The notes: a model not told the origin generated them from the letters alone. Shown: positions 1 to 64,000, counted from the stretch's first letter. The stretch: 64,000 bases of DNA from Vicinamibacterales bacterium (GCA_965262505.1 CBDHFM010000030.1:779244-843243); one strand, 5' to 3'. Numbers and translations are program-made.

Positions 1-1458
1 CTGGAGTGCCACGTTCAGCGCGTTGATCGATTCCAGGTCGAGGTGATTGGTTGGCTCGTCGAGGACGAGCACGTTCGGGTTTTGCAGCATGATCCGGCAG
101 AAGAGCAGACGTGCCGTCTCGCCTCCCGACAGCGCCTCGGTCGGCTTGTGGCCTTCCTCGCCGCTGAAGAGCATCTGCCCGAGGAGCCCGTGGATGTCCT
201 GACGCGACGCGTCAGGATCGAATCGATGCAGCCACTCGGCCGCCGTCAGCCCCCTCTCGATTTCGCCAGCATGATCCTGCGGAAAGTAGCCGATCGACAC
301 TTCGTGCCCCCAGCGGAGCGTTCCCTCATCGAGGTTGCCGGGCGACGCTGGCATGCCGGGGGCGTCTGCGAGGAGCGCTTTGAGGAGCGTCGTCTTGCCG
401 ACGCCGTTACGCCCGATCAGCACGATCCGGTCGCCGCGGTTCACGATCGCGTCGAACCCGGAGACTATCGATGTCGGTCCGTACGCCTTGGCGAGGCCGT
501 CGCATTCGAGGGCGACCTTGCCGGACGGCCGGCGCGTCAGGAACCTGATATACGGGCGCTGGATGTTCGAGCGGGCCAGTTCGGTGGTCCGGAGCCGCTC
601 GACCTCCTTGCGTCGTGACGTGACCTGACTCGCACGCGTGCCCGCGCCGAAGCGGGAGATGAAGTCGTTGAGCTGCGCGATCTTCTTCTCGCGTTGTGCG
701 TTCCCGGCCTCGATGGTCGTCCGGATTTGGGTCTTGGCCACGACCATGTCGTCATAGCCGCCGGTATACGTGATGATCGTCTCGTAGTCGATGTCGGCGA
801 TGTGCGTGCAGATGTCGTTTAGGAAGTGCCGGTCGTGCGAGATGACGATGAGCGTGCCTTCGTAGCGGCTGAGAAACTGCTGCAGCCAGTGGATCGAGTC
901 GAGGTCCAGGTGGTTCGTCGGCTCGTCGAGCAGCAGCGCCTCGGGCTGGCCGTAGAGGGCCTGCGCCAGGAGCACCCGGACTTTCTGTCCGCCCTGCAAC
1001 TCGGCCATCGTCCGGTCGTGGAACGCATCTGGGATGTCGAGCCCCTGCAGCAACACGGCGGCGTCGCTCTCCGCCGAGTAGCCGTCCTCCTCGCCGACGA
1101 TGCCTTCGAGCTCGCCGAGGCGCATGCCGTCCTCGTTCGACATGTCGGCGCGAGCATAGAGCGCGTCTCGCTCGGCCAGCGCGGTCCAGAGCCGCTCATT
1201 GCCCATGACGACGGTGTCGATCACGCGATACTCGTCGAAGGCGTAGTGATCCTGACGCAGCACGCCGAGTTTGCGGGGACGGACGACCGTCCCGCGCTGT
1301 GGGTCGATGTCTCCCGTCAGCAGTTTCATGAAGGTGGACTTACCCGAGCCGTTCGGGCCGGTGAGCCCATAGCGACGCCCCGCCGAAAACGTCGTCGTGA
1401 CGTCCTCGAACAGGACCTTCGAGCCGTAACGCATGGACACACCACTGACAGCAATCAT
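1..1458 (-). CDS. ABC-F family ATP-binding protein (YbiT-like), runs off the left edge
   Basis: Manual translation from ATG at 1458: MIAVSGVSMRYGSKVLFEDV...GPNGSGKST (Walker A), LLLDEPTNHLD (Walker B), second cassette GRNGVGKTT. No TM helices. Absent from the ORF track because the stop lies outside the window. Confidence 0.93.
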   Translation of the reverse strand, partial: MIAVSGVSMRYGSKVLFEDVTTTFSAGRRYGLTGPNGSGKSTFMKLLTGDIDPQRGTVVRPRKLGVLRQDHYAFDEYRVIDTVVMGNERLWTALAERDALYARADMSNEDGMRLGELEGIVGEEDGYSAESDAAVLLQGLDIPDAFHDRTMAELQGGQKVRVLLAQALYGQPEALLLDEPTNHLDLDSIHWLQQFLSRYEGTLIVISHDRHFLNDICTHIADIDYETIITYTGGYDDMVVAKTQIRTTIEAGNAQREKKIAQLNDFISRFGAGTRASQVTSRRKEVERLRTTELARSNIQRPYIRFLTRRPSGKVALECDGLAKAYGPTSIVSGFDAIVNRGDRIVLIGRNGVGKTTLLKALLADAPGMPASPGNLDEGTLRWGHEVSIGYFPQDHAGEIERGLTAAEWLHRFDPDASRQDIHGLLGQMLFSGEEGHKPTEALSGGETARLLFCRIMLQNPNVLVLDEPTNHLDLESINALNVALQ

Positions 1459-1705
1459 GAGCGCGGATCCTCGAATGGGGAATTCCTGGCGCGAGTGAAT
1501 TTTCTATTCTAACAAACGCCGGCTGGGCCTTGGGCTCTGGCGAGCTTTCGTCAACTTGACTGTGAGCATGATCCCCCCTGCCTGACGGGGTCGCTCCATG
1601 ACACCGGTGGGTGCCGGTGGGTGGTGGCCTGACCCTTAACTTGACTGACCTTCGGTCCTCGCCATTGATCTGTCGGTCATCGTCCGTCGGCGAATCGTAT
1701 GGCTG

Positions 1706-2092
1706 CTAGCTGACGTGAGGCGTGCGAGATGCTGGTCGTGTATCGCAATCTCCTCGGTGAGAGCCATCCAGCGGCGGGCGAGCGCCCGGAGGGTATGCTT
1801 GGCGGACGCAGTGGGCGTGTCGAGGGGGCCCGGTCGGAGTCCGGCGCAGCGCGTGAGCAGGCCGTGATCGGTGAGGTCGTGGAGGGCTTCTCGCAGGACC
1901 GGCGAGGCGTGCACGACGATCTGCTTCAGCGTGTTCATCGCCGTGGTGCGCGCCTTCACCGCGGTATCCCGCGTGATCTTGAGCTGGCGCATCATCTCGA
2001 CGGCGCCGTCCGCGGTCTTGGGGATGGCCGTCGACTGACCCGCCAGTACGGACCGCGCGGCGACCTCCGCGTCGATGGTGTCGGACTTGATC
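1706..2092 (-). pseudogene. IS110-family transposase internal fragment
   Basis: IKSDTIDAEVAARSVLAG...AVKARTTAMNTLK resembles the IS110 K-D-x-x-D-A region; both ends are missing. Confidence 0.7.
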
Positions 2093-2536
2093 GAGGCGCT
2101 CCACGCCGACCTCGCACGCGTCACGGCCGACGCGGCCTACGACACGATCGCGTTCTACGCGGCGGCCACGGCCCGGGACGCAATCGTCGTGGTCCCTCCG
2201 AACAAGGCGGCACGGGTGTCGCGACGGAGACCACGGTCGAGCGCTCGGGATCGCACGATCCGGAAGATGAAGCAGATCGGGCGCCGTCGGTGGAAGGCGG
2301 AGGCTGGGTATTATCGGCAGGCCCGCGTGGAGAACGCCGTCTTCCGGTACAAGTCGATCATCGGGGATCGCCTTCGCGCCCGAGCTCCCGGAGGGCAACA
2401 AGCCGAGGTGCTCATCGCGTGCCACATCTTGAATCAGATGACCGACCTGGGAAGGCCAGACTCGTACGCCATCGGCCGATGAAAGTCCCCCGGGTCGGGA
2501 TCGTTCTGGGTGGGGTTCGATTCATGCGCCAACGCC
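2084..2536 (+). mobile_element. IS5-family (IS903 group) 3' remnant with terminal IR
   Basis: RVTADAAYD...RQARVENAVFRYKSIIGD...PDSYAIGR*; IR variant ttcatgcgccaacgcc at 2521-2536. Confidence 0.85.
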
Positions 2537-2639
2537 AGCTCGACCGTCAAGTCACGCGGGCAAAAAGACAGTCTCTGACACTGGGGGGCCGAGAGAGTCG
2601 TCCTCTTGCTCTTTCCGAACGACCCACTGAGCCGATCCG

Positions 2640-3260
2640 ATGCAGAATGCGAAGCCGATGCAATTCGTCGTAACCAGTAGAAGCGAAATCTGGGCGACTT
2701 CGCATGGCAACCTCTATCTCGAGTGCGAGACCGATCGCGGAACCGTTGCGTTCTGGGGAAAGACCGAAAACACAAGGAACATCGATTCGGTCGAGTCGAA
2801 GGTGCCACCTTTCAGTGTCAGCTGCGAAGTGATCGATGGTAGGTGGCCGCAGCATCGCTACTGGGTCATGGAGAGCAAGCGCCTGACATTCGGCAGGCCC
2901 ATGCCAGCCAGGTCGAAGGCCCTGCGGGTGCCCGACTTCTCGGCGGTCAGGACAAAGCCTGGTGACGTCAGCGCCGACGAACTCAATCAGTGGCGTCGAC
3001 GATTGCTGCGCTTGCTCGATCGCTTGTTCGGGGCTGGGGAGCCGCGACAGGGACCAATTAGTCGCATCACGGAACTCAAGCGCGACGGCCGGATTCCTCG
3101 AAAGACCGCCGCACTCATGATCGCCGTGACGGAAGTCCGCAATGCCTCGGAGCACCCAGGTGAGCAGCCAACTCCATCCGAAAGCCTGGCGGCGAGGAGT
3201 GCGTGGGAAGCTGTGACCGAATGGGCCATGTTACATGGCATCGATCCGAACTCACTCTAA
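2640..3260 (+). CDS. Hypothetical protein with C-terminal HEPN-like Rx4H motif (cassette-like)
   Basis: 206-aa ORF; RNASEH lies in a helical C-terminal part; an attC-like site follows 6 bp after the stop. Confidence 0.6.
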   Translation: MQNAKPMQFVVTSRSEIWATSHGNLYLECETDRGTVAFWGKTENTRNIDSVESKVPPFSVSCEVIDGRWPQHRYWVMESKRLTFGRPMPARSKALRVPDFSAVRTKPGDVSADELNQWRRRLLRLLDRLFGAGEPRQGPISRITELKRDGRIPRKTAALMIAVTEVRNASEHPGEQPTPSESLAARSAWEAVTEWAMLHGIDPNSL

Positions 3261-3266
3261 ACTGCG

Positions 3267-3338
3267 GTCTAACCTGCGCTGCAGCCGACGGCGGCCGGTG
3301 CAAGTATAGGCCGCCGCGGCTGAGCACCAGCTTTAGAC
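3267..3338 (+). other. attC-like integron recombination site with degenerate R' core
   Basis: GTCTAAC...GCGCTGCAGCCGACGGCGGCC-loop-GGCCGCCGCGGCTGAGC...TTTAGAC, 72 bp, between two co-oriented ORFs. R' reads TTTAGAC instead of GTTAGAC. Confidence 0.75.
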
Positions 3339-3350
3339 GGCTCAAACGTC

Positions 3351-4058
3351 ATGGCTAGCCAACAAGACGAAGACGAACTGCGGGTATTTCGCTCGTTCAT
3401 CGAGTGCGCTGGGCTTGACGTTGCGCCGGGCAGCATTGAGAAGCTGCAGCCGCCCGAGCCGGACATTCAGTGCCTTCTGGGCGGGAAAGGTCCCACTTGT
3501 TTCGAGCTAGTCGAAATCATCGACTCTCAGCTGGCGCGAGCGTTCGGCAATTCGCTGAAATTCCAGCAGCGCCTGTCTGATGCCGCCGCGAATGGTCAAC
3601 TTCCAGCTCTGACCGACGCCCTTCTTTCCGTGAGCTTTGTGCATACAAGCACGGCTGCGCAAAGAGGCGGCGCCATACCGACGCTGATGACAACGTTGCA
3701 GGCGCTTCCGGCCGGCTTTCACGGCGATGTCTCTCTGGACACAGACGGCGCTCTGCGTGGCGTCGTGAGAAAGATGCGGGTCACAAGAGGGGAGTTCGTC
3801 GGGCCAATCTTTCAAGTCGACGGTGCGACCTTCATCTCGGACCCCGTAATCGAACAAATCGACGGCAAGTTGAAGAAGCGGTACGCAACCAGCAGCCGTC
3901 TTGAGCTGCTAGCGTTCTACGAACTCCATCCTACTCAGCGTGCTGAGTATCAACTGCCAGCTGTTGGAGAGTTCGTCCGCAACAATCTGAATTCGTCCAA
4001 GTTCTCTCGGGTGTGGGTCTTCGATGCTGAAAACGGGGCGGTGCTCTACTGCTCCTAA
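3351..4058 (+). CDS. Hypothetical protein, possible PD-(D/E)xK-like fold (cassette-like)
   Basis: 235-aa ORF starting 12 bp after the attC; PEPDIQC...FELVEI spacing suggests a restriction-like nuclease (weak). Confidence 0.55.
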   Translation: MASQQDEDELRVFRSFIECAGLDVAPGSIEKLQPPEPDIQCLLGGKGPTCFELVEIIDSQLARAFGNSLKFQQRLSDAAANGQLPALTDALLSVSFVHTSTAAQRGGAIPTLMTTLQALPAGFHGDVSLDTDGALRGVVRKMRVTRGEFVGPIFQVDGATFISDPVIEQIDGKLKKRYATSSRLELLAFYELHPTQRAEYQLPAVGEFVRNNLNSSKFSRVWVFDAENGAVLYCS

Positions 4059-4083
4059 ATCTTCGTTTCCGTTTTTGCTATGG

Positions 4084-4186
4084 CGTTGTCGGGTCTGCTC
4101 AAGGACCTGGACATCGCCGCCGTGCCGCACGGGTTCCGGTCGTCCTTGCGCGACTGGGCGGCCGAGGAGACTAACCACTCGCGCGT
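4084..4186 (+). pseudogene. P4-like tyrosine integrase C-terminal fragment
   Basis: LSGLLKDLDIAAVPHGFRSSLRDWAAEET matches the AAVPHGFRSSFRDWAAE segment of the integrases at 47212 and 60783. Confidence 0.8.
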
Positions 4187-4223
4187 CTATGATCGCTACG
4201 ATTATGATGCCGAGAAGTGGGCT

Positions 4224-4553
4224 TGATCCGGTTTCGTGGACATCGTCCGAAAGGTGGATACGATGGCCAGAATGGGATCAAAGCAGGCAGGGAGACGAGC
4301 GCGACGACAGTTCGATGACGACTTCTGGGCCCAGGCGGTCCGTCTGGTATGTGACGAGGGCAAGACGGTCGGTGCGGCAGCCCGGGGCTTGGATCTCACG
4401 CCCTCGGTGCTGCGGCGGTGGGTGGAGCAGGCCCGGGCCGATCGCACGCGGGGACGCACGGGCGTGACGACTGTGGAACGGGAAGAGCTGGCGCGGCTCC
4501 GCAAGGAGGTCCGCGAACTCCGCGTCGAGCGAGGCATCCTAAAAAAGCCGCGG
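4224..4553 (+). mobile_element. IS3-family left end and orfA; orfB lost
   Basis: TG-starting end tgatccggtttcgtggaca; HTH orfA RRQFDDDFWAQAVRLV...EELARLRKEVRELRVERGILKK; slippery AAAAAAG at 4541-4547, then truncation. Confidence 0.8.
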
Positions 4554-5146
4554 TGGGTTCAGGTGCTCGGTGCAACGTGACGGAGGACCAAGCCCACACC
4601 CCAGGCGAATCCCGGCATGGACGAGGACCAGGTGTTTGCGGCCCTCCAGAGACCGCCTTTGACTTGGCGCGTCGATCTGACGAACGTGGACACGTCGTCC
4701 TCCAACAGCCCCTATTTTCTGGCGTATCAAGGCCGCGCAAGTGAAACTCGGGGATCGGGGGTTCCTCTCCCGAGACATCACCGTGCTCGACCTGTTGATG
4801 AACCGCAGCGATGTCCATCACGTCTACCCGCGCAACCACCTGAAGAAACAGGGTCTGGCACGGGGCCGCTACAATCAGATTGCGAATTTCGTCCTCGCCC
4901 AGAGCGAGATCAACATCGCCATCGGCGACCGGGCACCGGAGGTCTACTTCAAGGAACTCGCCGAACAGTGTGCCGGTGGAAAGAAAAAGTACGGCGGGAT
5001 CACCGATGTCGCTGAGATGCGCGTGAACCTACGGATGAGCTGTTTGCCGGAATCTCTCCTGGACGGCCCCGGACTACGACGGTTTTCTGGAGGAGCGCCG
5101 CAAACTCATGGCGCTGAAGATCAAGTCCTGGTTTGAGGCGCTCTAA
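4554..5146 (+). pseudogene. GmrSD/DUF262-DUF1524-like restriction endonuclease, C-terminal fragment with frameshifts
   Basis: Pieces across frames read [13 protein letters not shown]...[18 protein letters not shown]...[20 protein letters not shown] (HNH-like HHxxP..N motif). Confidence 0.65.
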
Positions 5147-5180
5147 TGATCGCCGACCTCCGAGTTCGTAGAGGACCAGT

Positions 5181-6794
5181 ATGCCCACCGAGTTCTTGAT
5201 TCCCGGTGCCGATGGAGACATTCGGTTCCTCATCTCCCGCGGCAGCACCATCACGTTCTGCGGGGCGAACGGCAGCGGCAAGACACGCCTCGCCGTCCAC
5301 ATCGAACAGCAACTCGGCCTCGCGGCACACAGGATCTCGGCCCACCGCGCCCTGTCCCTCAATCCACGCGTGCCCAAGATCTCCGAGAGCGAAGCCCTGA
5401 GCCGCTTAAGGACCGGTGTTAAAGACAGCGATCGCCGCGCCAATCTATTGCCGTACAGATCCGGCCGCCGCTGGGGAGACCAGGAAGCCACCGGGCTGCT
5501 CAACGACTACGACTACCTTGTGCAGGCGCTCTTCGCCGAACAGACGAACACTGCACTAGAGAGCCACAGGCGTCTTCGTGCCGGGCCTGCCGATACTGCC
5601 GAACTGACCAAGTTCGAGAAGCTGTCGGAGATCTGGGACCGTCTCCTGCCGCATCGAAAACTGGACATTGGCGGCGACGACATCACCGTCCGCACTCCGG
5701 ACAACGGCGCCACCTACACGGCCTCGGACATGAGCGACGGCGAGAGAGCTGTCTTTTACTTAGTGGGACAGACCTTGGTCGCGGGTGAGGACTCCGTTCT
5801 CGTCATCGACGAGCCGGAACTCCACCTTCACCCCTCGATCATGACGCTCCTATGGGACGAACTCGGCGCCGCGAGGCCCGATTGCGCTTTCGTGTTTATC
5901 ACGCACAGCCTCGAGTTCGCAGCTGCCAGGCCTGGCGCCAAGTACGTCGTCCGCGAGTACCAGACCGGCCCCGCGTGGACCATCGACCCAGTGCCCCACG
6001 ATACCGGTTTCAGCGAGGAGTTCACCACGCTGATACTCGGCACCCGCCGGCCGGTCCTCTTCGTCGAAGGAACCGCCTCGAGTCTCGACCGGTCGATCTA
6101 CGATGCCTGCTATCCTGACTACCTCGTCCTGCCCCTCGCATCCTGCGAGGCTGTCATCCACGCGGTCGCTTCGATGCGGACCAATGCCGCCCTGACGCGC
6201 GTCACCTGCCACGGCATCGTGGACGGCGACCACCGTTCGGCCGACGAGATTGACTACCTGCACGGACGTGGCGTTGTCGTACTCCCGGTCGCCGAATTAG
6301 AGAATATCTTTCTCCTACCGGAAGTCAGTCGCGCCATCGCGGCACACGAAGCCCATGAAGGCGACGGGCTCGACGCGCGGTTGAACGACCTCCGTCAAGC
6401 GGTCTTCGAGGGCATCACGTCGTCTGGCCAGAAACGCGCGACGGTATTGCAATACGTGACACGCCAGGTCGACCGACTGTTGAAGCGCATCGACCTCAGC
6501 GCCGCGACCAGCGTCGAGGAAATCGAGACCAGCTACGCCAATAGCGCCGGATCCCTCGCCGTAGGTGCTCTCGCCTCCCTTGCCGAGCATTAGATTGACT
6601 TGGCCATTCAGGCCGACGATCTTCCGGCCCTCCTCGTTTTCTACGAGAACAAGGGACTGCTCGCGCTGGCGGCGAATCACCTAAAGGGCACCGACCTTAG
6701 TTCCTTCAAGGCTTGGCTCGATCGAATCCTCCGCAAGGGTTCGGCACCCGAACTGACCAGGGCCATCCGCCATGCGCTGCAAGACCTACCTTGA
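5181..6794 (+). CDS. Fused AAA_21-type ATPase + DUF4435/TOPRIM-like protein with in-frame TAG at 6591-6593
   Basis: Walker A GANGSGKT, Walker B VIDEPELHLHP, TOPRIM-like LFVEG..LD and DGD. The same frame stays open after the TAG until TGA at 6792-6794. Confidence 0.75.
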
Positions 6795-6835
6795 TACACT
6801 CTCCGCTGCATCCGCGGTGCCGTCATGGTACTTAC

Positions 6836-6993
6836 CGTATGCAAGACATAGAATCCGACATGGGATACGACACACGCTGGCGCTCGTCTGACGGCGTCCT
6901 TGCCCTTCTGTCGCAAACGGCCGTTTACGACACATGCGGATCGGCTACGCCCGCGTCTCAAAGGCGGACGGCTCCCAGTCGCTGGATCTGCAG
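6836..6993 (+). repeat. res site + truncated TniR-like resolvase start, copy 1
   Basis: Palindrome TGTCGCAAACGGCCGTTTACGACA at 6909-6932, then ATG at 6934: MRIGYARVSKADGSQSLDLQ, then unrelated sequence. Confidence 0.85.
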
Positions 6994-7119
6994 AGGTGCG
7001 CCATGCGTTCGCGGAGTGTCCCGACCTCGCCGCGCAGCGGTCAAGCCCACTCGGCTTACACTTCCCTCGCCACAACAAACTCGGGCTGGTCCGACGTCAG
7101 GGAAAAGGAATAAACCGCC

Positions 7120-7431
7120 GTGCTGAATGAAATAGTGTTACTGAAAGATCTTACCGACACAGAACGCATGATGTTCCAGTCGGAGCTTGCTGGAAGACGA
7201 AAGGACCCGACCACTGGCGTCCTGCTGTCCTTGTTCTTGGGCGGCTTCGGCGCTCACCGCTTCTACCTGAGCCAGACAGGGATCGGCGTCCTGTACCTCT
7301 GCTTCTGCTGGACGTTCATTCCGGCGATCGCGGCATTGATTGAGTGCTTCCTGATGTCCGGGCGCGTTCGAAAACACAACGCGGCCATTGCTGAAGAGAT
7401 CGTCACGAAACTCAAGGCGCTCAGAGGGTGA
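7120..7431 (+). CDS. TM2-domain (NINE) membrane protein
   Basis: KDPTTGVLLSLFLGGFGAHRFYL...GVLYLCFCWTFIP is the TM2 signature. Confidence 0.85.
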   Translation: MLNEIVLLKDLTDTERMMFQSELAGRRKDPTTGVLLSLFLGGFGAHRFYLSQTGIGVLYLCFCWTFIPAIAALIECFLMSGRVRKHNAAIAEEIVTKLKALRG

Positions 7432-7618
7432 TCACAACGAGTTCCACCACGCGGCCAACGTTGCCCATCCGCTGCGGCGACAAGCACACCAGACTTCGGA
7501 ATCAGATGCGGCGTCTGTTTGGGTGCACGGTCACAGGTGCGCTCGTGCTCTCGCCGTCGCCGCCGGTAATCGCGCCGTCGCAACTCCGCCTCGTGGAACA
7601 CCTCTAGCGCTGGTAACG

Positions 7619-8779
7619 ATGGCAGCACCCACCAGACCGCCTTGTGTCATGGTCAGCTCGACCTTCTACGATCTTCGTCAGATTCGCGACGATCTTCGCC
7701 AGTTCATCGAAGGCTTGGGCTATCGGCCGCTGCTCTCTGAGCATCCTTCGTTTCCCATCGATCCTGACGCGACCACAATCGAGAACTGTCGCCGCCGAGT
7801 CGAGCAGGACGCTGATGTCCTTGTGCTTGTGATTGGTGGGCGCTACGGCAGCATCGACGCCACGCCGAACAAGTCCGTCACGAACTTAGAGTACACGTCC
7901 GCGCGCCACAAACGCATACCTATCTACGTGTTTATCGACCCGCAAGTGCTCGCGTTGTTGCCTCTATGGAAGCGGAACCAGGCTGCCGATTTCTCCGAGC
8001 AGGTGGACTCGCCACGGTTGTTCGAGTTCATCGAACACGTGCGCACGATTGACGCCGTGTGGATGAATGAGTTCAGGATCGCGTGTGACATTACCGATGC
8101 CCTGCGCACCCAGTTCGCCTACCAGCAGCAGGCCGGACTGCGACTCCAGCGGCAGGCGGTTGGTCTGGCTGATCAGGACTGGTTGGACACGCTGCACGGT
8201 GAGGCTCTGCGCGTTGCGCTCGACCGACCACCACATTGGGAATATCTTCTATTTGCTACCTCGCTGAGGGACGGTGTGGCGCGCCACCGTCGCCTTGCTC
8301 GTACTCACGCGCTGAAGATACCAATCGGTTTTGGTGAGGACGTACAAGACCCACTGGCGTGGATCAACGCCAGATTCAACGACGCGCAGCGTCTGGTAAG
8401 TACGCTGAACGACTTGATGGGTGCCATTCAAGAAGCGTTCGGACCTGTAGGTGTGTCCGGTGACACCGGCTCCATCATCTTCGTGACGGACACGATGGCC
8501 GACCTATATCGGGATGCCATCTTATGGGGGCTCCGGGTGCGGACCGCGAACGTCGATGGGCAGTTTCAGCGACTCGTGACTGCGGTCGGCGACATGATGG
8601 ATGATGTCGTACAGCAGCTCGCCCAGTTTGGACCGCACGTGAAGGCACAGCTCGAGGCGGCGATCGCCGCACCGAAGACCGGAGTGCCGGTCGAAATCAC
8701 GCTCACAATCTCATTACCAGAATCAGCAATGCGATCGTTCAACGACGAACTGGCGCGGCTCACAAGCGGGGCACAATGA
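7619..8779 (+). CDS. DUF4062-domain protein
   Basis: VMVSSTFYDLRQIR...CRRRVEQDADVLVLVIGGRYGS...SVTNLEY...IPIYVF; start taken at ATG 7619. Confidence 0.8.
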   Translation: MAAPTRPPCVMVSSTFYDLRQIRDDLRQFIEGLGYRPLLSEHPSFPIDPDATTIENCRRRVEQDADVLVLVIGGRYGSIDATPNKSVTNLEYTSARHKRIPIYVFIDPQVLALLPLWKRNQAADFSEQVDSPRLFEFIEHVRTIDAVWMNEFRIACDITDALRTQFAYQQQAGLRLQRQAVGLADQDWLDTLHGEALRVALDRPPHWEYLLFATSLRDGVARHRRLARTHALKIPIGFGEDVQDPLAWINARFNDAQRLVSTLNDLMGAIQEAFGPVGVSGDTGSIIFVTDTMADLYRDAILWGLRVRTANVDGQFQRLVTAVGDMMDDVVQQLAQFGPHVKAQLEAAIAAPKTGVPVEITLTISLPESAMRSFNDELARLTSGAQ

Positions 8780-8850
8780 GGCCCAAAGAAGGCTCGGTAG
8801 CGCGTTGTCCGGGGCGTGACACGGGGGCTGCGCGACGGTCCGTGTACGAG

Positions 8851-8999
8851 GCGCGGTCTCGCGCGCGGGTACGGCGGCGCTGGCCGGACGGCGTCCTCGT
8901 CAGTGTGTCGCAAACGACCGTTTACGACACATGCTGATCAGCTACGCCCGCGTCTCGAAGGCGGACGGCTCCCAGTCGCTGGACCTGCAGCGCGACGCG
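8851..8999 (+). repeat. res site + truncated TniR-like start, copy 2
   Basis: Palindrome at 8906-8929; ATG 8931 MLISYARVSKADGSQSLDLQRDA. Confidence 0.85.
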
Positions 9000-9042
9000 C
9001 ACGCTCCAGAGGCCGGCGCCGCCGTGGACACGCCCGGGCCCT

Positions 9043-10209
9043 CTATGTGAGCGCCTGCTCGAGATCGGCGACGAGATCGTCGGCGCCCTCGAGCCCGACC
9101 GACAGGCGCAGCATCCCGCGGGTCACACCCGCCTCGGCCAGGCGTTCATCGCTGAGGCCGTAGTGCGACGTGAGGACCGGCAGGCTGCAGAGGCTCTCGG
9201 TGCCGCCGAGGCTCGTGGCGCGCTGGAACACCTGCAGGCGGTCGAACGCGCGGCAGGCGGCCTCGTAGCCGCCCGTCAGGTCGACGCAGATCATCCCGCC
9301 GAATCCGCTCATTTGGCCCCGCGCGATCTCGTGGTCGGGGTGCGACGGCAGCCCCGGGTAGGAGACCGCGGTGACGCCATCGCGACCGGCCAGCCACTCG
9401 GCGAGGCGCATCGCGTTGGCATTGTGCCGCTCGATGCGCACCGCTAGCGTCTTCAGCCCGCGGGCGAGCGCGGACGCGGGCCTCGGGTCGAGGATGCCGC
9501 CGAAGACCCTCCGCGTGCCCTCCAGCGGGCCGATGAGCGCGCGCGGGCCGAGGAGGGCGCCGGCGACGACGTCGTGGTGCCCGTTGAGGAACTTCGTGGC
9601 CGAGTGCATGACGAGGTCCACGCCCAGCGCGAGGGGCTGCTGGTTGAGGGGCGTCGCAAACGTGTTGTCGATGACCGACAGGACGCCGCGTGCGCGGCAG
9701 GCGTCTGCGACCTGGCGGATGTCCACGCAGCGGAGCGTCGGGTTCGCCGGCGACTCGAACCACACGAGTTTCGTGGCGGGGCCGATCGCCCGGCTGACGT
9801 CGGCCAGCTCGTCACGTGAGAGGACGCGGGCGGTGATACCGAACCGGCGGAGTTCGCCCGTGATCAAGTGCAGCGTGCCGCCGTAGAGCGCGGCGCCGCA
9901 GAGGACTTCGTCGCCCGGGGAGAGCAGGCCGAACAGGGCCGTCGTTGCCGCAGCCATGCCCGACGACGTGACGAGCCCGGCCTCGGCGCCTTCAAGCGCC
10001 GCCAGTTTCTCTTCGACGGCTTCCACGGACGGGTTGCCCCAGCGTGCATACAGATAGTGTCGGGTCTCCCCACGCTGATAGGCTTCGACCGCGGCCGCGT
10101 TCGTGAACACGAATGTGCTCGACGTGTAGATGGGCCGGCCGAGCGGCGTCGCGCCGTCGGGCACGCCCTCACCCAGGTGCAGCACGTCGGTGTCTCGCGA
10201 TCGCGCCAT
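9043..10209 (-). CDS. PLP-dependent Cys/Met metabolism enzyme (cystathionine gamma-synthase/lyase family), copy 1
   Basis: YARWGNPS, ESPANP, DNTFATP, HSATKFLNGH (PLP lysine), SLGGTESL, LRLSVGLE; start at ATG 10209. Confidence 0.92.
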   Translation of the reverse strand: MARSRDTDVLHLGEGVPDGATPLGRPIYTSSTFVFTNAAAVEAYQRGETRHYLYARWGNPSVEAVEEKLAALEGAEAGLVTSSGMAAATTALFGLLSPGDEVLCGAALYGGTLHLITGELRRFGITARVLSRDELADVSRAIGPATKLVWFESPANPTLRCVDIRQVADACRARGVLSVIDNTFATPLNQQPLALGVDLVMHSATKFLNGHHDVVAGALLGPRALIGPLEGTRRVFGGILDPRPASALARGLKTLAVRIERHNANAMRLAEWLAGRDGVTAVSYPGLPSHPDHEIARGQMSGFGGMICVDLTGGYEAACRAFDRLQVFQRATSLGGTESLCSLPVLTSHYGLSDERLAEAGVTRGMLRLSVGLEGADDLVADLEQALT

Positions 10210-10291
10210 GTCAGGCTCCTCCTCGCTGGACTGACACGCCCACAGGCGTGCCGCTTCTTTCACGGCGTGGCCGTCTCATCCCGGATCGCGG

Positions 10292-11221
10292 CTACGCCTC
10301 GTCGGGCCGGGCCATGCGGTAGCCGACCCCGCGCTCGTTGACGATCCAGGTCGGTCGGTCGGCGTCGTCGCCGAGCCGGTGGCGCAGCCGCTTGACGTAA
10401 GCGCGCACGATTTTGGGGGTGGCTTTGCTGCGTCCGCGTCCGGCCCAGACCTGGCGCAGCAAGACCTCGTGGGTCAGGACCCGGCCGGCGCCCTGCGCGA
10501 GCACGCGCAGCAGCTCGTACTCGGTCGCCGTCAGCGTCACCGGGCGCCCGGCCACGCTGACCCGCCGCCGGTCGTAGTCGATGGCGAGGTCGCCGAGGAC
10601 GAAGGGGACGGGGTTCGCCCGCCGGCGCAGGGCCGCCCGGATGCGCGCCGTGAGTTCGGTCGGCGAGAACGGCTTGACTACATAGTCCTCGGCGCCGGCC
10701 TCCAGTGCCCGCGCGATGGTCTCGTCGCGCCCGTAGCCCGAGATGAAGATGACCGGCAGGTCGGCGAGTTCCGGCACGGTCTGCATCAGCTCGACGCCGT
10801 CGGTCCCGGGCAGCATCAGGTCGAGCAGGACCAGGTGGGGCTTTTCGGCCCGGATGAGGCGCGGCAGATCCCCGGGGTCGCCGGTGACCAGCGGGGCGTA
10901 GCCCGCCTCCGCCAGCGTGTCGCGGAGATGGCGCAGCGTCTCCGGGTCGTCGTCGACCACGAGGATGGGCACCGCGTCCGGGGCGTGGCCCGGCGGTCCG
11001 GGGCGGGCCGGGGCGGGACGGTCGCTGGCCGCCTCGGCCACCGGGATCGTGAAGGTGAAGCGCGCGCCGAAGCCGACGCCGCCGCTCTCGGCCCGGATGC
11101 GCCCACCCTGGGCCTCGACCAGGCCCTTGCAGATGGCGAGGCCCAGCCCGCTGCCGAGGCCGCCCTTCCGGTCCCCGGCGGTGGTGTATTTACGGAACAG
11201 CTGGCCGAGCTGGTCCGGCGC
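10292..11221 (-). pseudogene. 3' part of the hybrid kinase/response regulator, truncated by an IS903-like element
   Basis: Near-identical to 29609-30538; homology stops exactly at the IS end at 11222. Confidence 0.9.
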
Positions 11222-11669
11222 GGCGTTGTTGCACGAATCCTCACTGGCCCGCACGATGCCAACCGACAGGATTCTCACCTGCCGATGCGATACGACACTG
11301 GTCGGCCGAGGGCGGTCATCCGATTGAGGATCTCACAGCCGAGGACGGCCTCACTCCCCTGCCCAGCTGGACTCCGGGCACGAAGGGGCATTGTCAAGTT
11401 GAGGCTGGCGACCGCTTTTGATGCCCATCATGGCGGGTTCGCGACGGGCTGTAGCCCAGTATCTTGGGGGTCAATCGACGAGCCTTTCGTCAACTTGACA
11501 ATGCCCGAGCGCGCCAAGCCGCAGACTTGGCGGCCTGAACGACCGTCTTGACATATAGGGGCGTCAGTGCCCCTTCGACTGCATCCCCGTAGTGTGGCGC
11601 CTGCGGAGGGTCCCGAGAAGTGCGGGCCACGCCGCCACGCCCGTAGAGGGTCTTCATGCAACAACGCCG
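11222..11669 (-). mobile_element. Internally deleted IS903-like element retaining both ends
   Basis: IRs ggcgttgttgcacgaa (11222) and ttcatgcaacaacgcc (11654-11669); only the extreme 3' and 5' parts of the transposase remain. Confidence 0.85.
11386..11506. mobile_element. 121-bp MITE-like element with 17-bp perfect terminal IRs (IS6-like ends)
   Basis: gggcattgtcaagttga (11386-11402) and tcaacttgacaatgccc (11490-11506); no ORF; family assignment is from IR resemblance only. Confidence 0.55.
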
Positions 11670-12626
11670 CGATGCGCGGCGACGATGGCGAGATCACGAG
11701 CCCGCCTGTGACCGTCCCATAGTTCAGGTCCGGCCACGCGCGGTTAATTTTTTTCAGCTCGCGCAGACATTCAGAGCGGAAGCGGTTGACCGAGCTGTGT
11801 TTGTCGACCTTCGCCGGGTCCGCGCCGAACTGTTTGAAGAGCTGGCGCCAGGAGAGGCACAACGGCGTCTTGAGCGCGAACGTGCGATACGTGAGCCACA
11901 AATACAGGTCGAGGCCGAGGGGCGACCGCTTCACCGCCTTGAGGATGTGCAGGTCGATTGGCACCGGGTGCGCGATGATCTCGTTGAAGAATTCTTCCCC
12001 GAGCCGGATCGTGCTGTCCCACAGGACCGGCACATCGGGTCGTTTCATATCCCACCAGAACTCTGTTCGATCAGCCACGTATGAGCTTACGCTCGCGTTC
12101 CGCGCGCCGTCCGTATAGACCAGCGAGATCCCGCATCGAAAGAGCCGGCGCATTTGATTCTTGAGCCGCGTCCGCTCGCCGTGTGCGCCGCCGCTGCGAT
12201 CCTCCATGCCGAGCTTTCGCATGAACTCATACAACGACCGGCCGAGGACCAGCTCGCGGCGCTGCGTCCGCACCGCTTCGGTGCAGACCCATGCCAGCAG
12301 CAGACGTGGAATGTTGCCGTAGGGCAACTTCTCGTCACCACCGGCACTCATGATCAGCTTGTACGGGCCGTTGACGCGCTTGAATTGCAGGCGGTCGCCG
12401 GGGTTCGTACGCGGCAGGCTGCACAGCGCGAGCAGCCGCGCCATGAACCCAAGTCGGGCTCCGCTTCGCTGGCCTCGACGAGCTGATTGACCTGCTGCAG
12501 TGTCGTGAAGTGGTGCCGCGCCTGGGGCGCGGCGGGCGTCAGGGCTCGACCGCCGGGCAGTTCGACCGCCCCGGCCACGTCGCTGAGGGGCACGAACCCG
12601 CTGACTGGTCGAGAAGGGATGCTCAT
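11670..12626 (-). pseudogene. repA: Plasmid replication initiator RepA (RepA_C-like), frameshifted near 12448 and cut at the 3' end by IS
   Basis: One frame gives HHFTTLQQVNQLVEASEAEPDLG, the next FMARLLALCSLPRTNPG...KLPYGNIPRLLLAWVCTEAVRT...LDLYLWLTYR. Confidence 0.8.
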
Positions 12627-12754
12627 CGTTCAAAAACTACGATAAAACTTCCCGATCCACAGCACCGAGGCCTTTCCAGCATCTTTGGGGACGCTGGCCG
12701 CAGAGCGTGACGAGCCAGGAATAGATGCGCCTAACATATACATACTTGGCGTCG

Positions 12755-13072
12755 CTACCCGGCCCTGCGCAACGCGGCCGCCGTCTGCCAAAGATCCCAG
12801 TCGGCCTGGAGGCTCATCCAGAACTCCGGAGACATCTTGAACAACCGTGCGAGCCGGAGTGCGGTATCCGCTGTGATCCCACGCCGCCCGCGGACGATTT
12901 CATTCAAGCGGTTCAGCGGGATCTGCATGCGCCGGGCTGCCTCGACTTGCGTGAGGTTCGCCGGCCGGAGAAACTCCTCGCGCAGCATCTCCCCGGGCGA
13001 CGTCGGCGGGCGCTTCAGATCCAGCACAGACCGCGGCCCCTTAGTGGTAGTCCTCGCATGTGACCGCATCAA
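12755..13072 (-). CDS. higA: HigA-family antitoxin (HTH)
   Basis: PTSPGEMLREEFL...EIVRGRRGITADTALRLARLFKMSPEFWMSLQ; the true start may be downstream of 13072. Confidence 0.9.
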   Translation of the reverse strand: MMRSHARTTTKGPRSVLDLKRPPTSPGEMLREEFLRPANLTQVEAARRMQIPLNRLNEIVRGRRGITADTALRLARLFKMSPEFWMSLQADWDLWQTAAALRRAG

Positions 13073-13331
13073 CAGAGCCTCCCTCGAATTGAAACGTGAT
13101 CCGATACTGCTCGTTCACCCTCACGCTATAGCACCCGCTCCGATCGCCCTTCAACGCCTCTAAACGATTGCCCGCGGGGAGCCGCAGATCCTGGATCGCC
13201 CGTGCGCGGTGCAGCGCGTCCAGTTTTCGCCGGATCACAGGCCACAACGGCTTCGGCAACCGGCGGACGCTTTTCGTATCGCGGCCATAGTAGACATCGG
13301 CCGTCCCCGCGTCGGCGAACGACCGGATCAC
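13041..13331 (-). CDS. higB: HigB (RelE-superfamily) toxin
   Basis: MIRSF...RRKLDALH...PAGNRLEALKGDRSGCYSVRVNEQYRITFQF; toxin-first order with higA. Confidence 0.9.
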   Translation of the reverse strand: MIRSFADAGTADVYYGRDTKSVRRLPKPLWPVIRRKLDALHRARAIQDLRLPAGNRLEALKGDRSGCYSVRVNEQYRITFQFEGGSVDAVTCEDYH

Positions 13332-13344
13332 GACACTACATTAC

Positions 13345-13363
13345 ATGATTAACGGTTAATCAT
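13345..13363. promoter_or_regulatory. Probable HigA operator
   Basis: Perfect 9-bp inverted repeat ATGATTAAC-G-GTTAATCAT 14 bp upstream of the higB GTG. Confidence 0.7.
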
Positions 13364-13700
13364 CAATTCTGATGGTGTCGGGTAGGATGACGCGCGCACG
13401 ATCGCCAAACGCCTTTCGACCGCCCCGGCCCACGTCAACGACCGACGAGTACGGCGTTCAGCGGAGCCGTTAGGCGCCTCCATCAGCGTTGCTCGCCCCG
13501 CGTGCCGGCGACGACGGCGCCCGTGCCACGTAGGGAAACCACCTGCTCGATTTCGGCGATCACCGCGTCGTTTTGCCTCCCCTCCTCATCCACCGGAATT
13601 GGCTGTTTCGCACAAGAAATTATTTACATAATTTCACACTTACGAAAATGTAGAATTACTCAATTGTGTAATCCTGAAATTCTGCTATCCTCTGAGCCAC

Positions 13701-13955
13701 GTGATTATCACCGTCGCCAGCTTTAAGGGCGGGGTTGCCAAGACGACAACCGCCGTTCACCTCGCCGCCTACCTTCAACGGCTTGCACCAACGCTGTTAC
13801 TCGACGGCGACCCGAACCGTCAGGCCCTTGTCTGGAACACCGCAGGACGGATGCCCTTCAAGGTGGCCGACATCCTCCAAAGCGCGAAACACGCCGCCGA
13901 CTATGGCGTGGGGCGCGGCCACATCGTCATAGACACCGAAGCCCGCCCCGGCCCA
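13701..13955 (+). pseudogene. Truncated parA copy created by the duplication
   Basis: Same N-terminus as 14225-14830 up to EARPGP, then reads into duplicated upstream DNA. Confidence 0.9.
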
Positions 13956-14139
13956 CGTCAACGACCGACGAGTACGGCGTTCAGCGGAGCCGTTAGGCGC
14001 CTCCATCAGCATTGCTCGCCCCGCGTGCCGGCGACGACGGCGCCCGTGCCACGTAGGGAAACCACCTGCTCGATTTCGGCGATCACCGCGTCGTTTTGCC
14101 TCCCCTCTTCATCCACCGGAATTGGCTGTTTCGCACAAT

Positions 14140-14205
14140 GGAATTATTTACATAATTTCACACTTACGAAAATGTAGAATTACTCAATTGTGTAATCCTG
14201 AAATT
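14140..14205. promoter_or_regulatory. AT-rich parA promoter/centromere-like tract
   Basis: Short TTAC/GTAAT/AATT repeats including aattgtgtaat, which recurs after the operon. Confidence 0.5.
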
Positions 14206-14224
14206 CTGCTATCCTCTGAGCCAC

Positions 14225-14830
14225 GTGATTATCACCGTCGCCAGCTTTAAGGGCGGGGTTGCCAAGACGACAACCGCCGTTCACCTCGCCGCCTACCTTC
14301 AACGGCTTGCACCAACGCTGTTACTCGACGGCGACCCGAACCGTCAGGCCCTTGTCTGGAACACCGCAGGACGGATGCCCTTCAAGGTGGCCGACATCCT
14401 CCAAAGCGCGAAACACGCCGCCGACTATGGCGTGGGGCGCGGCCACATCGTCATAGACACCGAAGCCCGCCCCGGCCCAGACGACTTCAAGGCCCTGGCC
14501 GAGGGCTGCGATCTGCTGGTGATTCCAGCGGTCCCCGATCCGCTCGATACCTACGCGCTCATGCTCACCCTCAAGGAACTGCGGAAGGTGGGCGCGGTCA
14601 ATTTAAGGGTCTTGGTCGTGAAGGTTCCCACCGGCGAGAAGGAAGCCGAAGAACTCCGAGCGCAGCTCATCTCCGCCGCCGTGCCCGTGTTCACTGCTGA
14701 AATCCCGATTCTCAAGGCGTTCAAGCGGGCCGTGGCGCAGGGCGTCCCCGTCTATGCCGTGAAGGGCGATCCCTACGCAGAGCGGGCATGGGAAGCGTAT
14801 GAGGCCGCAGGCCGGGAGATTGTCCAGTGA
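14225..14830 (+). CDS. parA: Short type Ib ParA ATPase
   Basis: KGGVAKTT deviant Walker A, LLDGDPN, IVIDT; 201 aa with no N-terminal HTH. Confidence 0.9.
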   Translation: MIITVASFKGGVAKTTTAVHLAAYLQRLAPTLLLDGDPNRQALVWNTAGRMPFKVADILQSAKHAADYGVGRGHIVIDTEARPGPDDFKALAEGCDLLVIPAVPDPLDTYALMLTLKELRKVGAVNLRVLVVKVPTGEKEAEELRAQLISAAVPVFTAEIPILKAFKRAVAQGVPVYAVKGDPYAERAWEAYEAAGREIVQ

Positions 14831-15153
14831 GTACGTTTCGCCGTAGCACAGGCATTGCCGACGCCCTCAAGGGCCTACGTGACCCTGAGCCGCCGCCCGC
14901 CGTGGAAGAGCAGGGCAGCGAAGAATCGCCGCCGAAGCCAGCGCCGCGCTTGGTCTCCCAACCGGGTGAAAAACGCGGCCCCGGACGACCGATCGGGAAG
15001 CGAGGAAACCCAGACTACAAGCAATACACCGTCTTGCTGAAAGCCGTCACGCACCGTAAAGCCCTCGATCATTTACGCCTGAAAAGCGACCGGCCTGATT
15101 TTTCCGATTTGCTCGAAACGCTGCTCGCCGCATGGAACCGCAAGCAAAAGTGA
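14827..15153 (+). CDS. Small ParA partner (ParG/ParB-like, probable ribbon-helix-helix)
   Basis: Overlaps the parA stop (GTGA); disordered N-terminus, then GRPIGKRGNPDYKQYTVLL...DFSDLLETLLAAW. Confidence 0.7.
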   Translation: MSTFRRSTGIADALKGLRDPEPPPAVEEQGSEESPPKPAPRLVSQPGEKRGPGRPIGKRGNPDYKQYTVLLKAVTHRKALDHLRLKSDRPDFSDLLETLLAAWNRKQK

Positions 15154-15200
15154 AGTTTTAAAATTATGAAATGTTATAATTGTGTAATTTTACAATTAGT
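15152..15200. promoter_or_regulatory. AT-rich centromere-like tract downstream of the par operon
   Basis: aagttttaaaattatgaaatgttataattgtgtaattttacaatta in a very GC-rich context. Confidence 0.5.
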
Positions 15201-15224
15201 ATCTTACAGAGTGGCGCCGCGTTT

Positions 15225-15327
15225 CCCGGCCCGCGCCCTGCGCGAGCACGCGCAGCAGCTCGTACTCGGTCGCCGTCAGCGTCACCGGGCGCCCGGCCAC
15301 GCTGACCCGCCGCCGGTCGTAGTCGAT
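15225..15327 (-). pseudogene. About 100-bp fragment of the regulator wHTH domain
   Basis: IDYDRRRVSVAGRPVTLTATEYELLRVLAQGAGR, identical in translation to copy 1. Confidence 0.9.
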
Positions 15328-15502
15328 CTTCGTTGAGCGGTCATCCATAGCCCTCTGCCCTCCGTCGTCCCACGAGTGTAGCCGGGGTTGACGCTCCGGC
15401 CTTCGTTGAGCGCACCTGATCACGATCACCAAAGAATCACGAGACGACGTGTCTTCGGCCCCCGCTGGTGTCTGGCGCCGCGGCACTGGCACACGCGCTC
15501 GA

Positions 15503-15613
15503 CGTATGCAAGACATAGAATCAGACACGGGATACGACACACGGCGGCGCGCGCCGGAAGGCGTCCTTGTCCGTGTGTCGCAAACGGCCGTTTACGACAC
15601 ATGCTGATCGGCT
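15503..15613 (+). repeat. res site + truncated TniR-like start, copy 3
   Basis: Shares the upstream cgtatgcaagacatagaatc...gggatacgacacacg tract with copy 1; palindrome at 15576-15599; ATGCTGATCGGCT then breaks. Confidence 0.85.
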
Positions 15614-15710
15614 GGGAACTGGACGAACGTGCGACGAAGCAATCTGGCCATGCGGAGCGGGGATGGGTGTACAAGGGACCTGATTCAGGCGGCCAAAATG
15701 GAAATCTCGG
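15614..15710 (+). mobile_element. Solitary IS1380-type right-end remnant
   Basis: gtacaagggacctgattcaggcggccaaaatggaaatctcgg aligns with the IS1380 right end at 50105-50146 (gtataagcggtccatcttgggcgggcaaaacggaaatcccgg). Confidence 0.6.
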
Positions 15711-15722
15711 CATAATGGATGG

Positions 15723-18164
15723 ATGCGTCCCAGTAGCCTGACGAGGTCCTTCATACTGGGCGTTCTGATCATTCTCCTGTCCCTCCAGGCGCTGGCCCTG
15801 GCGCAGGAGGGTGCCGCCACCGTCTCCGGGCGCATTCTGGACGCCGCGGACGGTGCTCCGGTCGGCTTCGTATCCGTTGTCGTCCAGGATGCCGACTCCG
15901 GAGCGCAGCTCACCGGCACGCTCGCCGGTGAGGATGGCCGTTTCGTCATCCAGGGTCTTCCACCGGCCACCTACACCGTTGCCACATCGTTCCCTGGCTA
16001 CTACCCGGTGGCGGTCACGCTCTTCGTCGGGGAGCTCAACCGGATCTTCGATCTTGGTGACATCCGGTTGGACCGTCTCGAGACGTTCGCCGAAGAGGTG
16101 ACCGTCACGGCAGAGGCGATTCGAGCCGCTGGCATCGACACGCAGGTCTTCCGTTTGGACGAGGGTGCCGCGCAGACCACCGGTTCCCTGCTGGACGCCA
16201 TGCGAAACCTACCGAGTGTCACCGTGGACCAGGACGGCGTGGTCTCGCTACGTGGCAGTGATCGGGTGGCGATCCTCATCGATGGGCGTCAGTCAAGCCT
16301 GACCGGGTTCGGCAATCAACGTGGACTTGACAGCGTCTCGGCAGCGAACATCGAGGCAATCGAGATCATCAACAATCCGTCGGCGCGTTTCGATGCCGCC
16401 GGGATGGCCGGGATCATCAACATCATCTACCGACAGGAACAGGAACTGGGGCTGTCTGGCGACGTGGGCTTGTCGCTGGGCCTGGGACAGTTGTCGAAGC
16501 GGAAGGACGACCTGCCGACCGAACTCGGGAGCTACGCGAACAACCCGAAGGGCACTCCGAGCCTGAACCTGAACTACAACACGGGGACGGTCCGCACCTT
16601 CCTGCAGGGCGAGCTGCTCTTGCAGGACGACCTGCCGAACAACGAGTTCACCACGCGGTTCTACGACGACGGTCGCGTCATCGAGTCGCAGGTGCCGGAG
16701 AACAGGGAGCAGTCGCACTACGTCGTCCGCGCCGGGTCCGACTGGACGCTGGACGCCTCGAACGTACTGTCGGTATCTGGCGTCTACGACTTCGAAACCC
16801 ACACCGACCGCGCGCAGGTGCCGTTCATCCTGCGATCGACCGGTGAGCGCGAGCGCTTCTGGTTCTGGAGGGAGAAGGAGGATACCGGCTTCGCCAACAT
16901 CAGCGTCGACTGGAAGCAGCAGTTCACCGCGCCAGGTCACGAAATGGGTGTCAACCTGCAATACACGCGAGGCTGGGAGGACGAAGCCTACTTCCTCAAC
17001 GAGGAGTCGCGAGTCCGCGAGGGCACGGACATGACGCACCTGATCGCCGAAGAGAACACGGTTCCCTTGAGCATCGACTATGTGCGTCCGTTGAGCACCG
17101 GGCGTCTGGAGTTCGGGACGCGGCTGCAGCGTCGCTGGATCCCGGTCACCTACACGGTGGATCGCGGCGTCCAGAGCGTCATCTACGAAGGTCTCGGCGA
17201 TGCGTCGGAATGGAATGAAGACATCGTTGCGCTGTACGGCAATCTCGTCCGAGAGCGGGCCGGCTATTCGATCGAAGCGGGCGTCCGCGTCGAGCAGACG
17301 AACGTGTCGTACACCATTCCCACCGAGAACCTGTACTACACGGGGAGCGACCGGCACGACTACTTCGAAGTGTTTCCGAATCTGCGGCTGACGTGCCGCC
17401 TGAACGCGACCAATCGCGTGATCGCCGCCTACAATCGGCGAGTCGACCGCCCGGGCGAGGCCGAGCTGCGCATCTTTCCGAAATATGACGACCCGGAACT
17501 GCTAAAGGTCGGCAATCCGTTCCTGCGGCCGCAGTTCACGCACGCGGGGGAAGTCGGGTACGGACGCTCGTGGACGAGCGGCTCGGTAAGCGCCGCTCTG
17601 TATGCACGCCAGATTTCGGACTCGTTCTTCCGCGTCTTTGCCATCGACAATTCCAACGCGAACTACGACGTGGTGAACCGGGTCTACGAAAACGCCGGCG
17701 ATTCGGCGCAGCGCGGGATCGAGATTCTCTTTGATCAGGATATCGCCGCCCCCTGGGAGGTGTCCGGTAGCCTCAACTGGTACAGGAACGCGATCGACGC
17801 GTTCGAGACGACGCTCCGGTTTCCGACGCCGCGCCCATTCGTACTGGATGCCTCGACCGATGACACCTGGGACCTGACGGTCAACAACCGGGTGCAGGCG
17901 CCGGGTGGCGTCGAGTTGCAGCTGAGCTACATCTACTACGGGGCCCGCAATGTGCCCCAGGGCCGCGAGCGCGCCCGGTCGTCGTTCGACGCCGCGATCC
18001 AGCGCCCGATCATGGGCGATCGCGCTGAGCTGGTGTTCACGCTCACCGACGTGTTCAACAATTTCGCGGTCGAGCACGAAGTTGACGGCCAGGGGTTCAC
18101 GGCCCTCTACCAGAACCTGCTGGAGACGCAGGTCGCCACCGTGGGCGTGCGCTATCGGTTCTAA
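15723..18164 (+). CDS. TonB-dependent receptor/outer-membrane beta-barrel protein with N-terminal carboxypeptidase-regulatory-like domain
   Basis: Signal peptide ending ALA-Q, plug motif IEIINNPSARFDAAGMAGIINI, C-terminal RYRF. Confidence 0.88.
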   Translation: MRPSSLTRSFILGVLIILLSLQALALAQEGAATVSGRILDAADGAPVGFVSVVVQDADSGAQLTGTLAGEDGRFVIQGLPPATYTVATSFPGYYPVAVTLFVGELNRIFDLGDIRLDRLETFAEEVTVTAEAIRAAGIDTQVFRLDEGAAQTTGSLLDAMRNLPSVTVDQDGVVSLRGSDRVAILIDGRQSSLTGFGNQRGLDSVSAANIEAIEIINNPSARFDAAGMAGIINIIYRQEQELGLSGDVGLSLGLGQLSKRKDDLPTELGSYANNPKGTPSLNLNYNTGTVRTFLQGELLLQDDLPNNEFTTRFYDDGRVIESQVPENREQSHYVVRAGSDWTLDASNVLSVSGVYDFETHTDRAQVPFILRSTGERERFWFWREKEDTGFANISVDWKQQFTAPGHEMGVNLQYTRGWEDEAYFLNEESRVREGTDMTHLIAEENTVPLSIDYVRPLSTGRLEFGTRLQRRWIPVTYTVDRGVQSVIYEGLGDASEWNEDIVALYGNLVRERAGYSIEAGVRVEQTNVSYTIPTENLYYTGSDRHDYFEVFPNLRLTCRLNATNRVIAAYNRRVDRPGEAELRIFPKYDDPELLKVGNPFLRPQFTHAGEVGYGRSWTSGSVSAALYARQISDSFFRVFAIDNSNANYDVVNRVYENAGDSAQRGIEILFDQDIAAPWEVSGSLNWYRNAIDAFETTLRFPTPRPFVLDASTDDTWDLTVNNRVQAPGGVELQLSYIYYGARNVPQGRERARSSFDAAIQRPIMGDRAELVFTLTDVFNNFAVEHEVDGQGFTALYQNLLETQVATVGVRYRF

Positions 18165-19187
18165 AGCGTTTTTCATGACCGTGTGGCGGCCGCGTACCCG
18201 CAGTGCCGAACATAGTTGCGGCATTCGTCAGGGCTGAAGTGCGCCAAGCACTCGCCGAGGAACGGCCAGAGCGTCTCGGTGCTGCGACAGCGAGCGGTGC
18301 GAACGAGGGCCTTGAGCTTCGCGAAGCAGAGCTCGATGGGATTGAGGTCCGGGCTGTAGGGTGGCAAGTACCAGAGGGTGGCCCCGGCGGCCTGGATGGC
18401 GCGTTGGATGCCGGCGACCTTGTGGGCCCCGAGATTGTCGGCAATGACGATGTCGCCGGGCTGCAGGGTCGGCACCAGGATCTGTTCGATGTAGGCGCGG
18501 AAGCTCTCGCCATCGATCGCGCCGTCGAAGACCCCCGGTGCGGTCAGCCCCGTGACCCGCAACGCGGCGAGAAACGTGCTGGCCTGCCAGCGCCCGCAGG
18601 GGGCGTGGTCGTGGACGCGCGCGCCGCGCGGTGCCCGGCCGTACCGCCGAAGCAGATTGGTGGTGATGCCGGTTTCGTCCAGAAACACGAGGTGGGCGAC
18701 ATCCCAGGTCGGCGCCGCCGCGTGCCACGCGACCCGCGCGGCCGCGACGTCAGGCCGATCGTGTTCGGACGGGCGGACCGTGTTTTTTAACGGTCAGGCC
18801 GAGGGCCCGCACGGCGCGCCAGACCGTCGGCACACTCGCGGGCGTGGCGAGGGCGTCCTTCAGCTCAGCCAGCGTGCGATCCGGGTGCGCCGCAATCAGC
18901 GCGGCCAAGGTGTGTAGGTGCGGCTCAAGCATGCCGCGCCGTCCATGTCGCTGGACGCGAGGCGCCACCTCGCCCGTGTCGCGCCGCCGCTGTTTCAGTA
19001 GCCGCACCCACGACCCGCTCACGCGGTACTTCGCCGCCACCTCGGCCGCCGTCATCCCGGCATCGCTGTCGAGGAGCGCCCGCTCTCGCAGATCCATCGA
19101 ATAGGCACGCATCGGGCCTCCTGCATCGGTGCGCGCAGAAGTACCACGACCGCCCCAGGTAGTACAAGGCCTATTTGAAAAGCGCTT
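18164..19187 (-). mobile_element. IS630-family element, copy 1 (two ORFs, frameshift at A6)
   Basis: orfA MRAYSMDLRER (18750-19112), orfB FLDETG...DNLGAHK...LPPYSPDLNPIE (18173-18688), 12-bp IRs, TA flanks at 18162-3 and 19188-9. Confidence 0.93.
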
Positions 19188-19448
19188 TAGGCGAGCAGGT
19201 TTTCTAACGGTGGTTCATTCTGCGAGCATCCAGCCGTGCTGAGCATCGAGAGACTGAGGGCGGCGACTGCGACGGTGATGCACACGGCGGGGCAACTCAT
19301 GCGTCCCGTCAGTCGATGAAGCGGAGGGGCGAGTTCACGAACTGTCTGTCTTTCAGGGATTACCGACCCTTATAGGGTAGCCGTCCTATATCCCGGCCGC
19401 AGTTCACCGCGCGCTGGTAGGCACCTGCACCGCCTCGGTCCTCGCCCG

Positions 19449-19490
19449 TGTGTCGCAAACGACCGTTTACGACACATGCGGATCGGCTAC
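19449..19490 (+). repeat. res palindrome + truncated TniR-like start, copy 4
   Basis: Palindrome at 19451-19474; ATGCGGATCGGCTAC then breaks. Confidence 0.8.
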
Positions 19491-19612
19491 AGCGGTCGTT
19501 CTGGTCGGCTGGGTGTTCCGCAGTGGCCGCGCCGCTTGGTCTGGCGTCCGATAACCTGCGCGCCGGCATCGCGGCTGCGTGCGCTCGGCCCGCACCCAGG
19601 GGTGCCTGGGCC

Positions 19613-19693
19613 GCGTCGTCGTCGTCGAGCCGGTTGCGCAGCCGCTTGACGTAGGCGCGCACGATCTTGTGGGTTGCCGTGGACGCGTCCTGC
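19613..19693 (-). pseudogene. Diverged fragment of the regulator wHTH 3' end
   Basis: ATHKIVRAYVKRLRNRLDDDDA versus ATPKIVRAYVKRLRHRLGDDA in the intact gene. Confidence 0.8.
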
Positions 19694-19713
19694 CAAGACA
19701 TTATGAAGTAGTA

Positions 19714-19782
19714 ATTCGCGCATTGTTAGCGCAAATTACCTAAGAATAGGCTCTATTGTCACGCAATATTGGGTAAGATTAC
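19714..19782 (+). promoter_or_regulatory. Conserved AT-rich promoter/operator, copy A
   Basis: Gap-free alignment with 32068-32136; core pseudo-palindrome TATTGTCACGCAATA at 19754-19768. Confidence 0.65.
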
Positions 19783-19853
19783 ACCACCCTGGTCGCCCCC
19801 AGACGAGGGCAAGACGATCACCAGCACGCCCTGAGATCAGATAGAGGACTTTC

Positions 19854-21937
19854 ATGCAGTTCTGCGTTCGTTTCGTTCGCCTTCGTCTGTTCGTCGTGCC
19901 CGTTCTTCTAGCGGCTCTCGCGCCGGCGTTGCCGGCGGTCGCCCAGGATGTTCCGGGAGATTTCGGGATGTTCCTGCCGGTGGATGCGGCCGGGTCGGAA
20001 TTCGTAGGTCTGGCGGCCCGGTCGCTGACCGGGGATCCGCTCGTTGTTCGGGCACGGCGCGTCGGCATTGATTTCGAGGCGTTTGCGCCGCTCACCGACG
20101 TCCTCGAACGCGGTGCGGCACTTCCGGTTTTGCGGTTGAATCTCTTCGAGAACGTCGTAGTCGAGTCGCTGGTCGAGTCGGTGGACCTCACGGCGTCGGG
20201 GTACTCGTGGTCGGGCGGCGTTACCGGCGACCCGATGGGGTCGGTGGCGATGGCGGTGAACGGTGACGTGGTGAGCGGGGTCGTGCGGACTCGGGGGCGG
20301 GTATACATGATCCGGAGCGAAGGCTCAGGGCAGTACTCCATCCGCGAGGTCGACCGGTCCGGGTTGCCGGAGGGTGCTCAGCCGCTCGTTCCACGCTCGT
20401 TGGTGGAGTTGGATCCGGCGCCAGCGGCGTTCGTCGACGATCCGGGCCGTGTTGACATCGCGGTCTTTTACACGCCGGCCGCGCAGCGGGACGCGGGCGG
20501 AACGGACGAGATCAACGCCTTAATCGACGCGTGGATTGCGGACACCAACGGGGCGTACTTGCGGAGCGACATTCAGCACCGGCTGAACCTGGTGCTGCGG
20601 GAGCAGGTTTCCTACACCGAGGGCGAGGACAGCGAGGACAACTCCGTCATCAAGCAGGCGCTCGACTGTCTCATCGAGGAAGACGACGATTGCCTCGACG
20701 CGGTGCATGCTCGCCGCGAGAAGTATTCGTCGGATCTGGTTCACTTGATCGTGGGCGGGCCCTCCTCCGAGTACGCCTGCGGTAAAGCTGGTCTGACTGG
20801 CGACTTCGGGGTGTCCCATCTCGTCTGCGGCTCCGACACCTTCGCGCACGAGGTCGGGCACAACAGCGGCGCCAAGCACGATCGCTACGTGGAGTACGAC
20901 GAGGAATGCGACACGGACCCGGAGACACCATGCTTCACCGACTTTCCGTCGGCGTACGCCTACGGCTACGTCAACCAGATCGGCTTGCACGCGAGCGCCG
21001 CCCTAGAGGACCGCTGGAGAACGGTGATGGCGTACTATGATCAATGCTCCGAGGCGGAGGTGTTCTGCGCTCAATTGATGCGATTCTCCAACCCGGACCA
21101 GTCCTGGTACGGCGATCGGCTGGGCGTGTATGGAACGCACGAGCGGTCCTATAGCGATGCCGCAGAAGCGGCGAGGATAGGTCCGGCGGACACGGCCCGA
21201 ACGCATCGCGAGTTCGCCCACGATCTGGCCAACCGGATGGTCCGTGAGGCTCCGGATCTGGTCGTGAAGGGACTCCAGTCGAGCCGGCTCCAGGCGGTGC
21301 CGGGGGCGTTGGTGCGCCTGAGCGCCGTCGTCGAGAACCTGGGAATTTCGACGGGCTACGCGCCGGAGACCGCGGTGACGTGGTGCCGGGCGTCGCTGAG
21401 CGGCTGCTCGTCGTCGGTCGGGGTGCCGGCGGCGGTGCCGTACCTCGAATCGAACGGGCGGGCTCCGGTGTCGACCTCGTTCACGCTCCCCTCGTCGCGG
21501 GGATCGTACTCCTACCGGGCGTGTGTTTTGTTCACGCCGGGCGAGACGTTGACAGAGAACAACTGCTCAGAGACGGTGACGGTCGAAGTCGGCGTTGTCG
21601 ATCTGCAGTTCTCAATGTCGCTCTCGACATACTCGGCGCTGGCGGGTGCGGAGGTCACGATCGAGGGGGTCGTGCGTAACCGCGGGACGATTGGCTCGAG
21701 TGCTGGCCGACTGCGCTTCGTGACCCGCGATTCGGCGGGCGAGTTGGACTGGTTCGGTTCGCACTTCTTCCAGACGCTCGCGGCGGGCTCGTCGGCGACG
21801 TTCAAGACGACGTTCGAGGCTCCTGATGTTACTGCGACCATCAGTACTGGGCGTGCCTCTCGTCGTCGCACGTGGTGTTCCGTTGTGTTCAGGAGAACCT
21901 GAGTGTCGTTTCGTCTTCGGCCCTAGCGCCAAGATGA
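19854..21937 (+). CDS. Secreted reprolysin/M12B-like zinc metallopeptidase with CARDB-like domains; probable frameshift near 21840
   Basis: Signal peptide, pro-region, VDIAVFYTPAA, HEVGHNSGAKH (HExxHxxGxxH), two APDL-type Ig repeats. The shifted frame gives QYWACL...* at 21937. Confidence 0.82.
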
Positions 21938-22262
21938 CATGGCAGGTTGTCCGTTCTGGGCCGGACGTTTACTTTCCGGTCACCGGGACTCAGAGTGAGG
22001 TTTGTCCATTCATACGGACCATCCAGCACGTCATCGTCGGCCTGGCTCTGTGTATCACAGGGAATACTCTGGGATCGTGAATCTTGGAATACATTTCTAG
22101 CCCGGCTGCCGCGGGCTTCGAGTCCGGTGCGTAAGCGCCGGATGTCCCGACATAGGAGGTCAGAGCCGGCAGTGGGATGGCCGGCTGTCCCTCCCGGTCC
22201 CGTGGATCCTGTCGCCGGTGGAGAGTTGCAGCAGCGGGCGCAGCACGCCCTGGCAGTGCTGT

Positions 22263-22522
22263 GCGCGGTCTCGCGCGCGGGTACTGCGGCGCTCGCCGGA
22301 CGGCGTCCTTGCCTGCCTGTCGTAAACGACCGTTTACGACACACGCTGATCGGCTCCGGGCTCGAGAGGAATGCGTGCAACGGTGGAAGATCATTCACGC
22401 CGCGCGAACAATACCACGTGCGACTCGCATATTTGCGACATGCGGACGAGGGACGAGGACTATTCGTAGCACGCCTCCCCCAACGGCCAGCCGCAATATT
22501 CCCAGTCGCTGGACCTGCAGCG
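22263..22522 (+). repeat. res site + split TniR-like start, copy 5
   Basis: Perfect 10-bp arms TGTCGTAAAC/GTTTACGACA at 22318-22341; start mutated to ACG; the resolvase sequence resumes at 22501 (cccagtcgctggacctgcagcg). Upstream flank is shared with copy 2. Confidence 0.8.
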
Positions 22523-22836
22523 CCACAGCCCCGGCCAAGCCCACCAACGCCGCCCCCGCGAGTCAACAAGCACTCGCGCGGCGTGAGCAGGGCATCCGGA
22601 GCGGCGACCGGCAGATTTGGCTTGAGGCGGGGGCGTTGACCGTCTCTTGTCTCTTCGAGACCTACACGCCTGTCTTCCCAATGCCGACGATACGAAATGT
22701 TATCGTGCGTCACACTGCGCGGGGCGTGCGGGAAGGGCGACTGGCGAGGCCACCAGCGAGCTTCGCCTCGGCGTGGAAGCGCTGGAACGGATGCTTGAGG
22801 AGAGGTCCATCCCGAAAAATATTTAAAGGCTTTCCA

Positions 22837-25800
22837 ATGCCAGATGAACCACGAACCGCTTGCCTCGCTCGCGCTGCGGCGGTACTGCTGCTGACGCTCG
22901 CGGCACTCGCCGCAAGCGTTCCTGATGCACACGCGCAAACAAACACCGAAACACGGTACGAGGTGGGTGACGTGATCACCACCATGCCAACTGGAATCTG
23001 GTCTCCTGACCGGCTCAGCGGCGGCGTCGCGTTCAGGTTCGTCGACGGCAAGGCGGACATCCGCTTCGGCAACGGCGGGCTTATCGAAGAGAATGGCTAC
23101 AGATACACGTGTGAGAGTGCCGGAGGTTGCCACGTCAATGACCGGGAGGTAGACGCCGGGACGATTGTGGAAATCTTTAGCGGTGACCAGCCGGACCCAG
23201 ACCCGGATCCAGACCCGGACCCTGGAGTGGGCGGCGTCTGCAGCCGCACCCGGCAGGTGCGTGATGCGATCGTGGCGGCGTCACCCGTGACAACTTGCAG
23301 CGCCGTGACGGACGCGCACTTGGCGGCGATTCCGGAGCTGAATCTCCCCTCGGCCGCCATTACCTCCCTACAGGCTGAGGATTTTGCCGGGCTGTCGGCG
23401 CTGGAATATCTCATTCTGTACGACAACCAACTGAGCAGCCTGCCGGCGGGTGTGTTTGCCGGGCTGTCGGCGCTGAGGTGGCTCCAGCTGGACAGCAACC
23501 AACTAAGCAGCCTGCCGGCTGGCGTGTTTGCCGGGCTGTCGACGCTGGAAGTGCTCTATCTGTACAGCAACCAACTGAGCAGCTTGCCGGCGGGTGTGTT
23601 TGCCGGGCTGTCGGCGCTGGAAGTGCTCCAGTTGTTTGACAACCAACTGAGCAGCCTGCCGGAAGGCGTGTTTGCCGGGCTGTCGGCGCTGATGGGGCTC
23701 GATCTGGATGACAACCCTGTCGATCCACTGCCGGTCACGGTTTCCCTGGTCTCGGCCGGGACTGGTGCATTCAAGGCCACCGTCCACACGGGCGCGCCGT
23801 TCAATATGGTGGTGCCGGTCAGCGTCACGAACGGCGTGATCGACGGCGGGGCAACCACCGTCACGATTCCCACCGGCAGCGTGGAGATCGGCCCGCTCGC
23901 GGTGACCCGCACGCCCGGCGCCACGGGGGCAGTGACCGCAGACATCGGAACGCTTCCGGGGTTACCCACTAATGTGGATCCCGGGGGCCCACTTCGTCAT
24001 CGGGGCTATGCGCTTGTCAAATCCGCCGACTTACCGCTGGAGGTCATTGCGACCATCGTGCCGGGTCCACCGAAGGCGCTAACGGCGACTGCCGGGGACA
24101 CCCAGGTGACGCTGGAGTGGAGTATCCCGACGAATAACGGCGACAGCGCGATCATCCGCTACGAGTACATGCATGAAAACAAAGCATGGACATCCACGGG
24201 GGGGACCGGGACCAGCTACACCGTCACCGACCTGACCAACGGCCAGAGCTATACCTTCGAGGTGCGGGCGGTGAACACGCAGGGGGCGGGTCCCGCCGCG
24301 CGCGTGACGGCCACGCCGGCCGCCCCTGGAGCCGGATTGGCGCCGGCGGATCAGGCGGCGTTCGACAGTCTGGCTGTCGGGAAGCAGATAGTGAACCCTG
24401 TTTCGGACGGTAGGCTGGTCTTTCTTTCTCCCGGCCGCATCCGGGAGTTTGACCAAGGCGAGTCCTACGACGGCGACTATCAGTATGTAAATACCGGTGA
24501 AAATACGGGGACCCTCACGTACACCTATGACGTGACAGGCAACACCCCCGACGTCGAAAAGTCGGTGATCGAGTTTACGTTCACGTCAATGACCGCGGGC
24601 ACGGCCGTCTATACCTATACCGAGCGCGGGTCACCGCCTGAAACGGTCAGACTGAGTTTCGAGTTTATTAACGCACCAGCGGAACCGGTGGTTGAGGGCG
24701 ACCGTGCGGTGCTCGAGGAGTTCTACGACGCGACGAACGGGGCGAACTGGTCCAGCAGCACGAACTGGAAGACGGAGGCGCTGCTGGGTGACTGGGTCGG
24801 GGTGAAGACGGACGCGAGCGGCCGGGTTGCAGAGCTGCATCTCAGGGAAAACCAGTTGAGCGGGTCGATCCCGAGCAGCCTGGGGAACCTATCCAACCTC
24901 GAATATCTGGATCTCTGGGAAAACCAGTTAAGCGGGTCGATCCCGAGCAGCCTGGGGACCCTGTCCAACCTCCAAGCGCTGGATCTTTCGTTCAACCAGT
25001 TGAGCGGGTCGATCCCGATCAGTCTGGGGACCCTGTCCAACCTCCAAGTGCTGTCTCTGTCGGCCGGCAACGACGAACTGTGCGCGCCGAATGACGAAGC
25101 GTTTCAGGCGTGGTTGAAGAGCATAGGAGATCTGCGTTGGACTGGCCCGACATGCACGGCGGACGTGGTGCAGCCGAAGCCTGAGGATGAGGTGCAGGCG
25201 ACTGTCGAGGCGGCGGTGGCGGCCGGCGGGGGGTTGCGGGCCGGTGGTCCCCCCGTGACGATCGACATGAGCACCCTGTTCTCGTTCGGCGCGGGAGGCA
25301 ACGCGGATACCGACTACGCTGCGCAGTCATCCGACCCGGCGTTGGTCTTGGCGGAGGTGACGGACGAGCGCCTGGTACTCACCCCTGGCAACGCGCTGCC
25401 TGCCGGGGCGTCCTCGAGTCTGGCGGTGGGCGCGACGGAGACGTTGGATGGCGACCCGGCGCGGGCCACGATCACGGTGACCGCGGTGCGGGCGGGTGAG
25501 ATGGCCGAAGTCGAGTTCACGGTCGAGGTCGAGGCGGCGCCGGCGGACGAGCCCACGCCGACCATGTTGACCCTGAGCGCGGCCCCGGCTCCGGCCGAAG
25601 GCGGGAACCCAGTGACGGTGACCGCGACGCTCGACAACCCGGCCACGGCGAACGGCCTGACGGTGACGCTGACGACGAGCGGCACGGCGACGCTCGACAC
25701 CGACTACACGCTGTCCTCGACCACGATCACCCTCGCCGCGGGCGAGACGGTGGGCACGGTGACGATCACGATCACCGACGACGCCGAGGACGACGACGGC

Positions 25801-26001
25801 GAAACCATCGTCATTGACGCCGAGAGCACGAGCCCGGCGCTGACCGCCGAGCCACTCACCCTCACCATCGAGGACAACGACGTGACGCCGGTGCCGGCGC
25901 TCCCGCTCGGCGGCGCGATGTTGCTCGGACTGCTGCTCACGTTGCTCGGAGCCGTGCGGATGCGCATGCGGGATCGCACAGACATTGCGCAGAGCTACTG
26001 A
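22837..26001 (+). CDS. Secreted multidomain LRR/FN3 surface protein with Calx-beta-like domain and IPTL-CTERM-like anchor
   Basis: Signal peptide ending AHA-Q, DP repeat, NQLSSLPAGVFAGLSAL LRRs, FN3 (YTFEVRAVN), NQLSGSIPSSLGNLSNL LRRs, C-terminal VPALP + TM helix + basic tail. Confidence 0.88.
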   Translation: MPDEPRTACLARAAAVLLLTLAALAASVPDAHAQTNTETRYEVGDVITTMPTGIWSPDRLSGGVAFRFVDGKADIRFGNGGLIEENGYRYTCESAGGCHVNDREVDAGTIVEIFSGDQPDPDPDPDPDPGVGGVCSRTRQVRDAIVAASPVTTCSAVTDAHLAAIPELNLPSAAITSLQAEDFAGLSALEYLILYDNQLSSLPAGVFAGLSALRWLQLDSNQLSSLPAGVFAGLSTLEVLYLYSNQLSSLPAGVFAGLSALEVLQLFDNQLSSLPEGVFAGLSALMGLDLDDNPVDPLPVTVSLVSAGTGAFKATVHTGAPFNMVVPVSVTNGVIDGGATTVTIPTGSVEIGPLAVTRTPGATGAVTADIGTLPGLPTNVDPGGPLRHRGYALVKSADLPLEVIATIVPGPPKALTATAGDTQVTLEWSIPTNNGDSAIIRYEYMHENKAWTSTGGTGTSYTVTDLTNGQSYTFEVRAVNTQGAGPAARVTATPAAPGAGLAPADQAAFDSLAVGKQIVNPVSDGRLVFLSPGRIREFDQGESYDGDYQYVNTGENTGTLTYTYDVTGNTPDVEKSVIEFTFTSMTAGTAVYTYTERGSPPETVRLSFEFINAPAEPVVEGDRAVLEEFYDATNGANWSSSTNWKTEALLGDWVGVKTDASGRVAELHLRENQLSGSIPSSLGNLSNLEYLDLWENQLSGSIPSSLGTLSNLQALDLSFNQLSGSIPISLGTLSNLQVLSLSAGNDELCAPNDEAFQAWLKSIGDLRWTGPTCTADVVQPKPEDEVQATVEAAVAAGGGLRAGGPPVTIDMSTLFSFGAGGNADTDYAAQSSDPALVLAEVTDERLVLTPGNALPAGASSSLAVGATETLDGDPARATITVTAVRAGEMAEVEFTVEVEAAPADEPTPTMLTLSAAPAPAEGGNPVTVTATLDNPATANGLTVTLTTSGTATLDTDYTLSSTTITLAAGETVGTVTITITDDAEDDDGETIVIDAESTSPALTAEPLTLTIEDNDVTPVPALPLGGAMLLGLLLTLLGAVRMRMRDRTDIAQSY

Positions 26002-26297
26002 GTGGAACCCTCGAACACATCCTGGCGCTGGGCAAGCGCCTCAACGTAGGCGGTGGCTCGACTCGGGAACGGCGGCGGGGATGTAGGCAACGGCACGCGA
26101 TGCCGGGCTGCCTGACCGACGCATTACGCAGCTCGAGGAGAGGGTCGCCAAGCAGACCGAGGTGGAAGGGTTGCGGGATCGCACGAACATTGCGCGTGGC
26201 CGTGTGTCGCAAACGACCGTTTACGACACATGCTGGTCGGCTACGCCCGCGTCTCGAAGGCGGACGGCTCCCAGTCGCTGGACCTGCAGCGCGACGC
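25557..26297 (+). repeat. About 740-bp direct repeat (anchor module + spacer + res), copy A
   Basis: Aligns with 27575-28315 at an offset of 2018 bp. Confidence 0.9.
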
Positions 26298-26484
26298 GTT
26301 GCAGGCCGCGGGCGTCGACGCCGTCCACGTCTACCACGACTTCGCGTCCGGCGTCCGCGACGACCGCCCGGGATTCGACAGCTGCGTGCGCGCGCTCCGA
26401 ACGGGCGACGTGCGCGTCGTCTGGAAGCTCGACCGCCTCGGCCGCCCCCTCGCCTTCCGACAGCGACTTATGATTGTCGCATGA
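26205..26484 (+). pseudogene. res palindrome + longest TniR-like serine resolvase remnant, copy 6
   Basis: MLVGYARVSKADGSQSLDLQRDALQAAGVD...ASGVRDDRPG...VVWKLDRLGR; the catalytic N-terminal part ends at about residue 75. Confidence 0.9.
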
Positions 26485-28019
26485 GAGACGTAGCGATTCT
26501 GGCCGTCCTCCTCGCCACTGTCGCGACGGCGAGCGCCGCCGATACCGATAAGCTCTCGCCCCGCGAGGCCGGCCGATTCGTGCGCGTGCTCTACCTCGCG
26601 CCGGCCGACCGGGACTTCCGAGCCGACTTCGAGAGCTCGATCGCCACGGCAGTCGCCAGCGTTCACCGGTGGTATCGCGAACAGCTCGACGGCAGCACCT
26701 TCGCGGTTTACAGGCCGATGGCCGAACGGTGCCGGCTACCCGAAGATTCCGACTACTACAGCCACGGCAACGTCTGGGAAAAGGTCTTGAGAGCTGTGCA
26801 GTCCTGCGCGCCGGTGCGCGATATCGGCGCCAGTGGCGGCGACATCAATGCGGCACAGGTCGTGTGGGCGCTATACGTCGATGCCACGGAGAGGCTGAAC
26901 TGCGACGAGCCGCAGGAACTCGGGCGGGGGGGGCTCGGCCTCACCATGCTGCCGCGCGAGGACCTCGAACTCATGGTACAGCCGGGGACGCTGGAATACT
27001 GCGACGGGACCTTCTACCGGAGCGTGCAGAGCGTCTACGGGGGACTGGCGCACGAACTCGGCCACGCCTTCGGACTGCCGCACCCGCCCGGTTGCGACGA
27101 AGGGTCGCCATCCTGCGACACTCAGGCGCTCATGTGGGACGGCTACGGTAGCTACCCGAACACCTATCTGCGCGACGACGAAAAGGCCGTGCTCCTCGAG
27201 TTGCCGTTCATCGGCCCCGACGGTATGGCGGTCGCGCCCACGCCGACCATGCTGACGCTGAGCGCGGCCTCGGCCCCGGCCGAAGGCGGGAACCCGGTGA
27301 CGGTGACCGCGACGCTCGACACCCCGGCCCCAGCGAACGGCCTGACGATGACGCTGACGACGAGCGGCACGGCGACGCTCGACACCGACTACACGCTGTC
27401 CTCGACCACGATCACCCTCGCCGCGGGCGAGACGGCGGGCACGGTGACGATCACGGTCACCGACGACGCCGAGGACGACGACGGCGAAACCATCGTCATT
27501 GACGCCGAGAGCACGAGCCCCGCGCTGGCCGCCGAGCCATTCACCCTCACCATCGAGGACAACGACGGTCCTGCGCCGACCATGCTGACGCTGAGCGCGG
27601 CCTCGGCCCCGGCCGAAGGCGGGAACCCGGTGACGGTGACCGCGACGCTCGACAACCCGGCCCCAGCGAACGGCCTGACGGTGACGCTGACGACGAGCGG
27701 CACGGCGACGCTCGACACCGACTACATGCTGTCATCGACCACGATCACCCTCGCCGAGGGCGAGACGGCGGGCACGGTGACGATTACGGTCACCGACGAC
27801 GCGGAGGACGACGCCGGCGAGACCATCGTCATTGACGCCGAGAGCACGAACCCGGCGCTGACCGCCGAGCAACTCACCCTCACCATCGAGGACAACGACG
27901 TGACGCCGGTGCCGGCGCTCCCGCTCGGCGGCGCGATGTTGCTCGGCCTGCTGCTCACGTTGCTCGGAGCCGTGCGGGTGCGCATGCGGGATCGCACAGA
28001 CATTGCGCAGAGCTATTGA
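26481..28019 (+). CDS. Secreted metzincin-type metallopeptidase with two Calx-beta-like domains and IPTL-CTERM-like anchor
   Basis: Signal peptide, HELGHAFGLPH plus Met-turn ALMW, two about 110-aa repeats, VPALP-TM tail; the start overlaps the resolvase remnant stop. Confidence 0.85.
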   Translation: MRDVAILAVLLATVATASAADTDKLSPREAGRFVRVLYLAPADRDFRADFESSIATAVASVHRWYREQLDGSTFAVYRPMAERCRLPEDSDYYSHGNVWEKVLRAVQSCAPVRDIGASGGDINAAQVVWALYVDATERLNCDEPQELGRGGLGLTMLPREDLELMVQPGTLEYCDGTFYRSVQSVYGGLAHELGHAFGLPHPPGCDEGSPSCDTQALMWDGYGSYPNTYLRDDEKAVLLELPFIGPDGMAVAPTPTMLTLSAASAPAEGGNPVTVTATLDTPAPANGLTMTLTTSGTATLDTDYTLSSTTITLAAGETAGTVTITVTDDAEDDDGETIVIDAESTSPALAAEPFTLTIEDNDGPAPTMLTLSAASAPAEGGNPVTVTATLDNPAPANGLTVTLTTSGTATLDTDYMLSSTTITLAEGETAGTVTITVTDDAEDDAGETIVIDAESTNPALTAEQLTLTIEDNDVTPVPALPLGGAMLLGLLLTLLGAVRVRMRDRTDIAQSY

Positions 28020-28315
28020 GTGGAACCCTCGAACACATCCTGGCGCTGGGCAAGCGCCTCAACGTAGGCTGTGGCTCGACTCGGGAACGGCGGCGGGGAT
28101 GTAGGCAGCGGCACGCGATGCCGCGCTGCCTGACCGACGAATTACGCAACTCGAGGAGAGGGTCGCCAAGCAGACCGAGGTGGAAGGGTTGCGGGATCGC
28201 ACGGATATTGCGCGTGGCCGTCTGTCGCAAACGACCGTTTACGACACATGCTGATCAGCTACGCCCGCGTCTCGAAGGCGGACGGCTCCCAGTCGCTGGA
28301 CCTGCAGCGCGACGC
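27575..28315 (+). repeat. About 740-bp direct repeat, copy B, containing res/TniR copy 7
   Basis: Palindrome at 28223-28246; ATG 28248 MLISYARVSKADGSQSLDLQRDA. Confidence 0.9.
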
Positions 28316-28359
28316 GCACGCTCCAGAGGACGGCGCCGCCGTGGACACGCCCGGGCCCT

Positions 28360-29526
28360 CTATGTGAGCGCCTGATCGAGATCGGCGACGAGGTCGTCGG
28401 CGCCCTCGAGCCCGACCGACAGGCGCAGCATCCCGCGGGTCACACCCGCCTCGGCCAGGCGTGCATCGCTGAGGCCGTAGTGCGACGTGAGTACCGGCAG
28501 GCTGCAGAGGCTCTCGGTGCCGCCGAGGCTCGTGGCGCGCTGGAACACCTGCAGGCGGTCGAACGCGCGGCAGGCGGCCTCGTAGCCGCCCGTCAGGTCG
28601 ACGCAGATCATCCCGCCGAATCCGCTCATTTGGCCCCGCGCGATCTCGTGGTCGGGGTGCGACGGCAGCCCCGGGTAGGAGACCGCGGCGACGCCATCGC
28701 GACCGGCCAGCCACTCGGCGAGGCGCATCGCGTTGGCATTGTGCCGCTCGATGCGCACCGCCAGCGTCTTCAGCCCGCGGGCGAGCGCGGACGCGGGCCT
28801 CGGGTCGAGGATGCCGCCGAAGACCCTCCGCGTGCCCTCCAGCGGGCCGATGAGCGCGCGCGGGCCGAGGAGGGCGCCGGCGACGACGTCGTGGTGCCCG
28901 TTGAGGAACTTCGTGGCCGAGTGCATGACGAGGTCCACGCCCAGCGCGAGGGGCTGCTGGTTGAGGGGCGTCGCAAACGTGTTGTCGATGACCGACAGGA
29001 CGCCGCGCGCGCGGCAGGCGTGTGCGACCTGGCGGATGTCCACGCAGCGGAGCGTCGGGTTCGCCGGCGACTCGAACCACACGAGTTTCGTGGCGGGGCC
29101 GATCGCCCGGCTGACGTCGGCCAGCTCGTCGAGCGAGAGGACGCGGGCGGTGATACCGAACCGGCGGAGTGCGCCCGTGATCAAGTGCAGCGTGCCGCCG
29201 TAGAGCGCGGCGCCGCAGAGGACTTCGTCGCCCGGGGAGAGCAGGCCGAACAGGGCCGTCGTTGCCGCAGCCATGCCCGACGACGTGACGAGCCCGGCCT
29301 CGGCGCCCTCGAGGGCCGCCAGTTTCTCTTCGACGGCTTCCACGGACGGGTTACCCCAGCGTGCATACAGATAGTGTCGGGTCTCACCACGCTGATAGGC
29401 TTCGACCGCGGCAGCGTTCGCAAACACGAACGTGCTCGACGTGTAGATGGGCCGGCCGAGCGGCGTCGCGCCGTCGGGCGCGCCCTCACCCAGGTGCAGC
29501 ACGTCGGTGTCTCGCGATCGCGCCAT
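28360..29526 (-). CDS. PLP-dependent Cys/Met metabolism enzyme, copy 2
   Basis: Near-identical to 9043-10209 with scattered substitutions. Confidence 0.92.
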   Translation of the reverse strand: MARSRDTDVLHLGEGAPDGATPLGRPIYTSSTFVFANAAAVEAYQRGETRHYLYARWGNPSVEAVEEKLAALEGAEAGLVTSSGMAAATTALFGLLSPGDEVLCGAALYGGTLHLITGALRRFGITARVLSLDELADVSRAIGPATKLVWFESPANPTLRCVDIRQVAHACRARGVLSVIDNTFATPLNQQPLALGVDLVMHSATKFLNGHHDVVAGALLGPRALIGPLEGTRRVFGGILDPRPASALARGLKTLAVRIERHNANAMRLAEWLAGRDGVAAVSYPGLPSHPDHEIARGQMSGFGGMICVDLTGGYEAACRAFDRLQVFQRATSLGGTESLCSLPVLTSHYGLSDARLAEAGVTRGMLRLSVGLEGADDLVADLDQALT

Positions 29527-29608
29527 GTCAGGCTCCTCATCACTGGGCTGACACGCCCACAGACGTGCCGATTCTTTCACGGCGTGGCCGTCTCATCCCG
29601 GATCGCGT

Positions 29609-31966
29609 CTACGCCTCGCCGGGTCGGGCCATGCGGTAGCCGACCCCGCGCTCGTTGACGATCCAGGCGGGGCGGGCGGCGTCGTCGCCGAGCCGGTGGC
29701 GCAGCCGCTTGACGTAAGCGCGCACGATTTTGGGGGTGGCTTTGCTGCGTCTGCGTCCGGCCCAGACCTGGCGCAGCAGAGCCTCGTGGGTCAGGACCCG
29801 GCCCGCGCCCTGCGCGAGCACGCGCAGCAGCTCGTACTCGGTCGGCGTCAGCGTCACCGGGCGCCCGGCCACGCTGACCCGCCGCCGGTCGTAGTCGATG
29901 GCGAGCTCGCCGAGGACGAAGGGGACGGGGTTCGCCCGCCGGCGCAGGGCCGCCCGGATGCGCGCCGTGAGTTCGGTCGGCGAGAACGGCTTGACCACGT
30001 AGTCGTCGGCGCCGGCCTCCAGTGCCCGCGCGATGGTCTCGTCGCGCCCGTAGCCCGAGATGAAGATGACCGGCAGGTCGGCGAGTTCCGGCACGGTCTG
30101 CATCAGCTCGACGCCGTCGGTCCCGGGCAGCATCAGGTCGAGCAGGACCAGCCGGGGCTTTTCGGTCCGGATGAGGCGCGCCAGCTCCCCGGGGTCGCCG
30201 GTGACCAGCGGGGCGTAGCCCGCCTCCGCCAGCGTGTCGCGAAGATGGCGCAGCGTCTCCGGGTCGTCGTCGACCACGAGGATGGGCACCGCGTCCGGGG
30301 CGTGGCCCGGCGGTCCGGGGCGGGCCGGGGCGGGACGGTCGCTGGCCGCCTCGGCCACCGGGATCGTGAAGGTGAAGCGCGCGCCGAGGCCGAGGCCGCC
30401 GCTCTCGGCCCGGATGCGCCCCCCCTGGGCCTCGACCAGGCCCTTGCAGATGGCGAGGCCCAGCCCGCTGCCGAGGCCGCCCTTCCGGTCCCCGGCGGTG
30501 GTGTATTTACGGAACAGCTGGCCGAGCTGGTCCGGCGCGATGCCCCGGCCCTCGTCGGCGACCGAGACCGCCACATACAGCCCCTCGCGCTCCGCCGCGA
30601 TCCGGATGGGCGCGGAGTCCGGCGCGTGGCGCGCGGCGTTGGCGAGCAGGTTGTTGAGCACCTGCACCAGGCGCTGCCGGTCGGCCATGACCCGGGGCAG
30701 GTCGGGCGGGAGGTCGATGCGGACGGTGTGTCGCCCGCCGCCGCTGATGAATGTGCCGCGGGCCTGGTCCACCAGCGCGGCGAGCTCGGAGGGCTCGGGC
30801 GCGACCGAGAGCGTGCCGGTGTCGATGCGCCCGGCGTCGAGCAGGTCGCCGATCAGGCTGTCCATGCGGTCGGCCTGCTCGTCAATGATGCGGAAGAACT
30901 GCGCCACCTCGGCCGGGCCGACGAGGCGCGCGGTGCGGAGCGCCGTGGCGGCCGAGCCCTTGATCGAGGTCAGCGGCGCGCGCAGCTCGTGGCTCACCAT
31001 GCCCAGGAACTCGGCCCGCATGCGCTCGATTTCCTGCAGCGGCGCCAGGTCCTGCAGGGTGACCACGACCGAGGCGAGCGCGTCGTCCGGGCCGTCCGGG
31101 TCGCGGATCGGGGTGGCGTTGATGAGCGTCGTGACGCGGCGCCCGTCCGGGACCGAGAGCACGACCTCCTCGGCCCGCACCGTCTCGGCGCGGTCCAGCG
31201 CCCGCGCCAGCGGCAGCCGGTCGAGCGCGATCTCGCGCCCGTCGGCGCGCCGGCAGGTGATGACCCCGAGTAGTTGCTCGGCGGACTGGCCGGGGCCGCA
31301 CAGGTCCTGCACGATGCGTGCGGCCTCGCGGTTGAGCGAGACCAGGGCGCCGGTCCGCGCCTCGAACACCACGACGCCGACCGGTGAGGTCTCGATCAGC
31401 GCCTCGAGGTCGGCGCGGGCGCGCCGCTCGGCGCGGTAGGTGCGCGCATTGGCGATCGCGGTGGCGGCCTGCGCGGCGAACAGCACCAGGACCTCCTCGT
31501 CCTCGTCCGTGAACGCCTCGCCGCCCGCCTTCTCGACCAGGTAGAAGTTGCCGACATGGACGCCGCGGTGGCGCATCGGCGTGCCCTGGAAGGTCTTCGA
31601 GGGCAGCCGGTCGTCGGGCGAGAAGCCGAGCGCGCGGACATAGGCGGGTACGTCGGGGATGCGCAGCGGGCCCGGCAGGTCACGGAAGAACTCGAAGAGC
31701 CGCGGCCCGTCGGGCCACTCCATGATGTGCCGGTGCTCGTCCGCGGTGAAGCCCGAGGTGACGAAGTCCTGGGGGGCGCCGGCCTCGTCGATGGTGGCAA
31801 TGGCGCCGTAGCGCGCGCCGGTGAGCGCCCGGGCGCTCTCGACGACTTCGTTCAGCACCATCTCAAGGTCGAGGCTCGCGCTGATGCGCAGGCTCGCCGC
31901 GCTGAGCGCGGAGATGCGAGCGCGCAGCGCCGCGGTCTCGTCCGCCGCCGGCTCGTGATCGGGCAT
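29609..31966 (-). CDS. Hybrid GAF-PAS-HisKA-HATPase-receiver-OmpR wHTH regulator
   Basis: GAF (VVESARALTGARYGAI), PAS, H-box VSHELRAPL, N-box NNLLANA, G-boxes, receiver VVDDD/LLDLMLP/KPF, wHTH LTPTEYELL. Confidence 0.9.
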   Translation of the reverse strand: MPDHEPAADETAALRARISALSAASLRISASLDLEMVLNEVVESARALTGARYGAIATIDEAGAPQDFVTSGFTADEHRHIMEWPDGPRLFEFFRDLPGPLRIPDVPAYVRALGFSPDDRLPSKTFQGTPMRHRGVHVGNFYLVEKAGGEAFTDEDEEVLVLFAAQAATAIANARTYRAERRARADLEALIETSPVGVVVFEARTGALVSLNREAARIVQDLCGPGQSAEQLLGVITCRRADGREIALDRLPLARALDRAETVRAEEVVLSVPDGRRVTTLINATPIRDPDGPDDALASVVVTLQDLAPLQEIERMRAEFLGMVSHELRAPLTSIKGSAATALRTARLVGPAEVAQFFRIIDEQADRMDSLIGDLLDAGRIDTGTLSVAPEPSELAALVDQARGTFISGGGRHTVRIDLPPDLPRVMADRQRLVQVLNNLLANAARHAPDSAPIRIAAEREGLYVAVSVADEGRGIAPDQLGQLFRKYTTAGDRKGGLGSGLGLAICKGLVEAQGGRIRAESGGLGLGARFTFTIPVAEAASDRPAPARPGPPGHAPDAVPILVVDDDPETLRHLRDTLAEAGYAPLVTGDPGELARLIRTEKPRLVLLDLMLPGTDGVELMQTVPELADLPVIFISGYGRDETIARALEAGADDYVVKPFSPTELTARIRAALRRRANPVPFVLGELAIDYDRRRVSVAGRPVTLTPTEYELLRVLAQGAGRVLTHEALLRQVWAGRRRSKATPKIVRAYVKRLRHRLGDDAARPAWIVNERGVGYRMARPGEA

Positions 31967-32067
31967 CCCGTCTCCTCCTTCCGCCCGCCGTCCGCCGGCG
32001 GGTGATTCGGCCCAGGCCGGCGCGCTGCGGTGCTGTTCCTGGAGTCTTACGTCTATTTTCCCTGACG

Positions 32068-32136
32068 ATTCGCGTTATGTTCGCGTAACTTACTCATATA
32101 TGGGCATTATTGTCACACAATATTTGCCATTATTAC
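32068..32136 (+). promoter_or_regulatory. Conserved AT-rich promoter/operator, copy B
   Basis: TATTGTCACACAATA at 32108-32122, between the divergent regulator and the FN3 adhesin gene. Confidence 0.65.
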
Positions 32137-32532
32137 AAGGGCCAATTGTGTACGGACCGCCGGAGACGCCGGGCAGGTCGCGTGGAGGATTCCGGCGGCC
32201 TCGTCCGCCGGAATCGTGCGGTCCGGTCCCGGCGCAGGCCGGGACGTCAGGGAGTGGGAAGACCGAAATGGAGTGTGCTTCAGAACCGGGCGGCATCGCC
32301 GCCGGGACGGAACCGCGGAGCAGGCGGGCGGCCGTCTACCAGGATCGTCCTGCGCCGCCCCCGCCCGACGGACGCGCGTTCCTGTGCCCGGACCCGGCCT
32401 CGACGCCCCAGGGACGACGAACGCCGCAGAGGACGAACGCCGCGGAGATGACGAAGGTGCGACCGGGTTGTGGTTGCCGATACGCCACCAGGCACACGGA
32501 GGAGATTGGACGTGACGCAGATCGCATGCGGG

Positions 32533-34400
32533 ATGATTGGATTTCGGCGCGGCTTGGCGGCGGGATTGATGGCCGCCGGGTTGCTGGCGATAGCGTCGCC
32601 GTCCGCCGCACAGCTGGGTCCGCCCCCTCCGCCGCGCGCAGCTTCCGCGAAGCCGGGCGACCAGAAGATCCTGCTGAATTGGAAGGTGCCGCTTCCGGAG
32701 CACTACGCCGACTGGGACGGCCCGGCGGTCCGTCACTACGAATACCGCGTCAGACCCGAGGGAGGCGTGTTTCCGTCCACCTGGACCCGGATTCCGGAGT
32801 ACACCGGCAGGGTCGGCGGGGGCCTCGACGAACGATACGCCGTCGAGAAGCTGGCCAACGGCACCCCGCTTTCGAACGGCACCTCGTACTTCTTCGAGAT
32901 GCGGTCGGAGAACGCCCGGGGCGAAGGAGAGGCGACCGATGAATTCTCCTCCACCCCGGTAGCCAACACCCCCGCCACTTTCGAGATGACGGACGAGACC
33001 TTCACCAGCGGCCCGAGTGGGATCATCGTCCCGCGCGTGCCGGCCGTGTTGCTCGCCAACTTGGTGGGCGACATCGACGACGCAGAAGGCATCCAAATCG
33101 CCACCGGTCTCGACGATCGCTACACTTGGCAATGGCAGTGGATTCGGGTGAAGGACGGCGTCGAGACGGAGATCCCGCACGCGACGGCGACGGGTGCGCC
33201 GGCGGGCGGATACACGCTGACCCCGGCCGACGTGGGCTCGGAGATCAAGGCCAGGATGCGCTTTCGGGACGACGCCTACAACCAGGAGGAGTGGGTCAGC
33301 CCCCCCACCCCGACGATCCTGCCCGCGGCGCTATGCCGGGCGCCGAACCTCGAGGGCGGCAGGACCCTGCTCGGGTCCGATCAGATCAGACTCGTGCAAT
33401 TGGACCAGGAGGGCCAGAGCCAGTTGCGCGTCGGTTCCGCCCAGGGCTCATTCACCCTGGGGGGCTACGGCTTCAGCGCGGTGTACCACGCGATCGAGGG
33501 GCCCGAAGCCGGGCAGCTGGTGCTCAAGCTGGAGTCGCAGGTGAACGACACCGACCAGCGCCAGCTCGCCTTGCATGTTTGCGAGGAGGTGTATCCGCTC
33601 TACGGGGATGAGATCCAGATCAACCGTTCCCTGCCGTTCACGCCCAGGGACAACTTCCGGTGGCCGAACAGCACCGACTGGTCCGACCTGGTCACGCGCA
33701 CCATCCACCTGAGCCGGGACGCCGCGCCGCCGAGGCTCGCGAGCGTGGTCTTCTCCGAGCCGCCTCGCACCGATTTCAGCCCTTCGCTGTTCATCGCCTT
33801 CGACGAGAAACTGGGCGATCCGGATCCGGTTGTCGCCGATTTCACGGTGGAGGTGGACGGCTCGGCGGTCGAACTGGATGGCGGCGAGTTTCGGACGGCG
33901 CCCGAAGGCATCCGCCTGACTCTGGCCGAGCCCCTGCCAGCCGCCTATTCCAGCTTGACGGTCGCCTATACCCAGGCTGCGGACCATTTCGTCATTCAGG
34001 ACCCTCCGGGCAACAAGACGCCGGACTTCAAGGTGAGCGTGCCCTACCCGCCGCCCCCCCAGCCTCCGCCGCCGCCTCCTCCTCCGCCGCCCACCAACGC
34101 CCCGCCGCTCGCCGTCGACGACGCGGCGCAAACGGCCGAGGACACGCCGGTGACCATCGCCGTCCTCGCCAACGACAGCGACCCCGACGGCGACCCCCTG
34201 ACCGTGGCCGAGGTGTCGGCGCCGGAGCACGGCACGGCGGAGCTGACCGAGACGGGCGCGGTGCGGTACACGCCCGAGCCGAACTTCAACGGAACCGACC
34301 GTTTCACCTACGTGGTGGGCGACGGGTCGGGGCTGACGGCGCAGGCGGCGGTGGACGTGACAGTGCTGCCGGTGAACGACCCGCCCGAGGCGGTCGACGA
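32533..34400 (+). pseudogene. Secreted FN3 / SwmB-like / cadherin-like (Ig) adhesin, truncated by IS
   Basis: Signal peptide, FN3 (YFFEMRSEN), FTVEVDG domain, poly-Pro linker, NAPPLAVDDAAQTAEDTPVTIAVLANDSDPDGD; breaks at the IR at 34401. Confidence 0.8.
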
Positions 34401-35482
34401 GGCGTTGTTGCATGAATCGTCACTAGCCCGCACGATGCCCACCGACAGGATCCTCACCTGCCGATGCGATACGACACTGGTCGGCCGAGGGCGGTCATCC
34501 GATTGAGGATCTCACAGCCGAGAACGGCCTCACTCCCCTGCCCAGCTGGACTCCGGGCGCGAAGGCTATCGCCGATGATGGACTTGTAGCGGAAGAACGC
34601 ATTCTCCACCCGGCCCTGACGATGGTACCCTGACGCCTTCTTCCACTGGCGCCGTCCGAGAGTCTTCACCAACGTGATCGTCCGATCCCGCGCAGGCGAC
34701 CGCGGGCCGTGGCCAGAGACGGTCGCCGTCTTGGCCGGTGGGATGACGACCGTCGCACCCCGCGCCCGCGCCGTTTCGTAGACGGCGACCGTGTCATAGG
34801 CGGCGTCAGCGGTGACGCGCACGATAGGGCCCTCGACCGCGGTGAGCAGATCGAGGGCGGTGGTCGCATCCTCACCCGTCGCCTCGGTCAGCGTGTGGAC
34901 ACGGATCACGCCGGACTGATCGACGCCAAGGTGGAGCTTCCGCCAGCCACGCCGGCCGCGGCCACCGTGTTTCGCGGCGGCCCACTCACCTGCCCCGACG
35001 ATGGACAGCCCCGTGCTGTCAAGCACGAGATGGAGGCCCTCGTCGGTCGGGACCGGCCGCAGACGGCGCCTCAGATGCTGGCTGCGCCGGGAGAGCGTCG
35101 TATAGTCGGGGGCGGAGAGGTCGAGGCGCATCATCCCGAACAGGGCGTGCAGGAACCCTTCGGCCTGGCGCAGCGGGAGATGGTAGAGGAGCCGCAGGGT
35201 CAAGGCGGTCTCGATGGCGAGATCCGAGTACCGCCGCTGCCCACCCCGCCGGCCGCTCCGGCGGGGCGTCCAGGCAGCGATCGCTTCCGAGGACACCCAC
35301 ACCGTCACATCGCCGCGGCGAACGAGGGCCTGATTATAGGCCGCCCAGTTCGCAACGCGGTACTTCGTCTTATACGTGGGATGAACCTTCGACTTCATCC
35401 CTGTAGTGTGACTCCTGCGGTGGGTCCCGAGAAGTGCGGGCCACGCCGCCCTACCCGCGCAGGGCCTTCATGCAACAACGCC
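34401..35482 (-). mobile_element. Complete IS903-like (IS5 family) element, transposase 34454-35398
   Basis: 16-bp IRs ggcgttgttgcatgaa/ttcatgcaacaacgcc; 314-aa DDE ORF (LDSTG, DAAYD, VENAFFRYK); no matching TSD. Confidence 0.93.
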
Positions 35483-35561
35483 CGGTTCTGGGGAGACCGC
35501 GAGCGTGCCCGTGTCGATGCGCCCGGCATCGAGCAGGTCGCCGACGAGGCCGCGCCTGGTG

Positions 35562-35648
35562 CCAGCCGCGTGCTGTTTCTTCTCCCACTCCCACATATTT
35601 CTCGAAACTGCCAATCATGGCAGTGACTAGATGGTGTTGAAAACACTA
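35562..35648 (+). repeat. att-like palindromic junction, copy A
   Basis: ACTGCCA-ATCA-TGGCAGT at 35607-35624, then GACT; the upstream ctcccactcccacatattt tract is shared with copy C. Confidence 0.65.
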
Positions 35649-35719
35649 GCCTGTGTGGCGTTGTCACGCTGACTGACGGCGGCGGGTTGAAGAGATCCTG
35701 CAGCTAGCAATCCGCCCGG

Positions 35720-35838
35720 TCACCGACGACGCGGAGGACGACGCCGGCGAGACCATCGTCATTGACGCCGAGCGCACGAACCCGGCACTCCCGCTCGACG
35801 GCGCGATGTTGCTCGGCCTGCGGCTCACATTGCTCGGT
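35720..35838 (+). pseudogene. Deleted remnant of the Calx-beta-like + anchor module
   Basis: gtcaccgacgacgcggaggacgacgccggcgagaccatcgtcattgacgccgag...ggcgcgatgttgctcggcctg matches 27790-27965 with an internal deletion. Confidence 0.85.
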
Positions 35839-35884
35839 GTTGCAGGCCCGCGCGCCGGACGATCAGGAAGGAATCGATGTGAAC

Positions 35885-38542
35885 ATGTCACGCAGATCAA
35901 CGTTCATCGGGCTCGCCGTCAGCACGCTCATCGCGCTGGCCGTCGCGCTCCCGGCACCGGCGTTCGCCCAGGAAGACCTGACGGCGGAACAATACGACGC
36001 GCTCAGCCGCGCGCTCGACATGTCGATCGAAGACATCCGGGCGCTGGACCTGTCGCCGGAGGCCTTGCAGGTGCTGGTCGACGGATTCACCGAAGAGCTG
36101 GTCGTGGTCGGTTCGCGCGGTCAGCCGCGGACCGTCGCGACATCGCCGGTGCCGGTCGACGTGCTGTTGCCCTCGGATTTCACCAATCAGGGCGTCGTCA
36201 ATCTGCAGGATCAGCTGCGCACGGTCATCCCGTCGTTCAACGTCAACACGCAGCCGATCAGCGACGCCTCCACGGTCGTGCGGCCGGCGATGCTGCGCAA
36301 CCTGGCACCGGACCACACGCTGGTCCTCGTCAACGGCAAACGTCGCCACCGCGCGTCGATCATCGACTGGCACGGCGGCAACGGCGTGGCGCACGGCTCG
36401 CAGGGTCCGGATATCTCCGCCATCCCGGCCATTGCGTTGCGGCAGGTCGAGGTACTGCGCGACGGCGGGGCGGCGCAGTACGGCTCGGACGCCATCGCCG
36501 GGGTGATGAACTTCCAACTCAAGGACGCGGCCTCCGGCGGGAGTGTCGCGTTCAACACCGGCACCTTCCAGGAGGGGGACGGTGAGACGTTGAACGTGAC
36601 CGGTAACGTCGGCCTGCCGCTTGGCGCCACCGGCTTCGCCAACCTCAGCCTGGAGTATGGCCGCTCGAATCCGACCAACCGTAGCGCCCCCCGCAGCGAT
36701 GCCATCGCGCTGCGCGCCGCGGGGAATACGCACGTCCTGTCGGAGACGCCGCAGATCTGGGGCTCGCCGGAGATCGACGACGACCTGAAGCTGTTCGGCA
36801 ACTTCGGCTATACGTGGGCCACCGGCGTGCAGGCGTACGCGCACACCAACTATGCAAGCAAACGGGTGACGGGCGGCTTCTTCTTCCGCAACCCGAATAA
36901 CCGCAGCGGCGTCTTCAGCCTGGACGGCGGCGGCACGCTGCTGGTGGGCGACCGGTTGTGGGCCGAGACGGGGACGCCCGACGCCGGCAATTGTCCGACC
37001 GTGCCCATTGCCGGCAACGTCCCCGACGCCGGCGCGCTGGCGGCGGTCGCGGCGAATCCGAACTGCTTCACGCTCTACGAGCGGTTCCCCGGCGGCTTCA
37101 CGCCCCGCTTCGGGGGCGAGGCGCAGGACATGTCGATCGTGGGGGGCGTCCGCCGCGTGACCGACGCCGGCTTCAACTGGGACGCGAGCGTCTCGGTGGG
37201 CGCGCACGAGACCGACCTCTTCATTCGCGACACGGTCAACGCCTCGCTCGGCTACGACACGCCGACCGCCTTCGAGCTCGGCAGCAACCGGCAGCGCGAG
37301 ATCGGCGTCAACGTCGACGTGTCCTACGCCGCCACGGACATGATCAACGTCGCCGCCGGCGGCGAGTGGCGCGACGAGCAGTACCAGACCACCGCGGGCG
37401 ACCCGACGTCGTGGACGGTCGGCCCGTACGGCCGAGGACAGGGTTTCTCGGCCGGCTCCAACGGCTTCTTCGGCTACGGCCCGCTTGCGGCCGGCACCTG
37501 GAACCGCAACAACGTCGCGGCGTACGCCGACCTCGAAGTTAACGACGTGGAGGCCGCCTGGACCGTCGGCGGTGCGCTGCGGGTCGAGCACTTCGAGGAC
37601 TTCGGTACGACGACCAACGGCAAGGTCTCCGCGCGCGTTGCCTTCCTCCGCGCCAGCGTGAGCAGCGGTTTCCGCGCGCCGACCCCCGGCCAGCAGAACG
37701 GCTTCAATATCTCGACGATCTTCGACCCGGCCCTCGGCGACCTGGTCAACAACGGCGTCATCCCGTCGATCTCACCGGTGGCGGTGCTGCGGGGCGGCGT
37801 GCCGCTCGAGCCCGAGCGCTCCATCAACTACACGGCGGGCGTCGTCTTCGACACCGGGCCGTTCAACTTCAGCGCCGACTACTTCCGCATCGATGTCTCC
37901 GACCGCATCGGCATCACGAGCACCTTCGCGCTGCGGGACGACGAGATCGCCAGCCTGCTGGCGCAGGGGATCGACAGCGCCCGCGACCTCAGGAACTTCC
38001 GGTTTTTCACCAATGCGTTCGACACGGCGTCGCAGGGCATCGACGTGGTCTCGACCTACACGCCGATTGCCCTGCGCGGCAACACCGTGTTCAGTGCGGT
38101 GTTCAACTACACCGACACCGCCGTGACCGACAACGACAAGGGACTGCTGAGCGACCGGCGGCTGGCCGAGTACGCCTATGCGCTGCCGCGCATGCGCTGG
38201 AACGCCGGGGTCACCCAGCGTCTGGGACGGGTGCAGCTCCTCGGCCGCGTGAGCTATTTCGGCGGCTGGTACGACTCGGACAGCGGATTCAGCCAGGTAT
38301 TCCTGCCACAGGGCGGCATTGAGCAGGGGTTCTTCGACGGGCGGCCGATTGTCGACGTGGAAGGGAGCATCGATCTCTACGACGGCACGACACTCGCCAT
38401 CGGCGCCCAGAACCTGTTCGACACCTATCCCCAGGAAAGCGCGCGCGCGATGTCGGTCGGCGAGAAGTACAGCGAGTACACCCCCTGGGGTTTCAACGGC
38501 GCGTACTACTACGCGCGCATCCGCTACGGCTGGGGTCAGTAG
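35885..38542 (+). CDS. TonB-dependent receptor
   Basis: Signal peptide ending AFA-Q, TonB-box-like EELVVVGSR, plug VEVLRDGGAAQYGSDAIAGVMNF, barrel C-terminus YYYARIRYGW. Confidence 0.92.
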   Translation: MSRRSTFIGLAVSTLIALAVALPAPAFAQEDLTAEQYDALSRALDMSIEDIRALDLSPEALQVLVDGFTEELVVVGSRGQPRTVATSPVPVDVLLPSDFTNQGVVNLQDQLRTVIPSFNVNTQPISDASTVVRPAMLRNLAPDHTLVLVNGKRRHRASIIDWHGGNGVAHGSQGPDISAIPAIALRQVEVLRDGGAAQYGSDAIAGVMNFQLKDAASGGSVAFNTGTFQEGDGETLNVTGNVGLPLGATGFANLSLEYGRSNPTNRSAPRSDAIALRAAGNTHVLSETPQIWGSPEIDDDLKLFGNFGYTWATGVQAYAHTNYASKRVTGGFFFRNPNNRSGVFSLDGGGTLLVGDRLWAETGTPDAGNCPTVPIAGNVPDAGALAAVAANPNCFTLYERFPGGFTPRFGGEAQDMSIVGGVRRVTDAGFNWDASVSVGAHETDLFIRDTVNASLGYDTPTAFELGSNRQREIGVNVDVSYAATDMINVAAGGEWRDEQYQTTAGDPTSWTVGPYGRGQGFSAGSNGFFGYGPLAAGTWNRNNVAAYADLEVNDVEAAWTVGGALRVEHFEDFGTTTNGKVSARVAFLRASVSSGFRAPTPGQQNGFNISTIFDPALGDLVNNGVIPSISPVAVLRGGVPLEPERSINYTAGVVFDTGPFNFSADYFRIDVSDRIGITSTFALRDDEIASLLAQGIDSARDLRNFRFFTNAFDTASQGIDVVSTYTPIALRGNTVFSAVFNYTDTAVTDNDKGLLSDRRLAEYAYALPRMRWNAGVTQRLGRVQLLGRVSYFGGWYDSDSGFSQVFLPQGGIEQGFFDGRPIVDVEGSIDLYDGTTLAIGAQNLFDTYPQESARAMSVGEKYSEYTPWGFNGAYYYARIRYGWGQ

Positions 38543-38636
38543 GATTTGCCTCAGGCTTCATGGGTGGCGCGTGCGCAGCGCACGCCCCCCTCCCTGGATC
38601 CGGCGGGACCGATGTCCCAGCCCACTGCTCACCGTC

Positions 38637-38810
38637 GGCATAGCCGAGCGAGCGGATGGAGGCGGGCATGTCGGCCAGCCGCAGCGCGCCATGTAGGGTC
38701 CAGAGATGTTCGAAGCACGGGTACCCGTGCGGCCAGTCCGCCATGTGCCGGCGCTCGTCCGCCGACAGGCCGACGGCGATGCACTCCTGGAGCCGCGATC
38801 GCGCCGTCGT
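38637..38810 (-). pseudogene. Degenerate GAF-domain fragment of the hybrid kinase family
   Basis: GLSADERRHMADWPHG...LRLADMPASIRSLG aligns with GFTADEHRHIMEWPDG...LRIPDVPAYVRALG. Confidence 0.7.
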
Positions 38811-38859
38811 AACGACCTCTCGTGCAAGAGCCGTCAGCCAGCGCCTGGGAAGACACGCC

Positions 38860-39618
38860 ATGAGTCGCCACGTTCCGTGCATCGCCCTTGTGGTCACCAC
38901 CCTCACGGCCTGTGTGCAGACACAGGATACACACAGCCCAGCCGCACAAGCGCTTGCAGACCTCCGCGCCAGCGCCGAGGCGGGCGAGGCCGCGGCGCAG
39001 CGCATCCTTGGCGGCATGTATGTCACCGGCGTCGGTGTGCCGCAAGATGACGCTGAAGCGGTCGCGTGGTACCGCCGCGCCGCCGCGCAGGGCGACGCGC
39101 GCGCGCAGTACAACCTCGGGGCGATGTACGCCGATGGCGTCGGTGTGCCGCAGGATGCCGCCGAAGCGGTCGCGTGGTATCGCCGCGCCGCCGAGCAGGG
39201 CGACGCCGCCGCGCAGAGCAACCTCGGGGCGATGTACGACCAGGGCGTCGGCGTGCCGCCGGATGCCGCCGCGGCCGTGGCGTGGTACCGCCGCGCCGCT
39301 GAACAAGGCCACGTGCGCGCGCAGTACAACCTCGGGGGCATGTATGCCGAGGGCCTCGGCGTGCCACCGGATGACGTCGAGGCCCTCATGTGGTTGACAC
39401 TCGCCGCGACTCGGTCAATTGGCGCGGAGCGTGAGCATAGCGAGACGGTGCGTGCCGCCGTCGCCGCGCGGATGCCGCCGACAGACGTGCGCGAGGCGGA
39501 ACGCCGCGCGCAGGCGTGGCTCGCGGCGCATCCGGACATGAGGGACCGTGCCGCGCCGCCCAGCGACACGGGACGCGCGGGCGTGATTATCGCGCTCGGG
39601 CTCTTGTTCGCCCTGTAA
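38860..39618 (+). CDS. Sel1-repeat protein
   Basis: Four 36-aa repeats (AQYNLGAMYADGVGVPQDAAEAVAWYRRAAEQG); hydrophobic N-terminus with Cys (possible lipoprotein). Confidence 0.92.
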   Translation: MSRHVPCIALVVTTLTACVQTQDTHSPAAQALADLRASAEAGEAAAQRILGGMYVTGVGVPQDDAEAVAWYRRAAAQGDARAQYNLGAMYADGVGVPQDAAEAVAWYRRAAEQGDAAAQSNLGAMYDQGVGVPPDAAAAVAWYRRAAEQGHVRAQYNLGGMYAEGLGVPPDDVEALMWLTLAATRSIGAEREHSETVRAAVAARMPPTDVREAERRAQAWLAAHPDMRDRAAPPSDTGRAGVIIALGLLFAL

Positions 39619-39894
39619 CGGGCGACGACGAGCCGGGCTGCGACACGATCCGGATCTCGAACCCGTGTACGCTGGCCCAGCAACGTCATCGCCGGCGATG
39701 TGCGCATTCACACAGACACGCGCCCGTCCGAGGGCTCGAGGTCTTGCGAGACACGCCAAGGCGGCCTCCTCTCGTGCTGGCGCCGGGGGGCGCGGTCGGC
39801 GTTCGCCGGCGAGGGTCCCGACCAGAGTCGTGCGGCACTACCCGCGAACGGCCCGGCCTGCGGCCTCGTGTTCGTCCCTCCCTATTTCTTTCTT

Positions 39895-39949
39895 CCTTTT
39901 TCGCAAACTGCCAATTCTGGCAGTGACTGAAAGTATTGAAAGCACTACC
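39895..39949 (+). repeat. att-like palindromic junction, copy B
   Basis: ACTGCCA-ATTC-TGGCAGT at 39907-39924, then GACT; the downstream ttgaaagcacta resembles ttgaaaacacta of copy A. Confidence 0.65.
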
Positions 39950-40305
39950 GTAGCCGCGTCTATGTCGCAGCTGTGGACGGGGGCCGGTGGGCAGGTTACA
40001 CAGCGCATGAAGACGAGCCCCCACCCGGCGATCTGCCCGTGGCGACCACCCGCGCCCGCGTTGAGTCTGTGCGCCGTGAGTGGTTCCCGATGATCGGGGG
40101 TTTCGCGCGCGCAGAACCGGCGAGCGCACGACGCACGCTCACCGGCACTGTTCTCCAGTACTCACGGGTCCGAAACACGCCGGCCGGTCAGCCCATCGAA
40201 AGGAGCGTGGCATGAGAAAGAGATTCCTGACGACCACTGGCTTTCGTGGGCGCGCCGCTGCTCTTCGCGGCGTGTGCGATCGCCGGCTCCACTGGAGCCG
40301 ATCGC

Positions 40306-41132
40306 ATGAGACGCGCATGCATCGTTCTGTTCCTGATCGCCTCGATCGGCTGCTCGGGCGGGTCGCCCGTCGCGCCGTCGCCGGTCGCCGAGATCGGTGC
40401 CACGTCCACCACCGTGGCTGTGGCCTTGGAGGCGCCGGTGCGACGGATAACCCATCACACGACCGGCTGGACCTTCAATTTGAAGATTGACGGGCGGTAC
40501 CAAGCGCACGTGAATAAGTATCGGAGCGTCGAGTTCACGACCCCTGAAACAGGGGATGAGGGGACACACTGGTATGTCCAGTTTCGGTCGATTGAGACCT
40601 ATAACGGACAACCGCACGAAAGAGGGTCTTTGTCGAAGCCGACCCGGGAAGGACGCGTCACATCAACGGTTTTTGGGCGAATGTGCGCTATGTCGTTCGG
40701 GCACGGTCCTACGCGAAGAAGTTCAATCATTTCTACTCGATCGGATACAACCTGATCGAGGTAGGCGGGTTCACGACGCGAAGCTGTCCGAGTGGGACTC
40801 AGCACCGGGACGGACTTCGCGGAGGCGAACCCTACCAGGAGAACCCGTACCGGTGCGAGAGGATTCCTCAACCGCCAGCCCCACCGGTCCCGGACGATCC
40901 GCTCGCACCGGGGATGATTACGGAGGAGGCGGCGACCGCTTGGGGTACGGCGAACAGCCTCACTCACTTCGCGGTGGCTTCACGGTCGAACAATCAGGGC
41001 ACGCTCTACGCGAACGTCTTCATCTTCCACGGTGGGAATGCGTGTCCGGCGACGTATACCTTTAGAAGTGGGAAGTACGCGCCGATCGGTGGTACGTACC
41101 GGAACGGCTGCACTCACCAGAGCTTATTGTAA
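40306..41132 (+). pseudogene. Predicted lipoprotein split by a frameshift near 40660-40680
   Basis: MRRACIVLFLIASIG-C lipobox; overlapping ORFs 40246-40755 and 40683-41132. Confidence 0.5.
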
Positions 41133-41347
41133 CGGCGGACAGCCAAAGGAGAAGGACAGAGCCCCGCCAGCAACGCCCAGAGGTCTGGCCGTTCGGCCGC
41201 TGACTGAGTTGGAGGAAGCATGAACGCGGCAATCATGGCTATCGTGGCCATCGTGACGGTGGGTGTCGCGCTCGCGGGCGTGATCCTCACCTCGGCCCGA
41301 CTCGTCCTCGATGCGTGCCACCGCCTGACCCGTGGGGTCTGCAGAAC

Positions 41348-42484
41348 ATGAGCGATCAGCCCGCATTCGAGCGCGTCTTGGCGTCGTTGTACGACGCCAT
41401 GCTCGACGATACCCGCTGGCCGGCCACCTCGGCCCTGATTGACGAGGCCTGCGGCCTGACAGGCAATGGCCTCATCGTCGCCGACGGCCCGAAGGACGAC
41501 GTCCGGTTGCTCGTCGTCGGGCTCTACTTCCGGGGGCAGCGCCACGAAGACCTCGAGCGCGACTACGTCGAAAACTACCATTCCATGGACGAACGGGTGC
41601 CGCGCTTCCGGCAACTGCCGTCCAGTCGCCTGGTGCACGCCACCGACCTGTACACGGCCGAGGAGTTGAAGACCTCACCGACCTACAACGAGCTGATGCG
41701 CCGGGCCGTTATGCAGGACAGCCTGAACGTCCGGCTCTCCGGGCTGGACGGCTCCCACATCGCCTGGGGCCTGAACGATCCCGCCGACTCGGACGGCTGG
41801 GGGTCTTCGCGGATCACGACGGTCACGGGGCTGCTGCCCCACATCCGGCAGTTCGTCCGCGTCCGGCAGGCGCTGGTCCGCGCCCAGGCGGGGGACACGA
41901 CCGTGACGGCCCTGCTCGAGAACCCGCGGATCGGCATCCTCCACCTGGACCGGCGCGGGCGGATCCTGGCGGTGAATGACCGCGGCCGCAGCATCCTGCG
42001 ACACGGCAAGAGGTTGTCAGACCGGGACGGGGTACTGCAGGCCGGCGCGCCGGACGATCAGGCCCGCCTGGCGCGTGTGGTGGCCGAGGCGCTGCCGACC
42101 TCCAATGCTGTCGCGGTCAGCGGGTCGATGCTGCTGGGCCGCTCGTCCGGGTTGCCGCCGCTGGTGGTGCACGTCAAACCCGTGAGGATCCCGCCGCCGG
42201 ACTACGGCGCGCGGCCCGTCGCGGCGCTGGTCCTGCTGGTCGAGCCGGGGCATCATCCGCTGGTCGATCCCGCCGTGGTTGCCAGGGCGCTGGGACTGAC
42301 GCCGGCGGAGGGTCAGGTGGCGGTCTGGTTGGCGGAGGGCAGGAGCGTGCGCGACATCGCCACGGCCACGGGTCTCACGGAAAATGCCATCTACTGGCAC
42401 CTGAAGCAGATCTACCAGACGCTGCCGATCTCCCGGCAGGTGGATCTGGTGCGGCTGGTGCTGTCGATCGCCGAGTTCGGCTAA
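41348..42484 (+). CDS. LuxR-type HTH transcriptional regulator with sensor/PAS-like regions
   Basis: C-terminal LGLTPAEGQVAVWLAEGRSVRDIA...IYWHLKQIY..L..SRQVDLVRLV. Confidence 0.88.
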   Translation: MSDQPAFERVLASLYDAMLDDTRWPATSALIDEACGLTGNGLIVADGPKDDVRLLVVGLYFRGQRHEDLERDYVENYHSMDERVPRFRQLPSSRLVHATDLYTAEELKTSPTYNELMRRAVMQDSLNVRLSGLDGSHIAWGLNDPADSDGWGSSRITTVTGLLPHIRQFVRVRQALVRAQAGDTTVTALLENPRIGILHLDRRGRILAVNDRGRSILRHGKRLSDRDGVLQAGAPDDQARLARVVAEALPTSNAVAVSGSMLLGRSSGLPPLVVHVKPVRIPPPDYGARPVAALVLLVEPGHHPLVDPAVVARALGLTPAEGQVAVWLAEGRSVRDIATATGLTENAIYWHLKQIYQTLPISRQVDLVRLVLSIAEFG

Positions 42485-42525
42485 CCACCGCCGCGGCCGG
42501 CGTTCTTGCGGGGCGGGCCGGGTAC

Positions 42526-42592
42526 CGGCCTCGTGCTGTTTCTTCTCCCACTCCCACATATTTCCTCGAACCTGCCAATCCTGGTAGTGACT
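42526..42592 (+). repeat. att-like palindromic junction, copy C
   Basis: cctgccaatcctggtagtgact at 42571-42592, with the copy-A upstream tract and a different downstream flank. Confidence 0.6.
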
Positions 42593-42765
42593 TGGTAGCG
42601 TATCTGTGTGTACGTTGAGTAGTTCAGTCTTTATACGGCGTGACTGCGAAAAGGCGCCCCTGGGGGCACTCCAACCCACGCCGATCCATCCCACCGGCCA
42701 GCGCTCAGGTGAAGCGCCGCTCGCGAGCGTTCAATCGCGACTGGGGAACGAGGGTCTTGACGCTG

Positions 42766-43763
42766 ATGTGTTTCAACACGTACCGCGGGCGCGCGCGATG
42801 TGTGCGGACGGCGATCGGCATCATCGCCCTGTTCGCCGTGCTCGTCGTCGGCCCGAGACACGCGCTGGCCCAGGAAACTGCCGTCTGCAGCGACACGCCC
42901 GGAGAGGGCGAAAGGATCGAATGCAACGAACCCTCGACGTCCAGCACGGATGTGGACCTGGGGCCTGAAGGCGTCAATATCGATACGACGGACGGTCATT
43001 TCCCAGGCGTTGCTGGCCTTCATGAAGGCACCGGTGATATCAACATCGATCTCGGATACGACCTCGTTCAAGAAGACGAAGGCGGAGATTACACGATCAG
43101 ATACAGCACCATCAGGACATCAGGGGGCTCGTCATCAGAGGACTCGGCCCCTGGCGTTTACGGCCGCCATATCGGCGCCGGCGACATCGACATCGACGTC
43201 AGGTTCACCGATATCACCACGACGAATGATTTGAGCGACGGCATTGAAGCCTTTATTGGCCATGGCACTCTAGAAACCGATGATCCGCCGTTGGCGAAGG
43301 GCAATATCGATATTGACGTTAGCGCGTTGGTGACCATTGAAACGGACGGAGGGGGCTCCGAAGGCGTTTCCGCCCGTCATAGTGGAGGCGAGGGCTGGAT
43401 CGACATCGACGTCAGGAACAGCAACATCACGACGAAAGGGGGCTTCAGCGCCAACGGCGTAAACGCGTGGCGTACAGGCACTGACACCGGCGATGTCAAT
43501 GTGACCGTGACGGACACCGACATCACGACGGAAGGTCGTTCATCTCACGGCGTCTTTGTCCAACATGCGGGCGACGACACGGCGAATATCTTCATCAACG
43601 TCGACGGCTCCGGCGGCAATCGCACGTTCAGGACTTCCGGGTACAACGCCTATGGTGTCCGGGCCTATCGTGATGTAGGCACGGATGGCCTTGGCACCGG
43701 CAACGTCACAATCGACGTTCGAGATCTCCGGATCATCACTACCGGCCCCCGGGGCCGCGGCAT
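42766..43763 (+). pseudogene. Autotransporter-passenger-like secreted protein, truncated by IS
   Basis: Signal peptide ending ALA-Q, Cys pair (VCSDTP...IEC), repeated G-D-I-D-I-D-V / ITT-G beta-helix-like motifs; breaks at the IR at 43764. Confidence 0.7.
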
Positions 43764-44845
43764 GGCGTTGTTGCACGAATCATAACTGGCCCGCACGATG
43801 CCAATCGACAAGATCCTCACCGGCCGATGCGATACGACACTGCTCGGCCGAGGGCGGTCATCCGATTGAGGATCTCACAGCCGAGGGCGGCCTCACTCCC
43901 CTGCCCAGCTGGACTCCGGGCGCGAAGGCCATCGCCGATGATGGACTTGTATCGGAAGAACGTATTCTCCACCCGGCCCTGACGATGGTACCCTGACGCC
44001 TTCTTCCAACGGCGCCGTCCGAGCTGCTTCACCAACGTGATCGTCCGGTCCCGCGCGGGCGACCGCGGGCCGTGGGCAGAGACGTTCGCCGTCCTGGCCG
44101 GTGGGACGACGACCGTCGCACCCCGCGCCCCGGCGGTCTCGTAGACGGCGACCGTGTCATAGGCCGCATCAACGGTGACGCGCACGAGAGGGCCATCGAC
44201 GGCGGTGAGCAGATCGAGGGCGGTGGTCGCATCATCACCCGTCGCCTCGGTCAGCGTGTGGACACGGATCACGCCGGACTGATCGACGCCAAGGTGGAGC
44301 TTCCGCCAGCCACGTCTGCCGGAGCCACCGTGTTTCGCGGCGGCCCACTCACCTGCCCCGACGATGGACAGCCCCGTGCTGTCGAGCACGAGATGGATGC
44401 CCTCGCCGGGCGGGACCGGTCGCAGACGGCGCCGCAGATGCTGACTGCGCCGGGAGAGCGTCGTAGAGTCGGGGGCGGAGAGGTCGAGGCGCATCATCCC
44501 GAACAGGGCGTGCAGGAACCCTTCGGCCTGGCGCAGCGGGAGATGGTAGAGGAGCCGCAGGGTCAGGGCGGTCTCGATGGCGAGATCCGAGTACCGCCGC
44601 TGCCCGCCCCGCCGGCCGCTCCGGCGGGGTGTCCAGGCAGCGATCGCCTCCGAGGACAACCACACCGTCACATCGCCGCGTCGAACGAGGGCCTGATTGT
44701 AGGCCGGCCAGTTCGCAACGCGGTACTTCGCCTTATACGTGGGATGGACCTTCGACTGCATCCCTGTAGTGTGGCTCCTGCGGAGGGTCACGAGAAGTGC
44801 GGGCCAAACCGCCCCACCCCCACAGGGTATTCATGCAACAACGCC
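43764..44845 (-). mobile_element. Complete IS903-like element, transposase 43817-44761
   Basis: Both IRs present; intact 314-aa ORF from MQSKVHPTYK; no TSD. Confidence 0.93.
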
Positions 44846-44859
44846 TCGTGTCATCACCG

Positions 44860-45122
44860 GCCTTCGTCCGCCAGCCCGAGGGGAACGGCTGCATCGAACG
44901 GTTCTTCCGCACCCTCAAGGAACAGCTGCTGTGGGTGCGCCACTTTACGGATGTCGAGGACTTGCAGCAGGCGCTGCGCACCTTCAAGGAGACCTAATAA
45001 CCAGCAGTGGTTGATCGAGCGACTCGGCTTCCGCGCACCCGCCGTCGTCCGTCGCGCGGTTGCGCTCACCACGGCCGCGTGAATACACTCACCCGGCTGT
45101 CCAAGAAATCCGTGGCGGTACA
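44860..45122 (+). mobile_element. IS3-like integrase-core 3' remnant with right end
   Basis: PEGNGCIERFFRTLKEQ...QQWLIERLGFRAP; ends in ...ggcggtaca (CA terminus). Confidence 0.75.
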
Positions 45123-45189
45123 GAGTGAGTTTCGGCTTCTCGGTCAGGCCGAGGCAGTCGTAGGTGTCGCTCTGCATAAACTCGCGTCG

Positions 45190-45303
45190 GCGTCCGCGCG
45201 GTCGGGGCGGGTGTCGCGGGCTTTGTACACCTCGCCCATGCCGCCAGCCCCGAGGGCGGAGACGATCTCATACGGACCAAGCCGAACGCCGGGGGGCGTT
45301 CAT
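45190..45303 (-). pseudogene. Ser/Thr protein kinase 5' fragment
   Basis: [32 protein letters not shown] (Gly-rich loop), then breaks. Confidence 0.85.
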
Positions 45304-45332
45304 GGGCGAATCCCTCACTTGACAAGGCCAGT

Positions 45333-45947
45333 CTACGTGTTGCTCTCAGCGACCTCGGGACGAAGTAACTCGATCTCTTCGAGAAGCTTGTGGAGTTCAA
45401 CCGTAAGAATCTCTCGGTCGCGCGCCTCGGACGCCAACTCCTGCTCCACTGTTTCGACGTCCTTCGCTTCCTTGCGAGCCTGGCGTTCGGCGCGCCGATG
45501 CTTGTGCCGAAGCTCGGCAAGGCGGTCTGCCTTGTCCTTCGCTTCGGACGCGAGCTCAGCGCCACTCAGCGCTTGCTCGGCCGTGCGCAGCGCCTGGTGA
45601 GCCTCCTTCAGCTCCATGACCTCTTTCTTGTGTTGCTCCTCGAAGGCCTGAACCTCTTCAACCGAGATTTCAAGTTCCTCCTGCACACGCAACCTAAGCT
45701 CCTGTGCCCGGGACAATACTTGTTGCTCGAGCTCCTCCACCTTCGTCGCGGCTCGCCGGATGGAATTGGTGTATCGGGCCCTCCAGCGATGGCTTCGTCT
45801 CTTGGCGGCGCGGGCCTGCAGACGCCGCATGGAGCTAGCCAAACGCTGAATCTGTCGGGTCAGAACGTTTTTCTCCTGCAAGTCTCTGAAAAGGCGCCGT
45901 TCTCGTGGGTTGTGGGCTGACATTTCGTCCGAAGCTAACGTGGACAC
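45333..45947 (-). CDS. Coiled-coil-rich hypothetical protein
   Basis: E/K/R/L-rich heptad-like ORF; no family recognised. Confidence 0.4.
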   Translation of the reverse strand: MSTLASDEMSAHNPRERRLFRDLQEKNVLTRQIQRLASSMRRLQARAAKRRSHRWRARYTNSIRRAATKVEELEQQVLSRAQELRLRVQEELEISVEEVQAFEEQHKKEVMELKEAHQALRTAEQALSGAELASEAKDKADRLAELRHKHRRAERQARKEAKDVETVEQELASEARDREILTVELHKLLEEIELLRPEVAESNT

Positions 45948-46006
45948 CGAGCCCTGTCAAGGTGACGAACAATTAGCTCGCCGACGCCGTAGTGTGCGAA
46001 AACACC

Positions 46007-47060
46007 GGCGTTGTTGTACGAATCCTCACTGGCCCGCACGATGCCCACCGACAGGATTCTCACCTGCCGATGCGATACGACACTGGTCGGCCCAGGGCGG
46101 TCATCCGATTGAGGATTTCGCAGCCGAGGACTACCTCACTCCCCTGCCCAGCTGAACTTCGGGCGCGAAGGCCATCTCCGATGATGGACTTGTAGCGGAA
46201 GAACGCATTCTCCACCCGGCCCTGACGATGGTACCCTGACACCTTCTTCCAACGGCGCCGGCCGAGCTGCTTCACCAACGTGATCGTCCGATCCCGCGCG
46301 GGCGACCGCGGGCCGTGGCCAGAGACGTTCGCCGTCCTGGCCGGTGGGACGACGACCGTCGCACCCCGCGCCCCCGCCGTTTCGTAGACGGCGACCGTGT
46401 CATAGGCGGCGTCAGCGGTGACGCGCACGAGAGGGCCCTCGACCGCAGTGAGCAGATCGAGGGCGGTGGTCGCATCATCACCCGTCTCCTCGGTCAACGT
46501 GTGGACAAGGATCACGCCTGACTGATCGACGCCAAGGTGGAGTTTCCTCCAGCCACGCTTGCCGCAGCCACCGTGTTTCGCGGCGTTGTTGCACGAATCG
46601 TCCCTGGCCCGCACGATACCCACCGACAGGATCCTCACCGACCGATGCGATATGACACTGGTCGGCCGAGCTCGGTCATCCGATTGAGGATCTCACAGCC
46701 GAGGACGACCTCACTCCCCTGTCCAGCTGGACTCCGGGCGCGAAGGCCATCGCCGATGATGGACTTGTAGCGGAAGAACGTGTTCTCCACCCGGCCCTGA
46801 CGATGGTACCCTGACGCCTTCTGCCACTGGCGCCGTCCGAGCGTCTTCACCCACGTGATCGTCCGATCCCGCGCGGGCGACCGCGGACCGTGCCCAGAGA
46901 CGTTCGCCGTCCTGGCCGGTGGGATGACGACTGTCGCCCCACGCGCCGTCGCGGTCTCGTAAACGGCGACCGTGTCATAGGCGGCGTCAGCGGTGATGCG
47001 CACGAGAGGACCATCGACCGCGTTGAGCAGATCGAGGGCGGTGGTCGCATCATCCCCCGT
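46007..47060 (-). mobile_element. Two head-to-tail truncated IS903-like copies (46007-46581 and 46582-47060)
   Basis: Terminal IRs at 46007 and 46582, each followed by the transposase C-terminal half; both 5' halves are missing. Confidence 0.88.
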
Positions 47061-47211
47061 ATCTCATATTCCGACACTGTCCACTGACAGCCGATGACAT
47101 CCACAAATATTTGTATTTACGATAGTTAAATAGCATTATCCTGTCCCATACGTTCCGATCGCATCCGCCTGATTCCGATTTATAATGGTGGGAGTAAAGA
47201 GGTGAATGAAA

Positions 47212-48435
47212 ATGGTGGATGCGACGCGAATCACCCCTGGGCGCAAGCACGGGAAGCACCCGGAGAAGGCATTGAGCGCGGCCTTTGTCCGCACGGTGAC
47301 ACGGCCGGGGCGGTACTGCGACGGGCAGGGGCTGTACGTGCTGGTGCTGCCGACCGGGGCCCGCTGTTGGGTGCAACGCCTGTTGATCAAGGGCCGCCGC
47401 CGGGAACTTGGGCTCGGCGGCTACCCTCTCGTGTCGCTGGCCGAGGCCCGCGAGATAGCGTTCGCCCAGCGTAAGGTGGCGCGGGCGGGCGGGGACCCGC
47501 TGGCCAGCAGACGGAGAGCACACGGGCAGCTCACGTTCGAGGCGGCCGCCGCCCGTGTGCTGGAGCAGCAGCGCCCCGGCTGGCGAAATGCCAAGCACGC
47601 GCTGGACTGGCCGCGCAGTCTGCGCGCCTACGCGTTCCCGCGCATTGGCGCGGTGCCGGTCTCCGAGGTCACCACCGCCGAGGTGTTGGCGATCCTCACC
47701 CCCATCTGGCACACGAAGCCCGCAACCGCCCGGCGCGTGCGACAACGGATCGGCGCCGTGATGAAGTGGGCGGTCGCGATGGGCTACCGGCCGGACAACC
47801 CGGCGGGCGATGTCCTGGGGCAGGCCCTTAGCCGGCAGCAATCCATCGTTCAACACATGCAAGCGTTGCCCCACGGCGAGGTCGCGGACGCCCTCACAAC
47901 CGTCTGGGCATCCAAGGCGTCGGTCACCACCAAGCAGGCGTTCGAGTTTCTGGTGTTGACGGGGGCGCGGTCCGGCGAAGTGCGCTTGGCGACGTGGAAC
48001 GAGATGGACCTTGACGAGCGTGTGTGGACCATCCCCGCCGCGCGGATGAAGGCGAAGCGCGATCACCGGGTCCCGCTCTCTGCGCGCGCCATGGCGGTTC
48101 TCACTGACGCGGGTGGACGACACGAGGGGACCAGCCTAGTGTTCCCCAACCCGCGTGGGAAGCCGCTCTCCGACAAGAGGCTGAGCAAGCTGATCAAAGA
48201 ACTCGGCATCGCCGCCGTGCCGCATGGGTTCCGGTCGAGCTTCCGGGACTGGGCGGCAGAGCACACGAATACGCCGCGTGAGGTGGTCGAAGCCGCGCTC
48301 GCCCATACAGTGCGCAACCCGACGGAGGCGGCCTACGCGCGGTCGGATCTGTTCGCGCGCCGCCGCCGGTTGATGGACGACTGGGCGAACTACCTCCATA
48401 GAACGCGTGGACAGGTGATACCACTCCGCCGGTGA
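47212..48435 (+). CDS. P4-like tyrosine integrase (arm-binding DUF4102-type N-terminus)
   Basis: DGQGLYVLV...RELGLGGYPLVSLAEAR; catalytic R (GARSGE), HGFR, LAH, AAYARS. Confidence 0.92.
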   Translation: MVDATRITPGRKHGKHPEKALSAAFVRTVTRPGRYCDGQGLYVLVLPTGARCWVQRLLIKGRRRELGLGGYPLVSLAEAREIAFAQRKVARAGGDPLASRRRAHGQLTFEAAAARVLEQQRPGWRNAKHALDWPRSLRAYAFPRIGAVPVSEVTTAEVLAILTPIWHTKPATARRVRQRIGAVMKWAVAMGYRPDNPAGDVLGQALSRQQSIVQHMQALPHGEVADALTTVWASKASVTTKQAFEFLVLTGARSGEVRLATWNEMDLDERVWTIPAARMKAKRDHRVPLSARAMAVLTDAGGRHEGTSLVFPNPRGKPLSDKRLSKLIKELGIAAVPHGFRSSFRDWAAEHTNTPREVVEAALAHTVRNPTEAAYARSDLFARRRRLMDDWANYLHRTRGQVIPLRR

Positions 48436-48482
48436 CAGTGCGTTGACCACACGTCGGAAATCTGCGGGCGCTGCTGCTTCAG

Positions 48483-50146
48483 CCCGGATTTCCGATTGGC
48501 TGTGGTACTTTTGCCCATGCGATCAGTCGTCACGCCTTGATTTTCGCGGGTTTCTCGAGAGAAACCAGGCCACGGAGGGTGACACCCAGTGGGTGAATTA
48601 CAAACCGCGCCCTTTCAGTTCACGTTCAACAGGTTTCTGAAGGTCGCGTTTCAGGGGTCGCGCATCACCTCCGACGCCGGCTTGATTCTGGTGCGTGAGT
48701 TGGATGAGCGTCTTGGCCTTGCGGGGCTCATCGCCGCGCACCTGCGCGATTCCCGCCACGGACGGAACACGCAGTTCCGGTTACCCGATCTCCTGCGGCA
48801 GTCGGTGTACAGCCGCTTGGCGGGCTACGAAGACCTCAACGACGCGCAGCGTCTCTCGACCGATCCGACGTTTCGTCTGATCGGATCGCCGACGCGGTGG
48901 GACCGGAGTGCGGCCCTAACCTCCACGCTCCATTGGTTCGAGACCGAGCTGCTGACCCGTGAAGAGAACCTCGTCGGGTTGATGGCCGTGAATCGCGACT
49001 TGGTCGGACAGGCTGAGACGTTCGACCACGCCGATCGTGTCGTGCTCGACATGGACTCCAGCGAGAGCCCGGTGCATGGGCAGCAGGAAGGCAGTGCCTA
49101 CAACGGGCACTTCGAGACGGTCTGCTATCACCCGCTGTTTCTGTTCAATGACGACGGGGACTGCCTGGCGGCCAAGCTACGACCGGGCAACGTCTCCAGC
49201 GCGGACGACTGGGACGAGCTGCTGGTGCCGGAGATTGAACGGCAGCAGGCGCAGGGCAAACGCGTGGCCTTCCGCGCCGACGCCGCCTTCGCGCGGCCGG
49301 CGATCTACGAGGCGCTGGAGGCACGCGGCGTCCAGTAAGCGATCCGGATACCCGCGAACAAGAGCTTGGAGCGAGAGATCGAGGACATCCTGTTTCGTCC
49401 GGCGGGACGGCCAAGCCACACGCCATTGGTCCGGTACAAGAGTGTCCGCTATCAGGCGGACAGCTGGACCACGCCCCGACGGGTCGTGGCAAAAGTCGAG
49501 CACCACGTCGGCGAGCTGTTCCCGCGCGTCGGCGTCATCGTCACGAATCTCCCGCTCCAGCATCGTGCCGTCGTGCGGTTTTACAATAAGCGCGGGACGG
49601 CGGAGCAATGGATCAAGGAAGGCAAGCAGGCCGCGCATTGGACGCGCCTGTCGTGTCATCGGTACCGGGCGAACGAGGTCCGCTTGCAACTGAGCGTACT
49701 GGCCTACAACCTCGGGAACCTCTGGCGGCGGCTGGTGCTCCCGAAGCGGATCGACACCTGGTCGCTGACCAGTCTCCAGCAGCGCCTTGTCAAGACGGGT
49801 GGCCGGCTGGTGAAACACGCGCGCTATTACTGGCTGCTGCTGGCGGAGAGTCACTTGACCCGACACCTGTTCGGGGCGATGCTTCAGAGGATCTGGGCGC
49901 TACCGGTCCCGGCAGGTTGACGCGCGGCGAGTGCAAGGACGCTGGCTTGGCAACGCGAGGACACAAGCGAGGAGCGGTGTCTAAGGAATGCCTTGGAAGC
50001 ACGGACCTCCAGCCCGCTGCACGTCAGCGCGGGCTGAGTGACGGCCTCAGAGCCTGGACGATGTGCGATGAAGAAGATTCTCGTGAGCGCTGCGGCTTTC
50101 GGATGTATAAGCGGTCCATCTTGGGCGGGCAAAACGGAAATCCCGG
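48483..50146 (+). mobile_element. IS1380-family element; transposase 48589-49920 with in-frame TAA at 49336-49338
   Basis: TSDAGLILVRELD, LDMDSS, HGQQEGSAYNGHF, FRADAAF, FYNKRGTAEQWIKE; imperfect IRs cccggatttccgatt / aaacggaaatcccgg. Confidence 0.88.
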
Positions 50147-50338
50147 CTTGATGCTCAAGGAAGACGCGAGTTCTCAAGACACGTCAACGGAGCCCTATTT
50201 CATTGTCGTCCAGAACTGGTTCGAGGAACTGCGGCGGCTGGTGCCGACGGAGTAGGTTGCGTGAGGCGATGGGGGAGGTGTATCGGGCGGCGGAATACGA
50301 AGCTGAAGCGTCAGGTCGCCGTCAAGGTGTTGCTGGAG
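50147..50338 (+). pseudogene. Kinase-family C-terminal fragment followed by a kinase 5' fragment
   Basis: FIVVQNWFEELRRLVPTE* (a C-terminus I recognise from kinase/beta-propeller proteins), then MGEVYRA...TKLKRQVAVKVL with a frameshift. Confidence 0.75.
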
Positions 50339-50424
50339 TGAGCCGCTGGAGAAATACAACAAGACAATCGAATGGACGTTCGTAGGTTGTGGGCGAGTAC
50401 GCCTCATCTCGGAGGGTGCGATCG

Positions 50425-51933
50425 ATGCAGAACCAAGACACACTCAAGATTCGCAGTCTATTAGTTGCAATAGGTTCTATAGCGCTTCTTAGCTCAGCGA
50501 GCACCTATGAAGCCTTTCACGGACCCACGGAGGTGATCTACTCCGATCCCGAGAAGACCGCCAGCGGGTATCTTCTGTTCTCGGCTTTGCCGGAAGTGGA
50601 CGCACACGAATATACCTATCTCGTCGATACAGACGGCAGCGTAGTCCACAAATGGAAAACGATCACGCCGGAGTATGGGGGGCGGGGTTATTCCATGGAG
50701 AAGACGGCTCGGTTGACCGAGACCGGGAGCCTCATTCAAGGATTGAGTACAGCCGGTCATGTGTACGAGGGTGAGCGGGTACTGCAGGAGCTCGACTGGG
50801 AGGGAAACCTCGTCTGGGACTTCAGTGACCCTCGCGAGGGTTACCTCTACCACCACAACTTCAAAAGGATTTGGAATAACCATCTCAATGACTGGACGAT
50901 CATCTTCACCTCGCGGTTTCCGATGACTCAGGAGCAGGCAGTGGCGGCCGGTGCCGACCCCTCAGTTGACTGGAATGCCGCCCCCGATGGGGTCGTCGAG
51001 GTTGATATGGGTGGCAATATCGTCTGGGAGTGGTGGACCTTGGATCATGTCGTTCAAGACAAGAATCCGGCGTGGCCCAATTACGGTGTCCTGGCCGAGC
51101 ACCCGGAGAGGTTCGATCTCAATTGGGGCGGCGGGTTGCGAGGTGACTTCACGCACCAGAATGCGCTCGACTACAACCAGACGCTCGATCAGATCGTGGT
51201 GAACAACGACCGGATGAGCGAGCTCTATGTCATCGATCACGGAGGCTCGTTTGTCGTGGGAGATTTCGAGACCAGCAAGGCGCTGGCGGCTGGGCCCAAG
51301 GGAGATATCATTTTTCGCTGGGGAAACCCGAGTCTCTATGACTCCGGTGAGGGCCCCAGCTTCAACGCAGACGGTAATAGAACCTCCGAAGGAGACCAGC
51401 GGCTGTTCCATCATCATGATACCCAGTGGATCAAAGCGGGTCTGCAGGGAGCGGGTAATTTCTTGATATTCGAGAACGGTTCACGACGCGCGGGCGTGCA
51501 CCGTTCAGAGCTCCTCGAGATCAATCCTTACGCCGGCGCTTATCCGAACGCGCCGTATCGGTCAGAACTAGCGGCGGGCGGACCTGCGAAGCAGGTGGTT
51601 TGGAGTTTCACATCCCGCGAGCCCAATAGCTTCTCGAGCCGCAATATCTCAGGCGTTCAGCGTTTAGCGAACGGGAATACGCTCGGAGTAGCTGGTCGAC
51701 ACGGACACGCGTTTCAAGTAACGCCTGACGGTGAAGTGGTCTGGGAATACATCGTGCCGATCATAAGGGGTGTGCCGGAGGATGCAGATCTCGACGACAT
51801 CTACAAGGCAGCTATATCCGACGCTGATGACAACTCCGTTTTTACGGCCCACTGGATCCCGCTGGATCACCCGGGACTTGTCGGCAAGGACCTCACACCG
51901 CAAGGCAAGATCACCGATATCCTGACGCAGTGA
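50425..51933 (+). CDS. Arylsulfotransferase (ASST)-like secreted beta-propeller protein
   Basis: N-terminal hydrophobic signal, YLVDTDGSVVHKW, YHHNF, THQNALDYN, HHHDTQW, VQRLANGNTL, TPDGEVVWEY. Confidence 0.78.
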   Translation: MQNQDTLKIRSLLVAIGSIALLSSASTYEAFHGPTEVIYSDPEKTASGYLLFSALPEVDAHEYTYLVDTDGSVVHKWKTITPEYGGRGYSMEKTARLTETGSLIQGLSTAGHVYEGERVLQELDWEGNLVWDFSDPREGYLYHHNFKRIWNNHLNDWTIIFTSRFPMTQEQAVAAGADPSVDWNAAPDGVVEVDMGGNIVWEWWTLDHVVQDKNPAWPNYGVLAEHPERFDLNWGGGLRGDFTHQNALDYNQTLDQIVVNNDRMSELYVIDHGGSFVVGDFETSKALAAGPKGDIIFRWGNPSLYDSGEGPSFNADGNRTSEGDQRLFHHHDTQWIKAGLQGAGNFLIFENGSRRAGVHRSELLEINPYAGAYPNAPYRSELAAGGPAKQVVWSFTSREPNSFSSRNISGVQRLANGNTLGVAGRHGHAFQVTPDGEVVWEYIVPIIRGVPEDADLDDIYKAAISDADDNSVFTAHWIPLDHPGLVGKDLTPQGKITDILTQ

Positions 51934-51939
51934 TCGTCC

Positions 51940-52043
51940 CGGGATCGGGTTGTCTCGATCAAGGTGCTGGCGGAAGCCTTCGCCACGGACCCGGCGCGAC
52001 TGGCCTGGTTCGAGCGAGAAGCCAAAGTCCTGGCTTCACTGAA
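51940..52043 (+). pseudogene. Ser/Thr kinase fragment (subdomains II-III)
   Basis: RDRVVSIKVLAEAFATDPARLAWFEREAKVLASLK. Confidence 0.85.
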
Positions 52044-52060
52044 GACGATAGGCGAACGAT

Positions 52061-53593
52061 ATGAATCGACGAGAGTTTCTCAGCAATACAACGGGCCTGG
52101 GTTTAGCGTTGGCATTCCCAGCAGTCCGTTCAAGTAGGCTCTTGGGTGCGCAAGCGCCGGCCGACCTCACCGATTTGAGTGCGTCGCAACTGTCGGCTGC
52201 CGTCAGGCAAAGCCAAATCAGTTGTGTTGAGGTGATGCAGGCGTATCTGCAACGGATTCACCGTTACAATCCCGTCTACAACGCCATCGTCAGCATGGTC
52301 GATGACGATGTGCTGATCGGACAAGCTGCACTCGCCGACCAGGCTTTGGCCAAGGGTGAGTACTGGGGCTGGATGCACGGTATGCCTCATGCAGTCAAAG
52401 ATCTGGCCGATGTGGAAGGCTTCCCAACGAGCAGAGGTTCTCCAATATACGCAGGCACTGTGGCGGGGCAAGACAGTTTCATGATCGGCAGGATTCGAAG
52501 CCAGGGCGCGATCTTTATCGGAAAAACCAACGTGCCTGAATTCGGTATGGGATCGCAGTCGTACAATCCGGTATTTGGTGCCACGGGCAGTGGATACGAT
52601 CCGGCTCTTACAGCGGGCGGTAGCAGCGGTGGCGCTGCGTGTGGTCTCGCAACTCACATGCTGCCGGTTGCCGATGGCAGTGATTTCATGGGATCGCTTC
52701 GCAACCCCGGTGCATTCAACAACGTGATCGGCTACAGGCCCAGTCAGGGCAGGGTGCCGGGGGGCGGCGGAGGTGATCTGTTCTATCAGCAGATGTCCAC
52801 CGGTGGCCCGATGGGACGAAACAGTGAAGATACGATTCGTCTGCTACACAGCGTTGCCGGCTATGATTCCGCCCAACCCTTGACCCTGAGAGATGAACTG
52901 CTGGCCTTTGAAGAGTTTCAGGCACCTGAGTTGTCGGGCCTCAAGATCGGGTGGATGGGAAGCTATGAGGGCTATCTCAACACCGAACCGGGCGTGCTCG
53001 AGCTCTGTGAGGCCAGCCTCGCCAGTCTCATCAAAGAGGGCGCGATCGTCGAGACCTGCAAGCCACAGTACGAAATGGACCGGCTCTGGCAGACGTGGTT
53101 GACCTTACGTCACTGGACGCGTCACGGGGCTAGGGCGCTCTACGACGACCCTGAATCTCGGAGGCTGCTGAAGCCCGAAGCGATCTGGGAGATCGAAGGC
53201 TCGTTCGAAACGTCGGGCGCAGATATTTACACGGCAGGAATTGCCCGTGCCGACTGGTTTCGCGCCTTGGGCGCTCTGTTCGACGAATACGATTTTCTGA
53301 TTCTACCGACGTCTCAGGTGTTTCCCTTCTCCAAGGACATTCACTGGCCCGAGTCCATCAACGGCGTTCAGATGGACACGTATCATCGCTGGATGGAGGT
53401 GGTCATAGGGGCGACGTTGGCCGGTCTCCCCGTGGTCAACGTGCCCGTTGGTTTTGATCGGCAGGGCCGACCCATGGGGATGCAGGTCATGGGGCGTTTT
53501 GGGGACGACCAAAAGGTTCTGGAATTCTCCATGGCCTACGAACGGGTTACGGATCACCTCGACAGACGACCAGACCTGATCGACCAAATCTAG
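52061..53593 (+). CDS. Amidase-signature family hydrolase with Tat signal
   Basis: MNRREFL twin-arginine signal; AVKDL, GGSSGG, GSDFMGSLRNP. Confidence 0.9.
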   Translation: MNRREFLSNTTGLGLALAFPAVRSSRLLGAQAPADLTDLSASQLSAAVRQSQISCVEVMQAYLQRIHRYNPVYNAIVSMVDDDVLIGQAALADQALAKGEYWGWMHGMPHAVKDLADVEGFPTSRGSPIYAGTVAGQDSFMIGRIRSQGAIFIGKTNVPEFGMGSQSYNPVFGATGSGYDPALTAGGSSGGAACGLATHMLPVADGSDFMGSLRNPGAFNNVIGYRPSQGRVPGGGGGDLFYQQMSTGGPMGRNSEDTIRLLHSVAGYDSAQPLTLRDELLAFEEFQAPELSGLKIGWMGSYEGYLNTEPGVLELCEASLASLIKEGAIVETCKPQYEMDRLWQTWLTLRHWTRHGARALYDDPESRRLLKPEAIWEIEGSFETSGADIYTAGIARADWFRALGALFDEYDFLILPTSQVFPFSKDIHWPESINGVQMDTYHRWMEVVIGATLAGLPVVNVPVGFDRQGRPMGMQVMGRFGDDQKVLEFSMAYERVTDHLDRRPDLIDQI

Positions 53594-53716
53594 ACCTCCG
53601 TCTCGCCCCTTGTCCTTGGCTCCCGCTGAGCGGCAGCTCGCAGTACGTATCTACAAAACCCCGGTGGGGGCGCTCAAGTTCCTCAGCGGTTCGCCCTATA
53701 ATCAGGCCCGAGTCCA

Positions 53717-53839
53717 ATGGCCCTAGCGTCCGGCACCCGCCTCGGTCCGTATGCGATCACCGCCTCGATCGGCGTGGGCGGGATGGGGGAGGTGTATCGG
53801 GCGACCGACACGAAGCTGAAGCGCGAGGCACGGAAGTAG
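53717..53839 (+). pseudogene. Ser/Thr kinase 5' fragment with its own start
   Basis: MALASGTRLGPYAITASIGVGGMGEVYRATDTKLKRE then ARK*; a TATAAT lies about 15 bp upstream. Confidence 0.88.
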
Positions 53840-53922
53840 ACGAGATAATTGGGGAGGCCGAGAGCATGCTGTCAAAAAGCCGGTGTTTACCTACAGCGCT
53901 CGTTTTATTCTTCGGGGTTCAG

Positions 53923-54640
53923 AGCGTTGGCGCACGGATCCCGCGCCCTCGGTGAGCCACGATCGACATCCTGGCCATCGTGAGGACGGAGTTGCAGGAT
54001 CTCGATATGCAGTCGAGCGTGTCCCCGAAGTCCAAGACAAGAGACCCCGTCGGAAACTGGTCGGCATACGACCGAGCGCTGGTCCAGCGAGTCGATATCA
54101 CCGTGTGGTTGGTCCCGGATGCGATCCCCGCATCGAAACCGCGCTGACGCTTCGGCTTATCTTCCACCTGCCCCCTCCGGTAGACGCAAGGCTTCCTGAC
54201 ATCGATCTTCGGGATGCTGGGTCTCGACCTATCCCCACCCGATCACACCACGCGCTCACAGCGTGGCCAGCATCTCGACCTTTCGCTTCGCCGTGCTCCC
54301 GCTGGTGCCAGCTTGCCTCTCCTCGTCGCCAGTCCGGGACTTTCGATCATGGACGAGGATGCATGGGCCGCCGTGAAATACGGAGGACGGGGGCGGCGAG
54401 GCTGGAAGAAGCTGCATTTCGGTATCGACCGACGGGTGTGATCGTCGCCTTGGCTCTGACGGAGGCGTGTGTCGACGACGTGACGACTGGCAGCACGTTG
54501 ATCGAGGAGGTCGACGGCGTCCTCGGAAGGGTGACGGCGAATGCCGCCTACGATACGATCGGTTTCTACGAGGCCGCCGGACCGCGTGGCGCGACCGTCG
54601 TGGTTCTGCCGACGAGTACGGCCACCGAGGCTGATCGTCT
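53923..54640 (+). mobile_element. Degenerate IS903-like variant
   Basis: Multiply frameshifted pieces (IETALTLRLIFHL, GWKKLH, VTANAAYD); the 5' region is homologous to the inverted copy at 59193-59277. Confidence 0.8.
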
Positions 54641-54835
54641 GGACACGTTACCAACACTCAGTTACGCGTCCACCAGTTCGTCAAGAACAATCTTCTTTAT
54701 CAGTTTTATCAGTTGATTTGGCGAGAGTAATGCTCATGGACATCGACATCAAGCTGAACATCCCCGCCCTCGAAAAACTGATGGATTATACGGTCAGTGG
54801 AATAGGCAGTGTCGCCGGCCCTATGTTGGTGTCCT

Positions 54836-56114
54836 TGACCTGCCGGCTTTCTTCGGACCAGTGATTACTGGAGAACAGCGCCAGTTGAAGTTCGTCGTGC
54901 GTCTCCGTGTTCTTCCTGGTCAGCGCGAGCCGGCATTGCCGACGAGCGCCCTCCGTCATCCGAGCCAGCCCTGAGCTGCGCCTTGAACTCGGCTGGCGTC
55001 AGATAGCCAAGGCTTGAGTGCGGCCGCACCTCGTTGTAGTGCTGTCGCCACTGCTCGATCCCGACCTTCGCGTCCATGCGGTTCCGAAACCACTGGAGGC
55101 TCAGGAACTCGTCGCGGAACTTCCCGTTGAACGATTCGTCGGTGGCATTCTGCCACGGCTTCCCCGGGTCGATCAGCGCCGTGTCAATGCCCGCGTCACC
55201 GAGCCAGCGCAAGATGGCGGTGGCCACGAACTCCGGTCCGTTGTCCGACCGCAGGTGCCGCGGGGCGCCGTGCACGCTGACCAGCTGGGCGAGCACCTCG
55301 ATCACGCGCCCAGAGCGGATGCCGCCGGCCACGTCAATCGCCAGACATTCGCGGGTCCACTCGTCGACGATCGTCAGGCATTTGAGCGTCTGCCGATTTG
55401 CACAGGTGTCGAACACGAAGTCGTACGCCCACACGTGGTTCCGGGCGGTCGGCGGCAGCGGCCGGGGCCGTCCCGTGGCCACCCGGCGCCGGGGGCGCCG
55501 CCGCGGGACCTGCAACCCCGCCTGGCGCCAGAGCCGATGTGTGCGATCGGGGCTCATCACGTGCCCCTCTCGTCTCAGGAAGATCCGGATCCGGCGATAC
55601 CCATAGCGGGGATACTGGGCCGCCAAGCGGCGCATCGCGGTCAGAGCGGGGGCATCCCGCACCGCCAGCCGCGACTGATAGCCCAAGGTCGACCGCGCCA
55701 CCGAGAGTACGGCGCACGCGCGGCGGTCGGACAGACCGCGTGATCGGGTATACGCGACCTGCTGCCGGCGCACGCGTGCGCCTACCATTTTTTTCGCGTG
55801 ATCTCCTTGAGGACGTCGATCTCCAGGTCCCGGTCCGCCACCATCTTCTTCAGGCGGCCGTTCTCCTGCTCGAGCTGGCGCAAGCGCTTGACGTCGGACG
55901 GTTCCAAGCTGCCAAAGTGCTTCCGCCAGCTGTAGATCGTCTGGCCGCTGACACCGTGCTTCTTCGCCACGTCCGGGACCGGTTTCGTGTCGGCCTCCCG
56001 CAGGATCGTGACCATCTGTTCTTCGGTGAATCGGGTCTTCTTCATGGCTCCCTCACTTTCCGAGGGCGCCATTCTCTCAAGCGTCAGCTGGTCCGAAAAA
56101 TGGCAGGCAGGTCA
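54836..56114 (-). mobile_element. Complete IS3-family element (orfA 55782-56045, orfB 54865-55788)
   Basis: IRs TGACCTGCC...TTCGGACCAG at both ends; MKKTRFTEEQ orfA; A-run frameshift window; DDE core WAYDF, SDNGPEF, ESFNGKFRDE. Confidence 0.92.
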
Positions 56115-56726
56115 CCGCGTCGTGCTCGGCATGTAGCGCGGGTCGGCGGTCGTCGCCGCATCGACGAGGTGGCGAATGGCGGTGGTGTCCAGGACGTAGG
56201 CGCCGTGCTCGAAGTCGATCAGGTCCGCCAGGGCCACCGCCGTGTCCGCGACGACCAGCGTCACGTCCCCGCGCGTGCGCAGACCCAGCATCTGGTGCCG
56301 CGTGTCGCCGGCGGCGAGCCCGAGCGGCCGCGTCTCTGAATCGTCGACCCGGTGCCGGCTCCGGCGCAGGCCCAGCTGCGCGACGACAAACCGGGCGAGC
56401 GCCTCCCCGTCACATTTCCATTGGTCCACGTGGGCCGTCGTGAGCACCACCCGGTTGATGTCGCTCCGTTTGTCACAGACGATGAAGCGTGCCGCCTCGC
56501 GTGACCCCGCGGGGATCGTCTGCACCGGCATGACGCAGTCGGCTTCGCAGCCAGGACAGACCACCGTCGTGGCGGGCCGCGCCCGGACCAGGAGCCGGTG
56601 CGCCTTGAGGGCCGCGACGGCCTCGGCCGGCCACTGGCGTACGTCGGTCTCGCTCACTCGCACCGCCGCGCCGTCTCGCGCCCCGACCCGGGCGACGAGG
56701 TCGAGCAGGGCCTCCCGCGGCGTCAT
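56115..56726 (-). pseudogene. Hypothetical Cys-containing protein truncated by IS3
   Basis: MTPREALLDL...CPGCEADC...FIVCDKRSDI; cut at the IS3 end. Confidence 0.5.
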
Positions 56727-56731
56727 CCCGC

Positions 56732-59277
56732 GGCGTTGTTGCATGAATCGGAACAAGCCCGCACCGATCTCGATCCACAGCTCCTTCACCGACCGATGCG
56801 GTACGACATCGGCCTGCCCAGCCCAGTCATCTGATTCAGGATGTTGCACGCGAGGACGACCTCAGTCCCTCGCCCTGCAGGACTGCACGCTCGAAGGCCG
56901 TCTCCGATGATCGACTTGTACCGGAAGAACGCATTCTCCACGCGAGCCTGCCCATGGTAGCCAGACATCTTCTTCCAGCGTCGCCGTCCTATCTCCTTGA
57001 CCGCCAGGATCGTGTGATCACGGGCGCGCGACCGCGGGCCGTGTCGAGGCACGTTGGCCGTAATCGTTGGCGGCACCATGACGGTCGCGCCCCGCGCCCC
57101 GGCAGCCTCGTAGAAGTCGATCGTATCGTAGGCGGCATCCGCCGTCACCCGTCCGAGAGCGCCGTCGATCGTCTCGATCAGCGTGATGCCAGTCGTCGCG
57201 TCGTCGACACTCGCCTCCGTTAGCAGCCCGTGGTTAAAAGGGGGGATCGACATGGTCGATCCGACGTACTACACTCCCGGCATGGCTATGGGTCGTCGCA
57301 AGCACCGCGCACGGACGCCGAGTTTGTGGATCGCCACCAATGAGTTGCCCCGGACCGGCGGACACCCGTTCTACCAGCGACTGAATCAGGTCCTCGACAC
57401 GCATGCCTTCGACGAGTTCGTGGAGGCGCAGTGCGCGCCGTTCTACGCCGCCGCGGTGGGACGGCCGAGTCTGACGCCGGGGACCTACTTTCGACTGCTG
57501 TTGATCGGGTACTTCGAAGGCATTGACTCGGAACGTGGTATCACGTGGCGGACAGCCGATTCCCTCGCGCTTCGTGGCTTTCTGGGCCTGGGCCTCGATG
57601 AAGTCACACCTGAGCACTCGACGATCTCGCGGACACGACGCCTGATCGATGTGGAGACGCACCGCGCGGTCTTCACCTGGATCCTGCACGTGCTGGCAAC
57701 CGCGGATCTGATCAGGGGCAAGACGATCGGTATTGATGCCACGACCCTGGAGGCGAACGCCGCCCTGCTGCGGAGCATCGTGCGCCGCGATTCGGGCGAG
57801 ACCTATCAGGAGTTTCTGACGCAGCTCGCGCAAGCGTCCGGCATGGCCACGCCGACGCGGGCGGACTCGGCGCGGTTGGATCGGACCCGCCCGACGAAGG
57901 GCCGGAACACCGACTGGCGGCATCCGCACGACCCCGACGCGCGCATCACGAAGATGAAGGACGGCCGCACACACCTCGCGCACAAGGCCGAGCACGCGGT
58001 CGACCTGGAGACCGGCGGCATCGTCGGGGTGACGGTCCAGGGCGCCGACCAGGGGGAGACCACGACCATCGCGGACCCGGTGACGGCGGCCGCCGAGGAC
58101 CTCGAAGCGGTGGCCACGGTGACAGACGAGCCCACCAGCGTGATCGAGGACGTCGTCGCCGACAAGGGGTATCACAGCAACCAGGTCTTGGTGGATCTGG
58201 CGGCGCTGGACCTGCGCACGTACATTGCCGAACCACAGCGCGGCCGACGGCGCTGGACGCGCACGGCCACGGCGCGAGACGCGGTGTATGCCAATCGCCG
58301 CCGCATCCGCCGCGCCCGGGGCCGAGCCCTGCAGCGCCAGCGCAGCGAACGCCTCGAACGCCCATCTCTACGAGACCGGGGGCCGGCGGCGGACACATCG
58401 GCGCGGGCACCCCAACATCCTCAAACGACTGCTCGTCCACACGGGCGCCTTCAACTTAGGCCTGCTCATGCGAACGCTGACCGGCGTGGGCACGCCGCGT
58501 GGCCTCCAGGGGCGCAGGGCGGCGGTCTGGGCGCTCGTCGTCGCCGTGTGGACCTGCGTGGTCGACCTCTGGCGCCACGATCACACCCCATCCGGCGACC
58601 ACGCGCCCGCAGGCACACCGCATCATCGTTTCGAACGATTTCCAGTCCGCGCGGCAGAAGGGGCCGTTTAACCACGGGCTGTTAGGGCTCGGGCGACGAT
58701 CACGCCCGATCGGTCGACACCGAGATGCAGCTTCTTCCAGCCTCGCCTCCCTCGTCCTCCATGTTTCACAGCGGCCCATTCGCCCTCGCCCACGACCGAG
58801 AGGCCCGTGCTGTCGACAAGGAGATGCATACTGGCACCCGCGGGGGCGCGACGAAGCGCGAGGTCGAGATGCTGGCCACGCCGTAAGAGCGTGGTGTGAT
58901 CGGGCACGGACAGATCGAGACCCAGCATCCTGAAAATCGATGTCAAGAAGCCTTCAGTCTGCCGCAGGGGCAGGTGGAAGATGAGCCGGAGCGTCAGCGC
59001 GCTTTCGATGGCGAGATCGGAATACTGCCGCTGCCCGCCACGCGTGCCGACGCCCACGGCCTCCCAGGTGGCGACCGCCTCCGGGGCCAACCACACGGTG
59101 ATATCGCCTCGCTGGACCAGCGCTCGGTCGTATGCCGGCCAATTCCCGACGTGGTATGTTGTCTTGTACTTTGGGTGCACGCTCGACTTCATGTCGAGAT
59201 CATGCACCTGTGGTCGCCACGATGGCCAGGAGGTCGATCGTGGCTCACCGCGGGCGCGGGATCCGTGCACCAACGCC
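56732..59277 (-). mobile_element. IS903-like variant interrupted by an IS1182-like element
   Basis: IRs at 56732 and 59262-59277; the transposase from ATG 59192 (MKSSVHPKYK) is split in VIVARAL|TEASVDD. Confidence 0.88.
57224..58681 (+). mobile_element. IS1182-like (DUF772) element with frameshifted transposase
   Basis: 15-bp IRs cagcccgtggttaaa/tttaaccacgggctg, TTAG duplication on both sides, GRPS...IDSERG...IDATTLEANA...ADKGY; frameshift near 58365. Confidence 0.85.
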
Positions 59278-59513
59278 GTGCGCAGGACCGCGTCATCCGT
59301 CTCGAGGAGCGCCTGCGGATGCACGGTCTCCTCCCGGACGATCTGAAGCCACGTATCAACGACTTCACGATGAACCAACTGGCGGCGCTTCGGTCCGCGA
59401 GTGACGACGAGCTCCCGGCTCTCGCTCGACAGGTCATCGATGACAGCATCGGCGACCGCAAGACGATCAAACAGATGGTCGTGAGTTGGCGGGCCGACTA
59501 TCAGAGGCTCTAG
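59278..59513 (+). pseudogene. C-terminal fragment of a DUF6526-like protein
   Basis: AQDRVIRLEERLR...QLAALRSASDDELPAL...IKQMVVSWRADYQRL*. Confidence 0.55.
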
Positions 59514-59514
59514 T

Positions 59515-60783
59515 TCAGACCAGGAACAGGTCGCGGGTGACGAGGCCCGCCTCGTGCACATTGGGGTCTGGCGAGGAGAAGCTGCGCCCCCCTTCAAATC
59601 CCCGGCCGCCCGGGCAGAGATAGGCCGCCCAGTTGTCCATCAGGCGGCGCCGACGCTCAAAGAGATCACTGCGGGCGTAGGCCGCCCCGGTGGGATTTTG
59701 TACCGTATGGGCGAGCGCGGCCTCGACCACTTCGCGGGGTGTGTTTGTTTGTTCCGCCGCCCAGTCCCGGAAGCTCGACCGGAACCCATGCGGCACGGCG
59801 GCGATGCCGAGTCCTTTGATCAAGTTCGACAGCGTCATGTCGGAGAGCGGCTTCCCGCGTGGACTGCGGAACACTAGATTGCTGCCGTCACTGCGTTCCC
59901 GTGCGTCGTGCAGGATCGCGAGCGCCCGCCGAGAGAGCGGCACGCGGTGATCCCGCTTCGCCTTCATGCGCGCGGCAGGAATGGTCCACACGCCAGCGTC
60001 CAAGTCCATCTCGTCCCACGTTGCCAGGCGCACCTCGCCGGACCGTGCCGCCGTCAGCACCAAGAGTTCGAACGCATCCTTGGTCGTGACCACCGCCTGG
60101 GAGGTTCGCATGGTCGCGAGGGCGTCCGCCACTTCACCGTGCGGCAGCGCCCGCATGTGTTGGACGACGGCCCGCTGCCGCCCGAGGGCCTGCCCGAGGG
60201 CGTCGCCCGCCGGGTTGTCCGGCCGGTAGCCCATCGCGATCGCCCACTTCATCACGGCGCCGATCCGTTGCCGGACCCGCCGCGCGGTCTCCGGCTTGTC
60301 GTGCCATATGGGGGTCAGGACCGCCAGCACGTCGCCCGTGGTCACGTCGGACACGGGCATCGCCCCGATGCGCGGGAACGCATAGGCGCGCAGACTGCGC
60401 GGCCAGGCCTGCCCGTACCTCGCGTTCCGCCAGCCGGGGCGCTGCTGCTCCAGCACCGCGGCGGCAGCCTCCTCGACCGTGGGCACGTCTGGGGCGCGGC
60501 GCTGCTCGGTCCGCGGATCCCCGCCCGCCCGCGCCTGCTTGCGGTGGGCGAACGCCACGTCGCGCGCCTCGGCCAGCGACACCAGCGGGTAGCCGCCGAG
60601 CCCGAGCATCCGGGGTCGGCCCCGAATGACCAGCCGTTGCACCCACCGCCGTGCCCCGGACGGGTCGACGCGCAAGTTCAGGCCGTGGCCGTCACAGTAG
60701 AAGCCGGGCGGGGCGGTGCGCACGAACACGGCACTCAAGCGATGCGTCAGGCGGCGCGACGGCCGCGGAGGAGTGTCTGTCAT
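59515..60783 (-). CDS. P4-like tyrosine integrase, second paralogue
   Basis: Same motifs as 47212-48435 (AARSGE, HGFRSSFRDW, LAH, AAYARS). Confidence 0.92.
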   Translation of the reverse strand: MTDTPPRPSRRLTHRLSAVFVRTAPPGFYCDGHGLNLRVDPSGARRWVQRLVIRGRPRMLGLGGYPLVSLAEARDVAFAHRKQARAGGDPRTEQRRAPDVPTVEEAAAAVLEQQRPGWRNARYGQAWPRSLRAYAFPRIGAMPVSDVTTGDVLAVLTPIWHDKPETARRVRQRIGAVMKWAIAMGYRPDNPAGDALGQALGRQRAVVQHMRALPHGEVADALATMRTSQAVVTTKDAFELLVLTAARSGEVRLATWDEMDLDAGVWTIPAARMKAKRDHRVPLSRRALAILHDARERSDGSNLVFRSPRGKPLSDMTLSNLIKGLGIAAVPHGFRSSFRDWAAEQTNTPREVVEAALAHTVQNPTGAAYARSDLFERRRRLMDNWAAYLCPGGRGFEGGRSFSSPDPNVHEAGLVTRDLFLV

Positions 60784-60959
60784 CGATTAGACCACGTGAT
60801 GTGCGTCCACAGTTCTGTATACAGATGAAATTCGGATGCGAGCGGAAGCGCCGGGACGCTATGAGCCGCACTCGGACAATAACCCATTTTTGTTAGAGAA
60901 AGTTACATGGACGCTCATGGGACATCACGGGAAGACGTCGGACACCGAACAATGGTGGA

Positions 60960-61023
60960 TGCGGAGGATCACGAGAAATGCGGGCCAAACCGCCCCACCG
61001 CAGAGTCTTCATGCAACAACGCC
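60960..61023 (-). mobile_element. Solitary IS903-like 5' end
   Basis: gagaaatgcgggccaaaccgcccc...ttcatgcaacaacgcc, as at the end of 43764-44845. Confidence 0.8.
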
Positions 61024-61059
61024 CCGGGTTGGCGACGCGGAGCGTCGCCCGCGAGCTTA

Positions 61060-62084
61060 AAGCGCTTTTCAAATAGGCCTTGTACTACCTGGGGCGGTCG
61101 TGGTACTTCTGCGCGCACCGATGCAGGAGGGCCCGATGCGTGCCTATTCGATGGATCTGCGAGAGCGGGCGCTCCTCGACAGCGATGCCGGGATGACGGC
61201 GGCCGAGGTGGCGGCGAAGTACCGCGTGAGCGGGTCGTGGGTGCGGCTACTGAAACAGCGGCGGCGCGACACGGGCGAGGTGGCGCCTCGCGTCCAGCGA
61301 CATGGACGGCGCGGCATGCTTGAGCCGCACCTACACACCTTGGCCGCGCTGATTGCGGCGCACCCGGATCGCACGCTGGCTGAGCTGAAGGACGCCCTCG
61401 CCACGCCCGCGAGTGTGCCGACGGTCTGGCGCGCCGTGCGGGCCCTCGGCCTGACCGTTAAAAAACACGGTCCGCCCGTCCGAACACGATCGGCCTGACG
61501 TCGCGGCCGCGCGGGTCGCGTGGCACGCGGCGGCGCCGACCTGGGATGTCGCCCACCTCGTGTTTCTGGACGAAACCGGCATCACCACCAATCTGCTTCG
61601 GCGGTACGGCCGGGCACCGCGCGGCGCGCGCGTCCACGACCACGCCCCCTGCGGGCGCTGGCAGACCAGCACGTTTCTCGCCGCGTTGCGGGTCACGGGG
61701 CTGACCGCACCGGGGGTCTTCGACGGCGCGATCGATGGCGAGAGCTTCCGCGCCTACATCGAACAGATCCTGGTGCCGACCCTGCAGCCCGGCGACATCG
61801 TCATTGCCGACAATCTCGGGGCCCACAAGGTCGCCGGCATCCAACGCGCCATCCAGGCCGCCGGGGCCACCCTCTGGTACTTGCCACCCTACAGCCCGGA
61901 CCTCAATCCCATCGAGCTCTGCTTCGCGAAGCTCAAGGCCCTCGTTCGCACCGCTCGCTGTCGCAGCACCGAGACGCTCTGGCCGTTCCTCGGCGAGTGC
62001 TTGGCGCACTTCAGCACTGACGAATGCCGCAACTATGTTCGGCACTGCGGGTACGCGGCCGCCACACGGTCATGAAAAGCGCTT
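61060..62084 (+). mobile_element. IS630-family element, copy 2
   Basis: Near-identical to 18164-19187, inverted; TA flanks at 61058-9 and 62085-6. Confidence 0.93.
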
Positions 62085-63640
62085 TAGTGGAGCAGGATGT
62101 GGGCCAAGACCAGTGAGGCGAAGAGCCCCGCGCCGAACCGTGCCACGCCCCTATCGGGGGCCGCGATCAGGTCGCGGAACGGGATGCGCCATCCGTTGCG
62201 CCTCATCGTCGGCACGGCGACTGCGGTGAAGCTGAGCACGATGACCCACCCGGACCGCACGAGATAGCTCATCTCCGGCCAGACCAACGTGAACCCAAAA
62301 TACATGGCCATGCTGGCGAACACGGCTCCGAGGACGAGCCGCCGTGACGGCCGGATGAGAAAGACCGCGGCGGACACGAGCACCACGAACCCGTTCTTCA
62401 CGTAGTAGGACAACTCGTTGAACCAGTGCGTCAGCGGATCGTCCTGGAGACTGCCTGTCTTGAGGTAGACGACCAGGAAGGCAAAGAGCAGTCCGGTCCC
62501 GAGGGTGCCAACGATGGCCGATTTGCCCATGCGGACGACATCCTCGGGGGACGCGTTCGGCCGCAGGTGTCGCTTGTAGACGTCGATGGACCACAGAGTG
62601 GACACGGAGTGGAAGATGGAGTCGACCGTGCTCATCAGGGAGGCGAAGAGCCCGCAGACGATGAGGCCGCGCAGGCCGACCGGGAGGAACTGGGTGACAA
62701 GGATCATGTACGCCGTGTCCGGGTCGTCGAGGGGCGCGTCGGCCAGGATGCCGGCCATGGCGATCCCGGGGATGACGATGATGAGCAGCGTGACGTACTT
62801 GAGGACCCCGCCAACCAACAGGCCGACCTGGGCGTGCCGCAGGTTCTTCGCCGCCAGGGCCCGCTGGAGAATGACCTGGTTCGCTCCCCAGTAGTTCAAG
62901 TTCAAGAGGTTCATCCCGATGAGCGCGGTCCACGGCACGGTCGGATGGTCCCGGGGAAGGTGCAGGTGCATGAGGTGTCCCGTCCTGCCGAAGAGTTCCG
63001 ACCAGCCGCCGAGGTGATGCACGGCGATCGTGACCGTGATGAGCCCTCCACCGAGGAGCAAGACGAACTGGGCGATATCAGTTCGCACCACAGCACGCAA
63101 GCCGCCGAGGTAGGTATAGACTGCCGAGAAGGCCCCCAGAGCGACACTCAGGACGGCGAGCCGCACGGCCTGGCTGTCGCTGATCCACGCCACCATCTCA
63201 GAGAAGATGCCATCGAGCGCAAAGGCCGCCCAGAACAGCGTCGTGCCGAGGTAAAGCAGCGCGTAGAGCACAATCATCAGGAGTGCATACGTCAACGCGA
63301 CCCGTGGCCCGAAGCGCTGCTCGAAAAACTGGCTGATCGTGACGACCTTGAGTCGGAGATAGAGGGGGACGAAAAAGAAGGCGGCGATTACAATGCCGAA
63401 GATGGCGTTGAGCTCGAAGTTCCCCTGCGCCAGTCCACCCACGTAGGCCGCGCCGGCCACGGAGAGAAAGTGGCCGGCCTCGATGTTCGTCGCGATCGTC
63501 GACATCGCGATGGACGGCCACCGCAGCGAGCGCGAACTGAGGAAATACTCCTCGGGACCCACGTGTGCGTCGGCGCGCGCACGCAGGCCGATAACGAAAA
63601 TGACGGCGAAGTACGCGACGACAATCCCAAGGTCGATCAT
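62084..63640 (-). CDS. Sodium:solute symporter (SSS family)
   Basis: Many TM helices; YFLSSRSL.W..IAMSTIATNI, YTYLGGLRAVVRTD, WGANQVILQRALAA, ASLMSTVDS. Confidence 0.9.
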   Translation of the reverse strand: MIDLGIVVAYFAVIFVIGLRARADAHVGPEEYFLSSRSLRWPSIAMSTIATNIEAGHFLSVAGAAYVGGLAQGNFELNAIFGIVIAAFFFVPLYLRLKVVTISQFFEQRFGPRVALTYALLMIVLYALLYLGTTLFWAAFALDGIFSEMVAWISDSQAVRLAVLSVALGAFSAVYTYLGGLRAVVRTDIAQFVLLLGGGLITVTIAVHHLGGWSELFGRTGHLMHLHLPRDHPTVPWTALIGMNLLNLNYWGANQVILQRALAAKNLRHAQVGLLVGGVLKYVTLLIIVIPGIAMAGILADAPLDDPDTAYMILVTQFLPVGLRGLIVCGLFASLMSTVDSIFHSVSTLWSIDVYKRHLRPNASPEDVVRMGKSAIVGTLGTGLLFAFLVVYLKTGSLQDDPLTHWFNELSYYVKNGFVVLVSAAVFLIRPSRRLVLGAVFASMAMYFGFTLVWPEMSYLVRSGWVIVLSFTAVAVPTMRRNGWRIPFRDLIAAPDRGVARFGAGLFASLVLAHILLH

Positions 63641-63791
63641 GGACGGCGGCTAGGGCTGGGGCTCCACAGAGATATTCTCTGACCGGTCGCGCACCAGCAG
63701 CGACGCGCGCGGTCGCTTGGCAGGTGCGGAGAGCTTGCCCTCGGTGCGGTCTACTGACACAACTGAATCTTCTTCATGACCAAACCGCCCC

Positions 63792-64000
63792 TCAGCCGAC
63801 CATGGCAGAGCGCACAGGCAACGCTTCGGTCTCCAGCGCGGACAGGTCCAAGCGCTTGGACGCGTGGTCGATGTCAGAACCGAGCACGCTGCCGGCGGCG
63901 TCGAGATCGACGTTCAAGCCGTCCGAAACCTCGCGCGTCTCCGCGCCCGGTCCGGCCTTCAGTTCGACATAGAGGTTGTCGGTTTCTGGATAGTAATGAA
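63792..64000 (-). CDS. DUF2283-like small protein, 5' end outside the window
   Basis: HYYPETDNLYVEL...ETREVSDGLNVDLDAAGSVLGSDIDHAS. Confidence 0.7.
   Translation of the reverse strand, partial: HYYPETDNLYVELKAGPGAETREVSDGLNVDLDAAGSVLGSDIDHASKRLDLSALETEALPVRSAMVG

Follow-up and report, generated by a model that had tools for sequence, protein, structure and literature searches.

Characterised resolvases need accessory sites, and sites that lack them are not recombined (PMC12217951, PMC2428073). The site closest to the gene is accessory site III in Tn3, gamma-delta and SGI1, where crossover takes place at a distal site (PMC12217951, PMC7157771). Res sites are also targets of insertion: the insertions made by res hunters lie within res or close to it and have a single orientation (PMC7765201, PMC12217951). 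Here, a segment of 64,000 nt from the chromosome of a soil acidobacterium (Vicinamibacterales), hereafter the window, was analyzed. In it, seven copies of a resolvase site divide 21 kb into gene modules (Table 1). No prior description of such an array was found in the literature.

Palindrome copies and resolvase remnants in the window

The sequence-only reading had reported a 24-bp palindrome, P (TGTCGYAAACGRCCGTTTACGACA), at seven positions on a single strand. Written TGTCG(C/T)AAACG(A/G)CCGTTTACGACA, P was found again by exact matching at 6909, 8906, 15576, 19451, 22318, 26205 and 28223; chance expectation was none (0 matches in 100 shuffles). Since the palindrome contains asymmetric positions, every copy could be assigned to the plus strand. 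The resolvase start was indeed located 1 nt downstream, with a C followed by a start codon in 7/7 copies. This codon was ATG except in copy 5, which has ACG and also carries T at P position 6. Pairwise difference per site among the window copies was 0.032 for P, 0.109 for the next 14 nt and 0.36–0.46 for the upstream 24 nt; conservation of P in the window exceeds that of its immediate flanks by about 3- to 14-fold.

The full res of about 95 bp is composed of three direct 12-bp repeats, a GC-rich spacer and P, which abuts the start codon. The accessory repeats (AGACA / AGACA / CGACA, at -65 to -37) are 90–99% conserved among canonical copies. Within the window, the complete accessory part, and with it a res combining a dyad-symmetric site and accessory repeats, is present in copies 1 and 3 only; the other five of the seven retain P alone or P with part of the spacer. 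By inspection, no dyad was evident in the distal res region (-88 to -61). The homology of copy 1 to other res copies begins abruptly at 6836. Upstream flanks fall into the shared types described before, with 81 nt common to copies 1 and 3, 67 nt to copies 2 and 5, and 659 nt to copies 6 and 7, the last being the C-terminus of paralogous Calx-beta proteins. Downstream, copies 2 and 7 have 2.3 kb in common (97%).

The reading frame after each P begins MLIGYARVSKADGSQSLDLQRDA, and the window remnants read MLIGYARVSKADGSQ, i.e., the N-terminal catalytic domain with its serine nucleophile. The product of copy 6, 84 aa long, and all its relatives carry PF00239; the ORF for this product runs at its end into the start of the following gene. 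As the sequence-only reading had stated, every copy is truncated: homology to intact tnpR stops after about 61, 71, 14, 14–16, 14, 224 and 71 nt in copies 1–7, respectively, and none encodes a complete protein of about 185–210 aa with a C-terminal DNA-binding domain. Copy 5 has an extra 27-nt resolvase fragment about 160 nt further downstream; by tblastn, the 64-kb window contains no further resolvase sequence, whether as a 3' portion or as a complete gene. The truncation points cluster right beside P. Compared with its homologue at L054, where the gene is nearly full, copy 1 has an internal deletion of about 540 nt; judged from this pair, the truncation of copy 1 at least is a later internal deletion. 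Intact resolvases of 203–204 aa, for which a search of related genomes had been proposed, are present in relatives, including on circular RepA_C/ParA plasmid contigs.

The earlier label "Tn5053/Tn402 TniR" is upheld as a resemblance (70% identity) but not as a family assignment. With the R751/Tn402 proteins as queries, tblastn gave no match to TniA, TniB or TniQ in the window, in line with the initial reading, or in more than 70 related loci, and the Tn402 25-bp inverted repeat (IR) had no window match at up to 3 mismatches. In relatives, the ancestral flank is a divergent Tn3-type tnpA stub adjoining res, which in some of them reaches at most the first 36 TnpA residues; one locus (L078) carries an internally deleted TnpA copy of 236 aa. 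A Tn3-family TnpA (DDE transposase, about 1000 aa) was not present in the window.

The cargo assigned to each interval was confirmed, and interval 2 proved composite (duplicated PLP gene, kinase fragment, IS remnant and RepA_C/HigBA/ParA plasmid backbone). Its PLP enzyme and response-regulator fragment jointly duplicate 28220–30540, and the C-terminus encoded in module 6, with the 659 nt downstream of it, is a duplicate of the corresponding part of module 5. A generic scan found no inverted repeats bracketing the modules, and no common end sequence was seen by eye at the junctions.

Table 1. Features of the palindrome array and its modules; coordinates are those of the window.
Feature	Position	Strand	Details
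Full res, copy 1	6836–6932	+	accessory repeats 6844–6872; spacer 6873–6908; P1 6909–6932; G at position 12
Resolvase 5' remnant 1	6934–6993	+	about 20 codons
Module 1	6994–8905	+	TM2 protein 7120–7431; DUF4062 protein 7649–8779
Spacer-only left arm ending module 1	8861–8905		45 nt
P2 and resolvase remnant	8906–9000	+	P2 8906–8929; A at position 12; remnant 71 nt; without accessory repeats
Module 2	9001–15509	.	composite; mixed content
PLP enzyme, module 2	9043–10209	-
Response-regulator fragment, module 2	10292–11278	-
IS-end remnant, module 2	11219–11671
RepA_C, module 2	11428–12633	-
HigA/HigB, module 2	12755–13331	-
Two 523-bp repeats, module 2	13420–14441
ParA, module 2	14225–14830		followed by orf108
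Full res, copy 3	15510–15613	+	repeats 15511–15539; spacer 15540–15575; P3 15576–15599; G at position 12; 14 nt of resolvase 5' end
Module 3	15614–19450	.	receptor and IS630-like element
TonB-type outer-membrane receptor, module 3	15723–18164	+
IS630-like element, module 3	18161–19190	-
P4 and resolvase 5' end	19451–19490	+	A at position 12; about 16 nt of resolvase
3'-end fragment of kinase/regulator gene after P4	19613–19677
Module 4 cargo	19854–21902	+	M12B (reprolysin-like) metallopeptidase with CARDB domain
Spacer-only left arm, P5 and resolvase 5' end	22273–22355	+	P5 22318–22341; A at position 12; about 14 nt of resolvase; arm common to copy 2
Stray resolvase fragment after P5	22500–22526
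Module 5 cargo	22837–26001	+	LRR / fibronectin-III / Calx-beta surface protein; start approximate because mapped from the gene call of strain L058, LRR repeat number varying among strains
P6 and longest resolvase remnant	26205–26452	+	A at position 12; remnant 224 nt
Module 6 cargo	26481–28019	+	Calx-beta / M12-like protein
P7 and resolvase remnant	28223–28317	+	A at position 12; remnant 71 nt
PLP enzyme after P7	28360–29526	-
GAF-PAS-kinase-regulator gene after P7	29609–31966	-

Arm switches at P in related genomes and plasmids

The proposed search for the palindrome in related genomes revealed a large family with 74 copies at 55 loci, mostly on Vicinamibacterales chromosomes, and more copies on circular RepA_C plasmids. 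An intact P was the search criterion for these loci; ascertainment therefore accounts in part for how well P is conserved across the family and for the predominance of 5' ends among the resolvase remnants. Of the pairs among the 74 copies that have a flank in common, 12 agree on the left and 25 on the right, with none agreeing on both.

Alignment of the copies, suggested for locating flank swaps, showed that, in many independent pairs, near-identity gives way to divergence at the centre of P. In right-sharing pairs, such as L014/L034 (11/82 versus 1/112 mismatches), L023/L041, L054:374/W6909 and L010/L055, the near-identical block begins at P position 13, and position 12 and everything leftward differ (p 1e-3 to 1e-11). 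In left-sharing pairs (e.g., L036/L047 and L054:2931/W8906), identity continues through P to at least position 18. The switch is thereby bracketed between positions 12 and 19, a bracket pieced together from different pairs and not from a single event. Position 12 (G or A) is associated with the upstream type (p=2.5e-7) and not with downstream sites. Three plasmid contigs (L074, L075 and L076) are alike at 99.8–100% over 3 kb to the right of P; 17–22 of 84 positions in their res accessory regions differ.

Modules recur as units. The window module between P1 and P2 is found again at L054 (374–2931), between two P sites, at 97.5–99% identity and with different outer flanks, and L007 7993–6858 matches L032 4928–6079 at both ends. 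Single arms recur as well: the left arm at the end of module 3 is of a type common to L008, L009 and L032, and the right arm of P4 is also present in L001 and in L074. Adjacent P copies are co-oriented in 21/22 pairs. On plasmids, arrays of as many as five co-oriented P sites begin with a full res and intact tnpR, and bare sites come directly behind the intact resolvase. The window RepA and the RepA of a circular plasmid of 65 kb are 60–64% identical.

Since pairs share one arm only, with the switch inside P, and since modules recur and plasmids carry such arrays, P behaves as a crossover site at which modules were reassorted. Going by the arm switches, strand exchange is at the centre of the dyad site, and the comparison supports P as a point of repeated DNA exchange among related genomes and plasmids. 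With exchange mapping to the gene-proximal palindrome, the layout is not of the Tn3/gamma-delta type (site I distal, site III at the start codon); as read from these alignments, P as the crossover site departs from the rule for Tn3, gamma-delta and SGI1. Truncated left arms without repeats are joined to different right arms in three types (that of copy 2, L036/L047 and L008/L009/L032/W19451), with the switch at P, which argues for exchange after loss of the accessory repeats. The G/A difference sits in the presumed 2-bp overlap and should hinder recombination between both site types.

Proposed build-up of the array and competing explanations

The explanation we favour, at somewhat better than even confidence, is that copies of a serine-resolvase crossover site built up by P x P recombination from res-tnpR units, leaving an array that was later stabilised and became largely inactive. 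The seven repeats would be crossover-site copies of a small serine resolvase 70% identical to Tn5053 TniR, derived from a Tn3-like unit in which tnpA and tnpR diverged from a common res. As the sequence comparison shows, strand exchange at the centre of P has happened repeatedly and has combined left and right arms freely, among plasmids, among chromosomes and across plasmid and chromosome. Res-tnpR units and cargo-carrying derivatives, probably mostly from RepA_C plasmids, would have been stacked side by side, either by integration or by cointegrate formation and subsequent resolution, and modules bounded by co-oriented P sites result in either case. Such arrays would persist because deletions stopping at P removed the accessory repeats and the greater part of tnpR from most copies, and with them efficient resolution and long homology. 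Only rare reshuffling of the window array, by a resolvase acting in trans, would be expected. Against this explanation stand the departure from the Tn3-type site order, the bare state of five of the seven window sites, the G/A difference in the presumed overlap, and the lack of P-to-P variation among strains of about 99.6% identity.

The initial proposal that circular res modules were integrated repeatedly and could be excised in trans is borne out in part: P is the apparent exchange point, P-bounded modules recur, arrays are co-oriented, and intact resolvases head plasmid arrays. Circle integration and excision in trans find no support, with accessory repeats lacking at 5/7 window sites and strains of about 99.6% identity being static; the hybrids seen at P can equally arise from cointegrates resolved at res. 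Conserved cargo order in relatives had been named as evidence against that proposal. Three strains of about 99.6% identity do show the same order and no P-to-P variation, differing only in IS insertions and LRR repeat number, but their divergence is very short.

A broader reading, a cassette system driven by the serine resolvase with an autonomous unit and non-autonomous cargo modules moved in trans, is put forward tentatively. The autonomous unit would be the resolvase gene between two crossover sites, as on RepA_C plasmids, and the cargo modules would be derivatives keeping a reduced site (P, about 12–14 nt and a spacer-derived arm). In soil Acidobacteriota and neighbouring phyla, resolvase supplied in trans would move or shuffle these modules among plasmids and chromosomes. 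The GC and AC central dinucleotides of P might then mark two compatibility classes.

Among the alternatives, independent arrivals of plasmids or Tn3-like elements with res-tnpR may have piled up as fossils, with exchanges only between complete res sites through cointegrate resolution and bare P copies as dead relics that never served as cassette boundaries. This account, which we regard as unlikely though the strongest competitor, fits a window without intact resolvase, the five of seven sites without accessory repeats, the static near-identical strains, the simple later deletion in copy 1, the tnpA stubs pointing to Tn3-like descent, and the need of known resolvases for accessory sites (PMC12217951, PMC2428073). 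It is opposed by the repeat-less left arms joined to different right arms at P, by the conservation of P relative to its window flanks, and by the bare co-oriented P sites behind intact resolvases on plasmids. Homologous recombination or gene conversion among dispersed res-tnpR repeats of 60–700 bp could have reassorted the arms without a site-specific step, since the copies have 60–700 bp in common at 85–95% identity, which can sustain RecA-dependent exchange over evolutionary time; copies 6 and 7 are explained by plain segmental duplication. Yet, even in pairs with homology to the left and to the right of P, positions 12/13 are where identity changes (L014/L034, L023/L041, L054/W6909 and L074–76), many partners have only about 40–60 bp in common, and breakpoints are not scattered along tnpR; we consider this process improbable. 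Very improbable is the insertion of cargo beside resolvase-bound res by Tn5053/Tn402-like res hunters or other site-seeking transposons. In its favour, breakpoints cluster within about 100 bp on either side of P, res hunters insert at res in one orientation (PMC7765201, PMC12217951), and L021 and L028 have IS ends 25–45 nt before P. Against it, no Tni homologues were detected in the window or in more than 70 related loci, the window gave neither a Tn402-type IR nor inverted repeats bracketing the modules, inspection by eye showed no common junction ends, and the exchange at P's centre is left unexplained.

Comparison with known recombination systems

A close parallel to P x P build-up, the favoured explanation, is module exchange at Tn3-family res sites (Tn5501/TnTsp1, Tn4662a; Lima-Mendez et al. 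2020, PMC7157771). There, too, a serine resolvase site joins left and right parts of different elements and homology breaks at the crossover site, and a divergent Tn3-type tnpA was likewise part of the ancestral unit here. However, the window array lacks a transposase, no IRs were found around its modules, as many as seven sites follow one another in a single orientation, most of them are bare crossover sites with gene stumps, and the exchange point is the gene-proximal palindrome instead of the distal site I. In its sequence layout only, the full res resembles Sin-type more than Tn3-type sites: Sin and beta-type res sites (Rowland et al.; Mouw et al. 2008, PMC2428073) are similarly short (about 90 bp), with one dyad-symmetric crossover site and head-to-tail accessory repeats about 60 bp away. 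They have two repeats, in contrast to three 12-bp repeats here, and the resolvase here belongs to a TniR-like clade. The res-tniR region of Tn5053/Tn402 is alike in its 70% identical resolvase with the same N-terminus and in a dyad-symmetric site just upstream of the start (in pADP-1, a 28-bp palindrome 9 nt before ATG), whereas tniA, tniB, tniQ, 25-bp IRs, and mer or integron cargo are absent here.

As in integrons and attC clusters without integrase, co-oriented recombination sites bound modules of accessory genes, cargo is mostly co-directional, and the recombinase gene accompanies some arrays (plasmids) and is missing from others (window). As to the suggested integron-like stacking, no dedicated integron-like platform exists within the window. 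It contains no IntI tyrosine integrase with adjacent attI; its sole tyrosine recombinases are P4-type integrases (47206–48435 and 59515–60783), which are separated from the array by some 19 kb or more. Instead of attC sites around mostly single promoterless ORFs, the boundaries are 24-bp palindromes with stumps around modules of 2–6.7 kb, often multi-gene. Integrons further differ in using a tyrosine recombinase and folded attC sites, whereas a serine resolvase and near-identical double-strand palindromes are found here, the modules (2–7 kb) often hold several genes plus their own recombinase stump, and the recombinase gene itself is the first module. The pdif (XerC/XerD) modules of Acinetobacter plasmids (PMC9501444) are likewise discrete units flanked by copies of a multimer-resolution site and recurring across plasmids. 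They depend on a Xer tyrosine recombinase and 28-bp sites of alternating orientation, in contrast to the serine resolvase and directly repeated sites described here, which occur on chromosomes too. If the tentative reading as a cassette system is true, that system would correspond in function to integrons and pdif modules while being based on a different recombinase class.

The seven sites and the canonical res

The 24-bp palindrome P (TGTCGYAAACGRCCGTTTACGACA), the presumed resolvase crossover site, was found on the + strand at all seven positions reported by the sequence-only reading, while none would be expected in the window by chance. Each P is followed by a C and then by the start of the resolvase reading frame (MLIGYARVSKADGSQSLDLQRDA...). 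As claimed earlier, every resolvase copy is truncated when aligned to an intact gene, and tblastn with a full-length relative as query detected no further piece in the 64 kb, neither 3' remnants nor an intact gene. The copy-6 product is encoded on a 5.4-Mb contig. The shared upstream flank types noted before are real, and copies 2 and 7 have 2.3 kb downstream in common. Only copies 1 and 3 retain the conserved accessory part of res, five of the seven sites being without accessory repeats. Between window copies, the difference per site was 0.032 in P, 0.109 in the next 14 nt and 0.36-0.46 in the 24 nt upstream. This within-window comparison is the only unbiased one, since the related loci were selected for having an intact P; for the same reason, family-wide conservation of P was rejected as proof of selection. 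Secondary P copies carry 1-3 mismatches. A scan for sigma-70 promoters and terminators around res copy 3 found nothing.

Across 32 canonical copies, conservation was 90-99% in three direct 12-bp repeats (AGACAtagaatcAGACAcgggatacGACA) at -65 to -37 and lower in the GC-rich spacer, and P abutted the ATG. In sequence layout, this resembles Sin-type res, with a dyad crossover site and head-to-tail accessory repeats (PMC2428073). The Tn3 layout, in which site III adjoins the gene (PMC12217951, PMC7157771), is not matched, since here the crossover palindrome itself adjoins the start codon. Tn5053 and Tn402 carry an analogous 28-bp palindrome just upstream of tniR. One left flank recurrent at canonical copies ('type B') consists of the first 25-36 codons of a divergent Tn3-family tnpA, so that the ancestral unit was tnpA<-res->tnpR. 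Intact tnpA was present in none of the loci examined. Type B flanks occur in the related loci L003, L013, L025, L027, L033, L045 and L053, and tnpA 5' ends also lie left of canonical res in L009, L017 and L064-L068; over all these copies, 23-36 codons are left.

Many IS elements and two P4-type integrases make the region a mosaic island, possibly composed of integrative elements. Relatives of these integrases adjoin P sites in loci L028 and L044. The cargo points in the same direction as the stump in five of six modules. In module 6, the stump ORF and the start of the Calx-beta/M12-like gene have 4 nt in common, which suggests possible translational coupling.

Features of the window and of related loci (positions in nt; stump, approximate extent of resolvase homology after P)
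Locus	Feature	Position	Strand	Remarks
Window	Fused AriA-AriB gene	5181-6593	+	PARIS-type anti-phage defence; PADLOC AriAB, E=1e-124; Pfam AAA_21 and DUF4435; directly upstream of first res copy
Window	P1	6909	+	Stump ~61 nt
Window	Module 1	6994-8905		TM2 and DUF4062 proteins
Window	P2	8906	+	Stump 71 nt
Window	Module 2			Duplicated PLP enzyme with kinase/regulator fragment; RepA_C-HigBA-ParA plasmid backbone
Window	2.3-kb direct duplication	8903-11222; 28220-30540		97-98% identical; P, 71-nt stump, PLP-dependent Cys/Met-metabolism enzyme, 3' part of GAF-PAS-kinase-regulator gene
Window	IS-end remnant	11219-11671		Interrupts first copy of duplication
Window	523-bp unit, two tandem copies	13420-14441		~99-100% identical; between higB and parA (plasmid-backbone module); possibly partition or iteron region, or else recently duplicated
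Window	GAF-PAS-kinase-regulator gene, short fragments	15225-15327; 19613-19677
Window	P3	15576	+	Stump 14 nt
Window	Module 3			TonB-type receptor; IS630-like element
Window	IS630-like element (DDE_3 and HTH)	18161-19190; 61058-62087		Inverted copies, one inside module 3; both match locus L031 at 83%
Window	P4	19451	+	Stump 14-16 nt
Window	Module 4			M12B peptidase
Window	P5	22318	+	Stump 14 nt
Window	Module 5			LRR/fn3/Calx-beta protein
Window	LRR gene	23367-25063		72-nt leucine-rich repeats
Window	P6	26205	+	Stump 224 nt
Window	Resolvase stump ORF	26230-26484		84 aa
Window	Module 6			Calx-beta/M12-like protein (gene 26481-28019)
Window	P7	28223	+	Stump 71 nt
Window	IS5-family element (DDE_Tnp_1), copies/fragments	34401-35500; 43764-44860; 46007-47060; 56733-57250		Copy at ~34404 disrupts large cadherin/Big_9 adhesin gene, intact (1616 aa) in two ~99.6% identical strains
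Window	IS5-family remnants	11222-11680; 60960-61030
Window	P4-type tyrosine integrase	47206-48435	+	Arm-DNA-bind_3, Phage_int_M, Phage_integrase
Window	P4-type tyrosine integrase	59515-60783	-	Same domains; inverted orientation
L054	Counterpart of module 1 and P2	998-3049		97.5-99% identical
L007	Unit matching L032	7993-6858		1135 nt
L032	Unit matching L007	4928-6079		1151 nt
L074	Intact resolvase gene between two P sites	9976-10760
L071	Intact resolvase gene between two P sites	8761-9460
L078	Internally deleted tnpA	8996-9818		236 aa; beside Bil (ubiquitin-like) defence genes

Exchange at P and recurrence of modules

All P copies were compared pairwise, and flank-swap points, as sought by the sequence-only reading, were located. 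Twelve pairs shared the left flank (beyond -125), 25 the right flank (past the resolvase remnant) and none both. In right-sharing pairs, near-identity began at P position 13, with position 12 and the upstream res being different. Mismatches left and right of the centre amounted to 11/82 and 1/112 for locus pair L014/L034, 17/82 and 5/112 for L023/L041, and 15/82 and 1/72 for L054:374 and window copy W6909. The left arms of L010/L055, L009/L037 and W8906/W28223 were unrelated right up to P. In left-sharing pairs identity continued through P, the first difference being at P position 19 in L036/L047 and 5 nt beyond P in L054:2931/W8906. The base at position 12 (G or A) was associated with the canonical upstream type (p=2.5e-7) and with none of the polymorphisms downstream. 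The plasmid contigs L074, L075 and L076 have P, tnpR and a TonB receptor in common, with 0-5 mismatches in ~3 kb; across the res accessory region, 17-22 of 84 positions are different between them.

Taken together, the arm comparisons, the linkage of position 12 and the pattern of the plasmid contigs point to exchange at the centre of P. As far as sequence comparison can tell, P behaves like the crossover site of a serine recombinase, and its role as the crossover junction is well supported. The Tn3 three-subsite model, with a distal site I near -75 as main exchange point, was rejected because right-sharing pairs diverge over all of -84 to -1 and are identical only from P onward. Homologous recombination across the 60-700-bp repeat would not give an exchange confined to the centre of P.

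Modules also recurred as units. The L054 counterpart of module 1 likewise lies between two P sites, its outer arms differ from those of the window, and the left switch occurs at P1 position 12/13. Since the L054 resolvase ahead of it is nearly full length, the 20-codon stump of window copy 1 reflects a later deletion of ~540 nt. The matching units of L007 and L032, which lie on the same chromosome and are similar in length, agree in the right arm of their first P and in the left arm of their second, but not in their right neighbours. Left arms without accessory repeats were each paired with several right arms, which argues that bare P sites took part in exchange after loss of the repeats. Reassortment of modules at P is well supported by these comparisons.

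The array, regarded before as open to shuffling, did not vary in order among close relatives: in three strains (L058, L059/L060; ~99.6% identical), the order between 5 and 34 kb is unchanged, and the sole differences are IS insertions and the number of LRR repeats. The LRR products of L058 and L059 comprise 1174 and 1054 aa; thus, this surface protein varies faster than the P array. In another lineage, a second trio of strains, L061 and L062/L063 (99.7% identical), diverges at ~2470. This junction lies 10 nt inside an inverted 5' fragment of the resolvase gene that has lost its P, and indicates a recent rearrangement next to a site.

Distribution of P and of intact resolvase genes

When one genome was scanned for each species, P was found in 55 loci, almost all on chromosomes of Vicinamibacterales (Acidobacteriota), with a few in Latescibacterota, Chloroflexota, Longimicrobiales, Bryobacterales and Thermoanaerobaculia. 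The 4.65-Mb chromosome OZ250139.1 carries 17 copies. Adjacent copies were co-oriented in 21 of 22 cases. A complete resolvase gene was present at only ~5-6 of 74 P copies, and remnant lengths were strongly skewed toward P (median ~65 of 613 nt).

Additional P copies were obtained from ENA assemblies via protein look-ups. Intact resolvases, which had been sought in relatives, proved abundant there (7020 proteins at E <= 1e-60). A full-length query returned thousands of full-length or near-full-length resolvases (~180-330 aa); with a 73-aa query, all proteins obtained were truncated (<=128 aa), but a length effect is suspected here and this result gives no measure of the truncated fraction. Circular RepA_C/ParA plasmid contigs (19-36 kb) carry intact genes, as do other contigs (48-80 kb). 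The plasmid arrays begin with a full res, whose P has G at position 12, and intact tnpR. After a ~35-nt 3' UTR comes a second P, with A at position 12 and a 12-nt piece of the tnpR 5' end behind it; a TonB receptor and more P sites follow, and up to five P sites are co-oriented (L074). On plasmids and some chromosomes (L074, L071, L007, L032), the intact gene is flanked by two P sites, the second lying ~35 nt past the stop codon and preceding a 12-nt piece of the gene's own 5' end; thus, the gene itself looks like an array module. In a sample that also yielded a sister strain, a 65-kb circular plasmid bears canonical res and a resolvase interrupted by an IS of the IS1595 family; RepA of this plasmid and RepA of the window are 60-64% identical.

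A near-identity search of PLSDB plasmids with the 22-kb array gave no match, a distant search gave resolvase genes only (72-74% identity), and P pattern scans of JGI metagenome contigs and IMG/VR found nothing. A search for small free circles of resolvase and cargo yielded short contigs, all of them linear and one bearing a Tn3-type tnpA fragment, and is uninformative on circles. Circles, empty sites and minority junctions were not observed.

Proposed stacking, alternatives and precedents

The proposed cassette stacking by a serine resolvase is partly supported: it stands as regards P as crossover junction and the reassortment of modules; stacking through integration of circles and mobility at present are inferences. 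The hybrid arms could also stem from cointegrates, formed by any route and then resolved at res, so that integration need not be invoked. Characterised resolvases would not recombine sites without accessory repeats, as in five of the seven window sites, and the G/A difference at P position 12 lies within the presumed 2-bp overlap. Independent transposon insertions were rejected, since no TniA/B/Q homologues (as stated before), no Tn402 IR and no inverted repeats bracketing the modules were found, and truncation junctions shared no sequence by eye. The assignment to Tn5053/Tn402 TniR holds insofar as the resolvase is TniR-like (70% identity), but features of that family are absent. Integron features are likewise absent from the window.

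Few soil bacteria are as abundant as the Acidobacteriota, and to our knowledge little is known of their gene exchange. The module cargo comprises secreted proteases, surface LRR proteins, TonB-type receptors, DUF4062/TM2-domain proteins of unknown function and plasmid backbones. Even on a conservative reading, the results account for dozens of resolvase stumps in these genomes and provide P as a simple sequence marker of plasmid-derived islands. If resolvase sites serve as portable boundaries of modules, a small resolvase would operate outside the strict res x res rule. The layout of the site, in which the crossover site lies at the start codon and direct repeats form the accessory sites, is relevant to recombinase mechanism and to tool building.

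In the literature, no description was found of stacked modules bounded by resolvase sites, nor of this P/resolvase family in Acidobacteriota. Module exchange at res has a precedent in Tn3-family transposons (PMC7157771), and pdif modules and integron arrays are among the closest precedents. If resolvase sites are portable module boundaries, they would constitute a third route to modular gene exchange, beside integrons and Xer/dif modules.
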